Shown: piece after piece, positions 1-64,000 of the stretch
Layout: each line of letters starts with the position of its first letter
Numbering within the stretch: position 1 is the first letter of the stretch
Sequence record: FJ373894
DNA: 64,000 nucleotides
Direction: 5' to 3' (one strand)
Origin: Shigella phage Ag3
Translations under genes and position numbers: made by a program
Notes under the pieces: model-generated
Told to the model about the DNA's origin: nothing
Seen by the model: the letters and a program-made list of their open reading frames with translations, nothing else
Database searches by the model: none

Positions 1-118
1 TGAAGAACACATCGCCTGCGTTCTTCTTGCCCATGGTCAGCTCATACGGAGCGGAGTTGAACGCTTCGTCCAACTGATCCTTTTCCTGCATGAACTGAAG
101 GAAATTTGGCTTTGACAT
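1..118 (-). CDS. hypothetical protein, partial (start in window, 3' end beyond left edge)
   Basis: ATG at 116-118 on minus strand preceded by GGAGAT RBS; frame open to window edge (MSKPNFLQFMQEKDQ...). Not in ORF track because under 60 codons in window. Confidence 0.35.
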   Translation of the reverse strand, partial: MSKPNFLQFMQEKDQLDEAFNSAPYELTMGKKNAGDVFF

Positions 119-193
119 TTTGTATCTCCTGATGGAATTATGGCGGTTTCTTCTAATTAGCGAAACCAAAAGAGAGCCGAAGCTCCCCTTATC

Positions 194-529
194 TTATTTT
201 TGAACTTTGGCTACCGACATCGCCCAGAGTGGGAGGGTGTGTGAGTCCAGGGCTTCCAGCAGATATTCAATGCGCTCTGACATGATGCCTTCAGGGAAGT
301 TTACTTCTTCCGGCTCGTTATTGGCCGTCCAGCCCAGAGATAACCCTTCAGCGTGATGGATGATATAAACGAAGTCGCCTGATTCGTAGTCCTTTTCCAT
401 CAGGTCGAAGAACGCTTCCATCTCTTCGTCGGAGAAATAGTAGATGCGAGGTACAGAGCCGTCAGCAAAGTGCTCAGCGCCCTGGAAGGCAAACATGTCA
501 TCGGCTGTGAAGTTCTTGAGTTGTGTCAT
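194..529 (-). CDS. hypothetical early protein
   Basis: ORF 194..550; start moved to ATG at 529, which is preceded by the conserved GGAACTATATC initiation motif. Confidence 0.55.
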   Translation of the reverse strand: MTQLKNFTADDMFAFQGAEHFADGSVPRIYYFSDEEMEAFFDLMEKDYESGDFVYIIHHAEGLSLGWTANNEPEEVNFPEGIMSERIEYLLEALDSHTLPLWAMSVAKVQK

Positions 530-551
530 GATATAGTTCCTTCGGTTCAAA

Positions 552-827
552 TTAACGGCGGAAAGGGCGGTTTGCGTTTTCGCGGTTAGACCAATTCTTT
601 TCAGCCCGAGCGATAGCCGCTGGACTCCATTCGCGTTCCCACTCTTTGTCTACTTCAGCCTGGTTGGCAGGCTCTACCATTTCAACACCAGGGAAGTCGC
701 GTGACATGATTTCGCGCAGCTGGGCAGCTGGGGCAGTCTGGGCGTGGATCAATTCTTCGCCGTCGTAAACCTTGGCCATCAGGTATTTCTGGCCGTGGCG
801 GATATATGCGTCGAGGATAATTTTCAT
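552..827 (-). CDS. hypothetical early protein
   Basis: ORF 552..848; start at 827 after GGAACTACACC; early promoter plus stem-loop immediately upstream (876-922). Confidence 0.55.
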   Translation of the reverse strand: MKIILDAYIRHGQKYLMAKVYDGEELIHAQTAPAAQLREIMSRDFPGVEMVEPANQAEVDKEWEREWSPAAIARAEKNWSNRENANRPFRR

Positions 828-852
828 GGTGTAGTTCCTGCTTTTCAAGTTG

Positions 853-881
853 GTGTCGTACTGCTTATGGAATGAAGTATA
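853..881. repeat. 29-bp direct repeat (copy 1) of early-promoter cassette
   Basis: gtgtcgtactgcttatggaatgaagtata is identical at 853-881 and 36499-36527. Confidence 0.7.
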
Positions 882-922
882 GGGAAGGATATTGAAGAAG
901 TAAAGGGGCGTTTGCCCCTTTT
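876..922 (-). promoter_or_regulatory. early promoter fused to stem-loop (PeSL-like): -35 TTTACT, 17 bp, -10 TATACT
   Basis: Minus-strand TTTACT-N17-TATACT (plus 876-904) overlapping hairpin GGGGC-GTTT-GCCCC (905-918); upstream of gene 552..827. Confidence 0.6.
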
Positions 923-934
923 ATTGAATTATTT

Positions 935-1573
935 TTAAGGCGTTGGGTTCACAATCGGAATGTGGAATCTGATTCCTGCGATGATATCCTTCAGCTGTGG
1001 CTTCCAGCCATCTACCAAACGGGGTAGAGCGATAGCACCAGGCTGAACTAAAATGATGTCGCTGCCTGTGATATTGTGCTGAGGGAACTGGGCAAGGTAC
1101 TGCTCCATGGTGACACCCTCATCAATCAGAACCGCACCGACGTCAGACGATGCGTAGGTTGCACCCAGACCGTCAACGCCCCACGCCAAGATGCCCCAGT
1201 CAGGGATGTTGGCTTCAGATGTGATGGTGAACCCAAACACAGTGTTCAGGGAGGTGAAGGAATAGACATCGTGAGTGATGTCATACACCAGATACCCCTT
1301 GGCCAGCATATCGGCAAAGATCGCGTCCGTATCCCCCGCCGCTGGAGTTGGCACAGAAAACAGCAGCTCGCCCTCAGGAGGGGCAGGATACGTGCCGAGG
1401 GCATAGAGGCACCATGCATCAATGCACTTCTTAATGAACGCCTCGGGTGCGACATAATCGGCAAGGCGCACAGTCCCCGAGTACTCGGATACGATGATGC
1501 CTTCCTTCGTGCCCTGTAGAGCGATGAAGACCAAGATATGTTCATATCCGGTCTGAGATGGAGTGATGTTCAT
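935..1573 (-). CDS. hypothetical protein
   Basis: ORF 935..1669; start moved to internal ATG at 1573, which overlaps the stop of the upstream gene (TAATG). Confidence 0.5.
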   Translation of the reverse strand: MNITPSQTGYEHILVFIALQGTKEGIIVSEYSGTVRLADYVAPEAFIKKCIDAWCLYALGTYPAPPEGELLFSVPTPAAGDTDAIFADMLAKGYLVYDITHDVYSFTSLNTVFGFTITSEANIPDWGILAWGVDGLGATYASSDVGAVLIDEGVTMEQYLAQFPQHNITGSDIILVQPGAIALPRLVDGWKPQLKDIIAGIRFHIPIVNPTP

Positions 1574-2187
1574 TATCTTGTCCTCTTCAGTTTCTCTATC
1601 GTGCGCTTGTTCATGGCGATCACCCGAGGATCTACCTCGGAGATGGTCCGGCCTTTGAAGGACACACATTTCTGAAGATATTTAGCTTTCTTCACGACGT
1701 CAGCGGCATAAGCGTTCGATGCGGGATTACGGGCGAAGCCAGCATTGTAAGAGGAGAGGGATTTGCGTACATTCTGCTTGTGATAGGTCAGCCAGAACTG
1801 CATCTCATCGAGGGCGGCTTGCGCGGCATATTCTTGGTCGGTCAGCAACTTTATGGCGACATTGGCATAGCACTTGCGATTCTTACAACCTTCGCGATCA
1901 CCAACTGTCTTCACCTTGTTCTGAAAGGCTCCCATGTTGGCCGCCTTGAGACCGTAGCGCATTGACACTACATCTTCACCAGCACGGCTCTCTCGCCAAG
2001 ATATGGCAGCCAGGGTGTAACCAAGATCTTGTGTCTTGCCTATGTGGTAGGCAGTTGCCAGCGTATTAAGTTGTTGCTCAGAGAAATCATAAACACATTG
2101 ACTTGTATTTTGGGAAGCGTGCACATTCCCGCTGGCAATGGTAAAGGTCACGGACAAGGCCATGGCCTTCAACGTTGTCATCGTCAT
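1573..2187 (-). CDS. secreted lytic transglycosylase-like protein (SLT-type motifs)
   Basis: N-terminal signal peptide (MTMTTLKAMALSVTFTIASGNVHA); E-S catalytic pair (SWRESRAGE), GAFQ and YNAG motifs typical of SLT domains; AAGGAA RBS. Confidence 0.5.
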   Translation of the reverse strand: MTMTTLKAMALSVTFTIASGNVHASQNTSQCVYDFSEQQLNTLATAYHIGKTQDLGYTLAAISWRESRAGEDVVSMRYGLKAANMGAFQNKVKTVGDREGCKNRKCYANVAIKLLTDQEYAAQAALDEMQFWLTYHKQNVRKSLSSYNAGFARNPASNAYAADVVKKAKYLQKCVSFKGRTISEVDPRVIAMNKRTIEKLKRTR

Positions 2188-2286
2188 GATGGCGTTCCTT
2201 ATGTGGATTGTCGACTTGCAGCTCGCTTGAGCCTCCTGACAGGGGTTAAAAGATAAAGGGCACGTGGTATTTAGTGCCCTTTGGCC

Positions 2287-2565
2287 TCATTCATAGATGA
2301 GGTGGTAGGATTCTTCGATGCACTCCAGCCAGCCGTAGACGAACTGTAGAGGGTCATCCCAGTCACACGCCTTGCCGATCGTGAACTGACCGTCTAGACA
2401 ATCCCCGCGCTCGTAGAAGTTCACGGTGCCATCAATCGTGATAACGTTTCCAGTCTGCATCACTGCTTTGACACCAACCGCAACCTTGTGGTGTTTATGT
2501 TTCGCATTCCAGGTATCAGCAGCAATCTGGCCTGCCGAAAACAGTTCAACGTTGTCTTCTTTCAT
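2287..2565 (-). CDS. hypothetical protein
   Basis: 92-codon ORF in the same-strand early gene array. Confidence 0.45.
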   Translation of the reverse strand: MKEDNVELFSAGQIAADTWNAKHKHHKVAVGVKAVMQTGNVITIDGTVNFYERGDCLDGQFTIGKACDWDDPLQFVYGWLECIEESYHLIYE

Positions 2566-2875
2566 ACGTTTGTCTCAGGTGTTCAGTAAAGGATTTACCC
2601 AGCTTGCGGAATAGTTTAATACGACCAATGACTTTGACGTAAACATCTCCGTGGCAGGGGCGTGGCTTACACCAGCACCCCAAGATCTTCCCGTCAAGCT
2701 CAAGGAGTTCATCCTCGGTGATATCCCCTTCAATCAGGCGCACATACAGGTCTTCTTCAAACAGTTCGATACAGACGCCTCGTCCATGGTCTTTGACCTC
2801 GAACGGGTTCCCCCATTTACCAGGCCGACCAATGTAGACGTCGTATGGCTCCTTCTTGAAGTGGACGACTTTCAT
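2546..2875 (-). CDS. DUF4326-family protein
   Basis: GNPF and CWCKPRPCHGDV Cys/His motif characteristic of DUF4326 as I recall it. Confidence 0.55.
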   Translation of the reverse strand: MKVVHFKKEPYDVYIGRPGKWGNPFEVKDHGRGVCIELFEEDLYVRLIEGDITEDELLELDGKILGCWCKPRPCHGDVYVKVIGRIKLFRKLGKSFTEHLRQTYERRQR

Positions 2876-3036
2876 TTCAGGATTTGACCTGCAAGTAGAT
2901 AACAGAACCAGACAGAGAACCCGAGATACCCCAGTGCTTTCAGGTAGTTTTTCCTTTCGGTTTCACGAGAAAATGCAATGATGTCAATGATGCATGCAAA
3001 GATCAGAATAGCCAGTTTAATTTGTTCGTAGTTCAT
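2872..3036 (-). CDS. small hydrophobic membrane protein (54 aa)
   Basis: Own translation: MNYEQIKLAILIFACIIDIIAFSRETERKNYLKALGYLGFSVWFCYLLAGQILK; AAGGA RBS 7 nt upstream; stop overlaps next start (ATGA). Below ORF-track cutoff. Confidence 0.45.
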   Translation of the reverse strand: MNYEQIKLAILIFACIIDIIAFSRETERKNYLKALGYLGFSVWFCYLLAGQILK

Positions 3037-3038
3037 AA

Positions 3039-5375
3039 TCAATCCTTCTTGATAACTTCGGTCAGGCCGTTTCGCAGGCCATAACGGATGTTGTGTTGGA
3101 AGTATTCCTGGAACTCCTGCTCACGCTGACTGATGACAAACAGGTTGTTCCCGCCGAACTTATGCTTCAGCATCTCAACCGATTCCTGCACCCCGCGCTC
3201 GCTCATGTTCTCAAGGATTTCGTCCAGGACAAACAGGTTACATTGCACCGATGCCTTGAGGTTAGCCACGTCGCGCAGAGCCAGTGTCACCGCCAGGTTC
3301 AAACGACTGCGCTGGCCAGTAGACAGGGAGAAGATGCTCTGCCCCTTGCGGCCTGCTGCGCTCATGGTGATCTCAAAGGTATCGTCAACAACGATGTCCA
3401 GGAACATGTTGAGGGCTTCAAGATACTCGTTGATCTTGCTATTGAGGAATGGCAAGTACAGGGCGATGATACGCGCCTTGGTCTGGTCATCCTTCAAGAA
3501 GAACAGGAGGTGCTGTAAGTCCTGGAGTTCCTCATCTGCATCTTCACGGAGTTCATACAGAGCCTCCAGTTCACCTTCCAACGCAGCGATAGAGTTCTCC
3601 AGGTCGGCGGTAGGCGTCGGCTGTACAGCCAGTTTACGCTCCAGATCGGCAATAGACGCCACGAGAGGAGCACGACGGGCTTTCAGCTCGGCGATCTTAT
3701 CATCGACGGCTTTAATCCCGCTGACGGCATTCTCTCGCGTCTGTTGCAGCGACGCAGTGATGTCTTCAAAACGAACGTTCAGCGCCTTGCGGATGTCAAG
3801 GATCTTCTGTTGGCATTCACGGTTCAGCGAATTACACTCAATCGTGGCCGCTTCATGGAACCCCTGAATGTCACGGTGCAGCTGCTTGATGTTGTCAACG
3901 ATTTCGTCGGCCTGCTTGCGCATTGCATCCAGTTCGGCATCCAACACAGCAATGTCAGCAACCAGCTTGTCGTCCTGAGCCTTGTGACCATCAATCAGGG
4001 CGGTGACATCGGCAGTGACCTTATCCAGCTGATCCAACTTCGCCTGCAGTTCCTGTATCTGAGGGTTGTACTTGCTCTCAATGCGCGCCTTGGTATCGTC
4101 AGACACCAGCTGGGTGCATGTTGGGCAAGCCCCCATATCGTGGAAGCGCTTGATGGCCGCTTGATGACCATCCATTTCTGTTTGGAAACGGATACGGAAG
4201 TTCTCACCCTGTTGGCGGCGCTGGATAGCAGCGTTCAGGGTGTCCAGGTTGGCGTTGCGTTCGGTGAGCAGGGTGTTCTTGCTTTCGGCCACCGTAAAGG
4301 CGCGGTCACGCAAGACCTGAAGATCATGCTCCGCAGTAGACACTTCGATGCGCTCATAATCATCGGCCTTTTCCTGAGCGGCATCCTTCACCGCCTGGAT
4401 CTTGGCTTCAAAGTCTTTCTTGACAGCCTCGATCTCCACCATGGATTCGTCATGAAGGCGGCTTTCCACCGTCTTCATTTCCTGAGTGGCTTCGAATTCC
4501 ACGGCAGTGAGACGGGTGCGCTCCTCATTCTGCGCGGCAATGTCAGCGTCCAGCGATACCAGGGCTTCCCGTTGCTGTACAAGGATATCGGCCGACTGCT
4601 GTTGGATAAGGGCATTGGATTGCTCTATCTGCTGCAGCTGCGTCTTCTTGTTGGTGTGGTCAACAACCTTCAACGCACATTCATTCGCGATCGTGTCCAG
4701 CTTTTCGTTCGCTTTCTTGATGGATGCCTTGACATCTTCGTTCATCAGGCTGAAGAAGCCCAAGTCCCAGATAGTCTCCACCATGGCGCGACGGTCGGCG
4801 GTGTACATCTCCGTGAACGGAATGAACTTCTCTTTGCCCAGCACCAGAGAGTTCTCAAACATCTTCTGGTCCACGCCGATGAGGTTCACGATGTACTTGT
4901 TCATGTCGGCTTTGGCTGCTTCATTATCGATCTGCAACCACTTGCCGTCCACCATCTGGTAGACTTCAACAAAGTCAGGTTTAATGCCACGGCGAACCTT
5001 CCATTCGCTACCACGGCAGGCAAACTCTACCTCACCCACACATTCCTTGCGGCTCTGTGAGTTTACCAGGCCTGCCTTCTTCTCCTTCTTGCTGTATGTG
5101 TCGTTGTACAGTACGAAGAATAGCAGCCATACCAACATCGTGGATTTACCCGCGCCGTTATCGTCAGACGTGACGAGGGTAGCCGGGTTGCGCTGGTAAT
5201 CAATCTCCATGAACTGATTACCAATGGAGCGGAAGTTCTTGGCGCGGCCTTTGCGGAAGGTCAGTTTGTGCGTAATGTTGTCACGCACTTCAAATGGGAC
5301 TTCGACCTCAACCGGAGTGTCGGCTTCCTTCAAAAGATTGCCAAATTTGGCCAGGATATCTGTGCTCTGAGTCAT
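3039..5375 (-). CDS. 46: recombination endonuclease subunit gp46 (Rad50/SbcC-like ATPase)
   Basis: Walker A NGAGKST, long coiled-coil middle, C-terminal signature and D-loop (LFVLDE); start overlaps gp47 stop as in T4. Confidence 0.9.
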   Translation of the reverse strand: MTQSTDILAKFGNLLKEADTPVEVEVPFEVRDNITHKLTFRKGRAKNFRSIGNQFMEIDYQRNPATLVTSDDNGAGKSTMLVWLLFFVLYNDTYSKKEKKAGLVNSQSRKECVGEVEFACRGSEWKVRRGIKPDFVEVYQMVDGKWLQIDNEAAKADMNKYIVNLIGVDQKMFENSLVLGKEKFIPFTEMYTADRRAMVETIWDLGFFSLMNEDVKASIKKANEKLDTIANECALKVVDHTNKKTQLQQIEQSNALIQQQSADILVQQREALVSLDADIAAQNEERTRLTAVEFEATQEMKTVESRLHDESMVEIEAVKKDFEAKIQAVKDAAQEKADDYERIEVSTAEHDLQVLRDRAFTVAESKNTLLTERNANLDTLNAAIQRRQQGENFRIRFQTEMDGHQAAIKRFHDMGACPTCTQLVSDDTKARIESKYNPQIQELQAKLDQLDKVTADVTALIDGHKAQDDKLVADIAVLDAELDAMRKQADEIVDNIKQLHRDIQGFHEAATIECNSLNRECQQKILDIRKALNVRFEDITASLQQTRENAVSGIKAVDDKIAELKARRAPLVASIADLERKLAVQPTPTADLENSIAALEGELEALYELREDADEELQDLQHLLFFLKDDQTKARIIALYLPFLNSKINEYLEALNMFLDIVVDDTFEITMSAAGRKGQSIFSLSTGQRSRLNLAVTLALRDVANLKASVQCNLFVLDEILENMSERGVQESVEMLKHKFGGNNLFVISQREQEFQEYFQHNIRYGLRNGLTEVIKKD

Positions 5376-5376
5376 G

Positions 5377-6492
5377 TTATGCGTCCAGTTTGTTCAGGCG
5401 TTGTTGGGCAGCATTGTAGAAGTGCTCTGCCAGTTTACAGACGTTGTCAGGGCGCTGGATGTTGTTCCCGGCGCGGATATCCTTCTTCAGGACTTCCACT
5501 GCATCGGTCGCCACCATCTCTTCAGTGACCTCAACCTTCTCAGCCGCCACGGTGATAGTCCGGTCGATGAAGTTGTAGTCAATGCACTTGCAGCGCTTCA
5601 TGGCATCACAGAACTTTTCATAATGCTTAGCATTGTCGCGGTTCTGTACGATTACCTTAACGATCTGTCCTTCAATACCCAAGCCTGTGTTCAGCCATTC
5701 CGGGTCGATCCAGTTACCCTCATCGTCTGAGGACAACTTGGTGTAGTCATACTCCACATAGCGGAACAACGTCTGGTGCTCACTGTTGGGGATGAATACC
5801 TCTCCGCCGCGCATGTCGTCCACATAGAAGCCACGGTTGGTGCCGTCTTTGTAGTCTTCCCAGTTCAGGTGATACGGAGTCCCAATATATTGAATGTTAC
5901 CTTCCATCGAACGGGTATGGAAATGTCCCGTGTCGACCCTGGTAAACTTGGAAAGCAGAGCAACGTCGATCTGACCGTGATCACAAGTAGAAGACTGGTA
6001 CATTTTGAACCCTGCCAGCTCCAGATGCGCAAAACAGTACTCGGCGTCTGTATCTTGTATCGCTTTAATAGACGCATCATAGTTCTCCTTGTTGATCCAA
6101 GGCAGCAGCAGAGTCTTGACACCCTCGATCAACACTTCGGTCGGTTCGCTGTAGTAGCAGTACACATCTGGGTCGAGTTCGTTCAGGTAGGATGGCCAGT
6201 TGATGCGGTTGGTCTCTTCCAGGGTGATGTCGTGGTTGCCAACAATGCCATTCCACTTGATGCCAGCCGCTTTCAGCGCTGGAGTTAATTCATCCTTCAG
6301 CCAGTCTTTGTCGCGCCCGTACATGAATTTTCGGACGTCAAACGTGTCACCCAATTGCCAGACCTCATGGATGTCCGAGTCGACAAGCTCGGGGATGAAA
6401 TAGTTGATGAGGTAGTTCTTGATGAAGTCGCGAACGTAACGGGAACCATTACGGCTCCCGATATGCAGATCGCCTATTTTAGCAATCGCCAT
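5377..6492 (-). CDS. 47: recombination endonuclease subunit gp47 (Mre11/SbcD-like)
   Basis: Phosphoesterase motifs GDLHIG, GDTFDVRK, GNHD matching T4 gp47. Confidence 0.9.
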   Translation of the reverse strand: MAIAKIGDLHIGSRNGSRYVRDFIKNYLINYFIPELVDSDIHEVWQLGDTFDVRKFMYGRDKDWLKDELTPALKAAGIKWNGIVGNHDITLEETNRINWPSYLNELDPDVYCYYSEPTEVLIEGVKTLLLPWINKENYDASIKAIQDTDAEYCFAHLELAGFKMYQSSTCDHGQIDVALLSKFTRVDTGHFHTRSMEGNIQYIGTPYHLNWEDYKDGTNRGFYVDDMRGGEVFIPNSEHQTLFRYVEYDYTKLSSDDEGNWIDPEWLNTGLGIEGQIVKVIVQNRDNAKHYEKFCDAMKRCKCIDYNFIDRTITVAAEKVEVTEEMVATDAVEVLKKDIRAGNNIQRPDNVCKLAEHFYNAAQQRLNKLDA

Positions 6493-7270
6493 TATTCTTT
6501 TTCTCCCGTTCTTCTAATCTTTGTTTGAGGGCTTCCCAATCTGGTTCCATCGCACAGATATCATCTTCCAGATTGAATTGGGTTTTGCCGAAGTCCTGAT
6601 CTGAATTGTCTTCGGCCTGCGCTGTTACCGTATTCTTAGCCTGCGCCATGTATTGAAGTATGCCTTTCGCAATCTTTTTATTCGATTCTGCGAGACGAGC
6701 CGCCTCCACCTTCTCTCGCTCCTTCTGCCTTTGAGCGTCCTTTTTGTTCTCAAAGTTGCCGATACGTTCACGGAAGTCCATGCCAATCCCTGTCGCATCA
6801 ACAAAGATCTCTTGTTGGAAGTCAGGGTCGTCTGCCAGGCCTGCGAACCCACCCGCCTCTTCAAATGAGCGCAATTTGATGTACGTATGTTCTTCTTCGA
6901 TATTCAGTTTACGAGCAAATGAGCGATCTGCACACATGGTCACCCAAGAGAAGAAGTTGATCTTCCCTTTCTTTCCAATGTGGTCGACGTCAAAGGTGTG
7001 GAGGTAACGCAGGATGTTGACGATTGCTTCAGAGACCATGTCTTCACGGAAGGGATAGTCGCGATAGTTGTAGCGGGTGCTCATCTTGGTGATGATGCGC
7101 TGGACCTGTAGAGCAACATAGTTGGGGATCTTTGGAAGCCTGGTGCCTTCAGCCAGAGCCTTCTTACGAGCAGGGATCCAATCACGAAGGATACTGATGA
7201 CACGCTCGTTATCTTCGTCCGTGAAATATTTGACGACATTCTCGCCACGATCAACATAATTCATACCCAT
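6479..7270 (-). CDS. 55: late-transcription sigma factor gp55-like
   Basis: Position upstream of gp47 as in T4; sigma-region-2-like pattern alignable to T4 gp55; GAGGG RBS. Confidence 0.7.
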   Translation of the reverse strand: MGMNYVDRGENVVKYFTDEDNERVISILRDWIPARKKALAEGTRLPKIPNYVALQVQRIITKMSTRYNYRDYPFREDMVSEAIVNILRYLHTFDVDHIGKKGKINFFSWVTMCADRSFARKLNIEEEHTYIKLRSFEEAGGFAGLADDPDFQQEIFVDATGIGMDFRERIGNFENKKDAQRQKEREKVEAARLAESNKKIAKGILQYMAQAKNTVTAQAEDNSDQDFGKTQFNLEDDICAMEPDWEALKQRLEEREKKNNGDC

Positions 7271-7281
7271 TGTGGGAACCC

Positions 7282-7809
7282 TCAGATACCGATAAATTCA
7301 TCAAAAGATCCAACAACCTTCTTCACTGAGATCTTGTCATTCTCAATCAGGAAGTTGCTGTCGTTTTTGGCTGCTGTGGCCCAGTCATCGGCAAGTTCGT
7401 TACCTTCGTGCCCCGCATGACCCTTAACCCATTTTAGTTCAACTTCACAAATTGAACAAACGAGATCATAGATTCTGAACAGATCTTTGATGAGTTCAAC
7501 GTTCTTGTCTGGGAAACCCTGATACTCCCACTTCGCTCGCCATTCGGTGACGCTCTTGATGGTGTATTGACTGTCAGACCAAATTGTTGCCTTTGGTATT
7601 CTGCGCTCACCCTTTCCTGAGAATGCCCACAGCAGCTTCAATGCGTTGGTCACACCCAACAACTCGGCGATGTTGTTGGTGGACGGGGGAGGTAGGTGAC
7701 CGAAGAACACCTTCCATTGCATACCCGATATTGGCCTGATGACAAATGCCCATCCTGCGGCCTGGTTGGTCTTCGGGTTAGAACCCCCGTCAGAATAAAT
7801 TTCTATCAT
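7282..7809 (-). CDS. rnhA: ribonuclease HI (RnhA-type)
   Basis: Motifs IEIYSDGGS, NNIAEL, IWSDSQY, KWVKGHAGHEGNELADDWA match E. coli RNase HI; start moved to ATG at 7809 (ORF track extends to 7905). Confidence 0.85.
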   Translation of the reverse strand: MIEIYSDGGSNPKTNQAAGWAFVIRPISGMQWKVFFGHLPPPSTNNIAELLGVTNALKLLWAFSGKGERRIPKATIWSDSQYTIKSVTEWRAKWEYQGFPDKNVELIKDLFRIYDLVCSICEVELKWVKGHAGHEGNELADDWATAAKNDSNFLIENDKISVKKVVGSFDEFIGI

Positions 7810-7810
7810 G

Positions 7811-7819
7811 ATATAAATA
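7811..7819 (+). promoter_or_regulatory. late-promoter-like box TATAAATAT
   Basis: About 36 nt upstream of plus-strand ATG 7855. Confidence 0.45.
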
Positions 7820-7854
7820 TCCCAAACTGGTTTTATAGAAAGAGGAATGAAACT

Positions 7855-8622
7855 ATGGCACCCCGCGCATATCGTTTCAGTCTCACCGCCCCGCAGATTG
7901 AGCAATTGCTCCTTTCTATCAATGATGCTATCAAGTCAGAAGATATCATCTATGATTATGCTGCAGGTGGGACTGTTGGGCAAGTCGCAGCAGCGTCTGC
8001 CGTCAAGAACATGTGGTTGAAGCTCAACGAGATGGTAACAGGCCAAGGCCTCAAAGATGCCATCAACGCTGCAGAAGACAGCAACGTGTTCACTGACTAT
8101 TATAAGTCTTTACTGGATCGCGAAGGCTGGAAATTTATTGGGTCTCCGGCAGATGAACTTGAGCGAGGCGACATCGACACCGCGAACTTCACGGGTGGTG
8201 AGGTCATTCTACTTCAGAAGAACGCTTCAGGCAACCCCGAATTCCAATACTGGAAGCGAACCCCGGTTGCTGGGGGTGATCCTACCTTTGCATGGGCTTC
8301 GGTCTATGAAGGGAACTCCAATGACTCTTCCATTGAGATCCCTGTGGTTGGCACCAGCGTACTCAAGGACATCCCCAAGGCGCTCTTCCATATGATCGAG
8401 TTCAGAGTGCATGTCTACGATGAGACACTGGGTCATTGGCAGGACACCGACGGAAAAGTAGGGTATCGTGGCGAGGATCTGTTCTACAGCGTCTACAACC
8501 ATGTTCAGACCAAACCTCTCGCCACCATTGACTTCAGTCAAGACACAGATAGCATGACAGTCTCTGTTACTTCCCTGGAGCCGAATGTCAAATGCCATCT
8601 GTCGTTTATCGCTGGTTACTAA
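7855..8622 (+). CDS. hypothetical protein, plus-strand late-type gene
   Basis: ATG at 7855 with AGAGGAA RBS and TATAAATAT late-promoter-like box at 7811-7819; ORF track extends upstream to 7696 (GTG start) but that region is antisense to RNase H. Confidence 0.6.
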   Translation: MAPRAYRFSLTAPQIEQLLLSINDAIKSEDIIYDYAAGGTVGQVAAASAVKNMWLKLNEMVTGQGLKDAINAAEDSNVFTDYYKSLLDREGWKFIGSPADELERGDIDTANFTGGEVILLQKNASGNPEFQYWKRTPVAGGDPTFAWASVYEGNSNDSSIEIPVVGTSVLKDIPKALFHMIEFRVHVYDETLGHWQDTDGKVGYRGEDLFYSVYNHVQTKPLATIDFSQDTDSMTVSVTSLEPNVKCHLSFIAGY

Positions 8623-10337
8623 ACCTCGAACACGGCATCAGTAAACCAAGCGGGGAAGAACTCTGGGTTGCGCATCATCAGTGATTCAAAAGAAGAATCA
8701 AGGATGTATGTCGCAGCCCAGTCATTCACGCCCCTGACCGAACGCCCGCACATCTGAACGATACGCAGTACCGCCATCCTGAAGTACGCCGATGGGTCTA
8801 CACTGTTGACGTGAGCCACCAGAGGATCACCAAGGTAATCGTATGGAACCTTGATCAAGATCTGAAATCGGCTGTAATCGCCTTTGAAGTCATACCCCTC
8901 TTCCATAGCCGGACTGGCGATGACACAAGGCGTCTTCGTCCGGAACGCGTGTTCCATGATGTCCATCAGAGCCTTACGAGTACGAGGAACGTGAATCATA
9001 TTCCGGTACTTACTGAACTTCTGTAGAGCCAGGGCGCGGTCATAACTTACTGTGTGAATGATACCAGACTGCCCAGGGTGGAATGCGATGATTTCATCCA
9101 CGTATTCGGCCAGCTTCTTCATCTCATAGTCACCCATGTTCGCCGTCATCTTCATGATGGGCATGTAGTTGACTTTCCGGTTCTCAATCGGGATAGGGTT
9201 GCCGATCTGAATCTTGTGGTACTCGCCCTCACGGATACCCAGTGACCGAGCGTACGAGTCAATCCCACAAATGGTCGCCGACATGTGAACGTGGTAGTCA
9301 CCCTTGCGGAACAGGCCGAACTGGGATACATCAGATGCGATGACAGGCTTGAACTGAATCATACCCTTGTCCTTCTCCTGCACGATGAAGGTGCTGGCGT
9401 TGGTCTGCCCCATGATCCCACAGTAGTCGCTGAGGTTGTGAAGGGTGTCAATGATGTCCGACAACTTCATCACCTGGGCTTCAGTCAGGCGCTCGTCCTC
9501 TACCAGTTCCTCAAGAGTTTCCAGCAGGGCTTCAACCTTGTCATGCAGGTCGTCAAATATCGAATGCATCTCGCCTGTTAGTGAGTACAGCTTGCCCAGC
9601 TCATAGTTCTCTGTGCGCCTGATGATATCCGTGATGGTCTCCACGATAGGCACTCCCTCGGGGATCGTAAGCAACCCCCTTACAGCATTTATACTGTATT
9701 CCATGATCGTGTGCTCTAGGAGCGTAGAGGGCATCTTATGGCACTCGTCAAGGATCAGCATATCGGCGCGGTTTTCCGGCTTCATACAGATCGTCGTGCA
9801 CATCTCCACCATCATGGCGGCGTTGGTGCAGCGCAGAGAAGAGATGTCCGTCCACTGACGACGCGCCTGAACATATGGACAACGATTCTTGTTACAGTGG
9901 CCATCTCGGCATGCCATACGGCACTGGATGGCGTTGTAATACAGGTCAGGGCTGATATGGCAACGATAGTTCTTCTTGCCCTTCAGGATGTCTATCGCCA
10001 CGGCTTTCTCCGCCGCATACTGATCCTGCAGACCTTTGGTCGGTGTTGTGATAGACGTGCGGAACTGGCCATATGGGTTGCGCTCAAGAACCAGATGGCG
10101 AAGCACATTATGAATGGTAGTGCCGATGAGGGATTTGCCCACACCAGTCGGAGCCTCGATGATCACGTGTTTGAATTTCTTATTCACAAGGGCATCAACG
10201 GCTTCAACGATGCATTCCATCTGTCCTGGGTTGGCGGTGTCGTATGGGAAGAACTCAGTGGCAAGAGACTTGATGCGGTCTATGCTAACTGGTCCGACGC
10301 CATCAAGCGCCTTGGTATATTGGTTGAATGCTGTCAC
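8619..10337 (-). CDS. SF2 DNA helicase, DinG/XPD(Rad3)-like with Fe-S cysteine cluster
   Basis: Walker A APTGVGKS, four-Cys cluster between Walker A and B, DECH box (LILDECH); GTG start with AGGAGG RBS. Confidence 0.75.
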   Translation of the reverse strand: MTAFNQYTKALDGVGPVSIDRIKSLATEFFPYDTANPGQMECIVEAVDALVNKKFKHVIIEAPTGVGKSLIGTTIHNVLRHLVLERNPYGQFRTSITTPTKGLQDQYAAEKAVAIDILKGKKNYRCHISPDLYYNAIQCRMACRDGHCNKNRCPYVQARRQWTDISSLRCTNAAMMVEMCTTICMKPENRADMLILDECHKMPSTLLEHTIMEYSINAVRGLLTIPEGVPIVETITDIIRRTENYELGKLYSLTGEMHSIFDDLHDKVEALLETLEELVEDERLTEAQVMKLSDIIDTLHNLSDYCGIMGQTNASTFIVQEKDKGMIQFKPVIASDVSQFGLFRKGDYHVHMSATICGIDSYARSLGIREGEYHKIQIGNPIPIENRKVNYMPIMKMTANMGDYEMKKLAEYVDEIIAFHPGQSGIIHTVSYDRALALQKFSKYRNMIHVPRTRKALMDIMEHAFRTKTPCVIASPAMEEGYDFKGDYSRFQILIKVPYDYLGDPLVAHVNSVDPSAYFRMAVLRIVQMCGRSVRGVNDWAATYILDSSFESLMMRNPEFFPAWFTDAVFEV

Positions 10338-10382
10338 TTTCTTCCTCCTATGGGATTCGCCTTTAGTTTAACCGATTCCCAG

Positions 10383-10414
10383 GAACGAAAAAGCCGGAGT
10401 ACAATGCTCCGGCT
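10383..10414 (-). terminator. rho-independent terminator after HU gene
   Basis: Hairpin AGCCGGAG-tacaatg-CTCCGGCT followed on minus strand by TTTTTCGTT; T-rich on plus side too. Confidence 0.7.
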
Positions 10415-10465
10415 TTCTCTTTTGTCACGCCCCGCGTTGCAGAGGCCGGACCGAACCAGGTTGAA

Positions 10466-10744
10466 TTACTTGCCGTTGGCAGCGTTCTTCAGACCTTCGC
10501 CCACTTTAAATTTCACAACGTTTTTCGCTTCGATCTGAATGGTCTGGCCGTTCAGAGGGTTACGACCTTCACGAGCTTCCTGGTGCTTCACTTCGAACGC
10601 GCCGAAGCCGACCAGCTGTACAGATGCGCCTGCAGCAACTGCAGTTTTAACGCCGTCGATAAAGGATGCCACTACTTTCTCCGCTTCGCCTTTGGTGATG
10701 TTCTGGGTCGAAGCAATGTGGGCAACAAATTCAGTACGATTCAT
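10466..10744 (-). CDS. HU/IHF-family DNA-binding protein
   Basis: 92 aa; MNRTEF..., GFGAFEV, REGRNP motifs of HU; GGAGAA RBS; strong terminator downstream. Confidence 0.9.
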   Translation of the reverse strand: MNRTEFVAHIASTQNITKGEAEKVVASFIDGVKTAVAAGASVQLVGFGAFEVKHQEAREGRNPLNGQTIQIEAKNVVKFKVGEGLKNAANGK

Positions 10745-10837
10745 CTGGATTTCTCCGTTGGGTTAATGTTTACTTTCATGTTCACTACAAGAGGACTACA
10801 GTTTAACTAAGAAATTTTATTGAATAAAGCGGAATTA

Positions 10838-11086
10838 TTAGCCTTTCGCCACGTCTTCAGTCGTCATCGTGCCATAACATCCGCAGCGTTCACAAATCAC
10901 TCTGACGCAAGGCTTAAAAGTCTGAACATTAGACACAGGAACGTTCACCGCCCTTGAAGAAACCTGCATTTCGCGGACTTCAACCCGTTGTTCGACCAGG
11001 CGCTCATCGTCCAAGAAGGTGATCGTCTTGTGAGGACAACGTATTGACGATTCACCAACCCAGATTATTGCCATGTTGGGACTCAT
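10838..11086 (-). CDS. hypothetical Cys-rich small protein
   Basis: 82-codon ORF with CPH...CERCGC motif; coordinates from ORF track (could not be reconciled to the base by eye). Confidence 0.4.
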   Translation of the reverse strand: MSPNMAIIWVGESSIRCPHKTITFLDDERLVEQRVEVREMQVSSRAVNVPVSNVQTFKPCVRVICERCGCYGTMTTEDVAKG

Positions 11087-11361
11087 GATTTGACCTCCGA
11101 TTTGGAGATTAACAATTCCATCTCTGCTCTGGTGACAATCGTTTCTACATGAACATCATCTATCAGCATCTCGTTCAGAAGATCGTACCCCAGGACTTGC
11201 ACACCAAAAGACTTTTTGTTCAGTTCTGACTCTATGTCGAGAACTCGCTGAACCGTTAGACCGCCGGAAGAGAATGGGACCGGATAGAAGGTGGAACGCA
11301 CTTGGGCACACCCATTCACGCTGTATCGAACCAGCAGGACATCACACCATACGCCAGCCAT
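11083..11361 (-). CDS. hypothetical protein
   Basis: 92-codon ORF, overlaps downstream gene. Confidence 0.4.
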   Translation of the reverse strand: MAGVWCDVLLVRYSVNGCAQVRSTFYPVPFSSGGLTVQRVLDIESELNKKSFGVQVLGYDLLNEMLIDDVHVETIVTRAEMELLISKSEVKS

Positions 11362-11362
11362 G

Positions 11363-12046
11363 TTACACCTCCACCGCGTGAGACTTCAGGAGTTCATCAA
11401 TCGCTTTCTGTCCCATATAAGAGAATGGGGTGCGCTGGTAGAATGCCCACAGAACCAACTGAACGACAGCGCGGGAACGGGTTTCGGCTCGCATCACCAG
11501 GTCGCTGAAATGAGGAGACTGCGCCGTCCATTGGATCTCTTCGCCCAGGTCTTGATTACAGGTCACGGAGATGCGGAACTTGTTGCACAGATTGTCGACT
11601 TCTTTGTACGCATCGGTAGACACCCGAAGTTGGTCTGCATGCGCCCATGGTGTCGTGACGATTCTTTCACCCATCACTTTATCAGAGATAAACCAATCAA
11701 TGGATTCAACAAACTTGCCGAAATGGTCGATGCGATAAATGCAGTCTCCCCCTTCCATAGAACGCATGGCATGATAGCGAGCGTCGATTTCGTTGTTGTG
11801 CATCGCGTTGAAGTCGATGAACACGCGACGCGCCAACACAACATCTTCCGGCTCCAGAGGGATGTATTCCCCTTCGTTGCTAGACCTCCGGATGTTCGGA
11901 TAATGTAGAATGCCGCTTAAATGCCCAGTGCAATATACATAACGAGGTCCAACACCCCCGACACGAGCATGAGCGACATAGGATGGTTCTGTGAATCGCA
12001 AGTGGCCTTGATCGGCACCGACGATAATAGAATAAAGTTTTTCCAT
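11363..12046 (-). CDS. hypothetical protein
   Basis: ORF 11363..12061; start at 12046 after conserved GAGAGACTATATC motif; terminator hairpin upstream. Confidence 0.55.
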   Translation of the reverse strand: MEKLYSIIVGADQGHLRFTEPSYVAHARVGGVGPRYVYCTGHLSGILHYPNIRRSSNEGEYIPLEPEDVVLARRVFIDFNAMHNNEIDARYHAMRSMEGGDCIYRIDHFGKFVESIDWFISDKVMGERIVTTPWAHADQLRVSTDAYKEVDNLCNKFRISVTCNQDLGEEIQWTAQSPHFSDLVMRAETRSRAVVQLVLWAFYQRTPFSYMGQKAIDELLKSHAVEV

Positions 12047-12059
12047 GATATAGTCTCTC

Positions 12060-12092
12060 AAATGAAAAGGGCGACCTTATGATAAGTCGCCC
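12060..12092 (-). terminator. rho-independent terminator
   Basis: Hairpin GGGCGAC-(9 nt loop)-GTCGCCC followed by TTTTCATTT on minus strand. Confidence 0.6.
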
Positions 12093-12103
12093 GAGGTTAT
12101 TGA

Positions 12104-13012
12104 TTATTGGAAATCACCAACATACATGTTCAGCTTGTCATCCCAGTTCAGAACAACACGGATCGTTGCGGTATCTTCTGGGAAGGTCAGTTTGTCACAC
12201 ATGGCGCGATTAACATAAGTCCCACTCTGGTTCACGTTGTAGTCCTTGCCTTGCATGATACCAAAACGCTTGAAGTCCCGTGTCACCATCATGTTCAGGG
12301 TCGCCCATGGGAGTGATTCACGCAATGCTTTACACAGGATAATCTTTCCATTCGGCCTGAATGATACAAACAACTCATTAGCAACCCGGCGGCGGGTGGG
12401 CGCCTCGAGTTCGCGCAGGGAGATAAATTCAGAGGGATCGTCCAATGCACCCAGGGTGATCATGTCTTCGCGAACTTTATTGACAATTTCAGTTACTGCT
12501 GACACGACTTCAACTGCCGGATTCGTCTTAAATGGCTCAACAGTCGTGGACATCTTGGATACAGACATCCCGTTGCCGTTGCGCTTCTCTGCATATTGCT
12601 CGACGGACTTGTCGCTCACTGGAGGCAGTTTGGTGGCAGGAGTTATGACCGGGCTTGCATCTGGTTTCGCCTTTGGAGTACTCCGAGCCGCACGCAGCTT
12701 TTCCTGGGCTTCCAGAATGCGCTCTTGACGAGAAAGTGGAGCCTTTGGGGTGATCTTCGTACTGAAGTCGGAAACACCCACCCAGTCACCCTGGTCATTA
12801 CGCTTGGCGACCAGAGTCAGTTTGTGGATGATGCCCTGAAGTTTGCTCTCACGCAAGTTGTCGGCATACCAGAACTTCGCGCCCATCTCGAACTTCTCGG
12901 CGAAGATCACGCGAGCGTCTTCGTGCACCAACATAACTTTGGCTGTGTTGGGGGCAAAAGCCTTATTCTTTTCGATAATCGCCGCAGCGATTGATTTGGT
13001 CAGGAGCATCAC
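12104..13012 (-). CDS. hypothetical protein
   Basis: 302-codon ORF, GAAGGAA RBS. Confidence 0.55.
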   Translation of the reverse strand: MMLLTKSIAAAIIEKNKAFAPNTAKVMLVHEDARVIFAEKFEMGAKFWYADNLRESKLQGIIHKLTLVAKRNDQGDWVGVSDFSTKITPKAPLSRQERILEAQEKLRAARSTPKAKPDASPVITPATKLPPVSDKSVEQYAEKRNGNGMSVSKMSTTVEPFKTNPAVEVVSAVTEIVNKVREDMITLGALDDPSEFISLRELEAPTRRRVANELFVSFRPNGKIILCKALRESLPWATLNMMVTRDFKRFGIMQGKDYNVNQSGTYVNRAMCDKLTFPEDTATIRVVLNWDDKLNMYVGDFQ

Positions 13013-13060
13013 AGTGTATTCCTTCAGTTCACAATGTAGGGCTAAATTTTAACCCGAAAC

Positions 13061-13378
13061 TTATTTTTGAAATCCGACAAAGTCCTGGGCAATCCCCCGA
13101 CAATACATCAGATCTTTCTTCGTTTGTGGGCTGTTATCAGCCGCAGTCAGCATCATGGGAAGATCCAGCGCATTCTCTATCTGATCAACACTGAACAGAT
13201 CAAGGCGCTTCAGCTCTCCCTCGAAGTCAGACAGGAGGATAGATGTATCTTTGTCGTCTGGATGGAATTGCTGATACGTCTCCATCCAGGCGGCGCAGGT
13301 ATTCAGTTTAGACGGTGGTGTGGCGTTTACACACCCGGCCATCAGTAACAGCAGGAGTAGGATTTTACCTTTCATCAC
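13061..13378 (-). CDS. putative lipoprotein
   Basis: N-terminus MMKGKILLLLLLMAGC with lipobox LMAGC. Confidence 0.55.
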   Translation of the reverse strand: MMKGKILLLLLLMAGCVNATPPSKLNTCAAWMETYQQFHPDDKDTSILLSDFEGELKRLDLFSVDQIENALDLPMMLTAADNSPQTKKDLMYCRGIAQDFVGFQK

Positions 13379-14061
13379 TCGTTCTCCTTCATCATATTGT
13401 CGCAGTCAACACGAGTCTGCTGGAGTTCGCGCGACATGCGAGGATCATCAAGGTTCACGCTCAGATTCGTGGCCAAGTCTTTCAGACCGTTCTGAACACG
13501 ATCCTCAAAATAATGGTCGTTCTCAACCAGCCAGGCTCTGAGGCCAAGAGCGCGAGTACGCCATTCCTTCTTCAGGACGCGATCAGAGGTCTGCGTAGCG
13601 CTGTATTCGAATACTTTGATGCACTGATTGCCATCGTTGATGAGGTTCAGGTGACGGCGGCCTATCTGCACACCCTTCTGTAATGCCGGAGAAGGGAGAG
13701 AACGGCACTGTCTGACTGTCATTCGGCCTTGGGTGCCCATACGCCCAGTCATGATAAGATCGCCAGCCTCCATGCCGCCTCGATTAAATTCATCGTCATT
13801 GAGGTAGCCCTTGAGGTTATAGGCTCCCTGTTTGTAACGGTTGAACTCAATCCCAGCATTGACCACAGCAGTGGAGACGTTGCCCGTGTTCCAGAGTTCA
13901 GCAAAGTTCTCTATGGAACCAGACTTGTCGATGGCGACTGCCTGGGAGAACCCAGCACAGTAGGAAAGATCAGACCACAGTTTGTCACCTGTGGAGTTCA
14001 GCTTGGCGGCGGCGGGTAATGCCAGACCAGCCAGCACGACCCCGAGGATTAAACGTTTCAT
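13375..14061 (-). CDS. secreted protein (signal peptide)
   Basis: ORF 13375..14154; start moved to 14061 (MKRLILGVVLAGLALPAAA signal peptide) with AGGAG RBS. Confidence 0.55.
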   Translation of the reverse strand: MKRLILGVVLAGLALPAAAKLNSTGDKLWSDLSYCAGFSQAVAIDKSGSIENFAELWNTGNVSTAVVNAGIEFNRYKQGAYNLKGYLNDDEFNRGGMEAGDLIMTGRMGTQGRMTVRQCRSLPSPALQKGVQIGRRHLNLINDGNQCIKVFEYSATQTSDRVLKKEWRTRALGLRAWLVENDHYFEDRVQNGLKDLATNLSVNLDDPRMSRELQQTRVDCDNMMKENE

Positions 14062-14140
14062 GGTGATTCTCCTTATTTCATTGGATGAAATGATAGGTGG
14101 CTCACCATGTTGAGTAAAGGGTTTCAATAAACTATCGTAT

Positions 14141-14590
14141 TCAGAAGCGAGCATCAGACACGGTTCTGAACTTCACACCCTTGAACTGCTTGGCGACCTT
14201 GACGAACTCCATCGCTGGCATGTCCACTTTGTAGACCTTGATGCGCTGGCGGTCATCCATGTTCAGAGCGGCCACATAGCGGTGTGAGCCGTCGACCACG
14301 TAATTGTCAGAAGACACCCAAACTCGACCCATGGGCTTCTTGTTCCGGATGTTCTTCATGATCTTCCAGACCTTCATCTTGTTGATTTCGTTCTGAGTGA
14401 GACGGAGGGATTTGATTGGAACCTGGCCAGCGTCGATAGTGATGCCAAGTTCCTCCAGGTAGTCGTGGAACGCCTGCTGCTTGTCATCGTCAATCTGCGG
14501 CATAGAAGAACGAGAAAGCCCGAGGTTTCCAACAGGAATCCTCAGGCCGTTGATAATGTTCAACCAGTCTATGAAGGAAGACATGAACAT
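14141..14590 (-). CDS. ParB-like nuclease domain protein (tentative)
   Basis: DGSHRYVAA motif resembling the ParB N-terminal/sulfiredoxin-like DGxHR motif; GAGGTG RBS. Confidence 0.4.
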   Translation of the reverse strand: MFMSSFIDWLNIINGLRIPVGNLGLSRSSMPQIDDDKQQAFHDYLEELGITIDAGQVPIKSLRLTQNEINKMKVWKIMKNIRNKKPMGRVWVSSDNYVVDGSHRYVAALNMDDRQRIKVYKVDMPAMEFVKVAKQFKGVKFRTVSDARF

Positions 14591-14623
14591 GAGATTCACC
14601 TCGGGATATGGATTATCCCTTAG

Positions 14624-14815
14624 TTAGCGCATCCAGCGATCCTTTCTCTCTTTCTCCTTGCGTTCGCGACGTTTCTGGTCGGATCGGAATAACCAATAGA
14701 AGAAGTTCCCACCCAAGATGAAAACCACCGCGATTATTACCAGGACACCCTTCACAATTTCCCAAACCAATTCTTTATCCAAATTATACCTCGTCTTCTT
14801 CAGGTCCACCATCAA
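14624..14815 (-). CDS. small membrane protein
   Basis: 63 aa; single hydrophobic helix followed by a basic tail. Confidence 0.4.
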   Translation of the reverse strand: MMVDLKKTRYNLDKELVWEIVKGVLVIIAVVFILGGNFFYWLFRSDQKRRERKEKERKDRWMR

Positions 14816-15071
14816 TCAGGATACGAGCGGTGTCGAAACCTTCCCCGCCTGTGTTCAACAGCTTGGTCAGATCATCAAGGGTGTCGACAGGACCAAGATC
14901 AGCCTTGCGCAGAATGAACTCGAGAAGGCCGTAGAGCGCTGTTTTGTACCGTTCATTGTCGATATCGTTTTTGACTTTCATTAAGTCAATAATCGCGTCT
15001 GTCTCCCTGAAACCTGTTTCAACTTCACTGCGCACCATAGAGAATAGAGCGAGTTCTTCGTCCCTTTTCAT
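14784..15071 (-). CDS. hypothetical acidic protein
   Basis: 95-codon ORF in array. Confidence 0.4.
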   Translation of the reverse strand: MKRDEELALFSMVRSEVETGFRETDAIIDLMKVKNDIDNERYKTALYGLLEFILRKADLGPVDTLDDLTKLLNTGGEGFDTARILIDGGPEEDEV

Positions 15072-15442
15072 AACGTACCCCCGACAGAGATCAAGAACTC
15101 TTCTTCAATGGTCGTGACAGGGCGGCGGTTGCGGGTTTCGATCATGAAGCCCCAGCCGCCGTCGGCGACGTTGCCAAAGGTCTTGACGCCAAAGGTCTTC
15201 GTCCTGTTGGAGCAGGCATAGAAGTCCAGGATGAACGGACTGCCCTGATTGTCGATCCCACGGTTTACGCCGTCCGATACGCAGCGCTCAATCATCTTCC
15301 CGTTCTTATACAGAACGAGGTCTTGGCCATACGCCTTGAAAGCATAAACGCCGTTGGTGGACACTCCGGTAATCACAGGAGGAGCGGAAACAACAGCGAA
15401 GGAAGCGCCCAGCAGGGCAACAGCGAGGATTAACTTTTTCAT
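15068..15442 (-). CDS. secreted protein (signal peptide)
   Basis: Start at 15442 (MKKLILAVALLGASFAVVSA) after GAGACTATATC motif. Confidence 0.55.
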   Translation of the reverse strand: MKKLILAVALLGASFAVVSAPPVITGVSTNGVYAFKAYGQDLVLYKNGKMIERCVSDGVNRGIDNQGSPFILDFYACSNRTKTFGVKTFGNVADGGWGFMIETRNRRPVTTIEEEFLISVGGTL

Positions 15443-15501
15443 GATATAGTCTCTTGATTTCAAATGGGCGAGGCAATCATACCTCGCCGGAGTTTATAGA
15501 A

Positions 15502-15741
15502 TTAACTGATATGCTTCAGAAGAGCGAAGAGGATCGCGGCCTTGGCCTTTACCTTTCCCACGACGCCTGTCTCGACATCAACTTCTTCAGCAACCCACTC
15601 TTTGCCCTTCTTGCTGATGATAACGTCACGGCGCTGTGCGTAGACTTCTTTGGTCGCATACACACGGCGGAACCCCTTTGCGCGCAGCAAGCCCCAATTG
15701 CGATCAATCTCTACTGAAGTTTCGACCATTTTGTTCTTCAT
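15502..15741 (-). CDS. hypothetical basic protein
   Basis: Start at 15741 after AGGACTATATC; early promoter 15795-15822 upstream. Confidence 0.5.
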   Translation of the reverse strand: MKNKMVETSVEIDRNWGLLRAKGFRRVYATKEVYAQRRDVIISKKGKEWVAEEVDVETGVVGKVKAKAAILFALLKHIS

Positions 15742-15794
15742 GATATAGTCCTGCTTTCAAACAGGCGGGAACTATTCCCGCCCCAGAATTTGAA

Positions 15795-15822
15795 TTATAC
15801 GTGAGTTATTGAAGAAGTAAAC
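15795..15822 (-). promoter_or_regulatory. early promoter: -35 GTTTAC, 16 bp, -10 TATAAT
   Basis: Minus-strand GTTTAC-N16-TATAAT; T4-early/sigma70-like; upstream of gene starting 15741. Confidence 0.6.
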
Positions 15823-15837
15823 CGTTATTCAATATTC

Positions 15838-16122
15838 TTAACTTCTCTCCCAGATGTCTTCCAGGACATCACGCATATTTCTGAGTTCCGGAGTATCACC
15901 GAAGAAAGTTTCCATTTCCCCCTCTTCACCACCCGCCAACAACCAGAATGAGCTGTCAAGGTCTTCTGGGTCTTCTTCGTGGAAGAAACCCTGCTCAACC
16001 ATTTTGATGATAGAAGGTTCGGCGCGCTTGAAGTCCTTTTCTGTCACCACATCAGAGTAGTCGAACTGGTTGTCATAAGACATGATGGAAATGATCTTAT
16101 CAAATATTTCTTTGCTGGTCAT
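15838..16122 (-). CDS. hypothetical acidic protein
   Basis: Start at 16122 after AGGACTATATC; early promoter 16171-16199 upstream. Confidence 0.5.
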   Translation of the reverse strand: MTSKEIFDKIISIMSYDNQFDYSDVVTEKDFKRAEPSIIKMVEQGFFHEEDPEDLDSSFWLLAGGEEGEMETFFGDTPELRNMRDVLEDIWERS

Positions 16123-16170
16123 GATATAGTCCTGATTTCATCGGCCTTCACAATGAAGGCCGTCTATTGA

Positions 16171-16218
16171 ATAATAGCGGGTGTTTATCTAAAGTAAAGC
16201 CCCAACAAATGTTGGGGC
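16171..16218 (-). promoter_or_regulatory. early promoter fused to stem-loop (PeSL-like): -35 CTTTAC, 17 bp, -10 TATTAT
   Basis: Hairpin GCCCCAACAAATGTTGGGGC (16199-16218) overlaps -35; upstream of gene starting 16122 and downstream of ACP-like gene. Confidence 0.55.
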
Positions 16219-16223
16219 TTCTG

Positions 16224-16550
16224 TTATTTGCGCAGGGCAACCACGAGTTCAGCGAGTTCACCCATGGTCGGGTCGTCGCCTTTACTGCCCAGCCAGCCGT
16301 CGTCGATTTCGACCTGAAACTCTTCTTCGAGGTCCATTACGATTTCGATGGCATCCAGTTCATCACCGCCGAGGTCTTTCTTGGTGCGGAGACCAGCCAG
16401 CTTGTCCAGGGCATCGTTGATTACCACTTCGGCATCGACGATCCCTTTGATGCTACTCTTGTCCTCATCACTGACTTCCAGATTCAGATTGTCAGTGGCG
16501 TACTGAGCCAGATGACGCATGACTTCAACATATGTTGGTTTACTGCTCAT
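16224..16550 (-). CDS. acyl-carrier-protein-like protein with Glu at the phosphopantetheine-Ser position
   Basis: LGGDELDAIEIVMDLEEEF aligns to ACP LGADSLDTVELVMALEEEF, with DSL replaced by DEL; GGAGA RBS. Confidence 0.55.
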   Translation of the reverse strand: MSSKPTYVEVMRHLAQYATDNLNLEVSDEDKSSIKGIVDAEVVINDALDKLAGLRTKKDLGGDELDAIEIVMDLEEEFQVEIDDGWLGSKGDDPTMGELAELVVALRK

Positions 16551-16592
16551 GCTACTTCTCCCAAAGAAAGGCGGGTTGCCCCGCCCGTTGGA

Positions 16593-18794
16593 TTAAATTT
16601 TGATCTCTTTCTCTGCCAGTTCGGCAGTGACCTTGTACTTCACACCATCCACTTCAACTTCCATGGTGGACTCTTCCAGGTCGAGGTCGGTGAACCAGCC
16701 GTGGCCAGCAACGATACCATACACCACTTTAGACAGCGTCTTGTTCAGGGCGCGGACTTCGGTGATGGCCGCCTTGGCAGCAGCGTCGATCCAGTTTTCG
16801 ATCAGCTGTTTCTGTACGGCTTCAGGCACGGCAGTGATCGCAGGAGACTTCACGAATGCCTCGTACTCTTTCAGGGCATTGGCGATGAACAAGTCACCCG
16901 CATTGAGTTTCTTGTTCTCGGCAATCTTTTTCTGTACTGCCGCGATGCTAGGCAGAGAAGACGCCCCAGCGATCTTAACGTTCAGCTCACGGCTCATGTA
17001 GACATCCGTGGAGTCCTTCAGTTCGGTCTTCGGTGAGAAGCCGTAATCGCGGATGCCGTAGGAGGACAGGAACTCGGCCGCCTCAGCGCCGTACTGTACT
17101 GCCAGGCCTTTGGCGTTGCCTTTGCCAACCAGTTCATCACGGAAGAACTTCAGCACCTTCTGCTTGCCTTTCAGGGCTTCCAGACGGACGTTGTCAGCAA
17201 AGAACTGAGCAGCACTGATGTTCTTGACCATGGCGCGGTTGACCAGCGGTACGCTTTCCAGGTTCAGGACAAACACTTCCGGACCACCAAACACATGGAC
17301 GCCCATCTGACACAGATTGGTTACAACTTCAACATCAGCCCTGAACGGCAGAGTCTTCACGTTGATGATGCCGTCTTTGACGATGGTGTAGTTGCGCCAC
17401 TGGAAAGTATCCAGTTCTTCAGGCAGACCGAACTTCTTCTGCACGAACTCCGGAATCGCCACAGTGCCGTGTTGGACAGTGCGTACACTGATATTAGGGC
17501 GTTCGGAGTTATAGACCAAATCGCTGATTGGCACAACACCCAGATCGTTGGTAGGTTCGAACGTCGGGTTCCACTCTTCGTGCTCGGCCAGCTTGAGAGC
17601 CAGGGCTTTGCGCTCTTCTTTGGACTCGGCGTTCGCGATCTGTTCTGCCAGCTTGTCTTCGGTATCGTCCAGTTTCTGAGCCGTACCGCGACCGATGCTC
17701 TTGTAGGAGAACATAGGATGTTTGGTAGCAACACACACGCCAGCTTCAGCCAGATACGTCAGCACGTCAACGACGGTCGTCGCATCTTCAGCTGGAACCA
17801 GGTCATAGTCAATACCGTCAACGCCGCGCAGCTGGTCATCAACGATGGCCTGGGTCAGATCAACTTTGATGTTGGAGTAGTCCTGCTTGGTGAAGCAGTT
17901 GCTGTACTGTTTGATGAAGCGAACGTCACCAGTTTTCTTCAGTGCAGCCCACACCAGGTCTGCGTCCATGATGTGTACGCCGTAGAACGCCAGCACGTAT
18001 GCCGCCTGGATGTCCGCCAGTGCATCAAGCTGGTCGATCATGTTAGGATTGACGACCCACAGCTTCGTGACGCTCTCAGGGATGCTCACGTGGCCGATAG
18101 GATGGTCTTCATCCGGCTGTACCGCCAGCACAGTTGCTACGCCGTTTTCAACGTAGATGGCATGATCATACAGCAACGGAACATCAACAACCACTTTCGG
18201 CACCGAGGACTTCAGTACGTTTTCCAGCTCGGTCTGATATTCGGTCTGGCCTTCGGCGAACACGTGAGTCGCGCCGGAACGTTCAGACATCAGAGCCAGC
18301 AGTTCGCGGTTGCAGTACCAGCCGTATTCGATGAATGTGACGTTGTCGAAAGCGGAAGGAAGTTTTTCGGCGGTCTCCAGGATCTCATTGGAGCGCCAGC
18401 AGTTGTCATAACCATCGGTCATGAACGCCAGGTTGTTGACATAGCCAGGCTTCTTCAGACTACGAGCGGTGTCTACAGCCAGACCCAGAGGTTCCACGAA
18501 TCCAGTGCATCCGGACGGTTGTAGGAAGCGGTCGATCAGTTTGTTCAGCTCGCTCAGGTCAGATGCTGCACTAACCTGACGGCCAGCGAACACAGTACCA
18601 AAGTCGCCACGGGATGAGAAATACAGAACACTCACAGTGTCTTCCGGCTTCACCAGAGAAGGCAGGTTCTCCTTCAGATGCTTACGGACTTCAGGGAGCG
18701 CACGGTACATCGAATAAGAGATGTCCACAACGATTACATGGTTGGACGGGGCAGCAGTCGCAACCGCATTCTTAAATTCTAATGATTCAATCAT
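16593..18794 (-). CDS. von Willebrand factor A (VWA) domain protein
   Basis: VIVVDISYSM and FMTDGYDN motifs at N-terminus typical of VWA domains; start moved to ATG at 18794. Confidence 0.6.
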   Translation of the reverse strand: MIESLEFKNAVATAAPSNHVIVVDISYSMYRALPEVRKHLKENLPSLVKPEDTVSVLYFSSRGDFGTVFAGRQVSAASDLSELNKLIDRFLQPSGCTGFVEPLGLAVDTARSLKKPGYVNNLAFMTDGYDNCWRSNEILETAEKLPSAFDNVTFIEYGWYCNRELLALMSERSGATHVFAEGQTEYQTELENVLKSSVPKVVVDVPLLYDHAIYVENGVATVLAVQPDEDHPIGHVSIPESVTKLWVVNPNMIDQLDALADIQAAYVLAFYGVHIMDADLVWAALKKTGDVRFIKQYSNCFTKQDYSNIKVDLTQAIVDDQLRGVDGIDYDLVPAEDATTVVDVLTYLAEAGVCVATKHPMFSYKSIGRGTAQKLDDTEDKLAEQIANAESKEERKALALKLAEHEEWNPTFEPTNDLGVVPISDLVYNSERPNISVRTVQHGTVAIPEFVQKKFGLPEELDTFQWRNYTIVKDGIINVKTLPFRADVEVVTNLCQMGVHVFGGPEVFVLNLESVPLVNRAMVKNISAAQFFADNVRLEALKGKQKVLKFFRDELVGKGNAKGLAVQYGAEAAEFLSSYGIRDYGFSPKTELKDSTDVYMSRELNVKIAGASSLPSIAAVQKKIAENKKLNAGDLFIANALKEYEAFVKSPAITAVPEAVQKQLIENWIDAAAKAAITEVRALNKTLSKVVYGIVAGHGWFTDLDLEESTMEVEVDGVKYKVTAELAEKEIKI

Positions 18795-18957
18795 CGTTAT
18801 TGCCTTCTTCAGGGTTGTCTTCGGCCTCACCTTCCGGCTTGACCAGCATGTGTTCCAGGAAATCGCGATTGAGTTCAATCTGACTCATCAGCGTTTCCGA
18901 TGGGCTAAAGCGGCGGTCGAGGTTGTCGACGCCCGCACGTTCAAATGGTTTGGCCAT
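18787..18957 (-). CDS. hypothetical small acidic protein
   Basis: Internal start of ORF 18787..19014; position only. Confidence 0.3.
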   Translation of the reverse strand: MAKPFERAGVDNLDRRFSPSETLMSQIELNRDFLEHMLVKPEGEAEDNPEEGNNDD

Positions 18958-18958
18958 A

Positions 18959-19318
18959 TCAGCCGCCCTTGACTTCAGTAACGCCAGGGATCGACCGCAG
19001 GGCTTGGCGAACATCGGCGACCTTGTCCTTCTCCACAGTCACCACAATGAACGAGAAGTTCCTTTGTTTACGCCATTTCTTGAAGTGTGAGACAAGCTGT
19101 ACTTCGTTTTCTTCTGCGCCGCTTCCCCCTTCTACAGGGACGTAAACGACACCAGATTCAATAACTACATCGGCGTCATCGGGGATATCTGCGTCTACAT
19201 CTTCGCGATATTCACCATTGACTTTGATGCAATGATCGTCGTGCCAAGCGCCGTTCACCCAATATTCATCATCGTGGTAGTACGCATTGAATTCCGCGCC
19301 TTTCATCTTCACAGACAT
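18959..19318 (-). CDS. hypothetical protein with RAM/ACT-like C-terminus
   Basis: FSFIVVTVEKDKVADVRQALRSIPGVTEV resembles Lrp/AsnC RAM-domain pattern. Confidence 0.4.
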   Translation of the reverse strand: MSVKMKGAEFNAYYHDDEYWVNGAWHDDHCIKVNGEYREDVDADIPDDADVVIESGVVYVPVEGGSGAEENEVQLVSHFKKWRKQRNFSFIVVTVEKDKVADVRQALRSIPGVTEVKGG

Positions 19319-19360
19319 CAGGTTTCCCTCAAAACAGGGGAGTTGCCTCCCCTTCGGTTA

Positions 19361-21004
19361 TCAGATTTGTGAGGCCAGTTCCGCCACCAGAGGAGCGGCG
19401 CGGACACGCGCATCTTCCAGAGTTTGAGTGTTGAAGAACTTGCCGTCACGATACACCAGCTGGTGCTGGTTGTCGGCGTCTTGTACCTGATCAAAGGTGA
19501 TACCGTCAACCAACACTAGTTTACCCTGAGAGTCTTTAATGACTTTAAGGAAACCACGCGCAGACTTTTTAGTCCCGCCTTTATCGGTCTTCGGCTCTTT
19601 GAAGATCTCACGGAATTCACCGTTCACCTTACCAGCCGTTGCTTTCACCGCCGTGCCAGTACTGTCACGGGTGTTCATCTGGTAGGTGTAGGAACCGATA
19701 CCGAACACCACGTTGATGGAAGCGAAGTTCCGGCCAGCCAGACGGCTAAAGATCTGGTCTTCACGCGCCAGGGTGATGGAGTCGCCGTAAATCAGACCGA
19801 TGTGTTCGTCCAACAGGAAGTGGCCAGTTTCGGTCTGGGTCCCGCCAAAGATCTCCCACAGGCGCTGGATAGAGCCGACTGCTTCAGAACGGCTGATGAT
19901 ATTACGGTCGTCTGCCATCAGAGAGTTGATCGTGCCTTCGCCTGTAATCAGGTGATAGGTGTTCGTCTCTTCGATGTGAATGACTTCGGTGCTGCTAGAC
20001 ACGCCGCTGATGTTCAGCGTGGCGCGGTCTTTGAACCCCTCAATTCGGTAGCCGCCGACGATATGAACTGGGTCGCCCGAGTCAGGGCGGATCACGACTT
20101 TACCGTTACGCGCCATGATAATATCTTTCAGGCGCGGCAGATAGTCGTCGATGACCTGCCAGTAATCCCACGCATCAGACACGATGCTGACGATGCCATC
20201 AGGATACACGTCCTGCACCAGGCGGCGGAAGGTTTCGAATTCGCCATCCTTCGTACCCATACACATCACGGCGTGTTCGGTAGCCGCAACAGAACCAGCA
20301 ACGACATAGTCTTCGTCGATGTCTGCGCCATAATACTCTTCAACGAACGTGCGCCCACCGTCGCAGATATCATCGACCACCACCAGATAACGGTCTTTGA
20401 TCAGTTCAGGGTTTGTAATGCTCACCCCAATGATCTCACCAGTCTTGGTGTCACGGTTCTTGTGTCCGTAGACAACAGGAACGCCATCCAATGACAGGCT
20501 GAGGGCTTCGGTCTTCTTCGCCGCGCCGCCGTCAGGAGCTACCAGCACAGCGTTGTTCCCACGGATGAACCAGCCCAGATACTGCCGCACGATGTAATCT
20601 TGCGGGACAACATGGACGTTGTTGATCAGAGAAGTCACAACATGGCTGTGAGGGTCTTTGATCGCCACACGGTCAAAGTTCATGCTATTGATGAACTCAG
20701 CCGCCCACTTCACGGACAGAGGCTCTCCGAAGTCGCAATGGCGGTCCTGGCGAGCATACGGGAAGTAAGGGATATACGCATGGAAGGTCGTCAGACGGTC
20801 CACGTTACCCAGGCCGCGCACGGCGTTAACCAGCAGTGCCAGCTCAACGAAGTCGGCTGATGATTTGATGTGGGCATCAATCACCACGTTCTGGACGTGG
20901 CCGACAGGGATACCAGCCTTTTGGATCTTGATATGTTCCTCACCACCTGGGAAGGTGAAGTGTTTGTAGAACACATCTTGGTCGTTCAATTTCAAACGAA
21001 ACAT
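19361..21004 (-). CDS. fusion protein: ribose-phosphate pyrophosphokinase (Prs)-like N-domain plus nicotinamide phosphoribosyltransferase (NAMPT)-like C-domain
   Basis: N-terminus has IPYFPYARQDR and VVVDDICDGGRT (Prs motifs); C-terminus has VSDAWDYW, VIRPDSGDP, GLIYGDS and a long stretch alignable to NAMPT; single uninterrupted ORF; GAGG RBS. Confidence 0.75.
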   Translation of the reverse strand: MFRLKLNDQDVFYKHFTFPGGEEHIKIQKAGIPVGHVQNVVIDAHIKSSADFVELALLVNAVRGLGNVDRLTTFHAYIPYFPYARQDRHCDFGEPLSVKWAAEFINSMNFDRVAIKDPHSHVVTSLINNVHVVPQDYIVRQYLGWFIRGNNAVLVAPDGGAAKKTEALSLSLDGVPVVYGHKNRDTKTGEIIGVSITNPELIKDRYLVVVDDICDGGRTFVEEYYGADIDEDYVVAGSVAATEHAVMCMGTKDGEFETFRRLVQDVYPDGIVSIVSDAWDYWQVIDDYLPRLKDIIMARNGKVVIRPDSGDPVHIVGGYRIEGFKDRATLNISGVSSSTEVIHIEETNTYHLITGEGTINSLMADDRNIISRSEAVGSIQRLWEIFGGTQTETGHFLLDEHIGLIYGDSITLAREDQIFSRLAGRNFASINVVFGIGSYTYQMNTRDSTGTAVKATAGKVNGEFREIFKEPKTDKGGTKKSARGFLKVIKDSQGKLVLVDGITFDQVQDADNQHQLVYRDGKFFNTQTLEDARVRAAPLVAELASQI

Positions 21005-21114
21005 AATGTAGCCTCATGGTGTATTGTACAGCCGTATTATACTGTGATGCACAAATTGAAACACCCAGCAAATATACTGGGCGTCATTGATATTGAAGGA
21101 GTTTGATAATTCAG

Positions 21115-21909
21115 TTATTTGTAGGAATCGACGATGGCCTTGAACAGCGCGTCCTTCTGGTCGGTTGGGATATAATCCGCCGGAGCCAGCAAGAGCCGCC
21201 TGATGTCTTCACAGCAGCCTTTCTGTTCTTCGGCGCTCATCTTATCCCAAGTGGTGGCATTAAAGTAGATCCCACCCTTGTAAGCCGCCGTGCAAGTCTT
21301 GGCCAGGCGAACAACGAGTTCAGAATACAGTTCATCAGGCCGCATGTGTGAACGCAAATATGTTTCCACTCTGGCCTGGACTTTGCTGTTGTGTTGGTCA
21401 TTGTGAAGTTCGTTGTCGGTATGAATAAATTCAGCACCGAATCCGCGACTTGGGTCTCGTGGATGATGGAACACGAAAGACTGGCTATGACCTTTCAAGA
21501 ATTCCATCCCAGCCATATGATTTATCTTCCCCCTTTCGGAGATGTACTGCAAGATATCTATCTTCGCATCGGCGGTGGCCGCCTCCAACATCTGCTTCTC
21601 CACAACGGCGCGGTAGGCTTCCAGTTCCCACAACTGGGAGAAGGTCTTGTCATAGGCCAGCTTCTTACCCAACTCTTCATCAAAGTTGGCAGGGTCGATG
21701 GAAGTAGAGCTATTCTTGCCCCAGACGACGAAGCCGTTGTCCATCTTGAAGTGGCAGGTGATGACACGATGACCGCCGACTTCACGGTCTTCATAGATGA
21801 CTTCGGCAATGTGGGACTTCAGGAGGTCTGGAGACAGCTTCAGACCTTCGCGAACAGATTTACCCTTCAGCTCAACACCTTTGGGTTCATTACGATTGAT
21901 GGTTGCCAT
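21115..21909 (-). CDS. hypothetical protein
   Basis: ORF 21115..21942; start at internal ATG 21909. Confidence 0.5.
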   Translation of the reverse strand: MATINRNEPKGVELKGKSVREGLKLSPDLLKSHIAEVIYEDREVGGHRVITCHFKMDNGFVVWGKNSSTSIDPANFDEELGKKLAYDKTFSQLWELEAYRAVVEKQMLEAATADAKIDILQYISERGKINHMAGMEFLKGHSQSFVFHHPRDPSRGFGAEFIHTDNELHNDQHNSKVQARVETYLRSHMRPDELYSELVVRLAKTCTAAYKGGIYFNATTWDKMSAEEQKGCCEDIRRLLLAPADYIPTDQKDALFKAIVDSYK

Positions 21910-22291
21910 TCTGTGTTTCCCGTAATTGGTTGCATACAACAACTACTTTACGGCACATGTCGATATCGAACAAGCCAATATGACACTCACGCTTCTTTAT
22001 CCCCAGCTTATGCGCCAGCCAACTGTAAGCGTCGCTTCTGCTCCTCTCTCCGCTTTTCCACAATGGGTCAAACGATCTATGGGCTTTTCGCTTCTCGGCA
22101 CGGAGAGCGGCATTCGCCATCCTTCCCAGAGGTTGTCTGCCGTCTCCATGGGCATGGCAACCGACACGAGCGTCACATGGAGTGCATACCCAGAACTTCA
22201 GATTGCGGAGGTCAGGGCGATGAGGGTGGAGGACGTCACCACCGACGAATTCGGCTGGGAGGCCACAGTAATCACAGATGACAGGTTTCAT
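21890..22291 (-). CDS. Cys-rich zinc-ribbon protein (DUF3268-like, tentative)
   Basis: CDYCG...CTPCDARVGCHAH pattern; start moved to 22291. Confidence 0.45.
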   Translation of the reverse strand: MKPVICDYCGLPAEFVGGDVLHPHRPDLRNLKFWVCTPCDARVGCHAHGDGRQPLGRMANAALRAEKRKAHRSFDPLWKSGERSRSDAYSWLAHKLGIKKRECHIGLFDIDMCRKVVVVCNQLRETQNGNHQS

Positions 22292-22305
22292 ATTCTTTGT
22301 CCAAA

Positions 22306-22326
22306 AGAAACCCCGCACATGGCGGG
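22306..22326 (-). terminator. terminator-like hairpin
   Basis: CCCCGC-acatg-GCGGGG followed by TTTCTTTTGG on minus strand. Confidence 0.5.
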
Positions 22327-22351
22327 GTTGCTCAGGCCGAGGCCAACAGGG

Positions 22352-22723
22352 TTATTTCAGCAACGCTTCCAGTTCTTCAACAGATTTGTTTTCCAGCTCC
22401 TGCTGTTTCTTACGCTGGATCAACTCCAGGATAACCTGGTTGTTCGCCTTACGCTCTGCCGCGTCTTTGCTGTCGTCACGCTCTTTCAGCTTAACGCCGA
22501 TGATGTGCTTGACAACGTCGAAGCGCAGCTGCAGTTCGGAGTCAACGGCGCTTTTGGTGCCGATGAAATCTTCTTCATCAGTTTCCGCTGCCTTCACCTG
22601 ACGGCTCAGGCTCTTCGCCATTTCGTTCAGGGCATTCAGGCTCAGATCCCAAACCTGCTCAACAGACAGCAGACCTTTGTTGGATTCGAAGCGCAGTTTC
22701 AGACGGGTTGCTTTATCGAACAT
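22352..22723 (-). CDS. hypothetical protein
   Basis: 123-codon ORF, terminator hairpin downstream. Confidence 0.5.
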   Translation of the reverse strand: MFDKATRLKLRFESNKGLLSVEQVWDLSLNALNEMAKSLSRQVKAAETDEEDFIGTKSAVDSELQLRFDVVKHIIGVKLKERDDSKDAAERKANNQVILELIQRKKQQELENKSVEELEALLK

Positions 22724-22767
22724 TTTACTATCCTCAATGATGAATGGGTTACAATTTCAAATTAGGT

Positions 22768-24786
22768 TTAGAACACAACTTTCACAGTGCGGTTGAACGA
22801 GCCGCTCACCTTCACGAACACGTGGTTGCGTTGGGTGGTAGAGAAGCCCAGACCGGACAGCTGCTCAGTGCTTGGCTGTACTTTAATCTTACCGCCTAAC
22901 ATTTCAAAAACCTTGCGGTGTTTATCAAGTTCCGGCTTCAGATATTCGTTGTAGAAGCCACGAGTGCCGACAGGGTTAGCACAACCTTCCAGGATGAAGA
23001 ACACGTGCTTGTTGCCCGTCTGCTCGCCGTCCCAATGGTTTGGTGAGTTCAGAACCAGCTGCACTTTCTGGAATACCGAGGTCTTGATGCCCCAGATTTC
23101 CTGCGAGCGTTCGTCGTCCTTCAGGGTAGAACGGATGTCTACCACTTGTCCAGCGCGGACATCAATCACAACAGCCAGAGTGCGATCTTTGTGCTTCAGG
23201 CCAGGATGCGAAAAACGCTTGGTCTGGCCTTTGTATTCAACTTCGATTTCGAAGCCCATATCACAGGTTTCACGCTGGCTGAAGTTAGTGACATAGAACT
23301 CGTACAGACCATCACGCAGCTTGCGTTCATCGCTGAAGAAGATGTTCTCCACCGGGCGGCGGTTGGGGTCAATACCGTCCATACCGTTCATGTCGATATC
23401 CAGGGTTGCGCCAGTTGCCGAGCGACGGTTGTGGTAATACACATGATTGTGTAAAGGATCGTTCAGGCTCAGATCCAGGTCATCGTTGTTATGCCACGCC
23501 AGGGACACACGGAGGAAACCGTCAACGTTGCCGCCTGCCGTCTTCACGCGCTCTTTGATGGAGTCGGCCACTTCACCGTTGTATGACCAGCTGAAGCCGT
23601 TGTTCCACTTGAACAGGTTAGGAGCGCCTGCGGTAGCCGGGGCGATCAGGGACATCAGGTTGCCAGTGTGAGAGTTTTCAACCAGCACTTCCAGGGAATG
23701 CGCCTTTGGCAACACGTTGGTCAGGAAGTCGTCGATGGTGATTTCTTCAACCTTGTCCAGGGACTTGGTCGGAGTCTTCACTTCAGACGCCAGCTGAGCA
23801 AACGGGTCCATCTTCTTCTGCGCTGCCAGGTCGGCAAACAAAACGTTGTTGATGGTCAGGTCGTCATATACAGCATAACGGCGGCCAAGGGATTCGGTCA
23901 GACCCAGCGCTTCGACTTCTTTCTGTGCGTTTTCAATCATGGACTTCGTGACCAGTGCAGTCGGGCGCTTATAGTTCTGAGGAGCGACTTTGGCTTCAAA
24001 GGACTTCACGGCGGTTTCCAGATCCCGACCTTCGTTGAGGTCTACCAACAGAGAGCCAATCACGGTATTACGGATGCCGTGAGGGGTGTGTCCGTTTGCA
24101 CGGTAGCCAGTACGCCAAGCCCACAGAGCGCGTTTCTCTTCTGCAGTTTGTTCGTACAGGGTCTTGCTCGTCACGAACGCCTGCACAGCAGCTTTGTGCT
24201 CTTCACCACGATACAGAGAATTCTGATCAATCAGTTCCAGAACGATTTCGGCCGATTCCAGAGACAGTTCACGCAGGCCGCGCTCAAACACTTCAATCGC
24301 CTGGCGGATTTCACCCTTCTTAGAAGCGATGACATCAGCCCGCAGAACATAGCTGGGCAGCAGGTCGGTGTGGAAGTGGTTGTAGGTGCGGACATTACCG
24401 TCTTTCATTTCGTGATTCGACTCAACACCGACTTTCTTGGTATCGTTGAAGTACACGTCGACGATTGCGTGTTGCTTGACATACGCAGACAGCGCCGCAG
24501 CGACAACGTCGTATTCGTTACCCAGCTGAATGTTATCCCAGATAGAGATCACGTTCAGGTCGGCGTCGATGGTCACCACACCGCCGATGTTACGGATGAA
24601 TTGTTTGCAGCAGGTGCAGTCGTGCTCGGTACGCTCACGGTAAAGCGGGTTGGTGCCAGCAGGGAAAGAAGACAGATACAGATCCCACAGAGCATCTTTA
24701 TCGATGTTGGTCATGAACAGACCAGTTGCTGACATGGCCAGCACGTTGTTATTAACAGCTACTGCGAAGGGCTTAAATTCTGACAT
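22768..24786 (-). CDS. hypothetical large protein (672 aa)
   Basis: Long ORF, start preceded by AGGAAGACTACATC variant of the conserved initiation motif; no motif recognised. Confidence 0.6.
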   Translation of the reverse strand: MSEFKPFAVAVNNNVLAMSATGLFMTNIDKDALWDLYLSSFPAGTNPLYRERTEHDCTCCKQFIRNIGGVVTIDADLNVISIWDNIQLGNEYDVVAAALSAYVKQHAIVDVYFNDTKKVGVESNHEMKDGNVRTYNHFHTDLLPSYVLRADVIASKKGEIRQAIEVFERGLRELSLESAEIVLELIDQNSLYRGEEHKAAVQAFVTSKTLYEQTAEEKRALWAWRTGYRANGHTPHGIRNTVIGSLLVDLNEGRDLETAVKSFEAKVAPQNYKRPTALVTKSMIENAQKEVEALGLTESLGRRYAVYDDLTINNVLFADLAAQKKMDPFAQLASEVKTPTKSLDKVEEITIDDFLTNVLPKAHSLEVLVENSHTGNLMSLIAPATAGAPNLFKWNNGFSWSYNGEVADSIKERVKTAGGNVDGFLRVSLAWHNNDDLDLSLNDPLHNHVYYHNRRSATGATLDIDMNGMDGIDPNRRPVENIFFSDERKLRDGLYEFYVTNFSQRETCDMGFEIEVEYKGQTKRFSHPGLKHKDRTLAVVIDVRAGQVVDIRSTLKDDERSQEIWGIKTSVFQKVQLVLNSPNHWDGEQTGNKHVFFILEGCANPVGTRGFYNEYLKPELDKHRKVFEMLGGKIKVQPSTEQLSGLGFSTTQRNHVFVKVSGSFNRTVKVVF

Positions 24787-24901
24787 GATGTAGTCTTCCT
24801 GTTTCAGTTCAAATGTGCGCCCCGTTTGCCAGGGCGCTTCGTTTAAGTGAGGTCAATAATACGTTGAAAAAAGTTATTGAAGAATGAAGTAAAGGGAATC
24901 T

Positions 24902-26122
24902 TTATTCAGGTTTCTTCAAACGGTCCAGCAAATTGACGGAACCACGTTTGAGCACGACTTCATCACAGCGCTTTTTGTATTCCCCACCGCCGTCATAGCT
25001 GACCTTGCCCCGAGGTTTTTCGCCGCGCCCAACCGCCTCAACACAGCGAGTGTACTTGCTCAGTTCACAGAACATGTTCTCCAGCTGCATAACGTTCATG
25101 CATTGGTCTACAGGCTCTTCGGCCGACCAGAATTGCTCGCGAACATACCCATATTGGGAGTACACTGCGTCCTGATTATCCCGTAGCCAGAATATGCATT
25201 CTTCGTGAGTCATGCCGTCCTTGTTCAGGAACAGCAGATCAATACCTGCGCGACAGCCCGGTCCGGCGATCGTGAAGTGGTTCTCACTGAACGGATAACC
25301 AGGCATGTACGTGAAGTCAACCCAGATCTGGTATGCCAGGAATGGACCAAGACCTTCGATGTCGTCGTACATGCGCTGGTATACTTCCAGAGGAGTACCA
25401 AGGCGCAGCAGGTCATGGAAGTAATTTGGATACTTGTTGACGAATGCCTTCAGGGAACGGATGACACGCATTGGCATGTACGGCTCCCAGCCTTCTATGG
25501 TGTAGAAGTCCGGCTCTGCTTCAGCAATAGCCTTGGCTTCCTTATAATCCATGTTCTGGGTCGAACCGTCCTTACAGATCAGGTTCACCATCATCCCACC
25601 GAAGCGCTGCTCTTTGTGGTTGACAACCAGCTCAGGGAAAGCCAGGCATTGCTTCAGACCGCCTGTGTTGAAGGCATTGGTGAATACTTTACCGCCGTCG
25701 GCCTCGAACTTCTGAAGTCGTTCGCGGGTTGCGTCAAGGTTGATCTTGGCGAATTCTTTGATCGTCATCGCGCCGCCGATAGCCTGGATCGGATCCCAGA
25801 GGTTGAACATGCGGAACAGAACGCAGTTGAACATCTTGTCTGCCATGCCCAGAGCATCGTTCTTGACGATGTTATTGATCAGGTTGAGAGACTGCCTGTC
25901 GTGCTCTCTCCGGACGTTACAGAACTTGACCTGCCGTAGTATAGGATTATTGGTCCAAGGGGCAGGAAGACGCTGGACGTCCTTCTTGACGTGGATCTTA
26001 TAGCGCTCGCTCATCCATTCGTAAGACAGGCGGGTATGGGTCGGACTGAGAACCGGTTTGGCCGACTTTATCTTTTCTTCACGGACACCGCAGTACGGGA
26101 CGTCCAGGGCTTTATCTTTCAT
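24902..26122 (-). CDS. hypothetical protein (406 aa)
   Basis: Long ORF with AGAGGA RBS; no motif recognised. Confidence 0.6.
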   Translation of the reverse strand: MKDKALDVPYCGVREEKIKSAKPVLSPTHTRLSYEWMSERYKIHVKKDVQRLPAPWTNNPILRQVKFCNVRREHDRQSLNLINNIVKNDALGMADKMFNCVLFRMFNLWDPIQAIGGAMTIKEFAKINLDATRERLQKFEADGGKVFTNAFNTGGLKQCLAFPELVVNHKEQRFGGMMVNLICKDGSTQNMDYKEAKAIAEAEPDFYTIEGWEPYMPMRVIRSLKAFVNKYPNYFHDLLRLGTPLEVYQRMYDDIEGLGPFLAYQIWVDFTYMPGYPFSENHFTIAGPGCRAGIDLLFLNKDGMTHEECIFWLRDNQDAVYSQYGYVREQFWSAEEPVDQCMNVMQLENMFCELSKYTRCVEAVGRGEKPRGKVSYDGGGEYKKRCDEVVLKRGSVNLLDRLKKPE

Positions 26123-26139
26123 GGTATCCTCTTAGAATA

Positions 26140-26171
26140 CGAAAAACAGAGGCCATTATAGCCTCTGTTGT
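26140..26171 (-). terminator. rho-independent terminator
   Basis: AACAGAGGC-cattata-GCCTCTGTT followed by TTTTTCGTATTC on minus strand. Confidence 0.6.
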
Positions 26172-26191
26172 TTAGTGAATAACTGTATATC

Positions 26192-27061
26192 TTAATCGAT
26201 ACGGGTCAGCTGGGTTATAGATGGTTGCACTGGGCTGGCCACATAGATACGGACGTTGGCTTTCCATTCACCCCAGATCAACGGCAGAGTTGGGAAGTTG
26301 TCTTCATTGAAAACAAACACGGGAATATAACTCTCGACTGTTTCACCAGAGAACGCCTGGAAGCCCATCTTGGCGTACCCCATAATCTCGTCAACAAAGT
26401 CGAACGGAGCGAAGGCAACACCAGCGTGTTCGTTGCATCCGAGTTGACCTGGGGTAGCCGTGCCCGTCAGAATGATTTCGGTGATCTGGCGCTTAGGCTC
26501 GGTGGTCAACATATCAGAGAAGTCCGGCTCTTTGAATGCTGCCATGTTCTTCAGGAACTTGCCAGCCGGGTACTCTTTGCCGTCGACGGTGATGGTGTCT
26601 ACCACTTTGATGCACGCCTGAGGGAATTCCCCTTCGATGCGTAGACTTTCGCGTGGGAAGCCTTTGTTGTAGTAGTAATCCAGTGCAGGCACAACTTCAC
26701 CTTCATTACGGATGAACTTGCTCATGTTGGAAGCATAAACGCGCTGTAGGCACTCATCGCCGTCGAAACCAGCAATGTGAGCCACGCCGTCATTGACGGT
26801 GGTGATATCACCCTGAGCGTCCATGATGTCCTTCAGGATTTCCTGAATGGTTCTGGTCTGGTAAGGTTCTTGTTTAGGTGTGAGCACCAGATCCAGTTTC
26901 ACATCGCAATCGTAGTACGCCGCCTCTAACAGTTCGCGGGTCTCTTCCAGCACCAGTTTCGCCTGATTGCGGATCTTACCAAAGTCGGGCGATGTGACGT
27001 CGCCCTTTGCATTACCGAAAGCCAGATTCAGATTCACGTTCTTAGAAAATGTAGTTGTCAT
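26192..27061 (-). CDS. hypothetical protein (289 aa)
   Basis: Long ORF with GGAG RBS, immediately downstream of regA. Confidence 0.55.
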   Translation of the reverse strand: MTTTFSKNVNLNLAFGNAKGDVTSPDFGKIRNQAKLVLEETRELLEAAYYDCDVKLDLVLTPKQEPYQTRTIQEILKDIMDAQGDITTVNDGVAHIAGFDGDECLQRVYASNMSKFIRNEGEVVPALDYYYNKGFPRESLRIEGEFPQACIKVVDTITVDGKEYPAGKFLKNMAAFKEPDFSDMLTTEPKRQITEIILTGTATPGQLGCNEHAGVAFAPFDFVDEIMGYAKMGFQAFSGETVESYIPVFVFNEDNFPTLPLIWGEWKANVRIYVASPVQPSITQLTRID

Positions 27062-27077
27062 GATTTAGCGACTCCAG

Positions 27078-27473
27078 TTATTCGCTTTTGGCCTTTGTAG
27101 GCCGGATAATGTATTTTGGGACCAGCTTCCATTCAGGAACCTGATCGTGTTTAACCACTTTAATGCGTGACATATCGGCGGCTTCGGTGACCTGCTCGGG
27201 ATGAATGACCTTCACCATGTTCCACTGCTCAAGCAGCTTGATGATGCGGTTCATCCTCAGGACATCTTCGCGGTTAAACCCGTTGTAATGTCCGTCCAGC
27301 ATAAACAGATGCTTGAAGTGGACGATATAATACTTGCCATACTTATGAAGAATATGACAAGTCTGATACAGAGTATTCGGCTCTTGGCGCGTGTTTACCC
27401 CAATTCGGCTCAGTGTTTCCTTGATCCCCAGGAATATTCCTGGCCGATCTTGGTTCAATTGAACTTCAACCAT
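27078..27473 (-). CDS. regA: translational repressor RegA
   Basis: ETLSRIG, LYQTCHILHKYGKYYIVHFKHLFMLDG, EWKLVPKYIIRP match T4 RegA; start moved to 27473. Confidence 0.85.
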   Translation of the reverse strand: MVEVQLNQDRPGIFLGIKETLSRIGVNTRQEPNTLYQTCHILHKYGKYYIVHFKHLFMLDGHYNGFNREDVLRMNRIIKLLEQWNMVKVIHPEQVTEAADMSRIKVVKHDQVPEWKLVPKYIIRPTKAKSE

Positions 27474-27571
27474 ACAATCAACGATGCTGGCCTCATCGTT
27501 GACGGCTGAAATGTTCAATATGTCTAGCGTATTGCGCGCCATGACTCATTCCCCTTTTACAATAGTTTGAA

Positions 27572-27994
27572 CTACTTAGCCTTGCGCGGTTTCGCTTTGG
27601 CGTTCAGCTCAGTACGTCCCATCTTCTCGCGTATCTCGGCCAGGACTTCCTTCGGCAAGAAACGGACGTACTCGGATGCCTTCTCCATGCTGATGTAGAA
27701 GTACTCGGAGAGTAACTTCACGTCAGGATCAATCGGACCTTTCTTAGACCATTTGTCGTAGCGTTTCCGCGCCGGAATGGTGTGAAAGGCATATGACCAT
27801 TGCATCCATGGAGTAACGGCATGCAGCTTGTTCATCTGCTGTGCAGTCACCAGAGTGTCTTTGCTCTGAGCTAAACCACGCCGCGTCATAAACGGGTCGA
27901 ATCCTTTCAACACTTCTGGGTCATCGGACTGCAGAAGGTTTTCTTTGCTGCTGTTCAGAGCAGCCAGGTAATCGAACAATCCAGGGGCGGCCAT
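27572..27994 (-). CDS. 62: clamp-loader small subunit gp62
   Basis: PARKRYDKWSK aligns to T4 gp62 PRGKRYGKWAK; position between gp44 and regA. Confidence 0.75.
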   Translation of the reverse strand: MAAPGLFDYLAALNSSKENLLQSDDPEVLKGFDPFMTRRGLAQSKDTLVTAQQMNKLHAVTPWMQWSYAFHTIPARKRYDKWSKKGPIDPDVKLLSEYFYISMEKASEYVRFLPKEVLAEIREKMGRTELNAKAKPRKAK

Positions 27995-27998
27995 AGTA

Positions 27999-28988
27999 TC
28001 ACTTCCACTTGATGTTGAGCATGACGTTGGTCAGGAAAAACACAGCATGCAGCCAGACATCGCCGACCTGACGGTGTTCAATCTGAGACTGACCACATAC
28101 GCATACCAGATCAGGGATAGACTCATTCTGAACCAGCATCGGCTTCTCTTTATCCTGTGGTACACAGAACTGGAAGAAGCGGGAATAGAAGTCTTCGGTG
28201 ATGTAGTTCTGGTTGTCAGTCACCCACTGCTTCATGCCAGCCCAGTCATTGCCTTTCAGCATATCAACCAACACACCCATGTCGGCAGATTTCAATACGG
28301 CGAGGGCGCGTTCATCGATCTTGCCGTAGGTGGTGACGTTATCCTGTAGGGCACCCATGATGCGGCGGTTATCGGGGAAATGACGTTTGACAATAGCAGC
28401 CAACACAGGAGGGTCATACTCAACACCTTCGCTGCGAAGGATTTCAGCACAGCGGCGCATGAACTGAAGTTTTACCTCATCAGCCTCGGTCTCATTCCAG
28501 ATAAAGTCGATTTCACGGCAACGAGAGCGCAGAGGTTCGTTCACACGCTGCTTGGCGTTGGTGGTCAGGATGAATGAACAGTTCTTGGAGACCTTCTCCA
28601 CAATACCCTTCAGCGACTCCTGTGCCGCCATAGACAGACGCTCTACTTCGTCGAGGATAACGACTTTGCGGCCACCGAATACACTCACACCAGTAGAGTA
28701 CTGAATCACGCGGTCACGGATAACGTCGATGCTGTTGTCCAGGGATGCGTTGATCATCAGTGGTTGCTTACAGCCGATTTCATTACACACGGCCAGGGCA
28801 GAGGTAGTCTTGCCAGTACCAGGCTGAGGGGAGTAGAACAGCATAGACGGGATGTTGCCGTTGCCACTGGTAATGTAGCCATGGATTTTAGCGCGGACGT
28901 CTTGAGGGATGATGATCTCGTCCAGGTTGTCAGGGCGGTACTTGTTTTCCCATGCGTACTGGTCGGAAACGATAGTGATATTAGACAT
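27999..28988 (-). CDS. 44: clamp-loader large subunit gp44 (AAA+)
   Basis: ENKYRP, Walker A PGTGKTT, DEVER box, SRC motif; start moved to 28988. Confidence 0.9.
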   Translation of the reverse strand: MSNITIVSDQYAWENKYRPDNLDEIIIPQDVRAKIHGYITSGNGNIPSMLFYSPQPGTGKTTSALAVCNEIGCKQPLMINASLDNSIDVIRDRVIQYSTGVSVFGGRKVVILDEVERLSMAAQESLKGIVEKVSKNCSFILTTNAKQRVNEPLRSRCREIDFIWNETEADEVKLQFMRRCAEILRSEGVEYDPPVLAAIVKRHFPDNRRIMGALQDNVTTYGKIDERALAVLKSADMGVLVDMLKGNDWAGMKQWVTDNQNYITEDFYSRFFQFCVPQDKEKPMLVQNESIPDLVCVCGQSQIEHRQVGDVWLHAVFFLTNVMLNIKWK

Positions 28989-29069
28989 TTCAGCCTCGTG
29001 TAGAAGAATCATTTCAAATAGGCGGGGAACGCCCCCGCCCACACATTATAGCATCAGGCTGGAGATTGA

Positions 29070-29738
29070 TTACTCAATCTGTGCGCCGACGAAGTAATTG
29101 ATCGTCGCGTCGGATGATTGGAAGTTCACCATCTGCAGCTCAGCGCAGGCACGCAGAGTGTAGTTACCTTCGATCATCTTCAGGTTAGCAACGTCCAGTG
29201 GCATGACGAAGTCCGGCAGCGCAGTTTCACCCAGCTCAACGGTGTAGTTGTTGGAGTTGTCCAGGGTAGTGGTGGTTGCAACCAGGCGAGTTTTGCCACC
29301 CTGAGCAACCAGGCGCACAGTCTTGTGACCGAGGGTAGAACAGGCGCGGGTCAGTTCTTTCATCTTCTCTGGAGTGATGATCGCTTCAAAGTCGACAGAC
29401 GGCAGTTCAATGGTGTCAGCCGGAACAACAGTGAGTTCTTTAGCAGAACGCCAGAATTGCAGCTGAGAGCTTTCGCCTTTCAACAGGATGTAGTCCTGAT
29501 GGAATTCGGCTTTACCGCCTTTGAAGGAAGGCAGGCGCTGGATGGCCAGAAGTTTGGTCAGGTCCAGGATAGGGAACTCAAACGGGAAGTCTTCTTCGAT
29601 CTGTGCCACGGCGATAACAGTAGACGAATCGTTAATGCTGCGCAGCATCTTACCCGGTGTCAGAACGATAGATGGGTTGATGGTCTCAAAGTTGGCCAGC
29701 AACTGGAGTGTACGTTCGGAGAGAGTGATCTCTTGCAT
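29070..29738 (-). CDS. 45: sliding clamp gp45
   Basis: Length and N-terminal LLANFETINPSIVL alignable to T4 gp45 LLKNFATINSGIML; operon position. Confidence 0.85.
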   Translation of the reverse strand: MQEITLSERTLQLLANFETINPSIVLTPGKMLRSINDSSTVIAVAQIEEDFPFEFPILDLTKLLAIQRLPSFKGGKAEFHQDYILLKGESSQLQFWRSAKELTVVPADTIELPSVDFEAIITPEKMKELTRACSTLGHKTVRLVAQGGKTRLVATTTTLDNSNNYTVELGETALPDFVMPLDVANLKMIEGNYTLRACAELQMVNFQSSDATINYFVGAQIE

Positions 29739-30078
29739 TTATGTATCCTCAAAATATAGTGGGGTTCAAGTCATGTTTGACGCAATCTAGTATCGCTGTG
29801 TTGTGCTTATAGAACAAGTGGCAAATTGCGCTACGCGTTATTAATAAATGCCTTCGGCATTTATGGACTTTATTAAAGATAATAACCTTTATTAATCCTA
29901 TTCGCTTCGCTCATAAAACAAATACTCGTTGTTCGTTAACACTCACAACTCGTATAATACCACGCCATTTGTTCAACAGGAAAGCAATTTTTATTCAACA
30001 GCAAAATTAATTTATTTGGTCTAAACATGCACGCGAAATAATATGTATGTCATGTTAACCAACACACGAGAGTAATAT
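29739..30078. promoter_or_regulatory. 340-bp AT-rich intergenic regulatory hub upstream of gp45
   Basis: Longest non-coding stretch in window; contains TTGTTC-N18-TATAAT (plus), TGCTTA box, hairpin AAATGCC-TTCG-GGCATTT; divergent to plus-strand ORF 30079. Confidence 0.5.
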
Positions 30079-30456
30079 ATGAAACAGTTCGTAGGATTAT
30101 ATGCGGTCGGATGCAGTAAGCCAGACGCCATCCTCACCGCAGGGCAATTTGTCACAGGCACCCCAGTTTGTCTGACGCAGCTGGCGTCAGACAAGAACTT
30201 ACCATCGGAGCCGCGATTTGTCCCTCTGGGTTTGATGACAGGCCTGAAAGTTGGTCTGTATGTCGGTGTGGTGACGTTTGAAAACGGCGTCGAAGCGAAG
30301 GTTCTGCCATTCAAATTGGGCAGCGAACAAATGCTGAAGGACACTATCAGTGAACACCTGAACGCACAATGTCTGGTTTCTCTGGACAAATTGTTCGGCG
30401 CAGTATCTGATGAAGGCGAGGCCACCCCCGCCTATGTGAATCAAGATCAGTCGTGA
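30079..30456 (+). CDS. hypothetical protein (plus strand)
   Basis: 125-codon ORF after the AT-rich hub with weak GAGAG RBS; 3' end overlaps uvsW 3' end. Confidence 0.35.
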   Translation: MKQFVGLYAVGCSKPDAILTAGQFVTGTPVCLTQLASDKNLPSEPRFVPLGLMTGLKVGLYVGVVTFENGVEAKVLPFKLGSEQMLKDTISEHLNAQCLVSLDKLFGAVSDEGEATPAYVNQDQS

Positions 30457-31955
30457 TTACCCAGCGCCACCTTCATGAACTCCACAGGGTGGCGCTCTGT
30501 CAGGTAGAACTTGTATCGCTCATGAGAGTGCCTGATAGCGTGGTTCGTGCTGGCGTTGTACGACACATCATCCACTAAGTCCCATATCCACGCGACGTCC
30601 TTGGAGGAGTGCTGACGCATCAGACGACCCAATGTCTGTATGACGCGGATATATGACTTGCTCGGGTGCGCCAGTACAAGGTGGTGTAGCTTCTTGATTG
30701 ACACACCCTGTTGCATTGTCCCGTATGAAGCCAACAACGTGATATCCTCTCCATCCTCCATCGCTTTCTGTATGCGGCGGCGGTCTTCGATCTTCACTTC
30801 CCCGTTGATGACAAACACGTTGGGCTTGACTGCGCTCAGCATATCGTACACAACCATCATGTGGGCGTCAATACGCTCGAACATGATGGCCACGTTCCCT
30901 TTCAGATTCAGTGCCATCTTGGCGATCAGTTCGTTGCGGGACTGGTGTGTAATAAGGTATTCTATTTCCTTGGTATAATCCCCGTCCAGACCAACAGCAT
31001 CCGCCGGAGTGTGCTTTAGCTGAATCATCTTCACTTTGATGTCAGTGGCGTACCCGAGATTGATAAGGTCGCGAGCCGTGATGATCTTATGGTACGCCCC
31101 GAAGTGAGCCACCACCTGAAGCCCGGCAACTTTGGTGTTCGACAGCGTACCTGTAACCCCCAGGCGCTGGTCGGCGTAGATGCAGTTGTTGAGGATATAG
31201 GACAGTTTCTCAGACTTGGAGGTATGCACTTCATCCACCACGATGTCACCGAACTGGTGGAACCATTCCTTCGGCTGGTCTTGAATGCCCTGCCATGTAC
31301 TGATGACGATTGGTTTGCTGATTTCCTTTGTCGCGCCCTCAAAGATCAACTGAGTGTTGGCAACGGGCTTCCAATCGCTGCCGTGTGCGTACTCTTCAAA
31401 GTTGTCGTACAGCTGAGTGACCAGGTGAATCGACGGCACCACGATAAGCGTCTTCAGAGGACTTTCGAGAGCTTCTCTGCGCTGCCTGTAGTACCGCGCC
31501 ATGACATACAGAATAAAGGACTTACCAGCACTCGTAGCCAGTTCACAGACGCATCTGGTTTGACGCATAGCCTTGGCGATGGTGTCGTACTGATAGTCGC
31601 GGGTCTCAGCATCGATGTATTCGTGATTTTCGGTGCGGATCTTTGGATGGAGACTGTCGATGAAGTCATGGATTTCTTGATCTGGGATGTCCTGAATGTA
31701 CTTCAGAGCCGGATCCAGTTCAATGGTGTATTTGTTGTTCTTGCAGAACTTGAACACCTCAAACAGTAGGCCGATATCAATCAGACCGGATGACTTGGTG
31801 AACAAGCGAACAACCCCGTCCCATTTAGAGAAGGGGTTGGGAACGAAGTTCGGGTCTTCGAATTTGAAGTAGTCATTCAGCTCTTCCCTGATAGAAAGAT
31901 CTGCGATGCAACGCATGCGGACTTCGTTAACCTTAACAATCTGAATGTCTGCCAT
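30447..31955 (-). CDS. uvsW: UvsW helicase (SF2, DEVH box)
   Basis: Walker A TSAGKS, DEVH, TWQG...PKEWF, LHHLVLAH, QTLGRLMR align to T4 UvsW; 503 aa after start moved to 31955. Confidence 0.9.
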   Translation of the reverse strand: MADIQIVKVNEVRMRCIADLSIREELNDYFKFEDPNFVPNPFSKWDGVVRLFTKSSGLIDIGLLFEVFKFCKNNKYTIELDPALKYIQDIPDQEIHDFIDSLHPKIRTENHEYIDAETRDYQYDTIAKAMRQTRCVCELATSAGKSFILYVMARYYRQRREALESPLKTLIVVPSIHLVTQLYDNFEEYAHGSDWKPVANTQLIFEGATKEISKPIVISTWQGIQDQPKEWFHQFGDIVVDEVHTSKSEKLSYILNNCIYADQRLGVTGTLSNTKVAGLQVVAHFGAYHKIITARDLINLGYATDIKVKMIQLKHTPADAVGLDGDYTKEIEYLITHQSRNELIAKMALNLKGNVAIMFERIDAHMMVVYDMLSAVKPNVFVINGEVKIEDRRRIQKAMEDGEDITLLASYGTMQQGVSIKKLHHLVLAHPSKSYIRVIQTLGRLMRQHSSKDVAWIWDLVDDVSYNASTNHAIRHSHERYKFYLTERHPVEFMKVALGNHD

Positions 31956-31976
31956 ACAAAATCTCCCAAGATATAT

Positions 31977-31987
31977 GGGGTATTTAG
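31977..31987 (-). promoter_or_regulatory. late promoter motif CTAAATACCCC (uvsW)
   Basis: Minus-strand CGCTAAATACCCC about 25 nt upstream of uvsW ATG. Confidence 0.55.
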
Positions 31988-32730
31988 CGATCCGGCCAGA
32001 CTCCGTTCTGTTCTTTATCCATGCGATGGTACAGACGAACACGCTCAAACATCTTTGCCAGGATGTCATCGCGGTTGAACTCTATGATGGTTGGCGTCAA
32101 CGATGACTCGTTGGCAATCACATTGATGAGGCGGGTGATCTTGACACCGAACATCTGCTGGAACATAACAGAGTACAAGCACAGTTGGATACTGTAGTCC
32201 TCGATCATTCCCCGCGTCTTCATGGTGTTCGATGTCTTGAAGTCGATGATAGCAGGCTTACCCTCATAAACCCCAATAAGGTCCACTCGACCTGCGAGAC
32301 CAAGCACCTCGCTATATAACGGGATCTCCTGAGCATAGATCTTTGTCATCTTGTTCAGATAGGGGAACAGCTGCTTGAACATGAACATGTATTCGCCAGC
32401 CGCTTCCAACACTTCTTTCATTGGGCGGTTCTTCAAATACAGTTCACATGCAAGGTGCAGCTTCTCCCCTCGGTCAGCGCAACGCATGGTCTCAAGGTCG
32501 GCGGCCTCTGCACCCAGCTTCTCCCTCCAAGCCTCAAGCCATTCATGATCACCAGTACGCCCCAGCATCGTCGTTACAGACGTCAGCTTGACACCAGTTG
32601 GTGACACATAATGACGACCGTTCTCCGTCGTCACACACTCCAGTTCCTTATGAGGAAGTTCGTACTGCTGGAATGTGTAATGACGATTTTCGAAGTCGTT
32701 CAGCTTGCGCAGGGCTTGGAGAGATGCCAT
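31984..32730 (-). CDS. PD-(D/E)xK nuclease (RecB/Cas4-like)
   Basis: GRVDLIGV, IIDFKTS (D-x-K) and QLCLY motifs; start moved to 32730, overlapping uvsY stop. Confidence 0.6.
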   Translation of the reverse strand: MASLQALRKLNDFENRHYTFQQYELPHKELECVTTENGRHYVSPTGVKLTSVTTMLGRTGDHEWLEAWREKLGAEAADLETMRCADRGEKLHLACELYLKNRPMKEVLEAAGEYMFMFKQLFPYLNKMTKIYAQEIPLYSEVLGLAGRVDLIGVYEGKPAIIDFKTSNTMKTRGMIEDYSIQLCLYSVMFQQMFGVKITRLINVIANESSLTPTIIEFNRDDILAKMFERVRLYHRMDKEQNGVWPDR

Positions 32731-33182
32731 CAGGAACCATCCATATATTTTCGCCAATCGATGGCATTCTTCACTTCGTATCCCAGCTTGTTCAGGCGAT
32801 CCAAACAAGTCTCGATGAACTTGACTTTTGCTTTTTGTTCTTGTAACAGAACAGACAGTTCTACATAGTCATCGTCGGCTTTGACCCATGTGTCCAGGTC
32901 AGACTTCAGGGGGCGAACCTTCAGGGGGCGCTCTGCGTAGATGTTCGGGGGTAACTCCCCTGCGTAGTAGCGGCGCAGATAGAGATCGATCTGGCGGAAG
33001 CGCCCGTTGAGGAATTCAAGATAACGCCCCTCACGCAGATAATGCCGTTGTACGGCCATCCAAGAGCGCCCGATTTTCAGTGAGATCTGGTCAAGGTTCA
33101 TGTCTTCTGGGTCCACTGTAATCAGCGGCTCCAGTTCGTTCATGATGTCCTCGGTTGCCATTGTCTGTAGTTGTTCTTTCAT
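32730..33182 (-). CDS. uvsY: recombination mediator UvsY-like
   Basis: Size, position next to uvsW, and C-terminal pattern alignable to T4 UvsY. Confidence 0.6.
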   Translation of the reverse strand: MKEQLQTMATEDIMNELEPLITVDPEDMNLDQISLKIGRSWMAVQRHYLREGRYLEFLNGRFRQIDLYLRRYYAGELPPNIYAERPLKVRPLKSDLDTWVKADDDYVELSVLLQEQKAKVKFIETCLDRLNKLGYEVKNAIDWRKYMDGS

Positions 33183-33224
33183 AAAATATCCCAGCTTGTC
33201 AATGTCATAGAATTATACCGTATT

Positions 33225-33725
33225 TCATGGATTAGAATCAATCACCTTCCCACCAGATAGTGGGACCAGCTGCTGGAACTTGAACGTCACTGTCGTCACC
33301 AGCTGAGGTACAGCCGCATCCACGTCCACCAGTACGTTGTCCAGAGCAGTCGGACGGGCTTCCTCCAGCACGAGAGTGAGGCCAATCGGTCGGTTGAGGT
33401 TATCCAGTAATTCAATGGTAATGTCCTTGGAGACAGCCAAATCCTTGCCGACGTTGCTGGTGATCCATTGGTGGATCTGTAACCATGATTTCCAGTCCTC
33501 GTCTATAACGAAAGTAAATACGACGGGATCATAGGTTAAACGTTCTGAAGGGATAGAAACCAGTACGTCGCCAGGAGACGGACCATCGATGCCTTCAGAG
33601 TATACTCCTGGTATACTGAAGTCGTGGATGTTACGGGTTAGGAGTACAAGGTCTCCGATAGTCAGACGCCACTTATCGGACGCCGCGAAATTAGGGTTTT
33701 CGTTCTTGAATTGTACGTCGGACAT
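33225..33725 (-). CDS. tail-tube-family protein (gp19/gp48/gp54-like paralogue)
   Basis: IPSERLTYDPVVFTFVIDEDWKSWLQIHQW follows the gp19-type motif also present in this window's gp19. Confidence 0.45.
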   Translation of the reverse strand: MSDVQFKNENPNFAASDKWRLTIGDLVLLTRNIHDFSIPGVYSEGIDGPSPGDVLVSIPSERLTYDPVVFTFVIDEDWKSWLQIHQWITSNVGKDLAVSKDITIELLDNLNRPIGLTLVLEEARPTALDNVLVDVDAAVPQLVTTVTFKFQQLVPLSGGKVIDSNP

Positions 33726-33754
33726 AATAGCACCTTTTGCTGTGGAGATATTTT

Positions 33755-34405
33755 GTGACCCTGATGCGCGGGATCAGTAGATTGTTGTTGGCATGCGCGA
33801 TGCTCTTGCTTACGAGCTGTCGCATCTTTGTCACGCCAATAATTTCTGTTTCCGAACTCTGGAACCCAGAAGTACGCACCGTACCCGTGACGTTGTCGGC
33901 CAGTGTTCCTACTTGTAACAAGGGTATGCTGGACATCATCGTGCAAGAGTTCCAGACCTTTCAGAAGCTCGTGCCTTTGGGTTGCTTCGAGGAGAACACG
34001 AGCACCCTCAAGCCATACTGGAAGACCACGATTCCCCTCCTGCGTCGTGGCGATGAAGGGAAGATTCCATACCTATCAGCAAGTATTTATTACTCTCAGA
34101 ACAACAGCATCATCATCACTTTTAATCCATCATTCTACGCCAAGCTGAAGCAACACATGGTTGGGCGACTGAGTGAAACGTCGGATATAATCGTGACGTT
34201 CAAGATCATGAATGACTCAGACAAGCCAGTACGAATCGCAACTCAGGGTGTGTTTGTCAACAACGATGCTGTTGGGAATGAGATGAACATCTTCGAAGTT
34301 AACCCAGGGGGGACGATCTGGATTAGACTGAGTAATGTGGGTGTGAACTCCCTACTGTTGGATGGCATCGAACCAGTGGGAGTTCTTCCGGCGCGGGAGC
34401 GCTGA
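33755..34405 (+). CDS. putative lipoprotein (plus strand)
   Basis: GTG 33755 or ATG 33764 with GGAG RBS; MRGISRLLLACAMLLLTSC signal with lipobox. Confidence 0.5.
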   Translation: MTLMRGISRLLLACAMLLLTSCRIFVTPIISVSELWNPEVRTVPVTLSASVPTCNKGMLDIIVQEFQTFQKLVPLGCFEENTSTLKPYWKTTIPLLRRGDEGKIPYLSASIYYSQNNSIIITFNPSFYAKLKQHMVGRLSETSDIIVTFKIMNDSDKPVRIATQGVFVNNDAVGNEMNIFEVNPGGTIWIRLSNVGVNSLLLDGIEPVGVLPARER

Positions 34406-34406
34406 A

Positions 34407-35135
34407 TTACTTCAGCGCGCTCTTCAGATTATCAGAACCGATGTTGTTGATAACGCCACCAGCACACAGGTCTTTAGCCCACTCAGACAGTACATTGGCG
34501 AACGAGAAGTTCAGACACTTGCTGACCATGTCTTGGATGTGGGCTAACTCTGAGGCAATACCATTGGCGATATCCTGACCGATTTGCGCCACCTGAGCAA
34601 TAGCATCGTTGATGTATCCGGTAACTTCGGCGGCCAGCGCCTGGATCTTTGCCAGGCCAGCGCTCACACCCTGCGCAACTAACTCAGCCAGTTCGGCCAT
34701 CTTGGCAGTAACAGTGCTGAGAGCGCCCTCCATAGCCCCGATCCACTGGCGCCCAAGAGTCTGTATGACGCCGAAGGCATTGTTGATCAGATCACAGTTG
34801 GTCGGCTCGCGCTCGATTGACTTCAGGCCAGATTTGTACGACACGGAAGTCCCGATGCGGGAATACGCTTCGTTCACAGTCTGATCACCATAGTTGTTCA
34901 GTGTGGTGAGGCTGGTGTCGGCAGAGGTGAACATCGTGTTCGTTTCATTGAGTTTGGCTGTGGTTAGACCACCTGCCGTCAGAGCGCCCTGGATTTGCGT
35001 ATTTCCGGTGTTTGCCAGTGCAGCTGTAGTCGCCTTGCCGCTGGTGATTAAACCCTGAGACGTGCTGCTGAGGGACGGGAGAGGATTGTTAAATGCGTTA
35101 CCCTGCTCAAGGGCGTCATAGATCTGTGCGTTCAT
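34407..35135 (-). CDS. late protein, probable virion/structural (Ala/Thr/Gln-rich)
   Basis: Start at 35135 (MNAQIYD...); CTAAATACCCCC late motif about 25 nt upstream. Confidence 0.5.
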   Translation of the reverse strand: MNAQIYDALEQGNAFNNPLPSLSSTSQGLITSGKATTAALANTGNTQIQGALTAGGLTTAKLNETNTMFTSADTSLTTLNNYGDQTVNEAYSRIGTSVSYKSGLKSIEREPTNCDLINNAFGVIQTLGRQWIGAMEGALSTVTAKMAELAELVAQGVSAGLAKIQALAAEVTGYINDAIAQVAQIGQDIANGIASELAHIQDMVSKCLNFSFANVLSEWAKDLCAGGVINNIGSDNLKSALK

Positions 35136-35156
35136 AGAAAATACCCCCATGGATGA

Positions 35157-35169
35157 TGGGGGTATTTAG
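35157..35169 (-). promoter_or_regulatory. late promoter motif CTAAATACCCCC inside a hairpin
   Basis: Upstream of late protein starting 35135; motif is one arm of palindrome AAATACCCCCAT-GGATG-ATGGGGGTATTT. Confidence 0.5.
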
Positions 35170-35382
35170 GTGATCATGGCAGTTTGTAAACGAAGTTGGA
35201 CCAGAACTTCCGAGCGAACTTCTTGGCATAGACCTTCCAGTCGGCGTATTCGCCCTCCTTCAGGTCGTTGTAGGTCTCGAACCCTACTGCTCCCAGGAAG
35301 TACGCCGTGAAGATATAGCAGAACAGATTGACGACAAACATGATGTATCTCCGCTGTGTGAACTCAAATTATTTATGGTATG

Positions 35383-35805
35383 TTACAAAAGGCGCTTGGT
35401 CTTCGGCTTGCCCATCAGTGTGATGTCCACAGGGAGGCCAGCTTTCTTGCAACGGTTGATCATGTCCAGGGTGCCAGTGGACGAACCATCCCACATCGCA
35501 ATCGGATACACTTCCAGCTTGGTCTGCCTGACGAGATCCAATGCCTTGTCTAACATGTCCTGATTGCGTTTGTTGCCCATCCCTTTCCCATACTTTTCAT
35601 AATAGCTCGGAGGGATTGGCATAGGAGTGATATGAACATAATTGATTTCAGCCCAATCACGGCAAATCGTGTCGACACCCGTGGCCTCACCCTCGATCAA
35701 CGTATAGACTTCATGAGGATCGAGGAGTTCGTCCAGCTTGGCGAATACCTTATCCCGCTCGGTGATTGAGCGGGAACCTGTAACGAGTACGATATATTTC
35801 TTCAT
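35383..35805 (-). CDS. SLOG/DUF2493-like Rossmann-fold protein
   Basis: MKKYIVLVTGSRS N-terminal motif; start moved to 35805. Confidence 0.5.
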   Translation of the reverse strand: MKKYIVLVTGSRSITERDKVFAKLDELLDPHEVYTLIEGEATGVDTICRDWAEINYVHITPMPIPPSYYEKYGKGMGNKRNQDMLDKALDLVRQTKLEVYPIAMWDGSSTGTLDMINRCKKAGLPVDITLMGKPKTKRLL

Positions 35806-35810
35806 GGAAC

Positions 35811-36131
35811 TCACAGCGCCCCAAGATTGCCGATGACATACAGGGAGCACAGAGGAGTGCCTGACGAACGGGGTTCGATTGTCATCCCGCTCAGGCGGAT
35901 CAGTTCCAGTAAGCCGTCAGTGGTTTGATACGCGCGTGTCGAACCGTTCGGGCGATAAAGCTCCAGCTCGGTTCTTCCTTCCTTTAATGCATTACGGATA
36001 CGAGCGAACACACTGTGGTCGCCGAACTTCTGTTTCAGAAGGTCCAGCTTGGTGACCAGTCGACGACGCGATTTGCGCGCACGAGGGTTCTCTTTTACGA
36101 CCGCTTCTAAAATTGGGATGCTGTTAGCCAT
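35811..36131 (-). CDS. hypothetical protein
   Basis: 106-codon ORF. Confidence 0.45.
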   Translation of the reverse strand: MANSIPILEAVVKENPRARKSRRRLVTKLDLLKQKFGDHSVFARIRNALKEGRTELELYRPNGSTRAYQTTDGLLELIRLSGMTIEPRSSGTPLCSLYVIGNLGAL

Positions 36132-36190
36132 GATAAAGTCCTCTATTTGTAGGGGATAGGGTATGCGGTTAACATACCCCGTTCAAAGGT

Positions 36191-36472
36191 TTAGAACAAA
36201 TGCTCGCCTTCCACATGGTATGCTAACACGCCGTCAGAACATTCAAAATACATGTTATCATATTCCCACAGAGCGGTGATTTCTTCACCCTGGCAAACTA
36301 CCGAAAACTTCGGCTGGCTGGCCTTAACTGGAAATTTTTCAGGGGAAGAGATTGGGGTGAATTTGGCATTTCTGACGGCCATACCAACAAATTGCTGCAA
36401 TGTTACTTTGTAACGAGAGTGGGTGATAGTACCAGCATTCAGAGCTTCGATCAATTGCGCTTTAGTTGTCAT
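36191..36472 (-). CDS. hypothetical protein
   Basis: Start after GGAACTATATC; early promoter 36522-36550 upstream. Confidence 0.5.
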   Translation of the reverse strand: MTTKAQLIEALNAGTITHSRYKVTLQQFVGMAVRNAKFTPISSPEKFPVKASQPKFSVVCQGEEITALWEYDNMYFECSDGVLAYHVEGEHLF

Positions 36473-36498
36473 GATATAGTTCCTTCATTTCAGAGTCA

Positions 36499-36527
36499 GT
36501 GTCGTACTGCTTATGGAATGAAGTATA
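36499..36527. repeat. 29-bp direct repeat (copy 2) of early-promoter cassette
   Basis: Identical to 853-881. Confidence 0.7.
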
Positions 36528-36557
36528 CGGGGTTTATTGAAGAAGTAAACCCCGTAT
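36522..36557 (-). promoter_or_regulatory. early promoter fused to stem-loop (PeSL-like): -35 GTTTAC, 17 bp, -10 TATACT
   Basis: Perfect hairpin ATACGGGGTTTA/TAAACCCCGTAT contains -35; upstream of gene starting 36472. Confidence 0.6.
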
Positions 36558-36574
36558 TCAACTTTTTATTGAAT

Positions 36575-36811
36575 TTATTTAAAACGGTCAGGAAGGGTGT
36601 CGTGCAGTTCAGCTGACAGCACCAAGAACTTACCATCCGTCGTTGGGAAGCAATAGTCTTTATTGATGTGACGCAAGTGTTCAGCTACAGCTGCCACGCA
36701 GTCATCTGTCACGTCGGTCTTCTCACCAACCCACATGCTGGTTTTGGTGTTCAGCCTACCCTGGAATATAGTACCAGTCAGAGGGCTTGCGCCGATCTTT
36801 TTGATAATCAT
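36575..36811 (-). CDS. hypothetical protein
   Basis: 78-codon ORF. Confidence 0.4.
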   Translation of the reverse strand: MIIKKIGASPLTGTIFQGRLNTKTSMWVGEKTDVTDDCVAAVAEHLRHINKDYCFPTTDGKFLVLSAELHDTLPDRFK

Positions 36812-36819
36812 GTTTGACC

Positions 36820-37260
36820 TCAGTTAATGCGGAACAGATGTGGATAACCACCAGGATGACCCTGACCCGTAACGAACACGTCGAACTTCGAACCCTTGAT
36901 CAGGCCAGGCAGATTGCCAGAGTCCAGCAGTTCTCGGATCTGATCCATCGCCAGCATCCAGTTCTTAGCAGGTTCAGCTTCAGCCTCTCCACGATTGAGG
37001 ACGAGTTCACCTTCAGAATAATACTTCCCGCTGTCCTTCATGTAGTACAGCTTGATATGGATATACTGAGGGGATGGGACCAAACGCCAGCCGTCATCAA
37101 TCAGATCCTGGCGATCATTATCCAGGGACTGGTAATCGATCTCACCAGACGCCAGACCATAGCTGCGCATGTAGCGGAACTTCTCAACACGGTCTTTCAC
37201 GTCAGAGATGAAGAACTCCTTCGTGGCAGGACTGATGAAAATGTATTTCTCTTTTGACAT
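36820..37260 (-). CDS. hypothetical protein
   Basis: Start after AGGATCTATATC variant. Confidence 0.5.
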   Translation of the reverse strand: MSKEKYIFISPATKEFFISDVKDRVEKFRYMRSYGLASGEIDYQSLDNDRQDLIDDGWRLVPSPQYIHIKLYYMKDSGKYYSEGELVLNRGEAEAEPAKNWMLAMDQIRELLDSGNLPGLIKGSKFDVFVTGQGHPGGYPHLFRIN

Positions 37261-37272
37261 GATATAGATCCT

Positions 37273-37500
37273 TCAGTTCAAAATGGGATGTTCGTCGATA
37301 TCGGACTGCGTTGCAATCTCCCAGCGGACGATGTTCTCGGTTGTGATGAAATCACGGTTCAGGTGAGAGGCTGGCACATACACCATCGTGTCGACCATGA
37401 AGTAACGCTGCTCGTTGTTCCAGGAGTCAACGTAAGCCTCAATGAGGCATACTTCGATCACTTCGCCTTTCGGCTTCTTCACAGTCTTTTTCAGGTACAT
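37273..37500 (-). CDS. hypothetical protein
   Basis: Start moved to 37500 (GAGG RBS); track N-terminus lies in a terminator hairpin. Confidence 0.4.
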   Translation of the reverse strand: MYLKKTVKKPKGEVIEVCLIEAYVDSWNNEQRYFMVDTMVYVPASHLNRDFITTENIVRWEIATQSDIDEHPILN

Positions 37501-37560
37501 GACGCAGCCCTCGGATAGTAGACGGGGCAATAATACCTCTCGCCCCGTTATTGAAAACTG

Positions 37561-37761
37561 TTATCCTTCTTGTTCTTCCCAACCCCATTCATCTTCCCAA
37601 GACTGGCGAGGGGTCTTGCCCGCTTCGTAATCATCACGCCATGCGTCGGCGTCGGCGGCTGAACCACCCTGGCTTTTCGCGACTTTGCACAATACGTCGT
37701 GCCACTCACGGAAGGTGGAGTTGGCGACTGTGGTGTTTACAGAATCTTCTTTCAGGCTCAT
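37561..37761 (-). CDS. hypothetical acidic Trp-rich protein
   Basis: Start moved to 37761 (GAGGAA RBS). Confidence 0.4.
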   Translation of the reverse strand: MSLKEDSVNTTVANSTFREWHDVLCKVAKSQGGSAADADAWRDDYEAGKTPRQSWEDEWGWEEQEG

Positions 37762-37820
37762 TGTGATTTCCTCGATTAATAGAGAGGGTAATAATACCCT
37801 CATGCAATCTTTGAAACTCT

Positions 37821-38153
37821 TTATCCAGCCAAAGTCATATTCTGGGAACCAACCCCATCTTCACATTCTGGATGACATGAAGTGCCCAGTTTTTCATGGA
37901 TTACATCCAGATGGGTAAAGATAGCGTCGATGATATCGTCTTGGTCAGACTGGACGTCAATCACCAAGCCGACCAGACCAGGCGCGGCCATTTCTTTATC
38001 TTCACCTTTCTGAGTGGTTGGGTAATCACCGTCGAGTTGGATACGGATGTTTCTGATATTGGTGAGGAGGTTGCACAAACGCTCTTTATGAGAACGAGCA
38101 TTGACCAGAATTTGGGACACGGATTGTGTTGGTGATACGAGGTTACTTGACAT
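37821..38153 (-). CDS. hypothetical protein
   Basis: Start moved to 38153 (AGGAG RBS). Confidence 0.4.
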   Translation of the reverse strand: MSSNLVSPTQSVSQILVNARSHKERLCNLLTNIRNIRIQLDGDYPTTQKGEDKEMAAPGLVGLVIDVQSDQDDIIDAIFTHLDVIHEKLGTSCHPECEDGVGSQNMTLAG

Positions 38154-38245
38154 GATTTGTACTCCTGTTGTATGGTTGACTGTACAAGCATACAACAGGC
38201 AGGTGTATTGAACAACGCGGGTATTAAATCGACACGATAAAGGAA

Positions 38246-38473
38246 TTAACTCGGAATGTGTCTAGCGATCTTCTTGTTGATGTCGTCTAGCAGAATACTC
38301 ATCGTATCTTTGTAGACCTCTACAGCCAATATCGATTTGGAATTCATGAATGAGCTGAAGATACCAGATTTCAAACGCCTCAACTCCTTTTCCGCTTCTT
38401 CAATCTGTCCCATGATGTATTTCTTCGCGCCCTGTAGCTCTATAGCACGGATGTCTATTTCTTTATCGTTCAT
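38246..38473 (-). CDS. hypothetical protein
   Basis: Start moved to 38473; first gene after the gp23 terminator. Confidence 0.4.
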   Translation of the reverse strand: MNDKEIDIRAIELQGAKKYIMGQIEEAEKELRRLKSGIFSSFMNSKSILAVEVYKDTMSILLDDINKKIARHIPS

Positions 38474-38517
38474 GATGGCCTCCAATTAGTTTGGCACATC
38501 ATATAGCGAATCCCCAT

Positions 38518-38546
38518 AATGAAAAACCCCGCCGAAGCGGGGTTTT
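38518..38546 (-). terminator. rho-independent terminator after gp23
   Basis: AAAACCCCGC-cgaa-GCGGGGTTTT followed by TTTTTC; strongest hairpin in window. Confidence 0.8.
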
Positions 38547-38565
38547 GTAGGACCAGCCTGTTGGA

Positions 38566-39888
38566 TTAGAACAGACCTTTGATCAGACCTTTACGGAAGT
38601 AAGGGTTGCTGTCCTGAGCGATACCATCGGCAGTCACGTAAACCTGTGGGTCCTGGTTCGCTGGGATCTGTACGAATGGGTTCGCGCAGATGCCGTAACG
38701 AGTTTTGAACGCCATACGTGGGCTGAAGGTGGTTTCACCCTGGGTGCGGTACATTTCCAGCGGTACATACGGCGCGAAGAAGATACCAGCATCCAGCGCG
38801 GTCGCGCCTTTGTATGCCAGGGTGATGTACTCTGCTACTGCATACGGGTCGATGTAAACGCGCATGCCGTTAGACAGAACACCAGCGAAGGTCTGACCAG
38901 TTGGGTCAATCGCCAGCTTGGTGTTTTCCTGTAGCGCCGGGGCGTAATCCAGCATGCCGGACATCGCCAGAGCAGATGCTACGTTCGGAGAACACAGAAC
39001 ACGGTTGCCTTTACCACGACGGGTGTCAACACCGATGCCGTTCGCTTCAACTTCCAGCATGAAAGTCATGTACTTCCATTTTTCCAGCGCCCAACGACCG
39101 GAGATGTCGGTGGAGATGTCTACAACGCCGTTTGCGCCGAATTTTTTGAAGCGTACTGCACTGAAGTTCATGGTACGGATGAACTCACGGTTCATTTCCG
39201 CCTGAATTTCAGTTACCATCACGTCGGACAGGATGCTGTCAACGTCTTCGCCGTGGATCGCCATCATGTCCTGGCGCAGTTCATGGCTGTAGTCAGCGTA
39301 CAGGCCACGAGACTTCGCAGTCACGGTTGCTTTCTGAACGGTGATACCAACACGTGCCCATGGGTTGGTGGTGGTGCCCAGCAGTTCAGCGTCGGTGGTT
39401 GGCATGCCTTTACCGATGGTGGTCACGCCAGCGCCGGAACCTTCGATCTCGGCCTGAGTAAAGCCAGATGGATCGCCAGCCTGTACAGTACCGTCACCAG
39501 AGTAGCCGGAATCAGCTTCCTGCATGAACAGTTCTTTACGGGACTGTTGGGTGTTGGATGAGTCGCCGACGCCCTGGCGAGCACGCAGAGCAAAGATCTG
39601 ACCGTCAGGACCAGACAGCGGCTGCACGCCGAAGAAGTCCATCGCGATGTTGATCGGAGCCAGACGTTTTGCCATGTCGATCAGGACTGGCTGCCATTTG
39701 CCCACAGAGTTGTTCACAGAACCAGGAGCGTCAGATTCGCCCAGGTTTTTGGCGTTCCACTCAGCCTGGTTTTGCAGCAGGCGGACAGCAACGTTTTCGG
39801 CAGAAAGCGGCTGGATACTTTCAGATTCTTTCTGAAGAACTGGCAGCCACTGCTCGCGCATTTGTTCGGTAACAAGTTTCTTAGCCAT
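38566..39888 (-). CDS. 23: major capsid protein gp23
   Basis: FGVQPLSGPDGQIFALRA, AGVLSNGMRVYIDPYA, TLAYKGATALDAGIFFAPYVPL, MAFKTRYGI align to T4 gp23; start at second ATG (39888) by RBS spacing. Confidence 0.95.
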   Translation of the reverse strand: MAKKLVTEQMREQWLPVLQKESESIQPLSAENVAVRLLQNQAEWNAKNLGESDAPGSVNNSVGKWQPVLIDMAKRLAPINIAMDFFGVQPLSGPDGQIFALRARQGVGDSSNTQQSRKELFMQEADSGYSGDGTVQAGDPSGFTQAEIEGSGAGVTTIGKGMPTTDAELLGTTTNPWARVGITVQKATVTAKSRGLYADYSHELRQDMMAIHGEDVDSILSDVMVTEIQAEMNREFIRTMNFSAVRFKKFGANGVVDISTDISGRWALEKWKYMTFMLEVEANGIGVDTRRGKGNRVLCSPNVASALAMSGMLDYAPALQENTKLAIDPTGQTFAGVLSNGMRVYIDPYAVAEYITLAYKGATALDAGIFFAPYVPLEMYRTQGETTFSPRMAFKTRYGICANPFVQIPANQDPQVYVTADGIAQDSNPYFRKGLIKGLF

Positions 39889-39979
39889 GATGGTCATTCC
39901 TTACATTGATATTCAGTTAAGTTGAAATTACTTAGTAGTTCAAAATCAAGCCCCCTTTCGAGGGCTGTGGCTGCTAAAA

Positions 39980-40846
39980 TTAGCCGTTGATGCCGAAGCG
40001 ACGATTATAGTCGGCCAACTGACGCTTGATAGATTCTTTCAGCTCTTTGTCTGTTTCATCTTCATCGTCTTTGCCATCGTCGTCGTCATCGCCTTCTTTC
40101 TTAGACTTTTTGCCTTCGTCGACTTTGTCTTTGTCGCCTTTGTTGTCGTCGTCACCGTCTTTGCCGCCGACTTTGTCCTGGAAGTCATCGTCATCGCCTT
40201 CTTTCTTCGCGGACTTACCTTCTACCAGGTTGCGGAAGGTGTGTACGCGGGAAGCGAATTCGCTTTCGGTGGTGAACTGCACCGCTTCCAGCAGATTGAC
40301 AACCGTTGCTTTCTTGGTGTCGACCATGCCTTCACAGATACGGGCGATCACAGAGTCGCGCAGAGTCGCATTCGCGGCTTCTTTGATTTGACGGTTTTCG
40401 CTTTCAGCAGCCGCAGCGCGTTGTTCTGCTTCGGTCAGGCGGGCAGTCAGCGCAGCGATCTGGCCGTTTTCGTCAGTCGCAAAGTTGATACCAGCTTCTT
40501 TCAGAACGCCAGTCAGGCCAGTCAGCAGGTTTTCAGCTGCTTCACGCTTGATCTGAGCATCGATTGCAGGAGCGTTGGTGTTAGCCCACTCTTCTACAAC
40601 AGCGTTCAGGAAGCTGTCAACTTTGGTTGCGATCTCCATCAAGTGAGACTCTTTCAGCTGAGCAATCTCAGACTGATGAGCTTCAACCAGACGCAGGCGC
40701 TCGACGTTGGCAGCGTTTTCGGTTTCTTGAATAGCGGTCAGGCGAGCGGCTTCTACTTTAGATTCCAGCAGACCAGACACTTTATCCAGGAAGTCGGTGC
40801 TGAGGCCGTTAACGCCCTCAAACAGTTTTTGCAATTCAGGTTTCAT
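39980..40846 (-). CDS. 22: prohead core scaffold protein gp22
   Basis: Acidic, coiled-coil, poly-D/K tail; position between gp21 and gp23. Confidence 0.8.
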   Translation of the reverse strand: MKPELQKLFEGVNGLSTDFLDKVSGLLESKVEAARLTAIQETENAANVERLRLVEAHQSEIAQLKESHLMEIATKVDSFLNAVVEEWANTNAPAIDAQIKREAAENLLTGLTGVLKEAGINFATDENGQIAALTARLTEAEQRAAAAESENRQIKEAANATLRDSVIARICEGMVDTKKATVVNLLEAVQFTTESEFASRVHTFRNLVEGKSAKKEGDDDDFQDKVGGKDGDDDNKGDKDKVDEGKKSKKEGDDDDDGKDDEDETDKELKESIKRQLADYNRRFGING

Positions 40847-40873
40847 GATTATTTCCTTCTGAACGATTTTCAG

Positions 40874-40882
40874 TATTTAGTG
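40874..40882 (-). promoter_or_regulatory. late promoter motif CACTAAATACTG (gp22)
   Basis: About 30 nt upstream of gp22 ATG. Confidence 0.5.
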
Positions 40883-40891
40883 AGGCTGAAT

Positions 40892-41560
40892 TCAGCCCAG
40901 ATGTCTCAATGCGATATCGAGGCGGCGCAGGAAGTCGTCTTCGAACTGAATATTGGTTTTCACCAATGAATCGACCACTTGCCCTTTGATGTCTTTAGGA
41001 ACCCAAATTCCTGAAGATTCATCAAGCTGCCATTCAACAGATTCGCTCACAGCCTTTACATAACAAACTTGTCCAGAAGGACGGTCGACTGCATCAACAG
41101 CAGTGAGCATAAAGCCAGGTTGAACGTCGTCATAACCGTTCACCGACTTGGTCTCACCAAGGCCACGTGTAGACACGGCCAAGTTGAAGTCTGCTTCAGC
41201 CAGAGCACGAATGATCTGGCCTTTTGGTGTATTTAGCACACGCGCTCGACCGATTGCGTTTGTACCCTCCCAACGGAGGCTCTCGGTCTTCAGCGCAGCT
41301 TCAGCAATATCTGGGAAAGGGTAGTCGGGATGTTTGAGTTCACCGATTGCGCGACGATCCTGAACATACTCTTTGTCATATGCTTCGACAGCTGGTATGC
41401 CCACTTTCTGGAGATCGTAGTTGCGTCCATTACGGTTCACCTGATTACACATCACGAATGGACCTTCGATGAACATAGCCTTACCCCCGGTGGAGGTCGT
41501 GCTTTCACCAATTTGGAGGTCTTTCCCTATCGCCGTGATCTCACGCAACAGTTTCATCAT
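40892..41560 (-). CDS. 21: prohead protease gp21
   Basis: NRNGRNY motif and size as T4 gp21; position. Confidence 0.85.
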   Translation of the reverse strand: MMKLLREITAIGKDLQIGESTTSTGGKAMFIEGPFVMCNQVNRNGRNYDLQKVGIPAVEAYDKEYVQDRRAIGELKHPDYPFPDIAEAALKTESLRWEGTNAIGRARVLNTPKGQIIRALAEADFNLAVSTRGLGETKSVNGYDDVQPGFMLTAVDAVDRPSGQVCYVKAVSESVEWQLDESSGIWVPKDIKGQVVDSLVKTNIQFEDDFLRRLDIALRHLG

Positions 41561-41567
41561 TCGCTCC

Positions 41568-41873
41568 TTAACTCAGTCCCATCATTTTGCGGAACTTCAT
41601 CGCTTTCTTCTTACGACGCTCAATCTTTCGACTGTAGCCCATACCCATGCGTTTCTTGGCTCGGATTGCCTTGCGGTTGCCCAGCTTGCGGGTACGGCGC
41701 TCACTGGCGACCATAACCTCACAACGAGAACCATCCGCAGACAATTTGAAACCAGGAGCGCACTGCAGGCGACGGCGGCGTTTACCTTTTGCATTCACCT
41801 TGTCAATGACTTTCTGCTCGTCCATGCGGGAAGCCAGGAAATCAGCGAATGTTGCAACTTCTTCGATTTCCAT
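41568..41873 (-). CDS. 68: prohead core protein gp68-like
   Basis: Small basic protein between gp67 and gp21. Confidence 0.6.
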   Translation of the reverse strand: MEIEEVATFADFLASRMDEQKVIDKVNAKGKRRRRLQCAPGFKLSADGSRCEVMVASERRTRKLGNRKAIRAKKRMGMGYSRKIERRKKKAMKFRKMMGLS

Positions 41874-41883
41874 GATGCTCTCC

Positions 41884-42102
41884 TTATTCGTCTTGCGCAG
41901 GAGACATGTCTTGACTCAGAGAGTTCATGACATATGCGGTGCCCTGTTGAACGAGTTCCTGGGCGCGAGCGGACAGTTCAGTTTGACATTCTGCAACAGC
42001 AGCATCGGTGTCACCAGCGATGATTGCTTTTACCAGATCGATAGCGGCCATGTTCATATCCTCTAAATGTTTTCTATACTTAGTCGAATTATTCTTCACC
42101 AC
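41884..42102 (-). CDS. 67: prohead core protein gp67-like
   Basis: 72 aa, immediately after portal gene as in T4. Confidence 0.6.
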   Translation of the reverse strand: MVKNNSTKYRKHLEDMNMAAIDLVKAIIAGDTDAAVAECQTELSARAQELVQQGTAYVMNSLSQDMSPAQDE

Positions 42103-43780
42103 CAGGAGGGTTAGTCGCTGGGATGACGTTAGGTCTGAATTTCAGTGGGCTGACTTCACCGCCGCCGAAGCCGCCTGATTCATCTGCCTGCACTTCAGGA
42201 TATTTGCCTTCTTTCTTCTCTTGCGCGATCTTCTCTTGCTGATCTTTGATGTCTTCGTCAGACATACGCAGCAGATTGCGCTGAGCATAATCGATAGAGA
42301 ACAGGGTGCCAATGTACGGTTCGATCTGACCAAGAGCAGACATGCGTTGTGCCAGGATTTCGTTTTCCTGCTGCTCACGAATGAAGCTGTCAGATGTAAA
42401 TTCGAACTTGACAAACGGCTTGATCTTTTCGTTCCAATCAGTCTGGTCAGTGATGTTCTTCAGGATCAGCTGACGACGAAGAAGTTCAAGGAAGAATCCT
42501 GAATAACGACGACGCAGGCCTGCGCAGAATTTGTTGAAGCGCAGTTCTTCCTGGGTGATTTCAGCAAGATTGGAACCACCGATGTTGATGGAACCTTCCT
42601 CTTGGAGGCGGCTCTTAGGGATCATCAGAGCCTCGTAGAGCTTCTCGCGGAAGTATACCACATGATCCATTTGACCCAGTTGATCGCCACCACCTACGTT
42701 GGATATCTCCGTTGCGTTCTGCCCTTCGCGGCGCGGCAACCAGTAGTCTTCAGCGATACCCATCAGATGGGTATTGCCTGCCACTTTACCAGTGGTGCGA
42801 TCATACGCCAGACGGTTCTTGAATTTACCCATCATGGCTTGCATGTATTCTTCGGCCGACTTCTTGCCCAGCGTACCCACGTCGAGATAGAACGCTCGCT
42901 TCTCTGGAGCACGCGTGATGGCGTAGATGACCGTCGCATCCTCAGTTGTAACGAGGTTGTTCAGGGGACGGATAGCGGGGTTCAGCAAGCCTGGGATAAC
43001 CCCATTGGCCAACGGATCTTCACCACTGTCGATGTAGACAACGCTTTCTTCATCAAACACCAGTTCCTGCTGTGACGGCTGGAAGTTCTGAGACGTGCCC
43101 GATTGCCCAGTAAACTGATTGCGGTTGTAGTTCGGGTTGTAGTAGTATTGAAGTTTGACTTCTCCAATTACCTCGATACCGTCGCGAACTTCTTTCTTCA
43201 CGATGTATACAGGGCGGATGCAGCGCGAATCCAGCATCACCAGTTTGGCAATACCACCTTTCTTGTTCTTTGGATCTACGACAACATGGTATGCTTGACG
43301 ACCTTCTACATACCAACGACGGATCTTTTGATATGCGGTGTTGTTGAAGTCCATGAGTTCAAGAACTTCCTTGAAGGCATCATTGATCTTTTCTTTGATG
43401 GAGTCGTCGATGCCTTCAACCTTTTCCAGATTGATTGTGACGGGAGTCTCATCCTCTTCACAGGTGACGACGTCGTTCACGATAATATCGACAGCCTTAC
43501 GGATCTCAGGTTGCTGAGCCATAGACTGATATTCTTCGACGACTTGTTTGACGCTGAGTAGTTCACTCTCAACGCCTACGAAATTGAATGTGTTGGCACC
43601 GCCCTGCAAGATGATAGAACCATCCTGAGCATCGTCCAGCGCAACAACAGCCGCTTTTGAAAGCAACTTCTCTTCTTGGTTCGTTACCAGTTTGTCGGTG
43701 TCTACCGGGGCTTCAATCTTCCCGCCAGTACCGAACAGACCGAAGAACCCGTTACCGAATGCACCATTACCGAATGCCAT
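42089..43780 (-). CDS. 20: portal vertex protein gp20
   Basis: VIYAITRAPEKRAFYLDVG, MGIAEDYWLPRREG align to T4 gp20. Confidence 0.9.
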   Translation of the reverse strand: MAFGNGAFGNGFFGLFGTGGKIEAPVDTDKLVTNQEEKLLSKAAVVALDDAQDGSIILQGGANTFNFVGVESELLSVKQVVEEYQSMAQQPEIRKAVDIIVNDVVTCEEDETPVTINLEKVEGIDDSIKEKINDAFKEVLELMDFNNTAYQKIRRWYVEGRQAYHVVVDPKNKKGGIAKLVMLDSRCIRPVYIVKKEVRDGIEVIGEVKLQYYYNPNYNRNQFTGQSGTSQNFQPSQQELVFDEESVVYIDSGEDPLANGVIPGLLNPAIRPLNNLVTTEDATVIYAITRAPEKRAFYLDVGTLGKKSAEEYMQAMMGKFKNRLAYDRTTGKVAGNTHLMGIAEDYWLPRREGQNATEISNVGGGDQLGQMDHVVYFREKLYEALMIPKSRLQEEGSINIGGSNLAEITQEELRFNKFCAGLRRRYSGFFLELLRRQLILKNITDQTDWNEKIKPFVKFEFTSDSFIREQQENEILAQRMSALGQIEPYIGTLFSIDYAQRNLLRMSDEDIKDQQEKIAQEKKEGKYPEVQADESGGFGGGEVSPLKFRPNVIPATNPPGGEE

Positions 43781-43805
43781 GATTAAGTCCTCAACATTTT
43801 CTTGT

Positions 43806-43814
43806 AATTAGTGA
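43806..43814 (-). promoter_or_regulatory. late promoter variant CACTAATTAC (gp20)
   Basis: Upstream of portal gene, just after a hairpin; the same CTAATTAG variant precedes gp19 at 44411-44418. Confidence 0.4.
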
Positions 43815-43846
43815 GGGGGAATAAGATTCCCCCAGCACTGAGGACA

Positions 43847-44380
43847 TTACAGGGACTTATCAGAAATGGCCTGGAAGTAACGCAGATCGACAGTGAACTG
43901 AGTATATGAGTCCATTGCAGACATATCCAGTTCCAGCTGGCCGAGGTTCTGAGGCCAACCCCCCTGCAGAGTCCAGGTCTTAGTGACGTTGTCGTTCGCA
44001 TCCAGTAACTCCATGATCACGTCACGGAAATAGTCATCTGGATTCGCCGCCGCACGGTTGCTGTTGCTTCCGTTAATGCACTGCTGCCAAACTTCAAAGG
44101 CGTTGTAAGCAGAGTTGTTCACGACGTTGATGAACGTAATAGGAAGCGCTTCGAAGCGACGATCACCAGGGAATGGAAGTTCACGGCCACCCCAAGGCAC
44201 AAGGATCTCACCCAGCTGGCCAGTAGGAGTGTTGGTTGTTACTGCCAACAGAGACACGTCGCGAATGGTATCCGCGCCAGCTACGAATGCTGGGAAGTTG
44301 ACGGTCACACGCCAGCGGTGCTGACGCTGTACGCCGCCCCCACGGGACATGGCCGCGCGAAATTCATTAACTGTAGCCAT
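43847..44380 (-). CDS. 19: tail tube protein gp19
   Basis: GDRRFEALPITF, LQGGWPQNLGQLELD align to T4 gp19. Confidence 0.85.
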   Translation of the reverse strand: MATVNEFRAAMSRGGGVQRQHRWRVTVNFPAFVAGADTIRDVSLLAVTTNTPTGQLGEILVPWGGRELPFPGDRRFEALPITFINVVNNSAYNAFEVWQQCINGSNSNRAAANPDDYFRDVIMELLDANDNVTKTWTLQGGWPQNLGQLELDMSAMDSYTQFTVDLRYFQAISDKSL

Positions 44381-44458
44381 TATAGATTCTCCAAAAAGAG
44401 TTACACAATTCTAATTAGTGCTTTCAATGAAATTGCCCTCCGAAGAGGGCATGTTCCA

Positions 44459-46354
44459 TCAGGAAGCGGCTACGATGCCACCGCCAGTTTCGATCTCGCT
44501 GAACTCCATGTCCGGACGTACTGCAGCAAAGTCCAGATACACCCAGTTGATGGAGTATTCTGGTTTCAGCCAGATACCCGCAACCATCTGGTTCGCAGCG
44601 ATGATGTCGGCGGTGTTGTTGTCGGCGTCGCACTTCACCTGACCATCGTAGATCGCACCCATGTTGGCCAGCTGGCGGATATACGGGCGTACAGCGTTGC
44701 TGAACAGGCTACGAGTGAATTCATCGTTGTTCTCACCAAGGTAGTATTTGGCGATGGCAGCGATGTTCTGCTCGGCCATGATGAACAGACCGCGAACGTT
44801 GATGCGGTCAAACGCAGACGGGCGAGTCAGACCAGTCTTGTCGCCGTACAGCACGATGCCTTCGTTGGAGAAGGTGACGATGCTGTTGATCTGGTTGCGA
44901 TACAGCACAGCACGCTCATCAGAAGACGCAGACCACGCCATGCGGTTATAGTTGTTGTATTTGCCACGGTTGTGGAACGCAGGGGATTTGTAGATGCCCG
45001 CGATCTCAATGCTGCGTGCCCAAACACCCGCCGTACCACCACAAGCAGGGATCCAGCGCATCTTATCGTTGTACTTGTCGTACACATACGCCCAGTTGTC
45101 GTCCATGAAGAAGTAGGAAGAGTCACGTACCAGGCTTTCACGCCAGGCCACAACATCTTCCATCTCACGACCACGGTTGCCGACCACAACGTCACGCAGA
45201 GGAGACACGAAGGACACAGTGTCTTTGCGCTCGGTGGAGAGATCAATCAGTGTCTGTTGCTCAATGAGTTCTTCACAGAATGCAAACACAGGCTTGGCGT
45301 CATACGCTTCGGCATTGTTCAGGGCTTCAATGGCCGCCACACGGTTGCCAGTGTAATCGTCTACACCACCTTCGAGTTCAGTGACGCCAGCAGCCAGGGT
45401 AGTGGCGAAGGTGTACACCCAATTTGAGGTGTCGTTGATCACGTCTTTGAAGTACGCATTGGAGCCATCGGATTTCTTAGAACCCTGAGTGGCCTGCATC
45501 AGTTCATATTTTTCGATAATAGAACCGGAAGCACCAACAGTGGTGGTCACTGCAGTCGCAGTCAGACCGTTCGCATCAGGCACGATAGCAGTCACAGTCT
45601 GAGGACCGATTGCTTTGTGAGTGACGGTGACGGTGTTGGACTTCACGACAACAGAAGAATACACGTCAGTCAGAGCCGTCAACGCAGTGCCGATTTTGGT
45701 CGCCAGGGTGGCCGGGGTGTCAGTGTCAGTGTACGCCACGTCTTCGCCAGCAACAGAGATTGAGCCTGCACCAGTAGCCGTACCGGATACGGAGATACGA
45801 TCAACCTGACCAACAGCGCCAGAAGAATCTGTGATGCGACCGACTTTGTCAACGATGACGATGTGGTATTCGCCAGCCTGTGGAGCATATGCGAAGTTGT
45901 TACGGAATTCCCAAGTCGGGAATCCAGCAGCATCACACACGTTGATCGCAACGTCGTTACCCAGGGAGCCAGCATAGCGGCCTGTCCAGGTAATAGACGC
46001 AGATGGGGACGCGGTTTCGAAGTCCAGTTTGTTACGGATAAGGATTGCAGTCTGACCTTTGGTTACAGCGTTACGTGCCGCCGGACCGACCACACGGGTC
46101 ACCCATGCAACAGAGCTGTAAGACAGGAAGTCAGCAATCACCAGGAAGTCGGTGGCAGTTGCATCGTTTGGCTTGAAGAATTTCTTCACCAGACCAGTTT
46201 CACCACCAGTGACCAACACAGGGAGTTCTGCTTCACCCCATTGGAATTTACCGACGGTCGCACCCTGAACAACAACGGATGGAGACGTCTGAAGCGTGGC
46301 ATCACGCTCAGTCCACTGTACGGACGGCGCAACGCTGAAGCTTTGAGTTGCCAT
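44459..46354 (-). CDS. 18: tail sheath protein gp18
   Basis: GKFQWGEA near N-terminus, C-terminal DRINVRGLF aligns to T4 gp18; start moved to 46354 (AAGGA RBS). Confidence 0.9.
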   Translation of the reverse strand: MATQSFSVAPSVQWTERDATLQTSPSVVVQGATVGKFQWGEAELPVLVTGGETGLVKKFFKPNDATATDFLVIADFLSYSSVAWVTRVVGPAARNAVTKGQTAILIRNKLDFETASPSASITWTGRYAGSLGNDVAINVCDAAGFPTWEFRNNFAYAPQAGEYHIVIVDKVGRITDSSGAVGQVDRISVSGTATGAGSISVAGEDVAYTDTDTPATLATKIGTALTALTDVYSSVVVKSNTVTVTHKAIGPQTVTAIVPDANGLTATAVTTTVGASGSIIEKYELMQATQGSKKSDGSNAYFKDVINDTSNWVYTFATTLAAGVTELEGGVDDYTGNRVAAIEALNNAEAYDAKPVFAFCEELIEQQTLIDLSTERKDTVSFVSPLRDVVVGNRGREMEDVVAWRESLVRDSSYFFMDDNWAYVYDKYNDKMRWIPACGGTAGVWARSIEIAGIYKSPAFHNRGKYNNYNRMAWSASSDERAVLYRNQINSIVTFSNEGIVLYGDKTGLTRPSAFDRINVRGLFIMAEQNIAAIAKYYLGENNDEFTRSLFSNAVRPYIRQLANMGAIYDGQVKCDADNNTADIIAANQMVAGIWLKPEYSINWVYLDFAAVRPDMEFSEIETGGGIVAAS

Positions 46355-46396
46355 AATCTTATTCCTTCTCGGTAGAGTTTCGCTCAATTTGAAAGT

Positions 46397-46405
46397 TATT
46401 TAGTG
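46397..46405 (-). promoter_or_regulatory. late promoter motif CACTAAATAACT (gp18)
   Basis: About 45 nt upstream of gp18 ATG, overlapping gp17 stop. Confidence 0.5.
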
Positions 46406-46406
46406 A

Positions 46407-48626
46407 TCACCGTCTCAGCCATTCTTCCATGGACATGCCAGAGCGTTCGTCATACACCTGAACTCCACCAAACCCTGGGATACTCTCTATAGAGTGAGGA
46501 TCTGGTGTTGAAAGCACACCCCCGAAAGGTAACATCTGAGATTCTTCCATCGCAGATAATCTTCCTCTCATGTCCACAGAGATACTTGAGTTTGTGAGAT
46601 CACTAAACCATTCTTGTTTCACCGCCCATGCATAGAGCACGAGAGGCATCACACAGTCATCATGACAACCATCATCGGCTTCATACCTTGTCCCAGTCCA
46701 TACGAATGTACTGAGTTCATCTATCGTGTCTTGGTCATCAACCACCAGCATCTCACGTTCGATAAGCGCCTTGAGGTTAGCACAACCATTCGAACGCACT
46801 TTCTTGTTCGTGTTGATGCCAGGCTCAGGGCGGCGGCCACCAATTCGTTTGCCAGTACCCTTCGCATCTGTGGTAGTGAAGATGATCTCTGGGTATTCAA
46901 TTTCCTGGTATAGAATTGTGATTACCTGGCCGCCCACGTCGTTGTTGGTTTCAACCAGCATCGGACACGTGCCATATTTCTCGCCCATGTCGGCGATAGT
47001 GTATGCATACATCATTGGAGGTATCGTGTTGTTCCGATACTTGGCCGCAATCTTGTGAGGATAGTCTGTGATATCCAAGATGGTCAGAACAGAGTAATCC
47101 CCCTCCACACCTTTGCCTGTATCGGCGATACCCATGTAGATGCGCTTCGGATCGTAATCGTGGTAGATCTTGGTGAACTCGTTCGGCTCCTGATAGAGTT
47201 TCGAGGTCATCTTGTCTAGACACTTGGCAGGTATCAGTGATCCTACAGAACCACGGAACTTGATACCGAATTCCTGATCGAAACGTGCATCGCCCAGCTT
47301 CGCCCTCTGTTTGGATTCCCAGTTCGGATCCTTGGTGTATGTTGGAACACGATACCATGGAACCTCTGTGAGTTTGAAGTCGTTGTACTGAGGGTGTTCT
47401 GGGTTCGCCTTGGTGACGATGTCGTAGAACAACCCGCGCTGACCTTTCGGCGTACTGGTCAGGATACAACGTGATGTATCTGCAGATGCAATCGCCGGGA
47501 ATGTAGACTCCCAGAATTCAAAGTCGTTTTCGATGAACGCCACTTCGTCCACATACAGTAGCGATACGGAACGACCACGGATAGAGTCAGAAGATGTCGC
47601 ATAAGCATAGATCTTCGATCCGTTTTCGAACTCGATGAGTGTGGAGCCGAACTTCTCACAACCCTGTTGGAGGAAGAATGGCAAATCCTGGTATGCCTTG
47701 CGGATACGGTCTAGGATTTCAATCGCCTGCTTCTCTTTGTTCGCCAGTACCGCGATCTCTTTGTCAGAGTGGAACATCGCATACCAGAGCAGGAACGCTG
47801 CTACGACTGTCGTGTTGTGGCTGAGGAAGCCGTTGGTGTAGTAGCGCTGATCACTAGATTTCACCTGCAGGTCAAACATGTGATGCATCTCACCAGTCTG
47901 CCATACCTCAACGACTTCTTCTAGACCTTCTTCGGTCATTAGCCGTGAACCAGCAACCAGATCTTTAGCAAACACTTCCTTCATGTTCTGATTGAAGAAC
48001 ATGTGATCATCGGCCACGTTGATACGACGACCACTGGAAGTGATGACAACGTACTCTTGGTACAGCTTAGTCTTGTGCGCGGCGATGACAGGCACCCAGC
48101 CTTTGTCACAGCGAACAAAATAACGCTTGCCGAAGCGGCTGTCTACGAACTTATCGTGTTTGCCAAAGGCATTCAGTGGCTCGGCGTGATTTGGTCCCTC
48201 GAAGCGGCTGTGAAGCTCCTCGATGGTGACTTTAAACTCTTCTTGGCTGAACGTATCGTAAACCTCGACGATGCTGTCACCCTTCACACACTTACCAGAC
48301 TGACGCGCCTGAACCACGGCGTTGAAGCGGTGATCCTGGAAGTCATGGAACAGCTGCTTCTGATAATCATGCATATCGAAGAGGATGAAGCCCTTATCGA
48401 TGGTCGTGATCTTGTAGTAGTTGGCGGCGAAGTAATGAGCGTCCATTGCGCACTCAACGAACTCCGATTCTTGATCGTCGGTCAACATCAACTCTACACG
48501 AGGAGCACGCACAGACGGCTTGCGCATGAACGTCTGGTCCATACGCAATCTGACATCATCAATCTTGAATCCCGTCTTTATCGGGGCATATTCAATATCA
48601 CGCTTCTGATACGCCATCGTCTTCAC
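46407..48626 (-). CDS. 17: terminase large subunit gp17, interrupted in-frame by a mini-intein
   Basis: Walker A QSGK/TTVVA split by 159-aa insert; downstream ATPase and nuclease regions T4-gp17-like; about 580 aa once insert is removed. Confidence 0.9.
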   Translation of the reverse strand: MKTMAYQKRDIEYAPIKTGFKIDDVRLRMDQTFMRKPSVRAPRVELMLTDDQESEFVECAMDAHYFAANYYKITTIDKGFILFDMHDYQKQLFHDFQDHRFNAVVQARQSGKCVKGDSIVEVYDTFSQEEFKVTIEELHSRFEGPNHAEPLNAFGKHDKFVDSRFGKRYFVRCDKGWVPVIAAHKTKLYQEYVVITSSGRRINVADDHMFFNQNMKEVFAKDLVAGSRLMTEEGLEEVVEVWQTGEMHHMFDLQVKSSDQRYYTNGFLSHNTTVVAAFLLWYAMFHSDKEIAVLANKEKQAIEILDRIRKAYQDLPFFLQQGCEKFGSTLIEFENGSKIYAYATSSDSIRGRSVSLLYVDEVAFIENDFEFWESTFPAIASADTSRCILTSTPKGQRGLFYDIVTKANPEHPQYNDFKLTEVPWYRVPTYTKDPNWESKQRAKLGDARFDQEFGIKFRGSVGSLIPAKCLDKMTSKLYQEPNEFTKIYHDYDPKRIYMGIADTGKGVEGDYSVLTILDITDYPHKIAAKYRNNTIPPMMYAYTIADMGEKYGTCPMLVETNNDVGGQVITILYQEIEYPEIIFTTTDAKGTGKRIGGRRPEPGINTNKKVRSNGCANLKALIEREMLVVDDQDTIDELSTFVWTGTRYEADDGCHDDCVMPLVLYAWAVKQEWFSDLTNSSISVDMRGRLSAMEESQMLPFGGVLSTPDPHSIESIPGFGGVQVYDERSGMSMEEWLRR
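47814..48290 (-). mobile_element. mini-intein (159 aa) in terminase P-loop
   Basis: Insert starts with Cys right after SGK, ends with HN, followed by Thr that restores GKT; block A-like CVKGDSIV; no homing-endonuclease-sized domain; boundaries verified at codon level. Confidence 0.8.
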
Positions 48627-49305
48627 CTTCTTCCTTCGGCTCTGCCTGAACTTCGATTACATCTTCTTCGGGATCAGGTCCTTTGGACGCAGCTTTCGCT
48701 GCAGTACGTTCTTCAGCACGTTTACGGGCGTCTTCGATGGTCTTCAGTAGATCACGGGAAGACCTGGCCTGTTTGCCGACGTTGACCGTGGTTGTACCAT
48801 CAGGGGACGTGGTGACCTCGACGGTTGTTTCGTCCCCAGGAGGTGGCTCTTTGTCGCCTGTAACGGCCTTGATGGTCTTCTGGTTCTCCATCAGGTCTTT
48901 GTTCAGACCGCGCATGAGTTCGCCCAACTCTTTGAAGACTGTGAACGCGCGGGGTGCTTCAGTGGTCGTCGCGAGTTTGGCCGCCTGTCCCATCATGAAC
49001 ATCGTGGCTTCCTGCATGGCATAAGTCGTGTCACGGATGCGTTTGTAGTCGGTGGTGGCGTCCGTGTCTTCGAAGTCTGGAACCTTAGACTCCTTGGACT
49101 TCAGCTCTTCTGGGTCCAGAGAAGGAGGGAACACCACAGGCTCATACCCTGCAGGCTTTTCACCCAACCATTCGCCTGTATCCGGATCATAATCTTTTCC
49201 AGCCACAGGCGAGGTCTTCTCCATGACTTCTTGAGCGACCTCATCCCGCGCTTGGATAGCACCGAGGGTGGACAATAGGCGTTCTGACATAGCACTCATA
49301 ATCAA
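48598..49305 (-). CDS. 16: terminase small subunit gp16
   Basis: DYKRIRDTTYAMQEATMFMMGQAA and FTVFKELGELM align to T4 gp16; overlaps gp17 start. Confidence 0.75.
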   Translation of the reverse strand: MIMSAMSERLLSTLGAIQARDEVAQEVMEKTSPVAGKDYDPDTGEWLGEKPAGYEPVVFPPSLDPEELKSKESKVPDFEDTDATTDYKRIRDTTYAMQEATMFMMGQAAKLATTTEAPRAFTVFKELGELMRGLNKDLMENQKTIKAVTGDKEPPPGDETTVEVTTSPDGTTTVNVGKQARSSRDLLKTIEDARKRAEERTAAKAASKGPDPEEDVIEVQAEPKEEGEDDGVSEA

Positions 49306-49997
49306 TCTCCAGGATGATGTACGCCGTCTTTGTCAACACGGAACCACTCTGGTAGTTCCGTCCACGGCGTTTTCAAATCATTAGACATTTCGATAATTAT
49401 CTCTTTGATCCCGTTGGGATCCCCGCCACCGCCGTTGTCCACCCAATAGTCGTACCCATAGATGAAGCCGCTCAGCTGGAACATGAAGGAGCAGTCGACG
49501 TGTGGTGAATCAGAAGCATCCCCTTCCCAGTTATCGGACATCTGGTGGTTAATCAGTTGGATCTTGATCTTCTGGTCTTGCTGTAGTGTATCGTTGTCCT
49601 TGATGCCACAGTCTAGAGAGGGGGTGAATACCGAATAAACCTGCTCTAGCACCTGTAACATCTCAACCAATTTCTTGGTTCGGATATTGTACTCAAAATC
49701 GATAATCAGGGGAATTCGCTGCTTCGCCCCGGCTGTTGGCGTCGATTGTCGATTGTGGTACGTCTTCGTCACTTGTTTGTTGATCTCAAACTGACCAAAA
49801 GAGAAGGTCGCAAATGGGAGCATGTTGGATGGCACGTTCCTGTTGAGGTCATTGCGTCTCCCGATGGCCATGTGTAATGGGACTTCCATAAGGCCACGCT
49901 CTGTGTTCACCTTCAGATCAGACATAATGGTGGCAAACAGATTGATGTATTTCATCAATGAATCATGGTAGAAGTAATTTTCAAATGGTCTGGCCAT
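49302..49997 (-). CDS. 15: tail completion/sheath stabiliser gp15-like
   Basis: Position between gp16 and gp14; N-terminal pattern similar to T4 gp15. Confidence 0.6.
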   Translation of the reverse strand: MARPFENYFYHDSLMKYINLFATIMSDLKVNTERGLMEVPLHMAIGRRNDLNRNVPSNMLPFATFSFGQFEINKQVTKTYHNRQSTPTAGAKQRIPLIIDFEYNIRTKKLVEMLQVLEQVYSVFTPSLDCGIKDNDTLQQDQKIKIQLINHQMSDNWEGDASDSPHVDCSFMFQLSGFIYGYDYWVDNGGGGDPNGIKEIIIEMSNDLKTPWTELPEWFRVDKDGVHHPGD

Positions 49998-49999
49998 GA

Positions 50000-50650
50000 T
50001 TATTCTCCAAAGTCGATCTTCATCTTGTCTACTGCAAGCCCCTTCTCAAGCACATCCGCCAAAGCATTGTCGGTCTGCAGAGAAGAATCCTTGTACACGT
50101 CCGGTTCGTTCTCTTCGTCCAAGATGGACAGACGTTTGTCGATATCGTCGATCTCCGGAACGCCTGTATCGAAGTTTTCGTTGCCGTACTGGAACAACGT
50201 GCACGGCAGAGAGAACGTATACCATTTGCCAAATTGCATGAAGTCTTCATCGTTGTTTGGGTTGTTGACCTTGAAGATCTTGTTCGCCAGGGGCAGGTAG
50301 ATCAGGTCACCTTCCTGAGGTTGTTGTTCAATCCCAACACCGTTGCCTATCACCTCAGCAAAGCGGCGGCGCGAGATAGAGAACGTCACCTCATCCTGTA
50401 GATTAATACCCCCGAACTTCTCCCACATCTGGGTGTTGAAGCCCTGGTAATCCTGCATGTAAACTTCGATGTCGAACGCTTGGTCGAATCGATGGTTTGC
50501 ATCGTTGGTGACTGGGAATTTTTCAACGATGGAACGTGGTATATACTTGACGTCTATCCCACGCAACTGAATCATTTCTTGCACCAAATCTTCAATCAGC
50601 TTCTGTGTGCCTTGGTGATTGGTGGCGTTGAAATATTTTGAAGTGGCCAT
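50000..50650 (-). CDS. 14: neck protein gp14-like
   Basis: Position; late motif CTAAATACC upstream. Confidence 0.6.
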   Translation of the reverse strand: MATSKYFNATNHQGTQKLIEDLVQEMIQLRGIDVKYIPRSIVEKFPVTNDANHRFDQAFDIEVYMQDYQGFNTQMWEKFGGINLQDEVTFSISRRRFAEVIGNGVGIEQQPQEGDLIYLPLANKIFKVNNPNNDEDFMQFGKWYTFSLPCTLFQYGNENFDTGVPEIDDIDKRLSILDEENEPDVYKDSSLQTDNALADVLEKGLAVDKMKIDFGE

Positions 50651-50673
50651 ATCGATACCCTCAATTTTGAAGG

Positions 50674-50682
50674 TATTTAGTC
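50674..50682 (-). promoter_or_regulatory. late promoter motif CGACTAAATACC (gp14)
   Basis: About 25 nt upstream of gp14 ATG. Confidence 0.5.
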
Positions 50683-50709
50683 GAAGTTTATTCTTTTGAG
50701 GAATAACTC

Positions 50710-50922
50710 ATGCAAGTGGAAGACATCAAAGAAGTTCGCAGCGGTCGTCGCGTCCGAATCATCTGTGTGGACGCCAAGATTGGAGGCGGTGATTACGACA
50801 TCGTCGGTCTGGTGAAGGAAGTGGATGGCACAGACTTCATTGAGTGGTGGAACTCCAAAGACAAGACCGAAGACGGCCTGCTGCGTGGTAGTGGCAACGG
50901 AAACCTGGATTTGAAAATCTAA
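50710..50922 (+). CDS. hypothetical small protein (plus strand)
   Basis: 70 codons, GAGGA RBS, followed by a bidirectional terminator hairpin. Confidence 0.3.
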   Translation: MQVEDIKEVRSGRRVRIICVDAKIGGGDYDIVGLVKEVDGTDFIEWWNSKDKTEDGLLRGSGNGNLDLKI

Positions 50923-50925
50923 AAG

Positions 50926-50947
50926 AAGGGCGGGGGAACCCGCCTTT
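50926..50947. terminator. bidirectional terminator between plus ORF 50710..50922 and gp13
   Basis: GGGCGGG-ggaa-CCCGCC with T-runs on both sides. Confidence 0.6.
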
Positions 50948-50949
50948 CC

Positions 50950-51702
50950 TTATCCCATATAGAAGTCAATCGGGTATTGCTGGCCAGTACGAAGTTCTTC
51001 CTCTAAACGCTCGATCTCCGCTTCAGCCTCACTGAACATAGTATCACCATCCAGCTCAATACCGCCAGGGAGACGGATGCCTCTTGCCTTCTTCAGCACC
51101 TCCGCCCAACGGCGTTTTACCAGAGCTGTTGCATACGCCTTCAGCCACATGTCATTCCATGCTTCTTCATTACCCTCTACCTCTGGGTCGATGTTCTGGA
51201 AACATTTGAACGCCAGAGCCTCGTCCTTCGTCAGGGCGAATTGAGGGTAGAGTTTGCGCTGGAATTTCTTGTACACGAAGGTGCGCTTCACGTTCAGCAC
51301 ACTGGTGATGTCGGACAGACGCTGCTGCATTGAGACATAATCGATCAGGCGGATAGACACCAGCGCTGACTTCGGCACCAACATAGCCTGCGCCATTTGC
51401 CACTGAGGGGTTGCCCAGTTACCGATAGATTCAATAGGTGGTCCTGGAATGACTTCGGTGACGTCATCGATATCTTTCGGGAATTCGATGTAGCCCTTCG
51501 TGATAGTGTCGTCATCAACGACATGGACGAAGAACGCATCCTGGCTACCATCGCGGTGATACTCCCAGAATTTCTGTAGAGCGTCATCGACAGCGTCGGA
51601 CACCTGTGATGGGTCGAGGTTGATCTGAATTACGGGTGCCCCCAATTTCTTGAGGATGTAATTCATAAACCCCTTGCGGTCTCTGATAGAATTAACGGCC
51701 AT
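50950..51702 (-). CDS. 13: neck protein gp13
   Basis: ILKKLGAPVIQINLDPSQV...EYH aligns to T4 gp13 N-terminus; start moved to 51702. Confidence 0.75.
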   Translation of the reverse strand: MAVNSIRDRKGFMNYILKKLGAPVIQINLDPSQVSDAVDDALQKFWEYHRDGSQDAFFVHVVDDDTITKGYIEFPKDIDDVTEVIPGPPIESIGNWATPQWQMAQAMLVPKSALVSIRLIDYVSMQQRLSDITSVLNVKRTFVYKKFQRKLYPQFALTKDEALAFKCFQNIDPEVEGNEEAWNDMWLKAYATALVKRRWAEVLKKARGIRLPGGIELDGDTMFSEAEAEIERLEEELRTGQQYPIDFYMG

Positions 51703-52030
51703 TGACGTTCCCCTTACCACTCTGGAGATCAGATACCGTAATCCGCAGAGTTCGCACGTCGTCGGACAGACTGCTGCTATTGAGTTTTAATTCAGCAACG
51801 TTCTGCTTGACGTAGTTGACGTCTGTGTTCAATACAGCGATCTTCTCACTCATATCGTTGACTTTGACAAGGATCTGGTCAACCTTGTTGGAATCCCGCT
51901 CAACCACATCAAGACGGTTTTCGAACTTACCCATCATCCAAACAACCGAGCCAACAGAGACTATCGCCGCCGTCAGCACCCCGGTGAGGATCGCTTTCAC
52001 ATCGATCACAGTGTTAGTTTGAGTTGTCAT
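51692..52030 (-). CDS. membrane-anchored coiled-coil protein (spanin/holin-like, tentative)
   Basis: One TM helix (ILTGVLTAAIVSVGSVVWMMG) followed by heptad-like region. Confidence 0.35.
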   Translation of the reverse strand: MTTQTNTVIDVKAILTGVLTAAIVSVGSVVWMMGKFENRLDVVERDSNKVDQILVKVNDMSEKIAVLNTDVNYVKQNVAELKLNSSSLSDDVRTLRITVSDLQSGKGNVNGR

Positions 52031-52262
52031 CTTGGCCTCCTGACGGGAGTTCAATCCCGAGGTGTTCCGCCATGAGTTGTACCGTCGCTGTCAGTTGATC
52101 GATCTGCGCTGCCTGCGCTGCAATAGTTCTGTCCTTTTCTTCCTGATTACGACGGGCGTTCAGAGCCGCTAAACCAGCAGCGCTGTCTGTGCAGATGATA
52201 GCCCCAGGGCAAGAGCTACTTCTCATCATCGATGCATGCCCCTGTACTTTTACACCACGCAT
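52014..52262 (-). CDS. hypothetical small protein
   Basis: 82-codon ORF, position only. Confidence 0.3.
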   Translation of the reverse strand: MRGVKVQGHASMMRSSSCPGAIICTDSAAGLAALNARRNQEEKDRTIAAQAAQIDQLTATVQLMAEHLGIELPSGGQDDNSN

Positions 52263-52312
52263 GATAATATCCTCTGTTAATGGCGGGGTTGCCCCCGCCT
52301 TGGTAATACTAC

Positions 52313-55300
52313 TTATGCCAGAGCAATCAAACGGAAATCTTTGAATGATGGCGGCGCTGTACGGTTGCCTCTCACCAGCAGGCGGATCTTCAGGCCAACG
52401 AAAGGATTGGTGCTGTCCACAGTCTTGTCATATTCGTATTCAAAGAATGTAGAACCGTCATTGACCAGAGGGGATGTTGGAGTCACAGTTTCCCATGCCA
52501 CGTCATCCATCTCCTGACCAGCGCGGAGCAGTTTCACCTGTACAGTCATTGAAGACTGAGAAGGTAGCATCGCACCGAAGTACTGTTTCAGAGTGGTGCA
52601 AGGGTTATCGAATCCGATATCCTTGGTCACATAACTGAACACGTCTTCAAACGGATCCACCCCGTAGGTGTTGAAGATGATAGTGAAATCATCTCCATCA
52701 ATCATCGGAGCCGTGTACACGTTGCTTTCGTTACGCGTCATTGTCGCCCGCACCTGGAAGTCACCCACTTGGCGATAGATGCCTTCCGTCGACAGAGACA
52801 CGTCCGTATCGGATTCGAACTCAGCCCAATCAGAGAATGAGTTGGAGGTCGCATCGCGGTAACGGTATTCCAGTTTCAACACAGAACCTTCCAGGGCTGA
52901 ATTGGTGACGCTTGCGTAGAACATGTCTACCAAGTAGTTGCCCAGGAAAGAAGCCTCTTCACCACCAATCTGCCCGTCGGAGTCGGCGTTGGAACTCAGA
53001 ACAAATTTGAACGTCGTGAACGTCGCGTCTGTCACAGTGTGTTGGGCGTTCAGTTGCTCAGGAGTGAAACCACAACCACCCGTCAGACCAGACAGGGTAA
53101 CACTTTCACCCGCAGTCAGGCCATGCCCCGGCGCGTACACTGTAACAGTTGAAGAACCGTTGACACATTTCACGGTGTTCAGACCCAGAGGGCGGATCTT
53201 CGGACCGACTTTAGCATCGAAGGTCACGATGTTTGAACCAGCGGAGAAGTTACAGCGATACACACGGAACTTCATATCGGCAGTCTGGTTTGGAGTCCAA
53301 GTCGTGCCGTTGGAAGACGTGAAGAACACACCAGTGTACGGCTGCTTGGCGATGTACTCGTTGGTCAGCAAGTTCTTTTTGCCCATCTCTGCGATGTATG
53401 CGTTGTAGTCCTGAGTGTTGGCCAGGAGCACGATCGCGAACTCAGTCTGCGCCTGCAGATACACAGGATAATCAAACTTGAACATCGTTGGTACAGAAGA
53501 GTCTGTGGAGACGGAAACTTCTGATGGGTTCAAAGTCTTACGAGTGACCACAGTCGTCGCAGGCAGGCCATTACTCATCTCACGGATTTCCAGAGTAATC
53601 GGGATATCACGGGACTTGGTGGAGAAGAAGACTTCAATCCCTTCGATGTACTCGCCACCAATATTGGTAGCAACCATGAAGGATTGAGCAATCGGGTCTT
53701 TCCACTTCGCAACTTCAACCGTCTCCGTTTTGTTTTCGGTGGACTTGGTCGCAGTGTAACCCAGGACGCGAGTGTTGACATAGGTCTTCTGAATGCCCTG
53801 TTTCTTACCGAAGGATTTGTGAACCGCTTCAGCATTGGTCAGGGTATCGTCAGCAGACTTGCTGTCCACAGGACTATCAGTCAGACGGAAGACGTTGTCG
53901 CCCGTGTTGAACTTAACAGTCTCGTTCTGAGGAACTGCGAACACGCCTTTGATGTTGCCGTTGGCGTCAGTATTCAACGCACCACCCAGGGAGCCGCCGT
54001 TGGGTGTACAGTACGCGCTAACATCGCGTCCAGAGAAGAACGGATACACGCGAGTAAACGGACGCAGGCCTGTGGCTTCGAAGTTGATGTTCGTTTTGCG
54101 CATGTATGGGATAACCTGCGTTTCAACGATCTGCTCGCCAGTCAGGGTAGTGGTCGTCTTGTCGGTGTACGTGTACGTGGTGACGTCACGGGTAGACACA
54201 GTCGTGCGGTAGCGGTAGCCCCACCATACACCGCCTGCGCCATGCGGTTCCCACACACGCTCAGACACGGAAACAGTACGCCATGTGCCATACACAGAAC
54301 CTTCTTTGATCGCGCCGCGTGTGTTGATCGTTTCGTTGATCACACGTGGAGCAACATAGTAGTTCTCGAACCAGTAGTCGGTGGTCGGGTTCAGCTTCAG
54401 GAAACCTTCCCAGTTGAATACCGCATATGGGTTCACGTTGATGGTCGTGGTCGCATAATCCTGGCGCACAGAGATCTCACGGGTGTAGTTGCATACAACC
54501 ATGCCATCCTGAACGTTGTTCCAGCCCACTGGCGTCAGGTCAACCGCATTCTGCTGAACGAACGGGCGTAGGCGACCATTGTCAGTGTCGATTGAACCTA
54601 CCCAGTCAGCAGACAAATCGTCGATCAGACGGAAGTCTTTGAACGGGTCGGCAGCGATACCGTTTTTGAAGCGCGGGTTGCCAGTGATCGGGTCGAACAC
54701 CTGCTGAGTCATAGCTGAAGATTCCAGCTGTGACAGTGAGGTGTAGTATTCAACATTGGAGATACGGGTCTCCAGTTTACCGATATCACGCATCGTGTAA
54801 CGACGGTTGTCGATGGTACGAATCTGAATATCGTCGATGTTGGCCGTGTAAGGCGGGATCATCAATTCGTACAGACGCATGCCGTTGTCTGGGATCGCAG
54901 GCGAAGCCAGGTTGTTGGAACTCACACCACGCGCAACGTTAAACACGCCGTTGTCGGCCAGATACACAGCATCAATACGAGGCAGATAGTACTCCGCATC
55001 GAGGACGATAGCAGTGTTCGGGCGAACCATATCAGTGTCGGAAGCACCGCTGGTGATCTTAGGACGGAAGTCCAGGCAGTCTGCCAGGCCATACACAGTA
55101 CCAGAACTGGACGAAACATAGTTCGGAATGTCTGGGTAATCGATGGAAGAATAGGAATCCGCTGTGAAGAAATCACCAGAGCTGTGAGCGAAATACTGAT
55201 ACACCACCGTGAACGTCCCTGAAATGGCTCCAGTGCCCGATAACAGGTTAGAACGATAGTATGCAGCATCACGCTGGCCGCCGTCCAGAGTGAAGTTAGA

Positions 55301-57151
55301 GGTGACGTCAGCGCCACTTGCATTCTTCACGCTGACCAGCTTGTAGCCGTCGTGGTTGTTCAGCTGTACGCTGGCCGCCGAAGTGAACGTCACAGTCTCG
55401 GTGACTTCGGTAACAGTCTTGGTCTTGATCGTCGCTGTGGTGCGGACCATCAGTGCCAACAGGTTGATAGACTGGTTGGCGTACCCCGCACCCAGGGAAA
55501 TCTGCAGTGCTGAACCGACCGGAGTACCAGTCAGGGACAGTCCCGAAGAGATATCAAACTGAGCTGCAGTGCCGTCTGCCTTCGCCGCTGAGTACAAAGA
55601 GAATTCAGGGCTGAAGCTGTAACCCAGAGGAGCAGAGATAGAGCCTGCGCCTGCCGCGTTCAACGTGATCTTGTTTGACCGCAGGACGGTGTAGTTGATG
55701 TCGATGGTCCCCGTAGGAGCCAGCGTCTTCACACCAAATACAGGCAGAGGGAAGATCAGGTCAATTGCTGAACTCTGGCTGAACTGATTAGACTCCAGTT
55801 CGCAAGAGAACATTGTTGTACCGCTTTCTTCGTATGCAACTTTGGTGACAGTACCCATGTCCCCAGTGACAACGAGGTCGCGCATATACAGACGGAATTC
55901 CGCTCCAGAACGTTCTGCTGAAATCAGGAGGGCAGTGGCCTGGACAGCGCTGGATGCGTTCAGGAACTTGTAACGGATTGTGCGAGAGACAACCGGAACC
56001 CCTTTGGAGTTCTTGGACACCAGATAGTTGCCAGTCGCAACAGCCACAGGGTTGTTGTTCAGGGTATCGGTGTCACGGGCTTTATCAATAGTGACCAGCT
56101 CTTCGCCGAGGTTTTCGATACGACGGCCACGAACGTAGGAGATCCCTGGCTTCATGACCGCCACGAATTTGCTTGCGTCACCACCTTCGGCCGGAGTGTA
56201 CACGCCGCCGTTGTTGTTCTCTTTCAGATGTTCACGCAGGTCGATCTGGTGAGTAGAGACGTTGTAATCCCCGTTGGTCTCATAAGTGCGCTGCGCCATA
56301 CTGTCTTCGAGGATGTTGTAGGTGGACTGGGTCACCATGGACTGAATGCGCCCGTCTTTGACTTTCGCCAGTTCAACGAAGTCGGCCACTTCTTCATCAT
56401 AACCGTAGCGAGACAACACGAGGTCGATGCGCAGGCGATGCGCACCAGGGGCTTTGGAGTTCGGAGTACCCTGAGCATTGGAGAACAGACTTTCGTCTTC
56501 GGTTTCGGTGACGATGGTCTCTGTCACTTTGAATCCAACGCGGTGTGAGGTGGAGTTGGATGCGTTGTCGACGATCAGGGTAGCAGCCTCAACATCCAGG
56601 AACATGCCGCGGACGAAGTAAACGCCTTTGGTCATGCGCGCAACAATAGAGCCACCGACAGTAGCAGCCACACCATAGCCGACACGAATGAAATTATCGT
56701 TCACGTCGTAGGTGTTGAAGTACAGGTTGTCACCAGCTTCGAAACCGTCTGAACTACCACTCTCAGTCATCTCTAAGATGGCGTACATTGTATCCGGCTC
56801 AGCCAGGTAACGTTCCAGAGACAGGACGCGCGCTTTCGCATTGTTGTCCTTACCCAGAACATAGAGTTCGGAGATACCTTCCAGATCGGTGAACTCGCTA
56901 CCACCAGCCAGAGTGAACTTCATGGACACTGCGGTGTTGGTGATTGTCAGGCCGCCGGGGATAACCATCGAACCGTCTTTGAACAGATGGTTCCCGAGTT
57001 TCTCCAGCTGATCCTGGAAGATGGTCTGCATCTGGTTCAGTTCACGCGTCTGAACTTTGATAGGAGCCGGACGGAACAGGATGCGTGAAAAACGCTTCTC
57101 TGGATTCCAATCATCCCAGTATGGGCGGCGGTTGAGGTTCATTTCTTGCAT
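52313..57151 (-). CDS. large tail fibre/tail-spike protein (about 1612 aa)
   Basis: Start at 57151 (GGAG RBS; track extends to 57289); late motif CTAAATATC upstream; Thr/Ser/Gly/Asn-rich repetitive beta-type sequence. Confidence 0.7.
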   Translation of the reverse strand: MQEMNLNRRPYWDDWNPEKRFSRILFRPAPIKVQTRELNQMQTIFQDQLEKLGNHLFKDGSMVIPGGLTITNTAVSMKFTLAGGSEFTDLEGISELYVLGKDNNAKARVLSLERYLAEPDTMYAILEMTESGSSDGFEAGDNLYFNTYDVNDNFIRVGYGVAATVGGSIVARMTKGVYFVRGMFLDVEAATLIVDNASNSTSHRVGFKVTETIVTETEDESLFSNAQGTPNSKAPGAHRLRIDLVLSRYGYDEEVADFVELAKVKDGRIQSMVTQSTYNILEDSMAQRTYETNGDYNVSTHQIDLREHLKENNNGGVYTPAEGGDASKFVAVMKPGISYVRGRRIENLGEELVTIDKARDTDTLNNNPVAVATGNYLVSKNSKGVPVVSRTIRYKFLNASSAVQATALLISAERSGAEFRLYMRDLVVTGDMGTVTKVAYEESGTTMFSCELESNQFSQSSAIDLIFPLPVFGVKTLAPTGTIDINYTVLRSNKITLNAAGAGSISAPLGYSFSPEFSLYSAAKADGTAAQFDISSGLSLTGTPVGSALQISLGAGYANQSINLLALMVRTTATIKTKTVTEVTETVTFTSAASVQLNNHDGYKLVSVKNASGADVTSNFTLDGGQRDAAYYRSNLLSGTGAISGTFTVVYQYFAHSSGDFFTADSYSSIDYPDIPNYVSSSSGTVYGLADCLDFRPKITSGASDTDMVRPNTAIVLDAEYYLPRIDAVYLADNGVFNVARGVSSNNLASPAIPDNGMRLYELMIPPYTANIDDIQIRTIDNRRYTMRDIGKLETRISNVEYYTSLSQLESSAMTQQVFDPITGNPRFKNGIAADPFKDFRLIDDLSADWVGSIDTDNGRLRPFVQQNAVDLTPVGWNNVQDGMVVCNYTREISVRQDYATTTINVNPYAVFNWEGFLKLNPTTDYWFENYYVAPRVINETINTRGAIKEGSVYGTWRTVSVSERVWEPHGAGGVWWGYRYRTTVSTRDVTTYTYTDKTTTTLTGEQIVETQVIPYMRKTNINFEATGLRPFTRVYPFFSGRDVSAYCTPNGGSLGGALNTDANGNIKGVFAVPQNETVKFNTGDNVFRLTDSPVDSKSADDTLTNAEAVHKSFGKKQGIQKTYVNTRVLGYTATKSTENKTETVEVAKWKDPIAQSFMVATNIGGEYIEGIEVFFSTKSRDIPITLEIREMSNGLPATTVVTRKTLNPSEVSVSTDSSVPTMFKFDYPVYLQAQTEFAIVLLANTQDYNAYIAEMGKKNLLTNEYIAKQPYTGVFFTSSNGTTWTPNQTADMKFRVYRCNFSAGSNIVTFDAKVGPKIRPLGLNTVKCVNGSSTVTVYAPGHGLTAGESVTLSGLTGGCGFTPEQLNAQHTVTDATFTTFKFVLSSNADSDGQIGGEEASFLGNYLVDMFYASVTNSALEGSVLKLEYRYRDATSNSFSDWAEFESDTDVSLSTEGIYRQVGDFQVRATMTRNESNVYTAPMIDGDDFTIIFNTYGVDPFEDVFSYVTKDIGFDNPCTTLKQYFGAMLPSQSSMTVQVKLLRAGQEMDDVAWETVTPTSPLVNDGSTFFEYEYDKTVDSTNPFVGLKIRLLVRGNRTAPPSFKDFRLIALA

Positions 57152-57185
57152 TTTGATGCTCCATCGATAGGTGCCATTATAGAGA

Positions 57186-57194
57186 TATTTAGTA
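57186..57194 (-). promoter_or_regulatory. late promoter motif ACTAAATATC (large fibre gene)
   Basis: About 35 nt upstream of ATG 57151, downstream of terminator 57219-57243. Confidence 0.5.
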
Positions 57195-57214
57195 TACAGC
57201 CAACCGAGGAATAG

Positions 57215-57245
57215 AAAGAAAAAGCCCCTCATCTGAGGGGCTTTG
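57215..57245 (-). terminator. rho-independent terminator after tail spike 57250..59034
   Basis: AAAAGCCCCTC-atctg-AGGGGCTTT followed by T-rich tract. Confidence 0.7.
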
Positions 57246-57249
57246 TCTA

Positions 57250-59034
57250 TCAAGCGGAAGCATTCCATTGACCAGCATTGATCACCCATGTGCTCGTTAC
57301 TTTTGAATACACCATTTTCACGAGATTCATTTTCGTGGTGGCGGTGTTGGCACCAGTCACATCGACAGGGACACCCGCTATGCTCAATGAAGCAATGTTT
57401 GAACCTCTCAGTAAAAACGTCAGCTCCATACCATCATATGGCGTACCGGTAAATGCGATGTTGGAACCAGAAGAAACGTTTCTTCGATAGCACCCATAAC
57501 CGCTGTTTATGTCGACAGAGTCAGTTGTGAGCTGTAATGGCAATTTTCCACGACTTAATTTACATGCCGTTACAACGCCGAGATCATCAATGCCTCGACT
57601 TGCGCCCCAACGTGCGATGTTGACTATGTGGCCAGTCACACCAGCGTCTTGCGCACCACCAATGTCGAAGAAACCTCCAGCCCTTGTTCCCCATATCGGC
57701 TCATCAATTAAGCTGTTGGTGGAGTTGGTTATACTATACCCATGCGCGAGGGTTCCTTGGCTTGGGGAAGAGTGTGTACAATCTCGGAATGTGGCATCTT
57801 GAGAACCACTGATGCGGACATCAGAGATACTATTGTTCTCATAATACATTCCATACACCTTAGTTCCCTTGGCCTGATCCAAGAATCCATATTTCGTGGT
57901 ATTCTGGCTGAATCCGTTAACAAAACAGACTGCTTCTGTAGGGAATGTTGTGGTATAATCCCAAGAAGTCCCGCCGTCGGTGGAGTGTCTTACGATAATA
58001 CCATAATCCGGCATATCCACTTCCGGAGCACCAGAATAACCATCAAACCCTGTTATAACGATAGCATTGGCTCCGTTCTGTACTATTAACCGACTCGAAC
58101 CAGCCCCACCACCGATAACCTCACAACCGTCTATCTTCAATCCATAACACAAAGTCCCTATCTCTATCCCGATATTATTAATGGCTGTGCCCATGTCCAC
58201 CCACATCATATCTAGATGACCATGGTTCCTCCAATATTTGGCTCTGAAAGCGACGCAACCCGTTTTACCATTCAACGATATCCTGATATTGTGTAATTTG
58301 CAGTTTCTCACTGCATTCCCACCAGAACGAGAAGGATCAATCGTGAGTACACCAACGTTGTTTTCACCAGCCAAGAATAATGCGCCGGAATGTGCATAAA
58401 TTTCAGAGTTAGGATAAAACGCCAACGCCTGGCCAGTTACCGTATAGTTGCCAGGAAGAAACTGGAATGTCCCACCCTGGGATAATTTAGTTTGTATAAG
58501 AGACTGAGACATCGAAGGGTCGATAACAGTTAGACGATAAAACCCAGAGTATAACTCATCTCTTAATGCATCTGGATCCAATTTCACCCAGTTAGAACTT
58601 GACAATCCACCAGTATTGGCAATGGTGCCACCAGCGTTTACAGATTTGGGTAAAGTCCCACCCCAACGGTAAAGACTTGTACCATCAGAAACGACTTCAT
58701 TTCTTACACGTATCGTGAACCCCGAATCGAAGTTTTCGACCAAAGTTACAAATTCCTTCCGAAGTACTGCAAGAACCCCCAGGTCTACGGTGCCCGTATT
58801 GTGTACGAGAATGCCGTCTGCCATGCTGGTGATGGTAGCGCCAGCAGGCAGGTTAGAAGGCAGAGCATAGGAGCGCTGGGGCACCTTGTCGTAGATCACC
58901 TTATAACCAGTCAGGGTGGATCCTGGTTTAGCATACAGAACCTCGGACTTCTTGCACCCGAACTTGCGTGCAATAGAGTCCTTGTTGGTCTCTTTCGAGA
59001 CCGTACCTTTCGGCTGTGAAAATTGCGGATTCAT
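57250..59034 (-). CDS. tail-spike protein (MNPQFSQPKG N-terminal anchor type)
   Basis: Shares N-terminus with 61698..63719 product; Gly/Asn/Ser-rich beta-helix-like body; late motif CAACTAAATAAGCC upstream. Confidence 0.7.
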   Translation of the reverse strand: MNPQFSQPKGTVSKETNKDSIARKFGCKKSEVLYAKPGSTLTGYKVIYDKVPQRSYALPSNLPAGATITSMADGILVHNTGTVDLGVLAVLRKEFVTLVENFDSGFTIRVRNEVVSDGTSLYRWGGTLPKSVNAGGTIANTGGLSSSNWVKLDPDALRDELYSGFYRLTVIDPSMSQSLIQTKLSQGGTFQFLPGNYTVTGQALAFYPNSEIYAHSGALFLAGENNVGVLTIDPSRSGGNAVRNCKLHNIRISLNGKTGCVAFRAKYWRNHGHLDMMWVDMGTAINNIGIEIGTLCYGLKIDGCEVIGGGAGSSRLIVQNGANAIVITGFDGYSGAPEVDMPDYGIIVRHSTDGGTSWDYTTTFPTEAVCFVNGFSQNTTKYGFLDQAKGTKVYGMYYENNSISDVRISGSQDATFRDCTHSSPSQGTLAHGYSITNSTNSLIDEPIWGTRAGGFFDIGGAQDAGVTGHIVNIARWGASRGIDDLGVVTACKLSRGKLPLQLTTDSVDINSGYGCYRRNVSSGSNIAFTGTPYDGMELTFLLRGSNIASLSIAGVPVDVTGANTATTKMNLVKMVYSKVTSTWVINAGQWNASA

Positions 59035-59077
59035 AAGAATCTCCTGTTGTTTATTCTCGATGGTATGCGCAACGGCT

Positions 59078-59086
59078 TATTTAGTT
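59078..59086 (-). promoter_or_regulatory. late promoter motif CAACTAAATAAGCC (tail spike)
   Basis: About 45 nt upstream of ATG 59034. Confidence 0.5.
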
Positions 59087-59203
59087 GTCGGCGAGTCCAG
59101 GTATGCCGCCACCGAATATGTTGCTGGTGAACGCGCAACTGGATTGGCTTATCGAACAGACTGGAACAAAGCGCGTTATCAGGTCTGACATGGACGAATG
59201 CGA

Positions 59204-59230
59204 CTGAAGAAAAGGTCCCTTTCGGGACCT
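59204..59230 (-). terminator. rho-independent terminator after tail spike 59236..61512
   Basis: AGGTCCC-tttc-GGGACCT followed by TTTTCTTC on minus strand. Confidence 0.7.
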
Positions 59231-59235
59231 TGACT

Positions 59236-61512
59236 TTAGTTCTGAATCAACACGGCATTGTACGATAGTGGAAAATCACCAGAAGTTCCTGAACGGGTAA
59301 ACTGGTAGTTAGACCCAGAAACACCAGCAGCGACAGACGCCAACTGACTCGCTGAAGTGGCTGTCACCGCAATGCTACGGCCAGATACCAGGCTAACTAT
59401 ACCGACAGCGGCAGTAACGGACCCAACGCCATTCGGGATAGTAACTAACCCGACTTGCTTGTCCGGGTGTGTCGGGGAGTCATAATGGTAGAACTTACAC
59501 GAAGCTCCACCCACAAAAACCTGCCCGTAAAAGTAACAATTTTTTGTTGTTACGCTAGAGCCACCAGTTTGGTTATCTAAAACAGTAATTCCCAGTGGCT
59601 TATTTGCCAGGAATGTACAATTTTCCGCAGTTACTCCAACTACAGAGTTCACTAAAAGGTCTCCCTGCTGTGCTGCATCAATGTCATTGTTCTGGAAAAG
59701 GCAATTCACAAGCTTTGGTCTTGCCGGTACTAGGCCACCTTCTTTAATAATCTCAAGACCAAAGTAACGGCTGTCAGAGAATTTAACACCTGTAGCCATA
59801 AACTCATTACAAGAACCCTGAATTACCACACAAGATTTATTACCGCTGCGGTTGCTGCTGTAATACCCGTTTGTTAATTGTAAATACTGAGTATTAGTCG
59901 CTCTCAGTGCAATACCGGTGGCAAGGTCTGACATGACGTCAGTCAGCCATATCCACCGGCAGTTAACTATCTCTATAGCTGCGGTGCCTAAAGTGTTATC
60001 ACCACAGGCGTAGAATCTATCGCCTAGCAGCTCAATACCCTCTATGTTCGTGCTCACATGAGAGCTGTTTTCGGTTATGAACAGCCCGCATTTACACCCA
60101 TTGAATGTATTCTGGTTAAATCGAGTGTTAATCTGTCCCCCACCAAGTACAACACCGTATGTACTGGCAGCGAATCTGTTGAACCTGAAATCAAGCTCTC
60201 CAGCCCCATAACCGCCGGGTGCATCTACGCAATATTTAAGGAAGGCAAAAGAACAATTTTCAACTGTAACCAAAGGCGCTTCGATTCGTATACCAGTTGA
60301 TGTGGATTCTACGGTAACTGACTGAATCGTAAAGTCCGCAAGTCTTGCAAATTCATGAGTAACCTTGAAACATGTATCTCCGTCATTTTCAGGGCAGAAT
60401 GTCGTGTTGAGCTTGCCCGCTCCGATAAGATTGGCGGGGCTATCAATAACAATATCTTTTACGAAATATTTCTCCGTTGCCGCCGGGACAAATACTGTAT
60501 TAGACGCTGTAGAGGCGAGCTTAGCTGCGGCCAATGCGGCATTGATGGCCTGTGACCATGTATTAGACCCAGTTTTATAGTCGGCGGCATTGAAATAGAC
60601 GGCATGGCGGGCGTTAATTATAGCCTGCTCTACAGTAACACCAGAAGAAGTCCCGACTAACGTAGCCCCGGAGCTTGCCGCTAAATCGTTTCTTAAATTT
60701 GGGTCCGTTTGTGGAGTCCAGTCGGCAACAGCAACAGGGTTGGTACTTGCTGCGATTACATGCGGCAATGCACCACTCCAGGAATACCAGGTCTTACTTA
60801 CCGGGTCATATACCACTTTGTCACGGTCATTAATTGTTAAAGTGCCGCCTACGCTAAAAGTTAAACCAGAGTCAGCGTAGCCATTTTCAATAGCCCAGTT
60901 GAGTTTTAACTTGATCAAATCATCACCAACAGAGTCTAAACTCTGTTGCACCGTTTGCCCCGACGTAGTTCCAACAAGGCTTGCCCCATTATCAGAAGCC
61001 AACGCCAGGTAATTTTGTTTTACGGACATTTCTGACACGACCCAAACTCCAGCCGCAGGCGAACCTGTGAGGAAACTCACAACTCCTGTTGTGCTGTTGT
61101 AGCTGTAGTTGACACCAGGAACCTGGAACTTCCCGTCAACATACAGAGACTGTACGCCGTAGGTTGTGAAGTCTGGCGTGAAAGTAGTCTCGTTACCGTC
61201 CGCCTGAAACTTGTAGATTCTGATCCCGTTTTCATAATCTTCTGGGGACAGGATCTTGTCAAACAGACAGTACACTACATCATCAGCCTCTAGTGCTCGA
61301 CCGAGGTTGACTGTGTTGCCATCGATTTCATAGTTGTCGACAGGAACCTGAACACCACCATTGATAGTGATGAAGCCCGTAACGGGATAGAACGGGAGGG
61401 AGATAAACGTCTCTCCACCCGTTGCGGTATAAGTGTATGGAATCTGGTGTGGTGCTGTTACAACCGCTCCAAAGATGCTCTCGACGTTTCTGGTCATTTG
61501 AAGATACCCCAT
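59236..61512 (-). CDS. tail-spike protein (distinct N-terminal domain)
   Basis: 758 aa; Gly/Asn/Thr-rich beta-helix-like body; late motif CGCTAAATACCCC upstream. Confidence 0.7.
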   Translation of the reverse strand: MGYLQMTRNVESIFGAVVTAPHQIPYTYTATGGETFISLPFYPVTGFITINGGVQVPVDNYEIDGNTVNLGRALEADDVVYCLFDKILSPEDYENGIRIYKFQADGNETTFTPDFTTYGVQSLYVDGKFQVPGVNYSYNSTTGVVSFLTGSPAAGVWVVSEMSVKQNYLALASDNGASLVGTTSGQTVQQSLDSVGDDLIKLKLNWAIENGYADSGLTFSVGGTLTINDRDKVVYDPVSKTWYSWSGALPHVIAASTNPVAVADWTPQTDPNLRNDLAASSGATLVGTSSGVTVEQAIINARHAVYFNAADYKTGSNTWSQAINAALAAAKLASTASNTVFVPAATEKYFVKDIVIDSPANLIGAGKLNTTFCPENDGDTCFKVTHEFARLADFTIQSVTVESTSTGIRIEAPLVTVENCSFAFLKYCVDAPGGYGAGELDFRFNRFAASTYGVVLGGGQINTRFNQNTFNGCKCGLFITENSSHVSTNIEGIELLGDRFYACGDNTLGTAAIEIVNCRWIWLTDVMSDLATGIALRATNTQYLQLTNGYYSSNRSGNKSCVVIQGSCNEFMATGVKFSDSRYFGLEIIKEGGLVPARPKLVNCLFQNNDIDAAQQGDLLVNSVVGVTAENCTFLANKPLGITVLDNQTGGSSVTTKNCYFYGQVFVGGASCKFYHYDSPTHPDKQVGLVTIPNGVGSVTAAVGIVSLVSGRSIAVTATSASQLASVAAGVSGSNYQFTRSGTSGDFPLSYNAVLIQN

Positions 61513-61529
61513 AGAGGATTTGCCAATAT

Positions 61530-61540
61530 GGGGTATTTAG
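61530..61540 (-). promoter_or_regulatory. late promoter motif CGCTAAATACCCC (tail spike)
   Basis: About 20 nt upstream of ATG 61512; same 18-mer as the uvsW copy. Confidence 0.5.
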
Positions 61541-61697
61541 CGAATGGATAAGAAGTCGCAGGACTACCCACTTGTTTTATCTGATTACGAATTTACCCAG
61601 GCTGATATCGTTAATCAGCGTAGCCACTATGTTTGCCAGTTGGGTGGTTGTTAACGTGTTCACATCACCACGCAATTGCTGGCTACAACAATGATTG

Positions 61698-63719
61698 TTA
61701 GCTTAGATTTAGACTAAACCCACCATTTGACTTGCTTATCATACCACGAACAGTTTTGTTGCCTCCACCGCTGTATTCGTCATATTGCATTTTGACATTT
61801 ACAGCGATGTTGGCGTCAATTGAATCCCATCCAGCAAAGTTCAGGAACACATTTCCGCTAGTGTCTACTGATATTGTTGGCGTGGCTGCTGTTCCTTTTG
61901 TGAACGTACTTTGCACTGAACCTTCCATTGTGCTTGCTGCTGGAGTTGTACCCATCACTAATGTTCCCTGCAATCGCCCATGCCATGCGCTAGAAACACC
62001 TGAAACCGGGGAGTTGGCTACAACATCAACCGTCCACAAACTTACGTTTCGGTACGTACTCACAGTGCCAATTTTAAAATTCCTGGAATCTCCAGCGGCT
62101 TTAATGAACAGCATTGAACCCGTAGCGCATTTACTTGAATCAGGCGCTGCACCTGCAGATGCAAAATCAGAGAATGTGCAATTATCAAATTTTACTTTGC
62201 TGTAATCGGTAGCTGTTAACTTAGCTTCTGGTGCATTAACATTTTCGAATTTAACTCCGCCATAGTTCGCCACTGCGCCTGTAAGCTGATTGGTATTGAC
62301 ATATACATCACCACCATTCAGCTTTCGGACCACCAGGTCACGACAGATAAATCCATTAATAGAATCGCCTGACGTCCAGTTATCGTTGGTGTTGAAGTTA
62401 AAGAACCATGCATGGTTACCAGAGTCTCCGCCGCCAAGTTCTATGCGTCCGGTGATCACAATATTTGAATAACCATAGCCACGCGGGTTATTATCTGCTA
62501 CAGACTCGTCAATCAGCTTTGTTGTGCCAATAACACTTCCCCAATTCCCCCCGACGACATCATAATTGATGGTTATGTTACGCATCAGCCCGGCAATCAT
62601 CGTCTCTGTTATGGTGCTGTCCCAACCCCAATCCAGCCATATTGGTGCTACGCGGTACGGAAGCGTGTAACGCCCTGTGCTACGATATTTGTAATTGACT
62701 GTAAGATTAGATATTTGATTATCCATGTTACCGTTATAGAAATACATTTTGATTGGCGTACCCTGTTGAGTATCAATGGCATCAACAGTTATCTGGCCAC
62801 CACCACAATTGTTCGTCAGAAAGAAATCACGACGGCAACCATTATTAACTGTATGGATGTCAACTACACCAACATTACCAAGGAGATGTGGATAGCGAGT
62901 GTCATTGTTCACACTGCGAGCAAAGAGATTTTTTACATTAGTACATTCGTAGCCTTGATAGCACTTGTTAGTCTTGCCAATAAATGTGAAATTATTGCAT
63001 CCATTCAGGCGCAGTGGGGTTAGTCCGCGTTTGTCATCACCGACATACTCAAGGGTGGAAGAAGCATCCACTTCAAACACCAGATTGGTGATATTCGTCA
63101 GGTCGAACACGCGCGTCAGGTCAAATGCACCGGAGTAAAGCAGGGTGTCCCTGATAACCAGTCCGCGAATTTCAAGGCAGTCCATATTACTTAAAGTAAA
63201 GATGGTACTAAGACCGCCACTACCAGGACCAAAGTTCACAACCTGGTCAAAAATAATTTCAACACTTTTTAGGTTGTTAGATGTGATGTAAGACTGCAAA
63301 GATTGCAGTGTACCGAATCGGGAGAAGTAAAGGACACGTTTGTTTACAACTGAATCAAGAGCATCTTTTACTGTAGATGATTCGTATCCGACAAGACTTG
63401 CCTTTTCACCCGTCAGCAGTTCAGAACCCAGCGTTTTGCTTTCAACGCTAACCCATGCTGAAGATGATACACCACCAGTTGATTGTGGTGTTGAGTTTTT
63501 GTTCACAGTTTTGGGCAAAGACCCACCCCAGGTATAACACTGGGCACCATTGATATGCCACACGGCGTCGGTTGCAGTCGTCACAGTAGCACCGTCTTCA
63601 AAACTACCTTCGACCAAATTAAGACCTAAATCCGACAAAGCCCGCCGCCACAATTCACGCGGGTTTTTGTTGATTTCTTTGGCTGTTGAACCTTTCGGCT
63701 GATTGAATTGCGGATTCAT
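61698..63719 (-). CDS. tail-spike protein (MNPQFNQPKG N-terminal anchor type)
   Basis: 673 aa; first about 20 codons about 75% nucleotide-identical to the 57250..59034 gene. Confidence 0.7.
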   Translation of the reverse strand: MNPQFNQPKGSTAKEINKNPRELWRRALSDLGLNLVEGSFEDGATVTTATDAVWHINGAQCYTWGGSLPKTVNKNSTPQSTGGVSSSAWVSVESKTLGSELLTGEKASLVGYESSTVKDALDSVVNKRVLYFSRFGTLQSLQSYITSNNLKSVEIIFDQVVNFGPGSGGLSTIFTLSNMDCLEIRGLVIRDTLLYSGAFDLTRVFDLTNITNLVFEVDASSTLEYVGDDKRGLTPLRLNGCNNFTFIGKTNKCYQGYECTNVKNLFARSVNNDTRYPHLLGNVGVVDIHTVNNGCRRDFFLTNNCGGGQITVDAIDTQQGTPIKMYFYNGNMDNQISNLTVNYKYRSTGRYTLPYRVAPIWLDWGWDSTITETMIAGLMRNITINYDVVGGNWGSVIGTTKLIDESVADNNPRGYGYSNIVITGRIELGGGDSGNHAWFFNFNTNDNWTSGDSINGFICRDLVVRKLNGGDVYVNTNQLTGAVANYGGVKFENVNAPEAKLTATDYSKVKFDNCTFSDFASAGAAPDSSKCATGSMLFIKAAGDSRNFKIGTVSTYRNVSLWTVDVVANSPVSGVSSAWHGRLQGTLVMGTTPAASTMEGSVQSTFTKGTAATPTISVDTSGNVFLNFAGWDSIDANIAVNVKMQYDEYSGGGNKTVRGMISKSNGGFSLNLS

Positions 63720-63765
63720 GTGAATCTCCTGTTGTTCTCATGAAGCCCCGAAGGGGCTTTATCAA

Positions 63766-64000
63766 TTAGAAGTTGCGAGACATCTCGAACCATATACCAG
63801 CTCGGCGCTGGAGAGTCATGATAGCCAAGCCACCGGAAGCCGTGGCGTTCACCCCACCTTTGAGGCGCATCACAGTACTATTGTGAGTGAGGACAACCCC
63901 ATCACCCATACGCAGGTTGATAATATCACCCGATTGTGCACCAGTGAAGTCGGTGATGGTTCCTGAAGCGATATACAGATTCGGACCAAACACCGCAGAT
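63766..64000 (-). CDS. C-terminal part of a protein running off the right edge (probable structural)
   Basis: Minus frame open from window end to stop at 63766; track ORF starts at first in-window Met (63993). Confidence 0.4.
   Translation of the reverse strand, partial: SAVFGPNLYIASGTITDFTGAQSGDIINLRMGDGVVLTHNSTVMRLKGGVNATASGGLAIMTLQRRAGIWFEMSRNF

What the first reader, a model, noticed from the sequence alone, without database searches (positions are those of the whole stretch)
30447..33182. uvsY-nuclease-uvsW module with a late promoter on uvsW
A PD-(D/E)xK nuclease (Cas4/RecB-like) is translationally coupled between UvsY and UvsW (1-nt overlap with uvsY stop), and uvsW is preceded by the same CGCTAAATACCCCATAT 17-mer found before a tail-spike gene. 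T4 uvsW is also late-expressed, so the regulation is conserved while the nuclease identity may differ.
Basis: partly seen in the sequence, partly recalled or inferred. Interest (0 to 1): 0.4.

Follow-up and report, generated by a model that had tools for sequence, protein, structure and literature searches.

The report
Known phage recombination gene cluster
This is the ordinary, already annotated uvsY–exonuclease–uvsW recombination gene cluster of an Ackermannviridae (ViI-like) phage; uvsW carries the family's published late-promoter motif, and the only refinement is that the nuclease belongs to the MGME1 family, not to Cas4.

Summary
On the minus strand lie uvsY (33182-32730), a 248-aa PD-(D/E)XK nuclease (32730-31984) whose ATG overlaps the uvsY stop by one base, and uvsW (31955-30447). 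The 17-mer CGCTAAATACCCCATAT occurs twice, 25 nt upstream of uvsW and upstream of a tail-spike gene.

The window is 99.5% identical to Shigella phage MK-13 (Agtrevirus, Ackermannviridae). There the three genes are annotated as UvsY-like mediator, exonuclease and UvsW helicase. The cluster is present in all nine other Ackermannviridae records inspected, and the nuclease-uvsW junction matches 282 phage records.

The core CTAAATA occurs 11 times, always on the coding strand and mostly just upstream of structural genes. It lies upstream of uvsW in six enterobacterial genera. A GenBank record (SPTD1) annotates a "Kuttervirus late gene promoter" immediately upstream of uvsW.

But T4 has no nuclease next to uvsY, and its uvsW is convergent with uvsY.

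The nuclease is not Cas4: it scores below the curated cut-off and has no conserved cysteines. Its specific relative is mitochondrial MGME1 (profile E 4.5e-19; Foldseek E 1.6e-12).

Verdict: real, correctly read, already known. Interest is low.

The parts
33225..33725 (-). gp3-like tail completion / sheath stabiliser gene. This is the late structural gene immediately upstream of uvsY.
   Evidence: PHROG 45 (tail) E 9.7e-33. Annotated as tail completion protein in relatives.
33212..33241 (-). Sigma-70-type promoter candidate, TTGATT-18-TATAAT, upstream of uvsY.
   Evidence: Best promoter-like site in the region, 10 of 12 matches. The TATAAT is conserved at this position in Agtrevirus, Kuttervirus, Taipeivirus and Limestonevirus. 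Listed as Porf170 in Table S2 of the phiSboM-AG3 paper, PMC3121705.
32730..33182 (-). uvsY, the recombination mediator (150 aa).
   Evidence: Pfam PF11056 E 2.1e-11; PHROG 231 E 3.4e-44.
32728..32732 (-). TGATG: the uvsY stop and the nuclease start share one base, an arrangement that permits translational coupling.
   Evidence: Read directly from the sequence. TGATG or TAATG overlaps in Kuttervirus (SPTD1, CBA120), Taipeivirus IME250 and Limestonevirus RC-2014 and in Vibrio phage GR28A. T4 uvsY/uvsY.-1 has the same TAATG overlap.
31984..32730 (-). MGME1-family PD-(D/E)XK exonuclease (248 aa).
   Evidence: PF12705. Invariant in 35 homologues: R87, G88, H92, E96, E135, G147-R148-V149-D150, D163, K165, T166, Q182, Y186. 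AlphaFold2 model pLDDT 92.9. Top nine Foldseek hits are all human MGME1, best E 1.6e-12. A profile of 35 homologues hits only MGME1 in the PDB, E 4.5e-19.
31973..31989 (-). Late-promoter motif CGCTAAATACCCCATAT, with core CTAAATA at 31987..31981. The nuclease stop codon TAA (31986..31984) lies inside the core. The last A of the core is 25 nt upstream of the uvsW ATG.
   Evidence: Core conserved upstream of uvsW in 8 of 8 loci from six enterobacterial genera. A 'Kuttervirus late gene promoter' feature is annotated immediately upstream of uvsW in SPTD1, overlapping the last base of the CTAAATA core.
30447..31955 (-). uvsW, an SF2 branch-migration / R-loop helicase (502 aa).
   Evidence: UvsW_N, ResIII and Helicase_C. 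33% identity to T4 UvsW, E 2.4e-80.
61526..61542 (-). Second copy of the 17-mer, the late promoter of a tail-spike gene.
   Evidence: Here the box after CTAAATA forms a perfect 10-bp stem with the ribosome-binding region, -16.3 kcal/mol.
59236..61497 (-). Tail-spike gene downstream of the second 17-mer.
   Evidence: PHROG 13781 'tail spike protein', E 0.
30079..30456 (+). Conserved 125-aa ORF of unknown function. It is convergent with uvsW and overlaps its 3' end by 10 nt.
   Evidence: PHROG 4255 E 2.9e-49. Annotated in MK-13, SPTD1, Menlow, 2050H1 and IME250.

Best explanation
The region is the conserved recombination module of an Ackermannviridae phage (genus Agtrevirus), in the order tail-completion gene, uvsY, MGME1-family exonuclease, uvsW.

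Shown:
- The identities of the genes.
- The 1-nt stop/start overlap between uvsY and the nuclease gene.
- A CTAAATA motif that contains the nuclease stop codon and sits 25 nt upstream of uvsW.
- Conservation of this layout across the family.

Inferred:
- uvsY and the nuclease are made as one translationally coupled pair. Their transcript starts at the sigma-70-type TATAAT promoter upstream of uvsY, with added read-through from upstream late transcripts.
- UvsY loads the UvsX recombinase onto single-stranded DNA.
- The nuclease, like MGME1, trims single-stranded DNA ends or flaps at free ends. This would help produce or tidy the 3' tails used for strand invasion in recombination-dependent replication and repair.
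- uvsW receives an additional burst of transcription late in infection from the phage's gp55/gp33/gp45-dependent late promoter. As in T4, the helicase would then accumulate when origin R-loops are to be removed and branched recombination intermediates are to be migrated.
For: Source and annotation:
- The window is 99.5% identical to Shigella phage MK-13, with identical gene calls annotated UvsY-like mediator / exonuclease / DNA helicase uvsW.
- The module is present in all nine other Ackermannviridae records inspected, including two Vibrio members at 44-47% nuclease identity. The nuclease-uvsW junction matches 282 phage records.

Late promoter:
- CTAAATA occurs 11 times on the coding strand and never on the other strand.
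- Eight of these sites lie 23-46 nt upstream of gene starts. Seven of the genes are structural or unassigned (two tail spikes, sheath, neck, scaffold and others); the eighth is uvsW.
- The core is conserved upstream of uvsW in 8 of 8 loci from six genera while its flanks vary.
- GenBank OP991882.2 annotates a 'Kuttervirus late gene promoter' immediately upstream of uvsW.
- The Agtrevirus phage AG3 encodes gp55, gp33 and gp45 homologues (PMC3121705).

Other steps:
- T4 UvsW is expressed from a late promoter and unwinds origin R-loops (PMC3016281).
- Nuclease family assignment.
- MGME1 prefers single-stranded DNA ends and flaps (PMC4222359).
- The sigma-70-type promoter upstream of uvsY is conserved and already published.
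Against: - No transcript or activity data exist for this phage in anything I could read. The transcription start sites, the timing and the nuclease substrate are all inferred.
- There is no terminator between the nuclease gene and uvsW. uvsW may therefore also be expressed earlier by read-through, unlike T4, where uvsW is convergent with uvsY.
- CTAAATA was not found upstream of uvsW in two Vibrio Ackermannviridae.
- The phage family also has gp46/47 (PMC3121705), which is the resection nuclease in T4. A resection role for this nuclease is therefore not required.
- In cyanophages and in Stenotrophomonas phage Marzo the homologous nuclease is not next to uvsY.
Confidence: 0.8

Rival explanations
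1. uvsW is not a late-only gene here. It is transcribed together with uvsY and the nuclease from the sigma-70-type promoter upstream of uvsY, and the CTAAATA promoter only boosts it late. On this reading the parallel with T4's late-only uvsW is superficial.
For: - The three genes are co-directional, with only 28 nt between the nuclease gene and uvsW and no terminator-like site there.
- In T4 the genes are convergent, which isolates uvsW from uvsY transcripts.
- A conserved TATAAT lies upstream of uvsY.
Against: - The late-promoter core is conserved across six genera exactly at this junction, although it has to share bases with the nuclease stop codon. That argues it is under selection.
- A small helix that pairs the box after CTAAATA with the uvsW ribosome-binding site recurs across genera, with some compensatory changes. 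It could silence translation of read-through transcripts. In this phage, however, it is no better than chance.
Confidence: 0.35
2. The nuclease works mainly in replication, removing flaps and primers during lagging-strand maturation as proposed for MGME1 with Pol gamma. Its position next to uvsY would then be historical rather than functional.
For: - MGME1 is the only solved relative by sequence profile.
- MGME1 processes DNA and RNA-DNA flaps and interacts with the mitochondrial replicase (PMC4222359).
- In Stenotrophomonas phage Marzo the homologue sits among primase, RNase H, gp33, gp59 and gp32 genes.
Against: - The tight coupling to uvsY is kept from enterobacterial to Vibrio Ackermannviridae.
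- CBA120 is reported to have RNase H orthologs (PMC3184105), and a relative (SW16-7) encodes Ribonuclease HI (PMC10458263), which could cover primer removal.
Confidence: 0.2
3. The nuclease degrades host or competitor DNA, either to salvage nucleotides or as a counter-defence. It would not be a recombination enzyme.
For: - CBA120 is inferred to contain hydroxymethyl-dUra in place of thymine (PMC3184105). This could allow self/non-self discrimination.
- PD-(D/E)XK nucleases are common in conflict systems. The second-best PHROG is 'CRISPR/Cas system associated'.
Against: - The protein fails Cas4 membership.
- The family is a core gene of T4-superfamily phages with unrelated hosts, with 997 phage records matching.
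- MGME1-type enzymes need free single-stranded ends, which makes them poor bulk DNA degraders (PMC4222359).
- I did not scan the PADLOC library.
Confidence: 0.1
4. The repeated 17-mer is not primarily a promoter. It would be a structural or recombination element, such as a hairpin arm or a cassette boundary, that happens to contain an A/T-rich core.
For: At the tail-spike copy and at 35169, the sequence from ATACCCC onward is one arm of a perfect 10-12-bp inverted repeat. Table S2 of the AG3 paper lists a terminator hairpin that contains CTAAATA.
Against: - Only the CTAAATA core is conserved between sites and between genera.
- The strand bias is 11 to 0, and the sites lie upstream of late genes.
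- The motif resembles T4's TATAAATA, and the phage family has gp55 and gp33.
- The uvsW copy has no strong hairpin.
Confidence: 0.05

Closest known systems
The orthologous genes of Shigella phage MK-13 (HYP84_gp166/165/164), phiSboM-AG3 (orf170/169/168), CBA120 (orf168/167/165) and Vi01
   Same: Same genes, order, overlaps and promoter motif. DNA identity is 99.5% to MK-13. The trio appears in the table of Vi01 gene products as DNA helicase / exonuclease / UvsY-like mediator.
   Different: Nothing of substance. In 2011 the nuclease was still called 'conserved hypothetical'.
The phage T4 region 25 - uvsY - uvsY.-1 - uvsY.-2, convergent with uvsW
   Same: - In both phages uvsY follows a late structural gene.
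- uvsY has a TATAAT-type promoter.
- uvsY is overlapped by 1 nt by the next ORF.
- UvsW is a clear homologue and is driven by a late promoter.
   Different: - T4 has no nuclease at this position. uvsY.-1, uvsY.-2 and the uvsW.1 region have no homologues in this window.
- T4 uvsW is convergent with uvsY, not downstream of it.
- The T4 late promoter is TATAAATA, here it is CTAAATA.
- ViI-like phages lack MotA and AsiA (PMC3184105).
Human MGME1 (mitochondrial genome maintenance exonuclease 1; PDB 5ZYU, 5ZYT, 8XA9)
   Same: - Same fold: TM 0.69/0.76, rmsd 2.0 A over 204 columns.
- Same motif set (G..H...E, GxxD, D-x-K-T-S, Q...Y), and no iron-sulfur cluster.
- It is the only PDB family hit by the profile, E 4.5e-19.
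- IMG already names several metagenomic homologues 'genome maintenance exonuclease 1'.
   Different: About 20% identity. The phage protein has an extra N-terminal beta-hairpin region (residues ~20-51). Its activity is untested and its cellular context is different.
Cas4 / RecB-family nucleases
   Same: The PD-(D/E)XK core with the Q...Y motif. Weak hits to TIGR00372 and PHROG 1706.
   Different: - The score is half the curated Cas4 cut-off.
- There is no conserved cysteine cluster.
- Foldseek E-values are about 7 orders of magnitude worse than for MGME1.
T4 late promoters embedded in ribosome-binding-site hairpins (gene e lysozyme, gene 49, I-TevI). This comparison is from my own knowledge and was not checked in a paper here.
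   Same: At three late promoters in this window (61540, 50680, 35169), the box just after CTAAATA pairs with the Shine-Dalgarno region of the downstream gene, at -16.3, -11.4 and -18.5 kcal/mol. A transcript starting about 6 nt after the motif would lack that arm.
   Different: For uvsW itself the pairing is weak and not above chance. The start sites are unknown.

Membership tests
UvsY recombination mediator (Pfam PF11056) | Profile match above the curated cut-off over the full domain | tested here: met
   44.9 bits against a cut-off of 22.8, residues 30-149 on profile positions 13-127 of 128. PHROG 231 E 3.4e-44.
UvsW helicase | UvsW N-terminal domain plus an SF2 helicase core, with full-length similarity to T4 UvsW | tested here: met
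   PF21241 UvsW_N at 31.6 bits (cut-off 25.3), plus ResIII and Helicase_C. tblastn against T4: 33% identity over 501 aa, E 2.4e-80. The GKS and DEVH motifs are visible in the translation.
PD-(D/E)XK nuclease superfamily, RecB-like branch (PF12705) | Profile match above the cut-off, and conserved catalytic D ... D/E-x-K plus Q...Y | tested here: met
   32 bits against a cut-off of 22; 35 of 35 homologues match. D150, D163, K165, Q182 and Y186 are invariant in 35 sequences.
MGME1 family | Specific sequence and fold similarity to MGME1, in preference to other PD-(D/E)XK families | tested here: met
   The profile hits only MGME1 chains in the PDB, E 4.5e-19, over profile positions 34-226 of 227. 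The nine best Foldseek hits are all MGME1, E 1.6e-12 to 3.9e-11; the next is RecE at 3.4e-5.
MGME1 family | Metal-dependent exonuclease activity on single-stranded DNA ends and flaps | not testable with these tools
   Needs purified protein.
Cas4 | Score above the curated equivalog cut-off (TIGR00372) | tested here: not met
   34.8 bits against a cut-off of 65. Only the core is matched, residues 133-238. Pfam Cas_Cas4 is matched by 1 of 35 homologues, at E 0.0044.
Cas4 | Four conserved cysteines that bind an iron-sulfur cluster | tested here: not met
   No cysteine is invariant or nearly invariant in the 35-sequence alignment.
T4-type (gp55-dependent) late promoter, Ackermannviridae variant CTAAATA | A -10-like A/T-rich octamer related to TATAAATA, on the coding strand a short distance upstream of late genes | tested here: met
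   11 occurrences against 0 on the other strand; eight sites lie 23-46 nt upstream of gene starts. Conserved upstream of uvsW in six genera.
T4-type (gp55-dependent) late promoter, Ackermannviridae variant CTAAATA | Late, gp55/gp33/gp45-dependent transcription initiation at the site | not testable with these tools
   No transcript data were found. [quoted passage not shown] The source paper, Adriaenssens 2012, is not held.
Translational coupling | Stop and start codons overlap or abut, and the arrangement is conserved | tested here: met
   TGATG here. TGATG or TAATG in four other enterobacterial loci (SPTD1, CBA120, IME250, RC-2014) and in Vibrio phage GR28A. Actual coupling of translation is untested.

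The most novel reading that the evidence does not exclude
The 'exonuclease' that is translationally coupled to UvsY in Ackermannviridae, and that is widespread in cyanophage and other T4-superfamily genomes, may be the closest prokaryote-world relative of mitochondrial MGME1. MGME1 would then be a further mitochondrial DNA-maintenance protein of phage ancestry. From my own knowledge, not checked here, Twinkle, POLRMT and Pol gamma are the usual examples of phage-related mitochondrial proteins. The phage enzyme would offer a genetically tractable model for MGME1's proposed role in preparing DNA ends for recombination. A second, smaller possibility is that the C-rich tail of the published late-promoter consensus is partly an anti-Shine-Dalgarno arm. 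It would silence read-through transcripts, so that only late-initiated mRNAs are translated.
Probability: 0.15. Interest if true: 0.55.

Novelty: already known. Interest (0 to 1): 0.15.

Why it matters
It matters little for discovery. The module, its gene names and the late-promoter motif are already in public annotation and in the literature for this phage family.

It is useful as a clean worked example of three points.
- The T4 logic of a recombination mediator, followed by late-expressed UvsW, is kept in a distant T4-superfamily lineage with a different gene order.
- Ackermannviridae place an MGME1-type exonuclease where T4 has small ORFs of unknown function.
- The common label 'Cas4-like' for such phage nucleases is inaccurate.

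The MGME1 link was not found in the papers I could search (0 papers hold both 'MGME1' and 'phage genome'). It could interest people working on mitochondrial DNA maintenance, but it needs a proper phylogeny and biochemistry.

Tried and rejected
- Homology of the nuclease to T4 uvsY.-1, uvsY.-2 or the uvsW.1 region. tblastn and tblastx gave only chance hits, E above 0.3. Rejected.
- Cas4 membership. Rejected on score and on the absence of cysteines.
- A terminator between the nuclease gene and uvsW that would make uvsW late-only. None was found.
- A hairpin that sequesters the uvsW ribosome-binding site on read-through transcripts.
  - In this window it is -8.0 kcal/mol with z = 0.13, and 12% of random 12-mers pair as well.
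  - RNAalifold keeps only a 4-bp helix, with a few compensatory changes in 7 sequences.
  - It is stronger in Kuttervirus, -16.4 kcal/mol with z = -3.55.
  - Left as inconclusive.
- The CTAAATA motif upstream of uvsW in Vibrio Ackermannviridae. Not found.
- The source paper for the late-promoter consensus (Adriaenssens 2012, PMC4174289) is not held. My recollection that it gives 'CTAAATAcCcc' is therefore unverified.
- I did not search the large protein database with MGME1 itself. The listing would be filled with animal orthologues and would not settle the direction of descent.
Full report
**What is there**

All elements lie on the minus strand of 30447-33182.
- uvsY runs from 33182 to 32730 (150 aa). 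It matches Pfam UvsY at E 2.1e-11 and PHROG 231 at E 3.4e-44.
- A 248-aa PD-(D/E)XK nuclease runs from 32730 to 31984. It matches PF12705 at 32 bits against a cut-off of 22, and PHROG 298 'exonuclease' at E 3.9e-86.
- uvsW runs from 31955 to 30447 (502 aa). It has UvsW_N, ResIII and Helicase_C domains. It is 33% identical to T4 UvsW over 501 residues, E 2.4e-80.

The uvsY stop TGA and the nuclease ATG share base 32730, giving TGATG. The 17-mer CGCTAAATACCCCATAT occurs exactly twice, at 31989..31973 and 61542..61526. No shuffle out of 100 gave two matches, even with three mismatches allowed. The second copy precedes a 753-aa ORF that matches a tail-spike family at E 0.

**Where the window comes from**

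The 4-kb region is 99.5% identical to Shigella phage MK-13 (Ackermannviridae, Aglimvirinae, Agtrevirus). It is 99% identical to P46FS4, Gloob, ChubbyThor and SKML-39. In the RefSeq record the three genes are annotated 'UvsY-like recombination mediator', 'exonuclease' and 'DNA helicase (uvsW)', with the same coordinates as I derived.

A more sensitive search with the nuclease-uvsW junction finds 282 phage records, all with the same two genes under the match in the rows listed. The trio also appears in the table of Vi01 gene products of Vi01-like phages (PMC10892097). I inspected seven further enterobacterial loci: Kuttervirus SPTD1 and CBA120, Taipeivirus Menlow and IME250, Nezavisimistyvirus phiEa2809, Miltonvirus 2050H1 and Limestonevirus RC-2014. 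I also inspected two Vibrio members, GR28A and D493. All keep the order tail-completion gene, uvsY, nuclease, uvsW, sliding clamp. This is a family-wide core module, not something special to this window.

**The promoter**

The core CTAAATA occurs 11 times on the minus (coding) strand of the window and never on the plus strand. Eight of these sites lie 23-46 nt upstream of gene starts. The genes are two tail spikes, a 1612-aa protein, a neck or head-closure protein, the tail sheath, the scaffold, a 242-aa protein of unknown function, and uvsW. uvsW is the only DNA-metabolism gene among them.

At uvsW the motif begins at 31987. The nuclease stop codon TAA (31986-31984) is bases 2-4 of the motif. 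The last A is 25 nt from the uvsW ATG, with GGGAG as the ribosome-binding site.

Aligning the junction from eight loci of six enterobacterial genera shows CTAAATA in all eight. In phiEa2809 this requires correcting an evidently mis-called start. The following bases vary: ACCCCATAT, ACTCCATAA, ATCCCATAT, ACCTGAGTT, ACTTCTGTC. The identity of the two 17-mers therefore reflects two good matches to an extended consensus, not a special link between uvsW and the tail spike.

The SPTD1 GenBank record carries a regulatory feature 'Kuttervirus late gene promoter' immediately upstream of uvsW, overlapping the last base of the CTAAATA core. [quoted passage not shown] 2012 was used to drive a reporter. 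I could not read the 2012 paper. The Agtrevirus type phage AG3 has gp55, gp33 and gp45 homologues (PMC3121705). In 2011 the late consensus was still unidentified for this group (PMC3184105).

**Comparison with T4**

The layout differs, however. In T4, genes 26, 25, uvsY, uvsY.-1 and uvsY.-2 run on one strand, and uvsW converges on them from the other.

Three features are shared.
- uvsY follows a late structural gene.
- uvsY has a TATAAT promoter about 35-50 nt upstream.
- The next ORF overlaps the uvsY stop by one base, TAATG in T4.

The nuclease has no counterpart in T4. Neither uvsY.-1, uvsY.-2 nor the uvsW.1 region finds anything in the window (E above 0.3). A tblastn search with the nuclease finds 997 phage records, only 62 of which are Escherichia phages. 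At least 29 Escherichia records match the Ackermannviridae junction by DNA, and the other Escherichia rows I saw listed were phages of about 350 kb. I infer that T4-like coliphages lack it.

The sigma-70-type promoter upstream of uvsY, TTGATT-18-TATAAT at 33241-33212, is the best such site in the region. It is conserved in four genera. It is already listed as Porf170 for AG3.

**A caveat on 'late'**

uvsW lies 28 nt downstream of the nuclease gene, on the same strand, with no terminator-like site between them. Transcripts from the uvsY promoter could therefore run into uvsW. I asked whether read-through RNA hides the uvsW ribosome-binding site, as I recall for some T4 late genes. I did not check that T4 precedent in a paper here.

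In this window the box after CTAAATA can pair with TGGG(AG). The fold is only -8.0 kcal/mol, with z = 0.13 against shuffles, and 12% of random 12-mers pair as well. Across seven sequences RNAalifold keeps a 4-bp helix in which three pairs show a compensatory change in at least one sequence. In Kuttervirus the fold is stronger, -16.4 kcal/mol with z = -3.55. I treat this as inconclusive for uvsW.

**The nuclease**

In an alignment of 35 homologues (34-96% identical to the query) the invariant residues include R87, G88, H92, E96, E135, G147-R148-V149-D150, D163, K165, T166, Q182 and Y186. This is the RecB-type PD-(D/E)XK set. No cysteine is conserved.

The NCBIfam Cas4 model scores 34.8 bits against a cut-off of 65 and covers only the core. 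Pfam Cas_Cas4 is matched by one of the 35 homologues. The protein is therefore not Cas4.

A single-sequence search of PDB sequences already ranks human MGME1 first, E 0.003. The 35-sequence profile hits only MGME1, at E 4.5e-19 over nearly the full length. An AlphaFold2 model has mean pLDDT 92.9 and pTM 0.88. It gives MGME1 as the nine best Foldseek matches, with E 1.6e-12 to 3.9e-11, TM 0.69/0.76 and rmsd 2.0 A. RecE (3.4e-5), Cas4 (5.9e-5), Exo5, Dna2, AdnAB and AddAB follow far behind. IMG's automatic naming already calls several metagenomic homologues 'genome maintenance exonuclease 1'.

MGME1 degrades single-stranded DNA from free ends and processes flaps, and its authors proposed that it prepares ends for recombination, possibly with a helicase (PMC4222359).

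**Mechanism proposed**

- Shown: gene identities, the stop/start overlap, motif position and conservation.
- Inferred: UvsY and the nuclease are produced together from one coupled message. UvsY loads UvsX on single-stranded DNA. The nuclease trims single-stranded ends or flaps at breaks and at invading ends. UvsW, boosted late by the gp55-type promoter, migrates branches and removes R-loops when replication becomes recombination-dependent.

The main alternatives are that uvsW is also made early by read-through, that the nuclease serves lagging-strand maturation, or that it degrades foreign DNA. None can be excluded without experiments.

**Verdict**

The finding is real and was read correctly, but it describes an annotated, family-wide gene cluster with a published promoter motif. 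The only additions from this work are the MGME1 assignment of the nuclease, the rejection of Cas4, and the exact geometry: a stop codon inside the promoter core, and co-directional genes with no terminator. Interest is 0.15. Novelty: already known.

Noticed in passing
window 61540-61497, 50680-50650 and 35169-35135 (minus strand): At three late promoters, the bases right after CTAAATA form the 5' arm of a strong hairpin whose 3' arm is the G-rich ribosome-binding site of the downstream gene. An example is AATACCCCCAT / ATGGGGGTATT. The folds are -16.3, -11.4 and -18.5 kcal/mol. At most 0.13% of random 12-mers pair as well at 61540 and 35169. A transcript starting about 6 nt after the motif would lack the 5' arm. 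This would allow translation from late-initiated RNA only, or the hairpins could double as terminators for the upstream gene.
   Followed up: partly
window 30079-30456 (+), against the uvsW 3' end at 30447: A conserved 125-aa ORF of unknown function (PHROG 4255) is the only plus-strand gene in this stretch. It converges on uvsW with a 10-nt overlap of the coding ends. Its transcription would run antisense into uvsW unless it is terminated.
   Followed up: no
L004 1030-1755 (Menlow); L008 3945-4814 (RC-2014); hit H6 (ChubbyThor); L010 4348-6110 (Vibrio phage D493): The module is a hotspot for mobile endonucleases. Menlow has an 'endonuclease' gene (called GIY-YIG homing endonuclease in the related KpS110 record) between uvsY and the nuclease gene. 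Limestonevirus RC-2014 has an HNH endonuclease gene directly after a shortened uvsW ORF, and LIMEstone1 is reported to have an intron in uvsW (PMC3296691). ChubbyThor has an extra endonuclease, about 700 bp. In D493 the helicase is annotated as two ORFs.
   Followed up: no
L005 (Erwinia phage phiEa2809), about 2533 versus the annotated 2572: The annotated uvsW start in phiEa2809 looks 39 nt too far downstream. An in-frame ATGGCTAAC, preceded by GGGG and by CTAAATA, matches the start and promoter geometry of the other genera.
   Followed up: partly
L002 2504-2510 (SPTD1, OP991882.2): The 7-nt 'Kuttervirus late gene promoter' feature covers ACTCCAT, which is 6 nt downstream of CTAAATA (2498-2504). 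Either the coordinates were offset in the record, or the depositors marked a different part of the element.
   Followed up: no
window 33737-33770 (minus strand), upstream of the gp3-like gene: The tail-completion gene has no exact CTAAATA. It has ACAAAATATCTCC about 30 nt upstream of its ATG, possibly a one-mismatch variant of the late promoter (compare ACTAAATATCTCT at 57192).
   Followed up: no
window 29844-29864 (plus strand): A 9-bp hairpin, ATAAATGCCTTCGGCATTTAT, lies in the 340-nt gap between the sliding-clamp gene start and the plus-strand ORF. It is palindromic, so it could act in both directions.
   Followed up: no

What the first reader, a model, noticed from the sequence alone, without database searches (positions are those of the whole stretch)
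31977..61540. Late promoters use CTAAATAcc rather than T4 TATAAATA
CTAAATA followed by C-rich bases lies 20-45 nt upstream of gp22, gp18, gp14, the large fibre gene, two tail-spike genes, the late protein at 35135 and uvsW; gp19 and gp20 carry CTAATTA variants. From memory this resembles the late motif reported for ViI-like (Ackermannviridae) phages; that attribution should be checked.
Basis: partly seen in the sequence, partly recalled or inferred. Interest (0 to 1): 0.5.

Follow-up and report, generated by a model that had tools for sequence, protein, structure and literature searches.

The report
Known ViI-type phage late promoter motif
The short DNA word CTAAATA really does sit just upstream of the virus-particle genes of this phage, and is almost certainly where its own late sigma factor starts transcription, but the motif was already published for this phage family, so the finding is correct and ordinary.

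Summary
The window is an Agtrevirus (Ackermannviridae), 98.8% identical to Shigella phage Gloob. CTAAATA occurs 11 times, all on the coding strand, against 3.4 expected. It is the most enriched of all 7-mers in that zone (P = 5e-11). gp19 and gp20 carry CTAATTA; gp23 and a small head gene carry CTAAGTA.

The sites are conserved at orthologous positions in four other Ackermannviridae genera and in a distant Vibrio phage. There is no -35 element. T4's TATAAATA occurs only once, elsewhere in the window. Homologues of gp55 and gp45 are in the window; gp33 is in the near-identical relative.

The attribution is right. 'CTAAATAcCcc' is listed in print as a regulatory motif of an Ackermannviridae genome, and the LIMEstone1 GenBank record annotates the orthologous sites as late promoters. 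The same 7-mer is also the published late consensus of Aeromonas phage Aeh1.

One addition: the C-rich tail is present at only about half the sites. There it forms the 5' arm of a conserved hairpin that covers the Shine-Dalgarno sequence, as in T4 gene e.

I found no transcript-mapping data for this family in the held paper library. Verdict: already known; low interest.

The parts
61534..61540 (-). CTAAATA(cccc), 36 nt upstream of tail-spike gene 59236-61497
   Evidence: orthologous tail-spike sites in LIMEstone1, SH19, KpS110, MAM1
59078..59084 (-). CTAAATA, 43 nt upstream of tail-spike gene 57250-59034
57186..57192 (-). CTAAATA, 34 nt upstream of the large fibre (VriC-like) gene starting at 57151. 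It follows terminator 57221-57244 and heads the unit fibre / virion protein / hyp / gp13.
   Evidence: ACTAAATA is the only invariant intergenic block in the five-genus alignment A2.
50674..50680 (-). CTAAATA(cc), 23 nt upstream of gp14; heads gp14-gp15-gp16-gp17
46397..46403 (-). CTAAATA, 42 nt upstream of gp18 (tail sheath), 3 nt after the gp17 stop codon
40874..40880 (-). CTAAATA, 27 nt upstream of gp22 (scaffold)
35163..35169 (-). CTAAATA(ccccc), 27 nt upstream of the gene starting at 35135, the orthologue of LIMEstone1 ORF129 (a confirmed structural protein)
31981..31987 (-). CTAAATA(cccc), 25 nt upstream of uvsW; its TAA is the stop codon of the upstream exonuclease gene
44412..44418 (-). 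Variant CTAATTA, 31 nt upstream of gp19 (tail tube), directly after terminator 44434-44451
   Evidence: exact CTAAATA upstream of gp19 in phiMAM1
43805..43811 (-). Variant CTAATTA, 24 nt upstream of gp20 (portal), after terminator 43829-43844
   Evidence: exact CTAAATA in phiMAM1
42077..42083 (-). Variant CTAAGTA, 25 nt upstream of the small head-region gene starting at 42051; heads hyp18 / scaffold / gp21
   Evidence: exact CTAAATA at the orthologous place in KpS110 and phiMAM1, and probably SH19
39929..39935 (-). Variant CTAAGTA, 40 nt upstream of gp23 (major capsid protein), after terminator 39949-39966
   Evidence: ACTAAGTA is conserved in four genera and is ACTAAATA in phiMAM1.
35139..35167 (-). 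Hairpin AAAUACCCCCAU / AUGGGGGUAUUU. The 5' arm is the last 5 nt of the motif plus the C-run. The 3' arm is the G-run (probable Shine-Dalgarno sequence) plus UAUUU.
   Evidence: -17.2 kcal/mol, z = -3.9. Present in all five genera with changed inner pairs CAU/AUG, CAA/UUG, CAC/GUG.
61504..61536 (-). Hairpin AUACCCCAUA / UAUGGGGUAU overlapping the motif and the G-run upstream of the tail-spike start
   Evidence: -16.3 kcal/mol, z = -3.9
50655..50676 (-). Hairpin AUACCUUCA / UGAGGGUAU overlapping the motif and the gp14 Shine-Dalgarno sequence (GAGGG)
   Evidence: -10.2 kcal/mol, z = -3.5; present in 3 of 5 genera
6479..7270 (-). gp55 homologue (late sigma factor, 263 aa), the presumed reader of the motif
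   Evidence: phrog_234 'late sigma transcription factor', E = 6.8e-52. A profile of homologues hits T4 gp55 chain 7d7c_F at E = 3.5e-32. 100% identical to P46FS4 ORF72.
29070..29738 (-). gp45 sliding-clamp homologue (co-activator of late transcription in T4)
   Evidence: 100% identical to the P46FS4 'sliding clamp' protein. The Pfam gp45-slide_C match is weak: E = 0.0017, below the curated cut-off.
41230..41236 (-). CTAAATA inside gp21, in frame; probably not a promoter
   Evidence: The same in-gene position carries it in LIMEstone1 and Vibrio phage D503, but not in SH19, KpS110 or MAM1.
2268..2274 (-). CTAAATA(cc) in the loop of a terminator-like hairpin, 80 nt upstream of the next start codon; status uncertain
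   Evidence: z = -2.65

Best explanation
The motif is the -10-type late promoter of this Ackermannviridae phage.

Proposed mechanism:
- Host core RNA polymerase carries the phage's gp55-like late sigma factor (window 6479-7270).
- The holoenzyme recognises (A)CTAAATA, corresponding to T4 positions -13 to -6, without any -35 element.
- Transcription starts about 6-7 nt downstream.
- By analogy with T4, it is activated by gp33 and by the DNA-loaded sliding clamp gp45 (window 29070-29738). This ties late transcription to replication.

Each late transcription unit between 30.4 and 61.5 kb begins with the motif or a one-mismatch variant, often directly after an intrinsic terminator.

The difference from T4 (TATAAATA) is an A to C change at -12. 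In T4 this is the base that gp55 flips into a protein pocket.

The C-rich tail seen at about half the sites is not a promoter element. Together with the last bases of the motif it forms the 5' arm of a hairpin whose 3' arm is the G-rich ribosome-binding site. Read-through transcripts from upstream would therefore be terminated or untranslatable. Late transcripts start inside the 5' arm and would be open for translation, as in T4 gene e.

Shown: the position, enrichment, orientation and conservation of the motif; the absence of a -35 element; the presence of the factors; the predicted hairpins.
Inferred: the start site, the late timing, the dependence on gp55, gp33 and gp45, and the function of the hairpins.
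For: Enrichment and position:
- 11 copies against 3.4 expected, all on the coding strand.
- 8 of 11 lie 23-43 nt upstream of start codons. CTAAATA is the top 7-mer of all; P = 5e-11. Markov models of the upstream segments expect 0.3-1.2 against 8 observed.
- Information content is confined to (A)CTAAATA. Nothing is conserved between -45 and -2. An A/T-only position lies 7 nt after the motif.

Conservation (gene starts):
- Exact motifs 23-42 nt upstream of orthologous late genes: 9 of 12 in LIMEstone1, 8-9 of 10 in PhiSH19, 8 of 10 in KpS110 and 9 of 11 in phiMAM1.
- ACTAAATA is the only invariant block in the fibre-gene intergenic alignment, which has 58% mean identity.
- phiMAM1 has exact CTAAATA where the window has variants, at gp23, gp20, gp19 and hyp18.
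- Vibrio phage D503 (gp55 35% identical) has CTAAATA 26-33 nt upstream of sheath, portal and two other genes.
- In P46FS4, + strand late genes (gp6, ORF1) carry + strand motifs.

Context:
- Motifs follow predicted terminators at the fibre gene, gp19, gp20 and gp23.
- gp55 homologue; gp45; gp33 in P46FS4.

Literature:
- CTAAATAcCcc listed for an Ackermannviridae genome (PMC7283392).
- LIMEstone1 late-promoter annotation.
- Aeh1 late consensus CTAAATA, beginning at -12 (PMC1524935).
- T4 gp55 flips A-12, A-9 and A-8 (PMC7892883).

Hairpins:
- z = -3.5 to -3.9 at three sites.
- Conserved in five genera with changed pairs.
- Predicted Shine-Dalgarno accessibility rises from 0.10 to 0.57 for hyp33 when the transcript starts 6 nt after the motif.
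- T4 precedent: genes e, soc, 49 and I-TevI (PMC3014915).
Against: - There is no experimental 5'-end or timing evidence for any Ackermannviridae phage in the held literature.
- Three of the 11 exact copies are not in promoter position (41236, 1685, 2274).
- The most abundant late gene, gp23, has only a one-mismatch variant.
- In the rest of the P46FS4 genome the exact 7-mer is not significantly enriched: 4 against 2.0 expected, and 5 against 2.2. Several late genes there use A or T instead of C, so 'CTAAATA' is a preference rather than a rule.
- Only 3 of 12 sites have a statistically strong hairpin.
- No gp55 residue change explains C at -12. The Y97 to W109 substitution is absent from Vibrio phage D503, which still uses CTAAATA.
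Confidence: 0.85

Rival explanations
1. The motif is the -10 hexamer of a host sigma-70 (or phage 'middle') promoter. It would be read by unmodified host holoenzyme rather than by a gp55-type factor.
For: - TAAATA is AT-rich and loosely like TATAAT.
- At the fibre gene, a sigma-70-like TTGGCT-N16-TATAAT overlaps the motif (57203..57176).
Against: - No -35-like conservation exists anywhere from -45 to -2 across the 12 sites.
- Sigma-70-like matches in the region are no more frequent than in shuffles: 19 against 16.4, and 21 against 18.9.
- The TATAAT at the fibre gene is not conserved in LIMEstone1, KpS110 or MAM1, whereas ACTAAATA is.
- The genes served are virion genes and uvsW. The clearly sigma-70-like early promoters of this phage have a different, strongly conserved form (TTTACT...TATACT/TATAAT) and sit in front of small early genes.
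Confidence: 0.05
2. The motif acts at the RNA level, for example as a processing site, a stability element or a binding site for the RegA-like translational repressor, rather than as a DNA promoter.
For: - It lies in the leader region upstream of start codons on the sense strand.
- A RegA homologue is encoded at 27078-27542.
- At some sites the motif is part of a predicted RNA hairpin.
Against: - At the fibre gene, gp19, gp20 and gp23 the motif lies just downstream of an intrinsic terminator. It would often not be transcribed from upstream.
- Its distance to the start codon varies from 23 to 43 nt, and reaches 236 nt at LIMEstone1 gp19. This does not fit an operator overlapping the ribosome-binding site.
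- The identical 7-mer is the late-promoter consensus derived independently for Aeh1, and it shares the TAAATA core with T4's mapped late promoters.
Confidence: 0.05
3. The enrichment is a by-product of AT-rich intergenic composition, of stop codons (the motif contains TAA), or of recent common ancestry of the compared genomes.
For: - At uvsW the TAA of the motif is the stop codon of the upstream gene.
- The gp23 and gp18 leaders are so conserved (89% and 78% identity) that conservation of the motif there is uninformative.
Against: - Markov models trained on the upstream segments themselves expect at most 1.2 copies against 8 observed.
- The antisense word occurs once in those segments.
- The TAA serves as a stop codon at only one of eight sites.
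- The motif is the only invariant block in a 58%-identical spacer.
- It recurs in a Vibrio phage whose gp55 is only 35% identical.
Confidence: 0.02

Closest known systems
Ackermannviridae ('Viunalikevirus') conserved motif CTAAATAcCcc
   Same: - Same phage family; the window is 98.8% identical to an Agtrevirus.
- Same word: three sites match the full 11-mer CTAAATACCCC (61540, 35169, 31987).
- Same orthologous positions as the 'putative late promoter' features in the LIMEstone1 GenBank record.
- The motif string is quoted in PMC7283392.
   Different: Nothing essential; this is the same feature in another isolate. This analysis adds three points:
- The cCcc tail is present at only about half of the sites and coincides with hairpins that cover the Shine-Dalgarno sequence.
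- C at -12 is replaced by A or T at several late genes.
- gp23, gp20 and gp19 use conserved one-mismatch variants.
Bacteriophage T4 late promoter TATAAATA (gp55, gp33, gp45)
   Same: - A single 8-bp -10-like element with no -35 element.
- It sits upstream of virion genes and of uvsW.
- Shared core TAAATA.
- The phage encodes gp55, gp45 and (in the relative) gp33 homologues.
   Different: - Positions -13 and -12 are (A/G)C instead of TA.
- TATAAATA itself occurs once in 64 kb, and not at a known late gene.
- -12 is the adenine that T4 gp55 flips into a deep pocket stacked on Y97.
- The gp55 homologue is 263 aa against 185 aa in T4, and is too diverged for a direct pairwise hit.
- Pocket residues: N13, R57, F86 and T99 are kept; L54 is M, H95 is F and Y97 is W.
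Aeromonas phage Aeh1 late promoter consensus CTAAATA (Nolan et al. 2006)
   Same: The identical 7-mer, placed at -12 to -6, with C at -12 as the strong determinant. Aeh1's gp55 is also described as substantially diverged (PMC1524935).
   Different: - Aeh1 is a T4-like myovirus of a different family (Straboviridae).
- I did not retrieve its gp55, so I cannot say whether the shared specificity is inherited or convergent.
T4 gene e / soc / 49 / I-TevI leader hairpins overlapped by late promoters
   Same: [quoted passage not shown]
- The late promoter lies in or just before the DNA encoding the 5' arm, so late transcripts lack that arm (PMC3014915).
- The same geometry is predicted at hyp33, gp14, one tail spike and the P46FS4 endolysin.
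   Different: - Here it is prediction only.
- The 5' arm includes the last 3-5 nt of the promoter word itself.
- At hyp33 the hairpin is followed by a U-run, so it may act as a terminator as well (LIMEstone1 annotates it as one).

Membership tests
T4-type (gp55-dependent) late promoter | A single -10-like element with no conserved -35 element | tested here: met
   Information content across 12 sites is confined to (A)CTAAATA; nothing is conserved from -45 to -2.
T4-type (gp55-dependent) late promoter | Sense-strand location just upstream of late (virion, lysis, uvsW) genes | tested here: met
   8 exact and 4 variant sites lie 23-43 nt upstream of structural genes and uvsW. Orientation follows the gene in P46FS4.
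T4-type (gp55-dependent) late promoter | The phage encodes gp55, gp33 and gp45 homologues | tested here: met
   gp55. gp45: with a weak Pfam match. gp33: only in the near-identical P46FS4, outside the window.
T4-type (gp55-dependent) late promoter | Consensus TATAAATA at -13 to -6 | tested here: not met
   TATAAATA occurs once, at 7812 on the + strand. The late sites read (A/G)CTAAATA; the core TAAATA is shared.
T4-type (gp55-dependent) late promoter | Transcripts start 6-7 nt downstream, only late, and depend on gp55 and on replication | not testable with these tools
   No RNA data. No Ackermannviridae start-site mapping was found in the held papers.
Ackermannviridae CTAAATAcCcc motif | The genome belongs to the Ackermannviridae | tested here: met
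   98.8% identity over 10 kb to Agtrevirus phages; taxonomy of P46FS4.
Ackermannviridae CTAAATAcCcc motif | Sequence match, including the C-rich tail | tested here: met
   7 of 11 copies are CTAAATAC, 5 are CTAAATACC and 3 are CTAAATACCCC. The tail is absent at the gp18, gp22, fibre and one tail-spike sites.
Ackermannviridae CTAAATAcCcc motif | Conserved at orthologous positions across the family | tested here: met
   for Limestonevirus, Kuttervirus, Taipeivirus and Miltonvirus.
T4 gene e-type leader (ribosome-binding-site hairpin bypassed by a late start) | A stable hairpin pairs the Shine-Dalgarno sequence or AUG with upstream sequence | tested here: met
   hyp33 -17.2, tail spike -16.3 and gp14 -10.2 kcal/mol, with z = -3.5 to -3.9. 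The other 9 sites show no significant structure.
T4 gene e-type leader (ribosome-binding-site hairpin bypassed by a late start) | The late start site falls inside the 5' arm | tested here: inconclusive
   This follows only if T4 spacing holds (start 6-7 nt after the motif). Under that assumption, predicted Shine-Dalgarno accessibility rises at hyp33, the fibre gene, gp22, gp20 and gp14, but not at the other sites.
T4 gene e-type leader (ribosome-binding-site hairpin bypassed by a late start) | Conservation of the helix with compensatory changes | tested here: met
   The hyp33 helix is present in five genera, with inner pairs CAU/AUG, CAA/UUG and CAC/GUG. With only five sequences this has no formal statistical support.

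The most novel reading that the evidence does not exclude
The C-rich tail of the published 'CTAAATAcCcc' motif may not be a promoter determinant. It may be the anti-Shine-Dalgarno arm of a family-wide switch in which the late promoter word itself is built into a hairpin.

At hyp33, gp14, a tail spike and the endolysin, transcripts arriving from upstream would be terminated or translationally silenced. Transcripts started by gp55 inside the hairpin would be translated.

In a second arrangement, the motif sits in the loop of an intrinsic terminator (window 2274; P46FS4 ORF85).

I did not find this described for the Ackermannviridae. It would extend the T4 gene e principle to structural genes.
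Probability: 0.45. Interest if true: 0.4.

Novelty: already known. Interest (0 to 1): 0.2.

Why it matters
- For annotation, the motif gives a reliable way to mark late transcription units in Ackermannviridae genomes. These phages are widely used for biocontrol and for engineered reporter phages.
- For mechanism, it is a natural specificity variant of the gp55 late sigma factor. It differs from T4 exactly at the -12 base that T4 gp55 flips into a pocket, so the pair could be used to work out how that pocket selects its base.
- The hairpin coupling, if real, would explain the C-rich tail of the published consensus. It would show that the T4 lysozyme-type 'late start bypasses an inhibitory hairpin' device is conserved outside the Straboviridae.
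- None of this changes the status of the finding itself, which rediscovers a published motif.

Tried and rejected
1. gp55 Y97 to W109 as the cause of C at -12: rejected. I aligned the window gp55 to T4 gp55 through a profile. The residue that stacks on the -12 base is W instead of Y. However, Vibrio phage D503 gp55 keeps Y and still has CTAAATA upstream of sheath, portal and other genes.
2. Direct detection of T4 gp55 homology failed. phmmer against PDB sequences and Pfam found nothing. PHROGs and the profile search succeeded.
3. Original literature: the Viunalikevirus paper and the two Aeh1 mobE papers are not held. What I say about them rests on memory, or on citations in other papers.
4. 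Searches for Ackermannviridae transcriptomics or start-site data found nothing relevant.
5. The C-rich tail as a general promoter extension: rejected. It is absent at 4 of 8 exact sites and at all 4 variant sites.
6. A general 5' hairpin at all sites: rejected. Only 3 of 12 are significant.
7. The in-gene copy in gp21 as an internal promoter: left open, probably not one. It is absent in three of five genera.
8. Column-wise pair counting on the MAFFT alignments was abandoned, because gaps fall inside the helices. Each sequence was folded separately instead.
9. Loci L004-L006, L008 and L014 never appeared in the script sandbox. Cross-genus positions were therefore read from the DNA search outputs and the annotation tables, not computed in bulk.

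Full report
**What the window is.** A 10-kb stretch of the window is 98.8% identical to Shigella phage Gloob and 98.7% identical to Salmonella phage P46FS4 (Ackermannviridae, Aglimvirinae, Agtrevirus). It is 90% identical to the Dickeya LIMEstone phages and about 80% identical to the Kuttervirus and Taipeivirus phages. G+C is 50.3%. I transferred gene starts from the P46FS4 RefSeq annotation by tblastn. Nearly all genes are on the - strand.

CTAAATA occurs 11 times, all on the - strand. Shuffles give 3.4 +/- 1.5, and 0 of 100 reach 11.

Eight copies lie upstream of start codons, with these spacers:
- tail spike, start 61497: 36 nt
- tail spike, start 59034: 43 nt
- large VriC-like fibre, start 57151: 34 nt
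- gp14, start 50650: 23 nt
- gp18, start 46354: 42 nt
- gp22, start 40846: 27 nt
- the protein starting at 35135: 27 nt. Its LIMEstone1 orthologue, ORF129, is a confirmed structural protein.
- uvsW, start 31955: 25 nt

The zone 15-60 nt upstream of starts holds 2.8% of all positions but 8 of the 11 copies (binomial P = 5e-11). In an unbiased ranking of all 7-mers for enrichment in that zone, CTAAATA is first and its overlapping neighbours follow. Markov models of order 0-3, trained on the upstream segments themselves, expect 0.3-1.2 copies against 8 observed. The antisense word occurs once.

The CTAATTA variants at gp19 (spacer 31) and gp20 (spacer 24) are real. In addition, CTAAGTA lies 40 nt upstream of gp23 and 25 nt upstream of the small gene starting at 42051.

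The remaining three exact copies are not in promoter position:
- 41236 lies in frame inside gp21.
- 1685 lies inside a gene.
- 2274 lies in the loop of a terminator-like hairpin, 80 nt from the next start.

T4's TATAAATA occurs once in the window, at 7812 on the + strand, 35 nt upstream of the + strand gene 7855-8622.

**Anatomy.** Across the 12 sites, information content is confined to (A)CTAAATA. The base before C is A in 9 of 12 sites and never T. Nothing is conserved between -45 and -2, so there is no -35 element. One position, 7 nt after the motif, is A or T in all 12 sites.

At the fibre gene, gp19, gp20 and gp23 the motif follows a predicted intrinsic terminator by a few to about 30 nt. 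The region therefore reads as a series of units, each headed by the motif: tail spike; tail spike; fibre to gp13; gp14 to gp17; gp18; gp19; gp20; hyp18 to gp21; gp22; gp23; hyp33; uvsW.

**Conservation.** I took gene starts from the annotation tables and motif positions from the DNA search. Exact motifs 23-42 nt upstream of orthologous late genes number:
- 9 of 12 in LIMEstone1 (Limestonevirus)
- 8-9 of 10 in PhiSH19 (Kuttervirus)
- 8 of 10 in KpS110 (Taipeivirus)
- 9 of 11 in phiMAM1 (Miltonvirus)

Almost all are on the coding strand. In the fibre-gene spacer (58% mean identity), ACTAAATA is the only invariant intergenic block.

phiMAM1 carries exact CTAAATA at gp23, gp20, gp19 and hyp18, where the window has one-mismatch variants. 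The gp23 variant ACTAAGTA is itself conserved in four genera.

In the rest of the P46FS4 genome, exact copies lie upstream of gp48, gp6, the ORF1 tail spike and some uncharacterised genes. On + strand genes the motif is on the + strand. Other late genes there have A or T in place of C: gp5 and gp54 have ATAAATA; gp2, gp4 and the endolysin have TTAAATA. C at the first position is therefore a preference and not a rule, and the exact 7-mer is not significantly enriched in those parts of the genome.

A distant Vibrio phage, D503 (gp55 35% identical), also has CTAAATA 26-33 nt upstream of sheath, portal and two other genes.

**The factors.** Window 6479-7270 (-) encodes a 263-aa protein that matches PHROG 234, 'late sigma transcription factor' (E = 6.8e-52). 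A profile of it and five homologues hits T4 gp55 (7d7c chain F) at E = 3.5e-32. The sliding clamp gp45 is at 29070-29738. gp33 is annotated in P46FS4, outside the window.

**How it most likely works.** T4 late promoters are TATAAATA at -13 to -6 (PMC1524935). In the cryo-EM structure, gp55 unstacks the non-template strand and inserts A-12, A-9 and A-8 into pockets. A-12 stacks on Y97 (PMC7892883).

Aligned to T4, the motif here reads C-12, T-11, A-10, A-9, A-8, T-7, A-6. The two bases flipped at -9 and -8 are kept, and the change is at the third flipped base.

Of the seven pocket residues named in that paper:
- N13, R57, F86 and T99 are conserved in the window protein.
- L54 is M, H95 is F107 and Y97 is W109.

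I tested whether the Y to W change could explain C at -12. It does not: D503 keeps Y and still uses CTAAATA. The determinant remains unknown.

**The C-rich tail.** Only 4 of the 8 exact upstream sites, and none of the variants, are followed by a C-run. At three of those four sites the last 3-5 nt of the motif plus the C-run pair with a G-rich stretch plus UAU(UU) just before the start codon:
- hyp33: -17.2 kcal/mol, z = -3.9
- tail spike at 61540: -16.3 kcal/mol, z = -3.9
- gp14: -10.2 kcal/mol, z = -3.5

The other nine sites are no different from shuffles.

The hyp33 helix is present in all five genera, with different inner pairs (CAU/AUG, CAA/UUG, CAC/GUG). LIMEstone1 annotates it as a terminator.

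If late transcripts start 6 nt after the motif, as in T4, the 5' arm is missing from them. The predicted unpaired probability of the Shine-Dalgarno region then rises from 0.10 to 0.57 at hyp33. Smaller rises occur at the fibre gene, gp22, gp20 and gp14.

The P46FS4 endolysin leader has the same design: TTAAATA-CCUCUGCA...UGUGGAGG-UAUUU, -16.1 kcal/mol, z = -8.

This is the arrangement documented for T4 genes e, soc, 49 and I-TevI. There, late promoters lie in the DNA that encodes the 5' strand of an inhibitory hairpin (PMC3014915). I therefore read the 'cCcc' of the published consensus as an anti-Shine-Dalgarno arm at a subset of genes. This is an inference from predicted structures.

**What is known.**
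- The CBA120 paper (2011) stated that the late motif of the ViI family had not yet been identified (PMC3184105).
- The AG3 paper searched with TATAAATA, allowing one mismatch (PMC3121705).
- The LIMEstone paper reported 33 late promoters (PMC3296691). Its GenBank record places them at the orthologues of the sites found here.
- The EspM4VN paper lists 'CTAAATAcCcc' among two regulatory motifs found in that genome (PMC7283392). From memory, the motif was defined in Adriaenssens et al. 2012 (Arch Virol 157:2035), which is not held.
- Independently, Nolan et al. 2006 derived CTAAATA, beginning at -12, as the late consensus of Aeromonas phage Aeh1, and noted its diverged gp55.
- From memory, Gibb and Edgell (J Bacteriol 2007) showed that an Aeh1-specific late promoter drives mobE. 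I could not read that paper.
- I found no start-site or time-course RNA data for any Ackermannviridae phage.

**Verdict.** The feature is already known for this phage family, so interest is low. The qualifications and the hairpin reading above are modest additions that need RNA-level experiments.

Noticed in passing
window 19361-21004 (-): A single 547-aa ORF joins the first 222 residues of the P46FS4 ribose-phosphate pyrophosphokinase to residues 227-554 of its nicotinamide phosphoribosyltransferase. This is an apparent in-frame deletion that fuses two NAD-salvage genes.
   Followed up: no
window, e.g. 36522-36549 (-), and upstream of the starts at 848, 12046, 15442, 15729, 16122, 37500: Small early-region genes carry a strongly conserved sigma-70-like promoter (TTTACTTCTTCAATA...TATACT / TATAAT / TATTAT). 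It is often followed by a GC hairpin and the leader GGACTATATCATG. This is probably the family's other published motif, TTCAAT[N14]TATAAT.
   Followed up: partly
window 7812-7819 (+): The only exact T4-type TATAAATA(tccc) in 64 kb lies 35 nt upstream of the + strand gene 7855-8622. It sits in the divergent spacer shared with the RNase H gene.
   Followed up: no
window 41230-41236 (-), inside gp21: An in-frame CTAAATA lies 321 nt into the prohead protease gene. The same word lies at the same offset in LIMEstone1 (324 nt) and in the distant Vibrio phage D503 (324 nt), but not in PhiSH19, KpS110 or phiMAM1.
   Followed up: partly
window 2236-2292 (-); L007 3270-3331 (+): Two terminator-like hairpins followed by U-runs carry (C)TAAATA in the loop (z = -2.65 and -4.15). 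A start 6 nt after the motif would fall in the 3' arm, so a late transcript would escape the terminator.
   Followed up: partly
L007 6877-6907 (+) (P46FS4 endolysin leader, outside the window): A 13-bp hairpin pairs TTAAATA-CCUCUGCA with the Shine-Dalgarno sequence GGAGG of the endolysin gene (-16.1 kcal/mol, z = -8). This closely parallels the T4 lysozyme (gene e) leader.
   Followed up: partly
window 57176-57203 (-): A sigma-70-like TTGGCT-N16-TATAAT (10 of 12 matches) overlaps the late motif of the large fibre gene. The TATAAT is present only in the window and partly in PhiSH19, so it is probably a chance match.
   Followed up: partly
window 33749-33755 (-), upstream of the tail completion gene starting at 33725: This late gene has only CAAAATA, 23 nt upstream of its start. 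The uvsY and exonuclease genes downstream of it have no motif. How this unit is transcribed late is unclear.
   Followed up: no

What the first reader, a model, noticed from the sequence alone, without database searches (positions are those of the whole stretch)
33225..35169. Plus-strand lipoprotein gene between a tail-tube paralogue and a hairpin-embedded late promoter
A plus-strand lipoprotein gene (33755..34405) sits between two minus-strand late genes, a moron-like arrangement. The late protein at 34407..35135 has its CTAAATACCCCC motif forming one arm of a perfect 12-bp palindrome, which could make promoter access depend on DNA or RNA structure.
Basis: seen in the sequence. Interest (0 to 1): 0.45.

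Follow-up and report, generated by a model that had tools for sequence, protein, structure and literature searches.

The report
Late promoter inside an RBS-hiding hairpin
In this Ackermannviridae (ViI-like) phage, the hairpin around a late promoter is a conserved copy of the phage T4 device that stops late genes being translated from early read-through RNA, and the opposite-strand lipoprotein gene is a core gene of the family, not a recent add-on.

Summary
The window is an Agtrevirus (98.5-98.7% identical to Salmonella phages SKML-39 and P46FS4). 33755-34405(+) encodes a DUF7424 lipoprotein with an invariant lipobox. It lies between the T4 gp3-like tail-tube terminator (33225-33725, -) and a DUF7217 virion protein (34407-35135, -). 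The CTAAATACCCCC late motif overlaps one arm of a perfect 12-bp inverted repeat (35139-35150 / 35156-35167).

The hairpin's 3' arm carries the Shine-Dalgarno sequence (GGGGGT, 8 nt before the ATG). It is conserved in seven genera, with compensatory changes. It is one of 8-10 such promoter/SD hairpins per genome, including those of the endolysin and RuvC-like resolvase genes. My scan also recovers T4 genes e and 49, the experimentally established cases. Read-through RNA would fold (-20.4 kcal/mol). RNA from the predicted late start would not.

The lipoprotein gene is not a moron. It occurs wherever the gp3-like gene occurs in enterobacterial members and has the same GC content as its neighbours. 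Two virion proteomes do not list it. It is probably driven by a TAAATA motif embedded in the gp3 gene, and gp3 by a reciprocal motif inside the lipoprotein gene. The lipoprotein's function is unknown.

The parts
33225..33725 (-). T4 gp3-like tail-tube terminator / tail completion gene (166 aa)
   Evidence: phrog_45 at 9.7e-33. PDB 9mkb 'gp3, tube terminator protein' at E 5.5e-7. Annotated as tail completion protein in relatives. Detected in LIMEstone1 virions as ORF127 (PMC3296691) and in Sajous1 virions as gp168 (PMC10892097).
33515..33520 (+). TAAATA (context GTAAATACGA) embedded antisense in the gp3 gene, 235 nt upstream of the lipoprotein start. Candidate late-type promoter of the lipoprotein gene.
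   Evidence: It lies in the longest nucleotide-invariant run of the gp3 gene (10 nt; the next longest is 5) across 19 sequences from 4 genera. Only 1% of 6-nt windows in the gene are invariant. Serratia phage 3M keeps it at the same place. Vibrio phage K476 has CCTAAATACC in the intergenic region pointing at the lipoprotein gene. Promoter activity is inferred, not shown.
33726..33754 (.). 29-bp divergent intergenic region carrying both ribosome-binding sites (GGAG for the lipoprotein; AAGGTG on the other strand for gp3)
   Evidence: TAGCACC(T)TTTGCTGTGGAGA is almost invariant across the 4 genera aligned.
33755..34405 (+). DUF7424 lipoprotein gene (216 aa; signal peptide aa 1-21; lipobox LTSC, with the Cys22 codon at 33818-33820)
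   Evidence: Pfam PF24199 at 8e-60. Lipobox and three invariant Cys. Labelled 'putative lipoprotein' in several records. Not listed in two virion proteomes. AlphaFold model has pLDDT 67 and no informative fold match.
34084..34089 (-). TAAATA (context TAATAAATACTTG on the - strand) embedded antisense in the lipoprotein gene, about 360 nt upstream of the gp3 start. Candidate late-type promoter for gp3.
   Evidence: Codons AGT ATT TAy are invariant in 21 sequences, whereas only 13 of 99 amino-acid-invariant codons are codon-invariant. The motif lies in the longest invariant run of the gene. Erwinia phage Ea2809 keeps it at the same codons. Serratia 3M has AATAAATACT elsewhere in the gene. Aeromonas TSW001 has CTCTAAATAC in the intergenic region pointing at gp3.
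34399..34418 (.). Hairpin spanning the two convergent stop codons (GCGCTGAA / TTCAGCGC)
   Evidence: 8 bp, perfect (I7). Arms differ but stay complementary in Agtrevirus and Taipeivirus-like loci; no clear equivalent in Kuttervirus. There is no T-tract in this window, so it is not a canonical terminator here.
34407..35135 (-). DUF7217 virion structural protein gene (242 aa)
   Evidence: PF23854 at 1.5e-98 and phrog_2114. LIMEstone1 ORF129 'unknown structural protein', 25 kDa, found by mass spectrometry. Sajous1 gp166 found by mass spectrometry.
35139..35167 (-). 12-bp perfect hairpin. The 5' arm (35167-35156) lies in the late-promoter motif. The 3' arm (35150-35139) carries the Shine-Dalgarno sequence GGGGGT (35148-35143), 8 nt before the ATG at 35135.
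   Evidence: MFE -20.4 kcal/mol, z -3.5. Conserved in 7 genera with compensatory inner-stem changes.
35158..35169 (-). CTAAATACCCCC, the late-promoter motif known for ViI-like phages
   Evidence: The motif CTAAATAcCcc is reported for the group in PMC7283392. Homologues of gp55, gp33 and gp45 are annotated in SKML-39.
35174..35341 (-). 55-aa gene, last gene of the upstream co-directional block. Its stop codon ends 4 nt before the late motif.
   Evidence: phrog_4845; annotation in relatives.
37530..37555 (-). TTCAAT-N14-TATTAT, the group-specific early-promoter motif. It is the likely source of transcripts that read towards the hairpin.
   Evidence: 4 matches in the window against 0.2 expected by chance. 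The motif is named in PMC7283392. No canonical - strand terminator lies between it and 35170.

Best explanation
The hairpin is an RNA element of the T4 'late promoter inside an RBS-sequestering hairpin' type.

Proposed mechanism:
- Transcripts that start upstream, at the early-type promoter near 37555, run through about seven small genes. They contain both arms, fold into a hairpin of about -20 kcal/mol, and bury the Shine-Dalgarno sequence of the DUF7217 virion-protein gene. That gene therefore stays untranslated early. The U-rich tail may also terminate part of these transcripts.
- Late RNA polymerase (the gp55 homologue) uses TAAATA as a -10 element. It would start about 6 nt downstream, near the A at 35157 in the loop. 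Late mRNA then lacks the 5' arm and has a free ribosome-binding site.
- The C-run of the family's late consensus (cCcc) is, on this reading, a built-in anti-Shine-Dalgarno arm.

The lipoprotein gene is an ancient core gene of the family. It encodes a lipoprotein that is not listed in the virion proteomes and is probably sorted to the outer membrane. It appears to be transcribed from a late-type TAAATA embedded in the gp3 gene. gp3 appears to be transcribed from a reciprocal TAAATA embedded in the lipoprotein gene, plus read-through from 35169. The two genes would therefore give overlapping antisense late transcripts.

The role of the lipoprotein is unknown. My best guess, with low confidence, is envelope protection or superinfection exclusion.

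Shown here: the sequence anatomy, conservation, covariation, the genome-wide class of such hairpins, and recovery of the T4 controls. Inferred: the transcription start sites, read-through, translational repression, the timing of expression, and the location of the lipoprotein.
For: 1. Anatomy: perfect 12-bp stem, with the SD GGGGGT in the 3' arm 8 nt from the ATG.
2. Folding: the read-through RNA folds at -20.4 kcal/mol (z -3.5, 0 of 200 shuffles as good). RNA from the predicted +1 folds at -4.6 kcal/mol (z about 0).
3. Conservation at this locus: Agtrevirus, Limestonevirus, Taipeivirus-like, Kuttervirus, Miltonvirus and Nezavisimistyvirus all keep the hairpin. Inner-stem changes are compensatory: CAT/ATG becomes TGA/TCA or CAC/GTG.
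4. Genome-wide class: a stem of at least 8 bp that starts inside TAAATA and ends just before a start codon occurs at 8 of 48 sites in SKML-39 and 10 of 68 sites in Sajous1. For 14 control hexamers of the same composition the rate is 0-4%.
5. Site-specific pairing: a permutation test gives z -6.3 for promoter-arm versus SD-arm pairing.
6. Orthologous hairpins upstream of the endolysin and RuvC-like resolvase genes include a compensatory indel between the two subfamilies.
7. Stems allowing G-U pairs outnumber stems allowing A-C mismatches, which points to the sense-strand RNA.
8. Positive control: the same scan recovers T4 genes e and 49, and in a relaxed mode soc and I-TevII. Their mechanism is experimentally established (PMC3014915; PMC2988022).
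9. An upstream early-promoter motif exists.
10. Lipoprotein: the proteomes, and the embedded conserved TAAATA blocks.
Against: - No transcription start site, transcript or protein data exist for any Ackermannviridae phage in the library searched. The predicted +1 rests on T4 spacing (PMC2988020).
- The core stem AAATACCCCC/GGGGGTATTT is invariant in four genera, so covariation at this locus rests on two divergent genera.
- At least two hairpin-bearing genes have no co-directional gene directly upstream (gene starts 11795 and 150490 in SKML-39). Read-through is less obvious there.
- The overall folding energy upstream of TAAATA-preceded genes is not lower than for other genes (p = 0.45).
- The U-rich tail fits a terminator equally well.
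- The embedded TAAATA blocks could be conserved for another reason.
- The lipoprotein has no fold or family match that indicates a function.
Confidence: 0.6

Rival explanations
1. The hairpin is primarily an intrinsic terminator that ends the upstream early operon (the 55-aa gene and those before it). Its overlap with the late promoter is just compact packing.
For: The stop codon of the upstream gene ends 4 nt before the motif. A 7-bp GC-rich core (CCCCCAT/ATGGGGG) is followed by TATTTTCT. This U-rich tail is conserved in all genera at this locus. Elsewhere in the genome CTAAATA sits in the loop of clear terminators.
Against: The terminator scan did not call this hairpin. Most of the other 8-10 promoter/SD hairpins per genome lack a U-tract (for example GGGGTATCTTCAAATG and GAGGGTATCGATATG). 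Some T-richness follows automatically from being complementary to TAAATA. A terminator does not explain why the 3' arm always carries the SD and ends 0-6 nt before the start codon. The two roles are not exclusive.
Confidence: 0.2
2. This is the first reader's idea: the palindrome extrudes as a DNA cruciform, or otherwise alters duplex structure, so that access to or melting of the late promoter depends on supercoiling.
For: A perfect 12-bp inverted repeat with a 5-nt loop overlaps the -10 element. The segment downstream of it is GC-rich, unlike the AT-rich equivalent in T4 (PMC2988020).
Against: In sister sites the loops reach 13-23 nt and the stems contain G-T pairs. These are poor cruciforms but acceptable RNA hairpins. 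The 3' arm is tied to the SD and the start codon, which a DNA-level role would not need. T4 genes e and 49 have the same architecture and are known to act through RNA.
Confidence: 0.05
3. The lipoprotein gene is a moron-type accessory gene: an early, independently expressed exclusion factor like T5 Llp or Cor.
For: It has the opposite orientation to its neighbours. It is a lipoprotein not listed in virion proteomes. Exclusion lipoproteins are known in other phages (my own knowledge). Bacterial homologues sit in variable envelope-related neighbourhoods (MliC, T6SS VgrG/VasX).
Against: It is a core gene in every enterobacterial Ackermannviridae record that has the gp3 gene, and it is present in Vibrio and Aeromonas members. 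Its GC and GC3 equal those of its neighbours. The best sigma-70 or group early-motif match has 4 mismatches. A conserved late-type TAAATA lies upstream. It shows no similarity to any protein outside DUF7424. An exclusion function itself is not excluded; only the moron and early-gene parts are disfavoured.
Confidence: 0.12
4. The palindrome is a by-product of two independent constraints, a C-rich promoter extension and a G-rich SD, with no selection on pairing.
For: The core arms are invariant in four genera, so they show no covariation there.
Against: An SD does not need the TATTT part of the 3' arm. Compensatory changes occur in Miltonvirus and Nezavisimistyvirus. Paralogous sites have different arms that still pair. 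A compensatory indel occurs at the resolvase gene.
Confidence: 0.04

Closest known systems
T4 gene e (lysozyme) and gene 49 (endonuclease VII) leader hairpins; also soc, I-TevI/II/III, segB and Aeh1 mobE
   Same: The late -10 element (TAAATA) lies in the 5' arm. The SD and start codon lie in the 3' arm. The gene sits downstream of earlier transcription units. The T4 e sequence TATAAATACCTTC...GGAGGTATTATG is nearly the same design as the Ackermannviridae endolysin leader TTTAAATACCTTCGCA...TGCGGAGGTATTTTCTTATG. The mechanism is reviewed in PMC3014915 and PMC2988022.
   Different: The phage family is different (Ackermannviridae, not Straboviridae). The regulated gene here is a DUF7217 virion protein. 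The device is more frequent (8-10 per genome) and is partly written into the family's promoter consensus (cCcc). No experimental data exist here.
Intrinsic (rho-independent) terminators
   Same: A GC-rich stem followed by a U-rich tail, placed directly after a stop codon.
   Different: The full stem consumes most of the U-tract. The 3' arm doubles as the next gene's SD. Sister hairpins lack U-tracts.
Phage exclusion lipoproteins (T5 Llp, Cor of phi80/N15) and o-spanins (Rz1)
   Same: A phage-encoded protein with a lipobox that is not part of the virion.
   Different: No sequence or fold similarity. The mature protein is far larger (195 aa, beta-rich, probably with a disulfide) than an o-spanin, and it is not next to an i-spanin gene; SKML-39 has a separate Rz-like spanin. 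The comparison with Llp and Cor rests on my own knowledge and is a lead only.
Pfam DUF7424 (PF24199)
   Same: Full-length match at 8e-60. Bacterial members (Gilliamella, Morganella, Haemophilus, Halomonas) share the lipobox and two further Cys.
   Different: The family has no assigned function. The bacterial members are stand-alone chromosomal genes, not in prophages.

Membership tests
T4-type late-promoter/RBS-sequestering leader hairpin | A late -10 element (TATAAATA-like) directly upstream of the gene, in a phage that has gp55, gp33 and gp45 homologues | tested here: met
   CTAAATACCCCC at 35169-35158. The motif is known for the group. A late sigma factor, a late transcription regulator and a sliding clamp are annotated in SKML-39.
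T4-type late-promoter/RBS-sequestering leader hairpin | The 3' arm contains the Shine-Dalgarno sequence and/or the start codon | tested here: met
   GGGGGT lies in the 3' arm, 8 nt before the ATG. The same holds at 8 SKML-39 sites and 10 Sajous1 sites.
T4-type late-promoter/RBS-sequestering leader hairpin | The late transcript starts inside or after the 5' arm, so it cannot form the hairpin | not testable with these tools
   Inferred from T4 spacing only (the TATA box lies about one helical turn upstream of +1; PMC2988020). RNA from the predicted +1 folds at -4.6 kcal/mol, against -20.4 for the long RNA.
T4-type late-promoter/RBS-sequestering leader hairpin | The gene lies downstream of an early or middle transcription unit on the same strand | tested here: met
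   In silico only. An early-type motif lies at 37555-37530 (-). The genes between are co-directional. No canonical - strand terminator intervenes.
T4-type late-promoter/RBS-sequestering leader hairpin | The structure is maintained by selection (covariation) | tested here: met
   Compensatory changes in two genera at this locus. Permutation test z -6.3. Control hexamers. The pair counts come from sites chosen because they have stems, so they are descriptive only.
T4-type late-promoter/RBS-sequestering leader hairpin | The same detection method recovers the experimentally proven T4 cases | tested here: met
   T4 genes e and 49 found under the strict criteria; soc and I-TevII under relaxed criteria.
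T4-type late-promoter/RBS-sequestering leader hairpin | Long transcripts are translationally repressed | not testable with these tools
   Needs reporter fusions or ribosome toeprinting.
Bacterial lipoprotein (Lgt/LspA substrate) | Signal peptide with a positive n-region and a hydrophobic h-region, and a lipobox [LVI][ASTVI][GAS]C | tested here: met
   MTLMRGISR-LLLACAMLLL-TSC. The Cys is invariant across 18 diverse homologues and in the bacterial members.
Bacterial lipoprotein (Lgt/LspA substrate) | Acylation and signal peptidase II cleavage; outer-membrane sorting | not testable with these tools
   The +2 residue is Arg or Lys, not Asp, which predicts Lol export by the E. coli rule. This is inference.
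Moron (accessory gene cassette) | Patchy distribution among close relatives | tested here: not met
   292 records. Host counts are identical to those of the gp3 gene for Salmonella (164), Klebsiella (44), Escherichia (29), Dickeya (19), Serratia (10), Shigella (4), Erwinia (4), Enterobacter (3) and Aeromonas (3).
Moron (accessory gene cassette) | Its own promoter and terminator, and atypical composition | tested here: not met
   No sigma-70 or early-motif match better than 4 mismatches. GC is 0.499 against 0.503 for the window.
Intrinsic terminator | A GC-rich stem followed directly by a U-tract | tested here: inconclusive
   Not called by the scan. If only the 7-bp GC core is counted, the tail is TATTTTCT, with 6 of 8 T.
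Known phage exclusion lipoproteins and spanins | Sequence or fold similarity, or spanin gene architecture | tested here: not met

The most novel reading that the evidence does not exclude
Two readings go beyond the main explanation.

1. In Ackermannviridae the late-promoter consensus has itself evolved to contain an anti-Shine-Dalgarno arm (the 'cCcc' of CTAAATAcCcc). Many late promoters would then double as translational insulators against early read-through.

2. The gp3 and lipoprotein genes are driven by face-to-face late promoters, each buried in the other's coding sequence. This would give about 575 nt of obligatory antisense overlap, which could couple or limit the expression of the two genes.
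Probability: 0.3. Interest if true: 0.55.

Novelty: new member of a known kind. Interest (0 to 1): 0.4.

Why it matters
- It gives a functional reading for the unexplained C-rich extension of the ViI-like late-promoter motif.
- It shows that the T4 'better late than early' translational gate is older and more widely used than the T-even cases. It guards the same kinds of gene here, the endolysin and the Holliday-junction resolvase.
- It has practical value for engineering Ackermannviridae phages used in biocontrol. Moving or fusing late genes without their leader hairpins could unleash early expression of toxic proteins.
- It marks a core, family-wide lipoprotein of unknown role, with chromosomal bacterial relatives, as a target for experiment.
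- It corrects the idea that this gene is a dispensable moron.

Tried and rejected
- Rfam scan of 31000-38000: nothing relevant.
- PADLOC: no hit. NCBIfam: nothing for the lipoprotein and only far-sub-threshold noise for DUF7217.
- PDB sequence searches for the lipoprotein and for DUF7217: noise only.
- Sigma-70 scan and early-motif scan upstream of the lipoprotein gene: only a 4-mismatch match at 33703.
- A claim that TAAATA is depleted on the + strand: dropped. There are 3 sites against 4.7 expected under a first-order Markov model.
- A test of whether the regions upstream of TAAATA-preceded genes fold more stably overall than those of other genes: not significant, p = 0.45.
- Mapping the Sajous1 'gp214-217 operon' of PMC10892097 to this locus: a false lead. 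Those genes lie at 151.6-155.3 kb of that genome.
- Literature searches for an Ackermannviridae transcriptome: none found.
- Genomic context of the bacterial DUF7424 homologues: no consistent partner gene.
Full report
**Identity of the window.** A 2.4-kb query around the finding matches 43 phage records. It is 98.5-98.7% identical to Salmonella phages P46FS4 and SKML-39 and to Shigella phages MK-13, Gloob and ChubbyThor (genus Agtrevirus, family Ackermannviridae). It is 82-89% identical to Limestonevirus and related phages. The annotated gene order in relatives is UvsY, gp3-like tail completion protein, a + strand hypothetical protein or 'lipoprotein', a 'structural protein', a 55-aa protein, and a block of small genes.

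- Lipoprotein gene: 33755-34405 (+) matches Pfam DUF7424 over its full length (8e-60). The GTG at 33755 lies 7 nt after GGAG and is conserved in all aligned genera. The in-frame ATG at 33764 is lost in some Kuttervirus loci. The N-terminus is a classic lipoprotein signal (MTLMRGISR / LLLACAMLLL / TSC). Cys22 is invariant in 18 diverse homologues, including Vibrio and Aeromonas phages. The +2 residue is Arg or Lys, and two more Cys are invariant.
- Left neighbour: 33225-33725 (-) is the homologue of T4 gp3, the tail-tube terminator (PDB 9mkb, E 5.5e-7). 'Tail-tube paralogue' is therefore imprecise.
- Right neighbour: 34407-35135 (-) is DUF7217. Its orthologues were found by mass spectrometry in LIMEstone1 virions (ORF129, PMC3296691) and in Sajous1 virions (gp166, PMC10892097). 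gp3 was found in both as well. The lipoprotein orthologue (ORF128, gp167) is listed in neither.
- Palindrome: it is exact, with arms at 35139-35150 and 35156-35167, 12 nt, 100% complementary, and a 5-nt loop. It is one of two such repeats in 64 kb.

**What the hairpin is.** On the - strand the sequence reads CTAAATACCCCCAT-catcc-ATGGGGGTATTT-tct-ATG. The 3' arm therefore holds GGGGGT 8 nt before the start codon, which is the position of a Shine-Dalgarno sequence. The 5' arm is the distal part of the late motif. CTAAATAcCcc and TTCAAT[N14]TATAAT are the two regulatory motifs already described for ViI-like phages (PMC7283392).

T4 late promoters are an 8-bp TATA box about one helical turn upstream of the start site (PMC2988020). 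With that spacing, transcription would start at about the A at 35157, in the loop. Folded as RNA, a transcript arriving from upstream forms the hairpin at -20.4 kcal/mol (z -3.5; no shuffle out of 200 folds as well). RNA beginning at 35157 folds at -4.6 kcal/mol, no better than shuffles.

An instance of the group's early-promoter motif lies at 37555-37530 on the same strand (4 matches in the window against 0.2 expected by chance). Only co-directional small genes and no canonical - strand terminator lie between it and the hairpin. Read-through from an early unit into the DUF7217 gene is therefore plausible.

**Conservation at this locus.** Upstream of the DUF7217 gene the hairpin is present in all 18 IMG/VR loci retrieved. 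It is also present in Serratia phage 3M and Erwinia phage Ea2809.

| Group | Sequence |
|---|---|
| Agtrevirus | AAATACCCCCAT / ATGGGGGTATTT |
| Taipeivirus-like | AAATACCCCCA / TGGGGGTATTT |
| Kuttervirus | (T)ATAAATACCCCCA-aaat-TGGGGGTATTT |
| Miltonvirus | AAATACCCTCAC / GTGGGGGTATTT |
| Nezavisimistyvirus | AAATACCCCTGA / TCAGGGGTATTT |

Folding energies range from -11 to -21 kcal/mol. The core is invariant, but the inner stem changes on both sides in the two most divergent genera.

**A genome-wide class.** I assembled the full SKML-39 and Sajous1 (Kuttervirus) genomes.

- Of 27 annotated SKML-39 genes with TAAATA 15-50 nt upstream, 9 have a hairpin of -10 kcal/mol or better that pairs the promoter region with the SD region.
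- A permutation test swapped SD regions among these genes. The native promoter/SD pairs are far more complementary than swapped pairs (sum -194 against -117 +/- 12 kcal/mol, z -6.3).
- An annotation-free scan looked for a stem of at least 8 bp that starts inside the hexamer and ends just before the start codon of an ORF of at least 45 aa. It finds 8 of 48 TAAATA sites in SKML-39 and 10 of 68 in Sajous1. For 14 control hexamers of the same composition the rate is 0-4%.
- The genes concerned include tail fibre or tailspike genes, a neck/head-closure gene, DUF7217, the endolysin and the RuvC-like resolvase.
- Orthologous sites in the two subfamilies keep the hairpin. The resolvase leader shows a compensatory indel (TAGCCCAT/ATGGGCTA against TACCCAT/ATGGGTA).
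- Stems that allow G-U pairs are more numerous and longer than stems that allow A-C mismatches. This is expected if the sense-strand RNA, not the DNA, is the selected structure.
- The pair counts describe the diversity of the arms. They come from sites chosen because they have stems, so they are not an independent test.

**Comparison with what is known.** The architecture is that of T4 genes e, soc, 49 and I-TevI. In those genes, early or middle transcripts sequester the SD and AUG in a helix. Transcripts from a late promoter placed in the 5' strand of that helix lack the inhibitory half and are translated (PMC3014915 section 29; PMC2988022 section 12).

Run on the first 100 kb of T4, my strict scan recovers gene e (TATAAATACCTTC...TTAGGAGGTATTATG) and gene 49. 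A relaxed version recovers soc and I-TevII. The Ackermannviridae endolysin leader is almost the same design as the T4 e leader.

I therefore file the hairpin as a new member of this known kind. Two features appear new. The device is used more often here (8-10 per 157-160 kb). The C-run of the family's promoter consensus can be read as a built-in anti-SD arm, whereas T4 late promoters are AT-rich just downstream of the TATA box. I found no paper in the library searched that describes this for Ackermannviridae.

**Rival readings of the hairpin.**

- Terminator: this role is plausible at this particular site. The upstream stop codon is 4 nt away, and a 7-bp GC core is followed by TATTTTCT, which is conserved. 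The scan did not call it, and most sister hairpins have no U-tract. I treat termination as a possible second function.
- DNA cruciform gating the promoter: disfavoured by loops of up to 23 nt, by the G-T pairs, and by the tie to the SD.
- Pure coincidence of promoter and SD constraints: disfavoured by the compensatory changes.

**The lipoprotein gene is not a moron.**

- tblastn finds it in 292 phage records. The gp3-like gene is found in 355. Host counts are identical for every enterobacterial host and for Aeromonas. Only the divergent Vibrio phages fall below detection (9 of 69).
- The head-to-head arrangement with gp3 is kept even in Vibrio K476 and Aeromonas TSW001.
- GC and GC3 match the neighbours.
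- A whole-library profile search finds 82 relatives. They include stand-alone chromosomal lipoprotein genes in Gilliamella, Morganella, Haemophilus and Halomonas with the same lipobox and Cys pattern. Their neighbourhoods vary (a TonB-dependent receptor; MliC and flagellar genes; T6SS VgrG/VasX; autotransporters) and are not prophages.
- The AlphaFold model is of moderate quality (pLDDT 67) and matches nothing informative.

The function remains unknown. A role facing the envelope, such as exclusion or protection, is a guess.

**How the divergent pair is probably transcribed.** The 29-bp intergenic region holds only the two ribosome-binding sites. The gp3 gene contains one antisense TAAATA (window + strand 33515-33520, GTAAATACGA), and the lipoprotein gene contains one (- strand 34089-34084, TAATAAATACT).

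In each gene this motif sits in the longest nucleotide-invariant run across four genera: 10 nt and 8 nt, in genes where only about 1% of 6-nt windows are invariant.

More distant genera keep a motif of this kind:

- at the same place (Serratia 3M in gp3; Erwinia Ea2809 in the lipoprotein gene);
- elsewhere in the same gene; or
- in the intergenic region (Vibrio CCTAAATACC pointing at the lipoprotein gene; Aeromonas CTCTAAATAC pointing at gp3).

I infer face-to-face late-type promoters, each embedded in the other's gene. This makes the lipoprotein a probable late gene and implies about 575 nt of antisense overlap. gp3 may also be served by read-through from 35169, because the stop-stop hairpin at 34399-34418 has no U-tract in this window. 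None of this has been tested experimentally.

**Verdict.** The hairpin is a well-supported but unproven member of a known T4 regulatory class. The lipoprotein is an ordinary-looking core gene of unknown function, with an interesting promoter arrangement.

Noticed in passing
window 34399-34418: A hairpin spans the two convergent stop codons of the lipoprotein and DUF7217 genes. Its arms differ between Agtrevirus (GCGCTGAA/TTCAGCGC, GCACTGA/TCAGTGC) and Taipeivirus-like loci (GTGCCCTGA/TCAGGGCAT, followed there by TTTTTCAG) but stay complementary. There is no clear equivalent in Kuttervirus.
   Followed up: partly
window about 2254-2283 (- strand); SKML-39 67105-67140: CTAAATA sits in the loop of clear terminator hairpins (AAGGGCAC-TAAATACCAC-GTGCCCTTT-ATCTTTT and ATCCCCC-TAAATAC-AGGGGGAT-TTCTTTTCT). 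This is a second kind of promoter/hairpin overlap.
   Followed up: no
window 61504-61536, about 50650-50680, and weaker sites near 57192, 40880 and 31987 (- strand): Other late motifs in the window whose ATAcccc part pairs with the SD region of the next gene (tail fibre, head closure and others).
   Followed up: yes
window 36525-36557: The second perfect 12-nt inverted repeat of the window (ATACGGGGTTTA/TAAACCCCGTAT) lies in an intergenic gap of the small-gene block. It has a T-tail only on the + strand, so it may stop antisense transcription.
   Followed up: no
window 7431-7456, 24856-24881, 29045-29070, 37530-37555 (all - strand): Four matches with at most 1 mismatch to the group's early-promoter motif TTCAAT-N14-TATAAT, against 0.2 expected by chance.
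   Followed up: partly
window 34407-35135 and 35383-35850: PHROG 289 ('GTP-binding domain') is matched by two separate proteins: DUF7217 at profile positions 259-500, and the SLOG/YAcAr protein at positions 7-146. The profile looks like a fusion, and the RefSeq label 'GTP-binding domain' on neighbouring genes is doubtful.
   Followed up: no
SKML-39 about 142575-142608 (- strand); Sajous1 72122: A hairpin-embedded CTAAATA precedes an ATG that is not annotated as a gene start in SKML-39. The equivalent site in Sajous1 opens a 149-aa ORF.
   Followed up: no
L033, L037-L041 (bacterial loci): DUF7424 lipoprotein genes occur as stand-alone chromosomal genes in Gilliamella, Morganella, Haemophilus and Halomonas. 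They lie next to a TonB-dependent receptor, MliC, T6SS VgrG/VasX or autotransporters. The phage family therefore shares this lipoprotein with Gammaproteobacteria.
   Followed up: partly
window 35150-35148 (- strand): An in-frame ATG lies inside the 3' arm, 5 codons upstream of the real start, so ORF callers extend the protein to 247 aa. The same happens at the tail-fibre gene. The Pfam model and the Kuttervirus sequences support the downstream ATG.
   Followed up: yes
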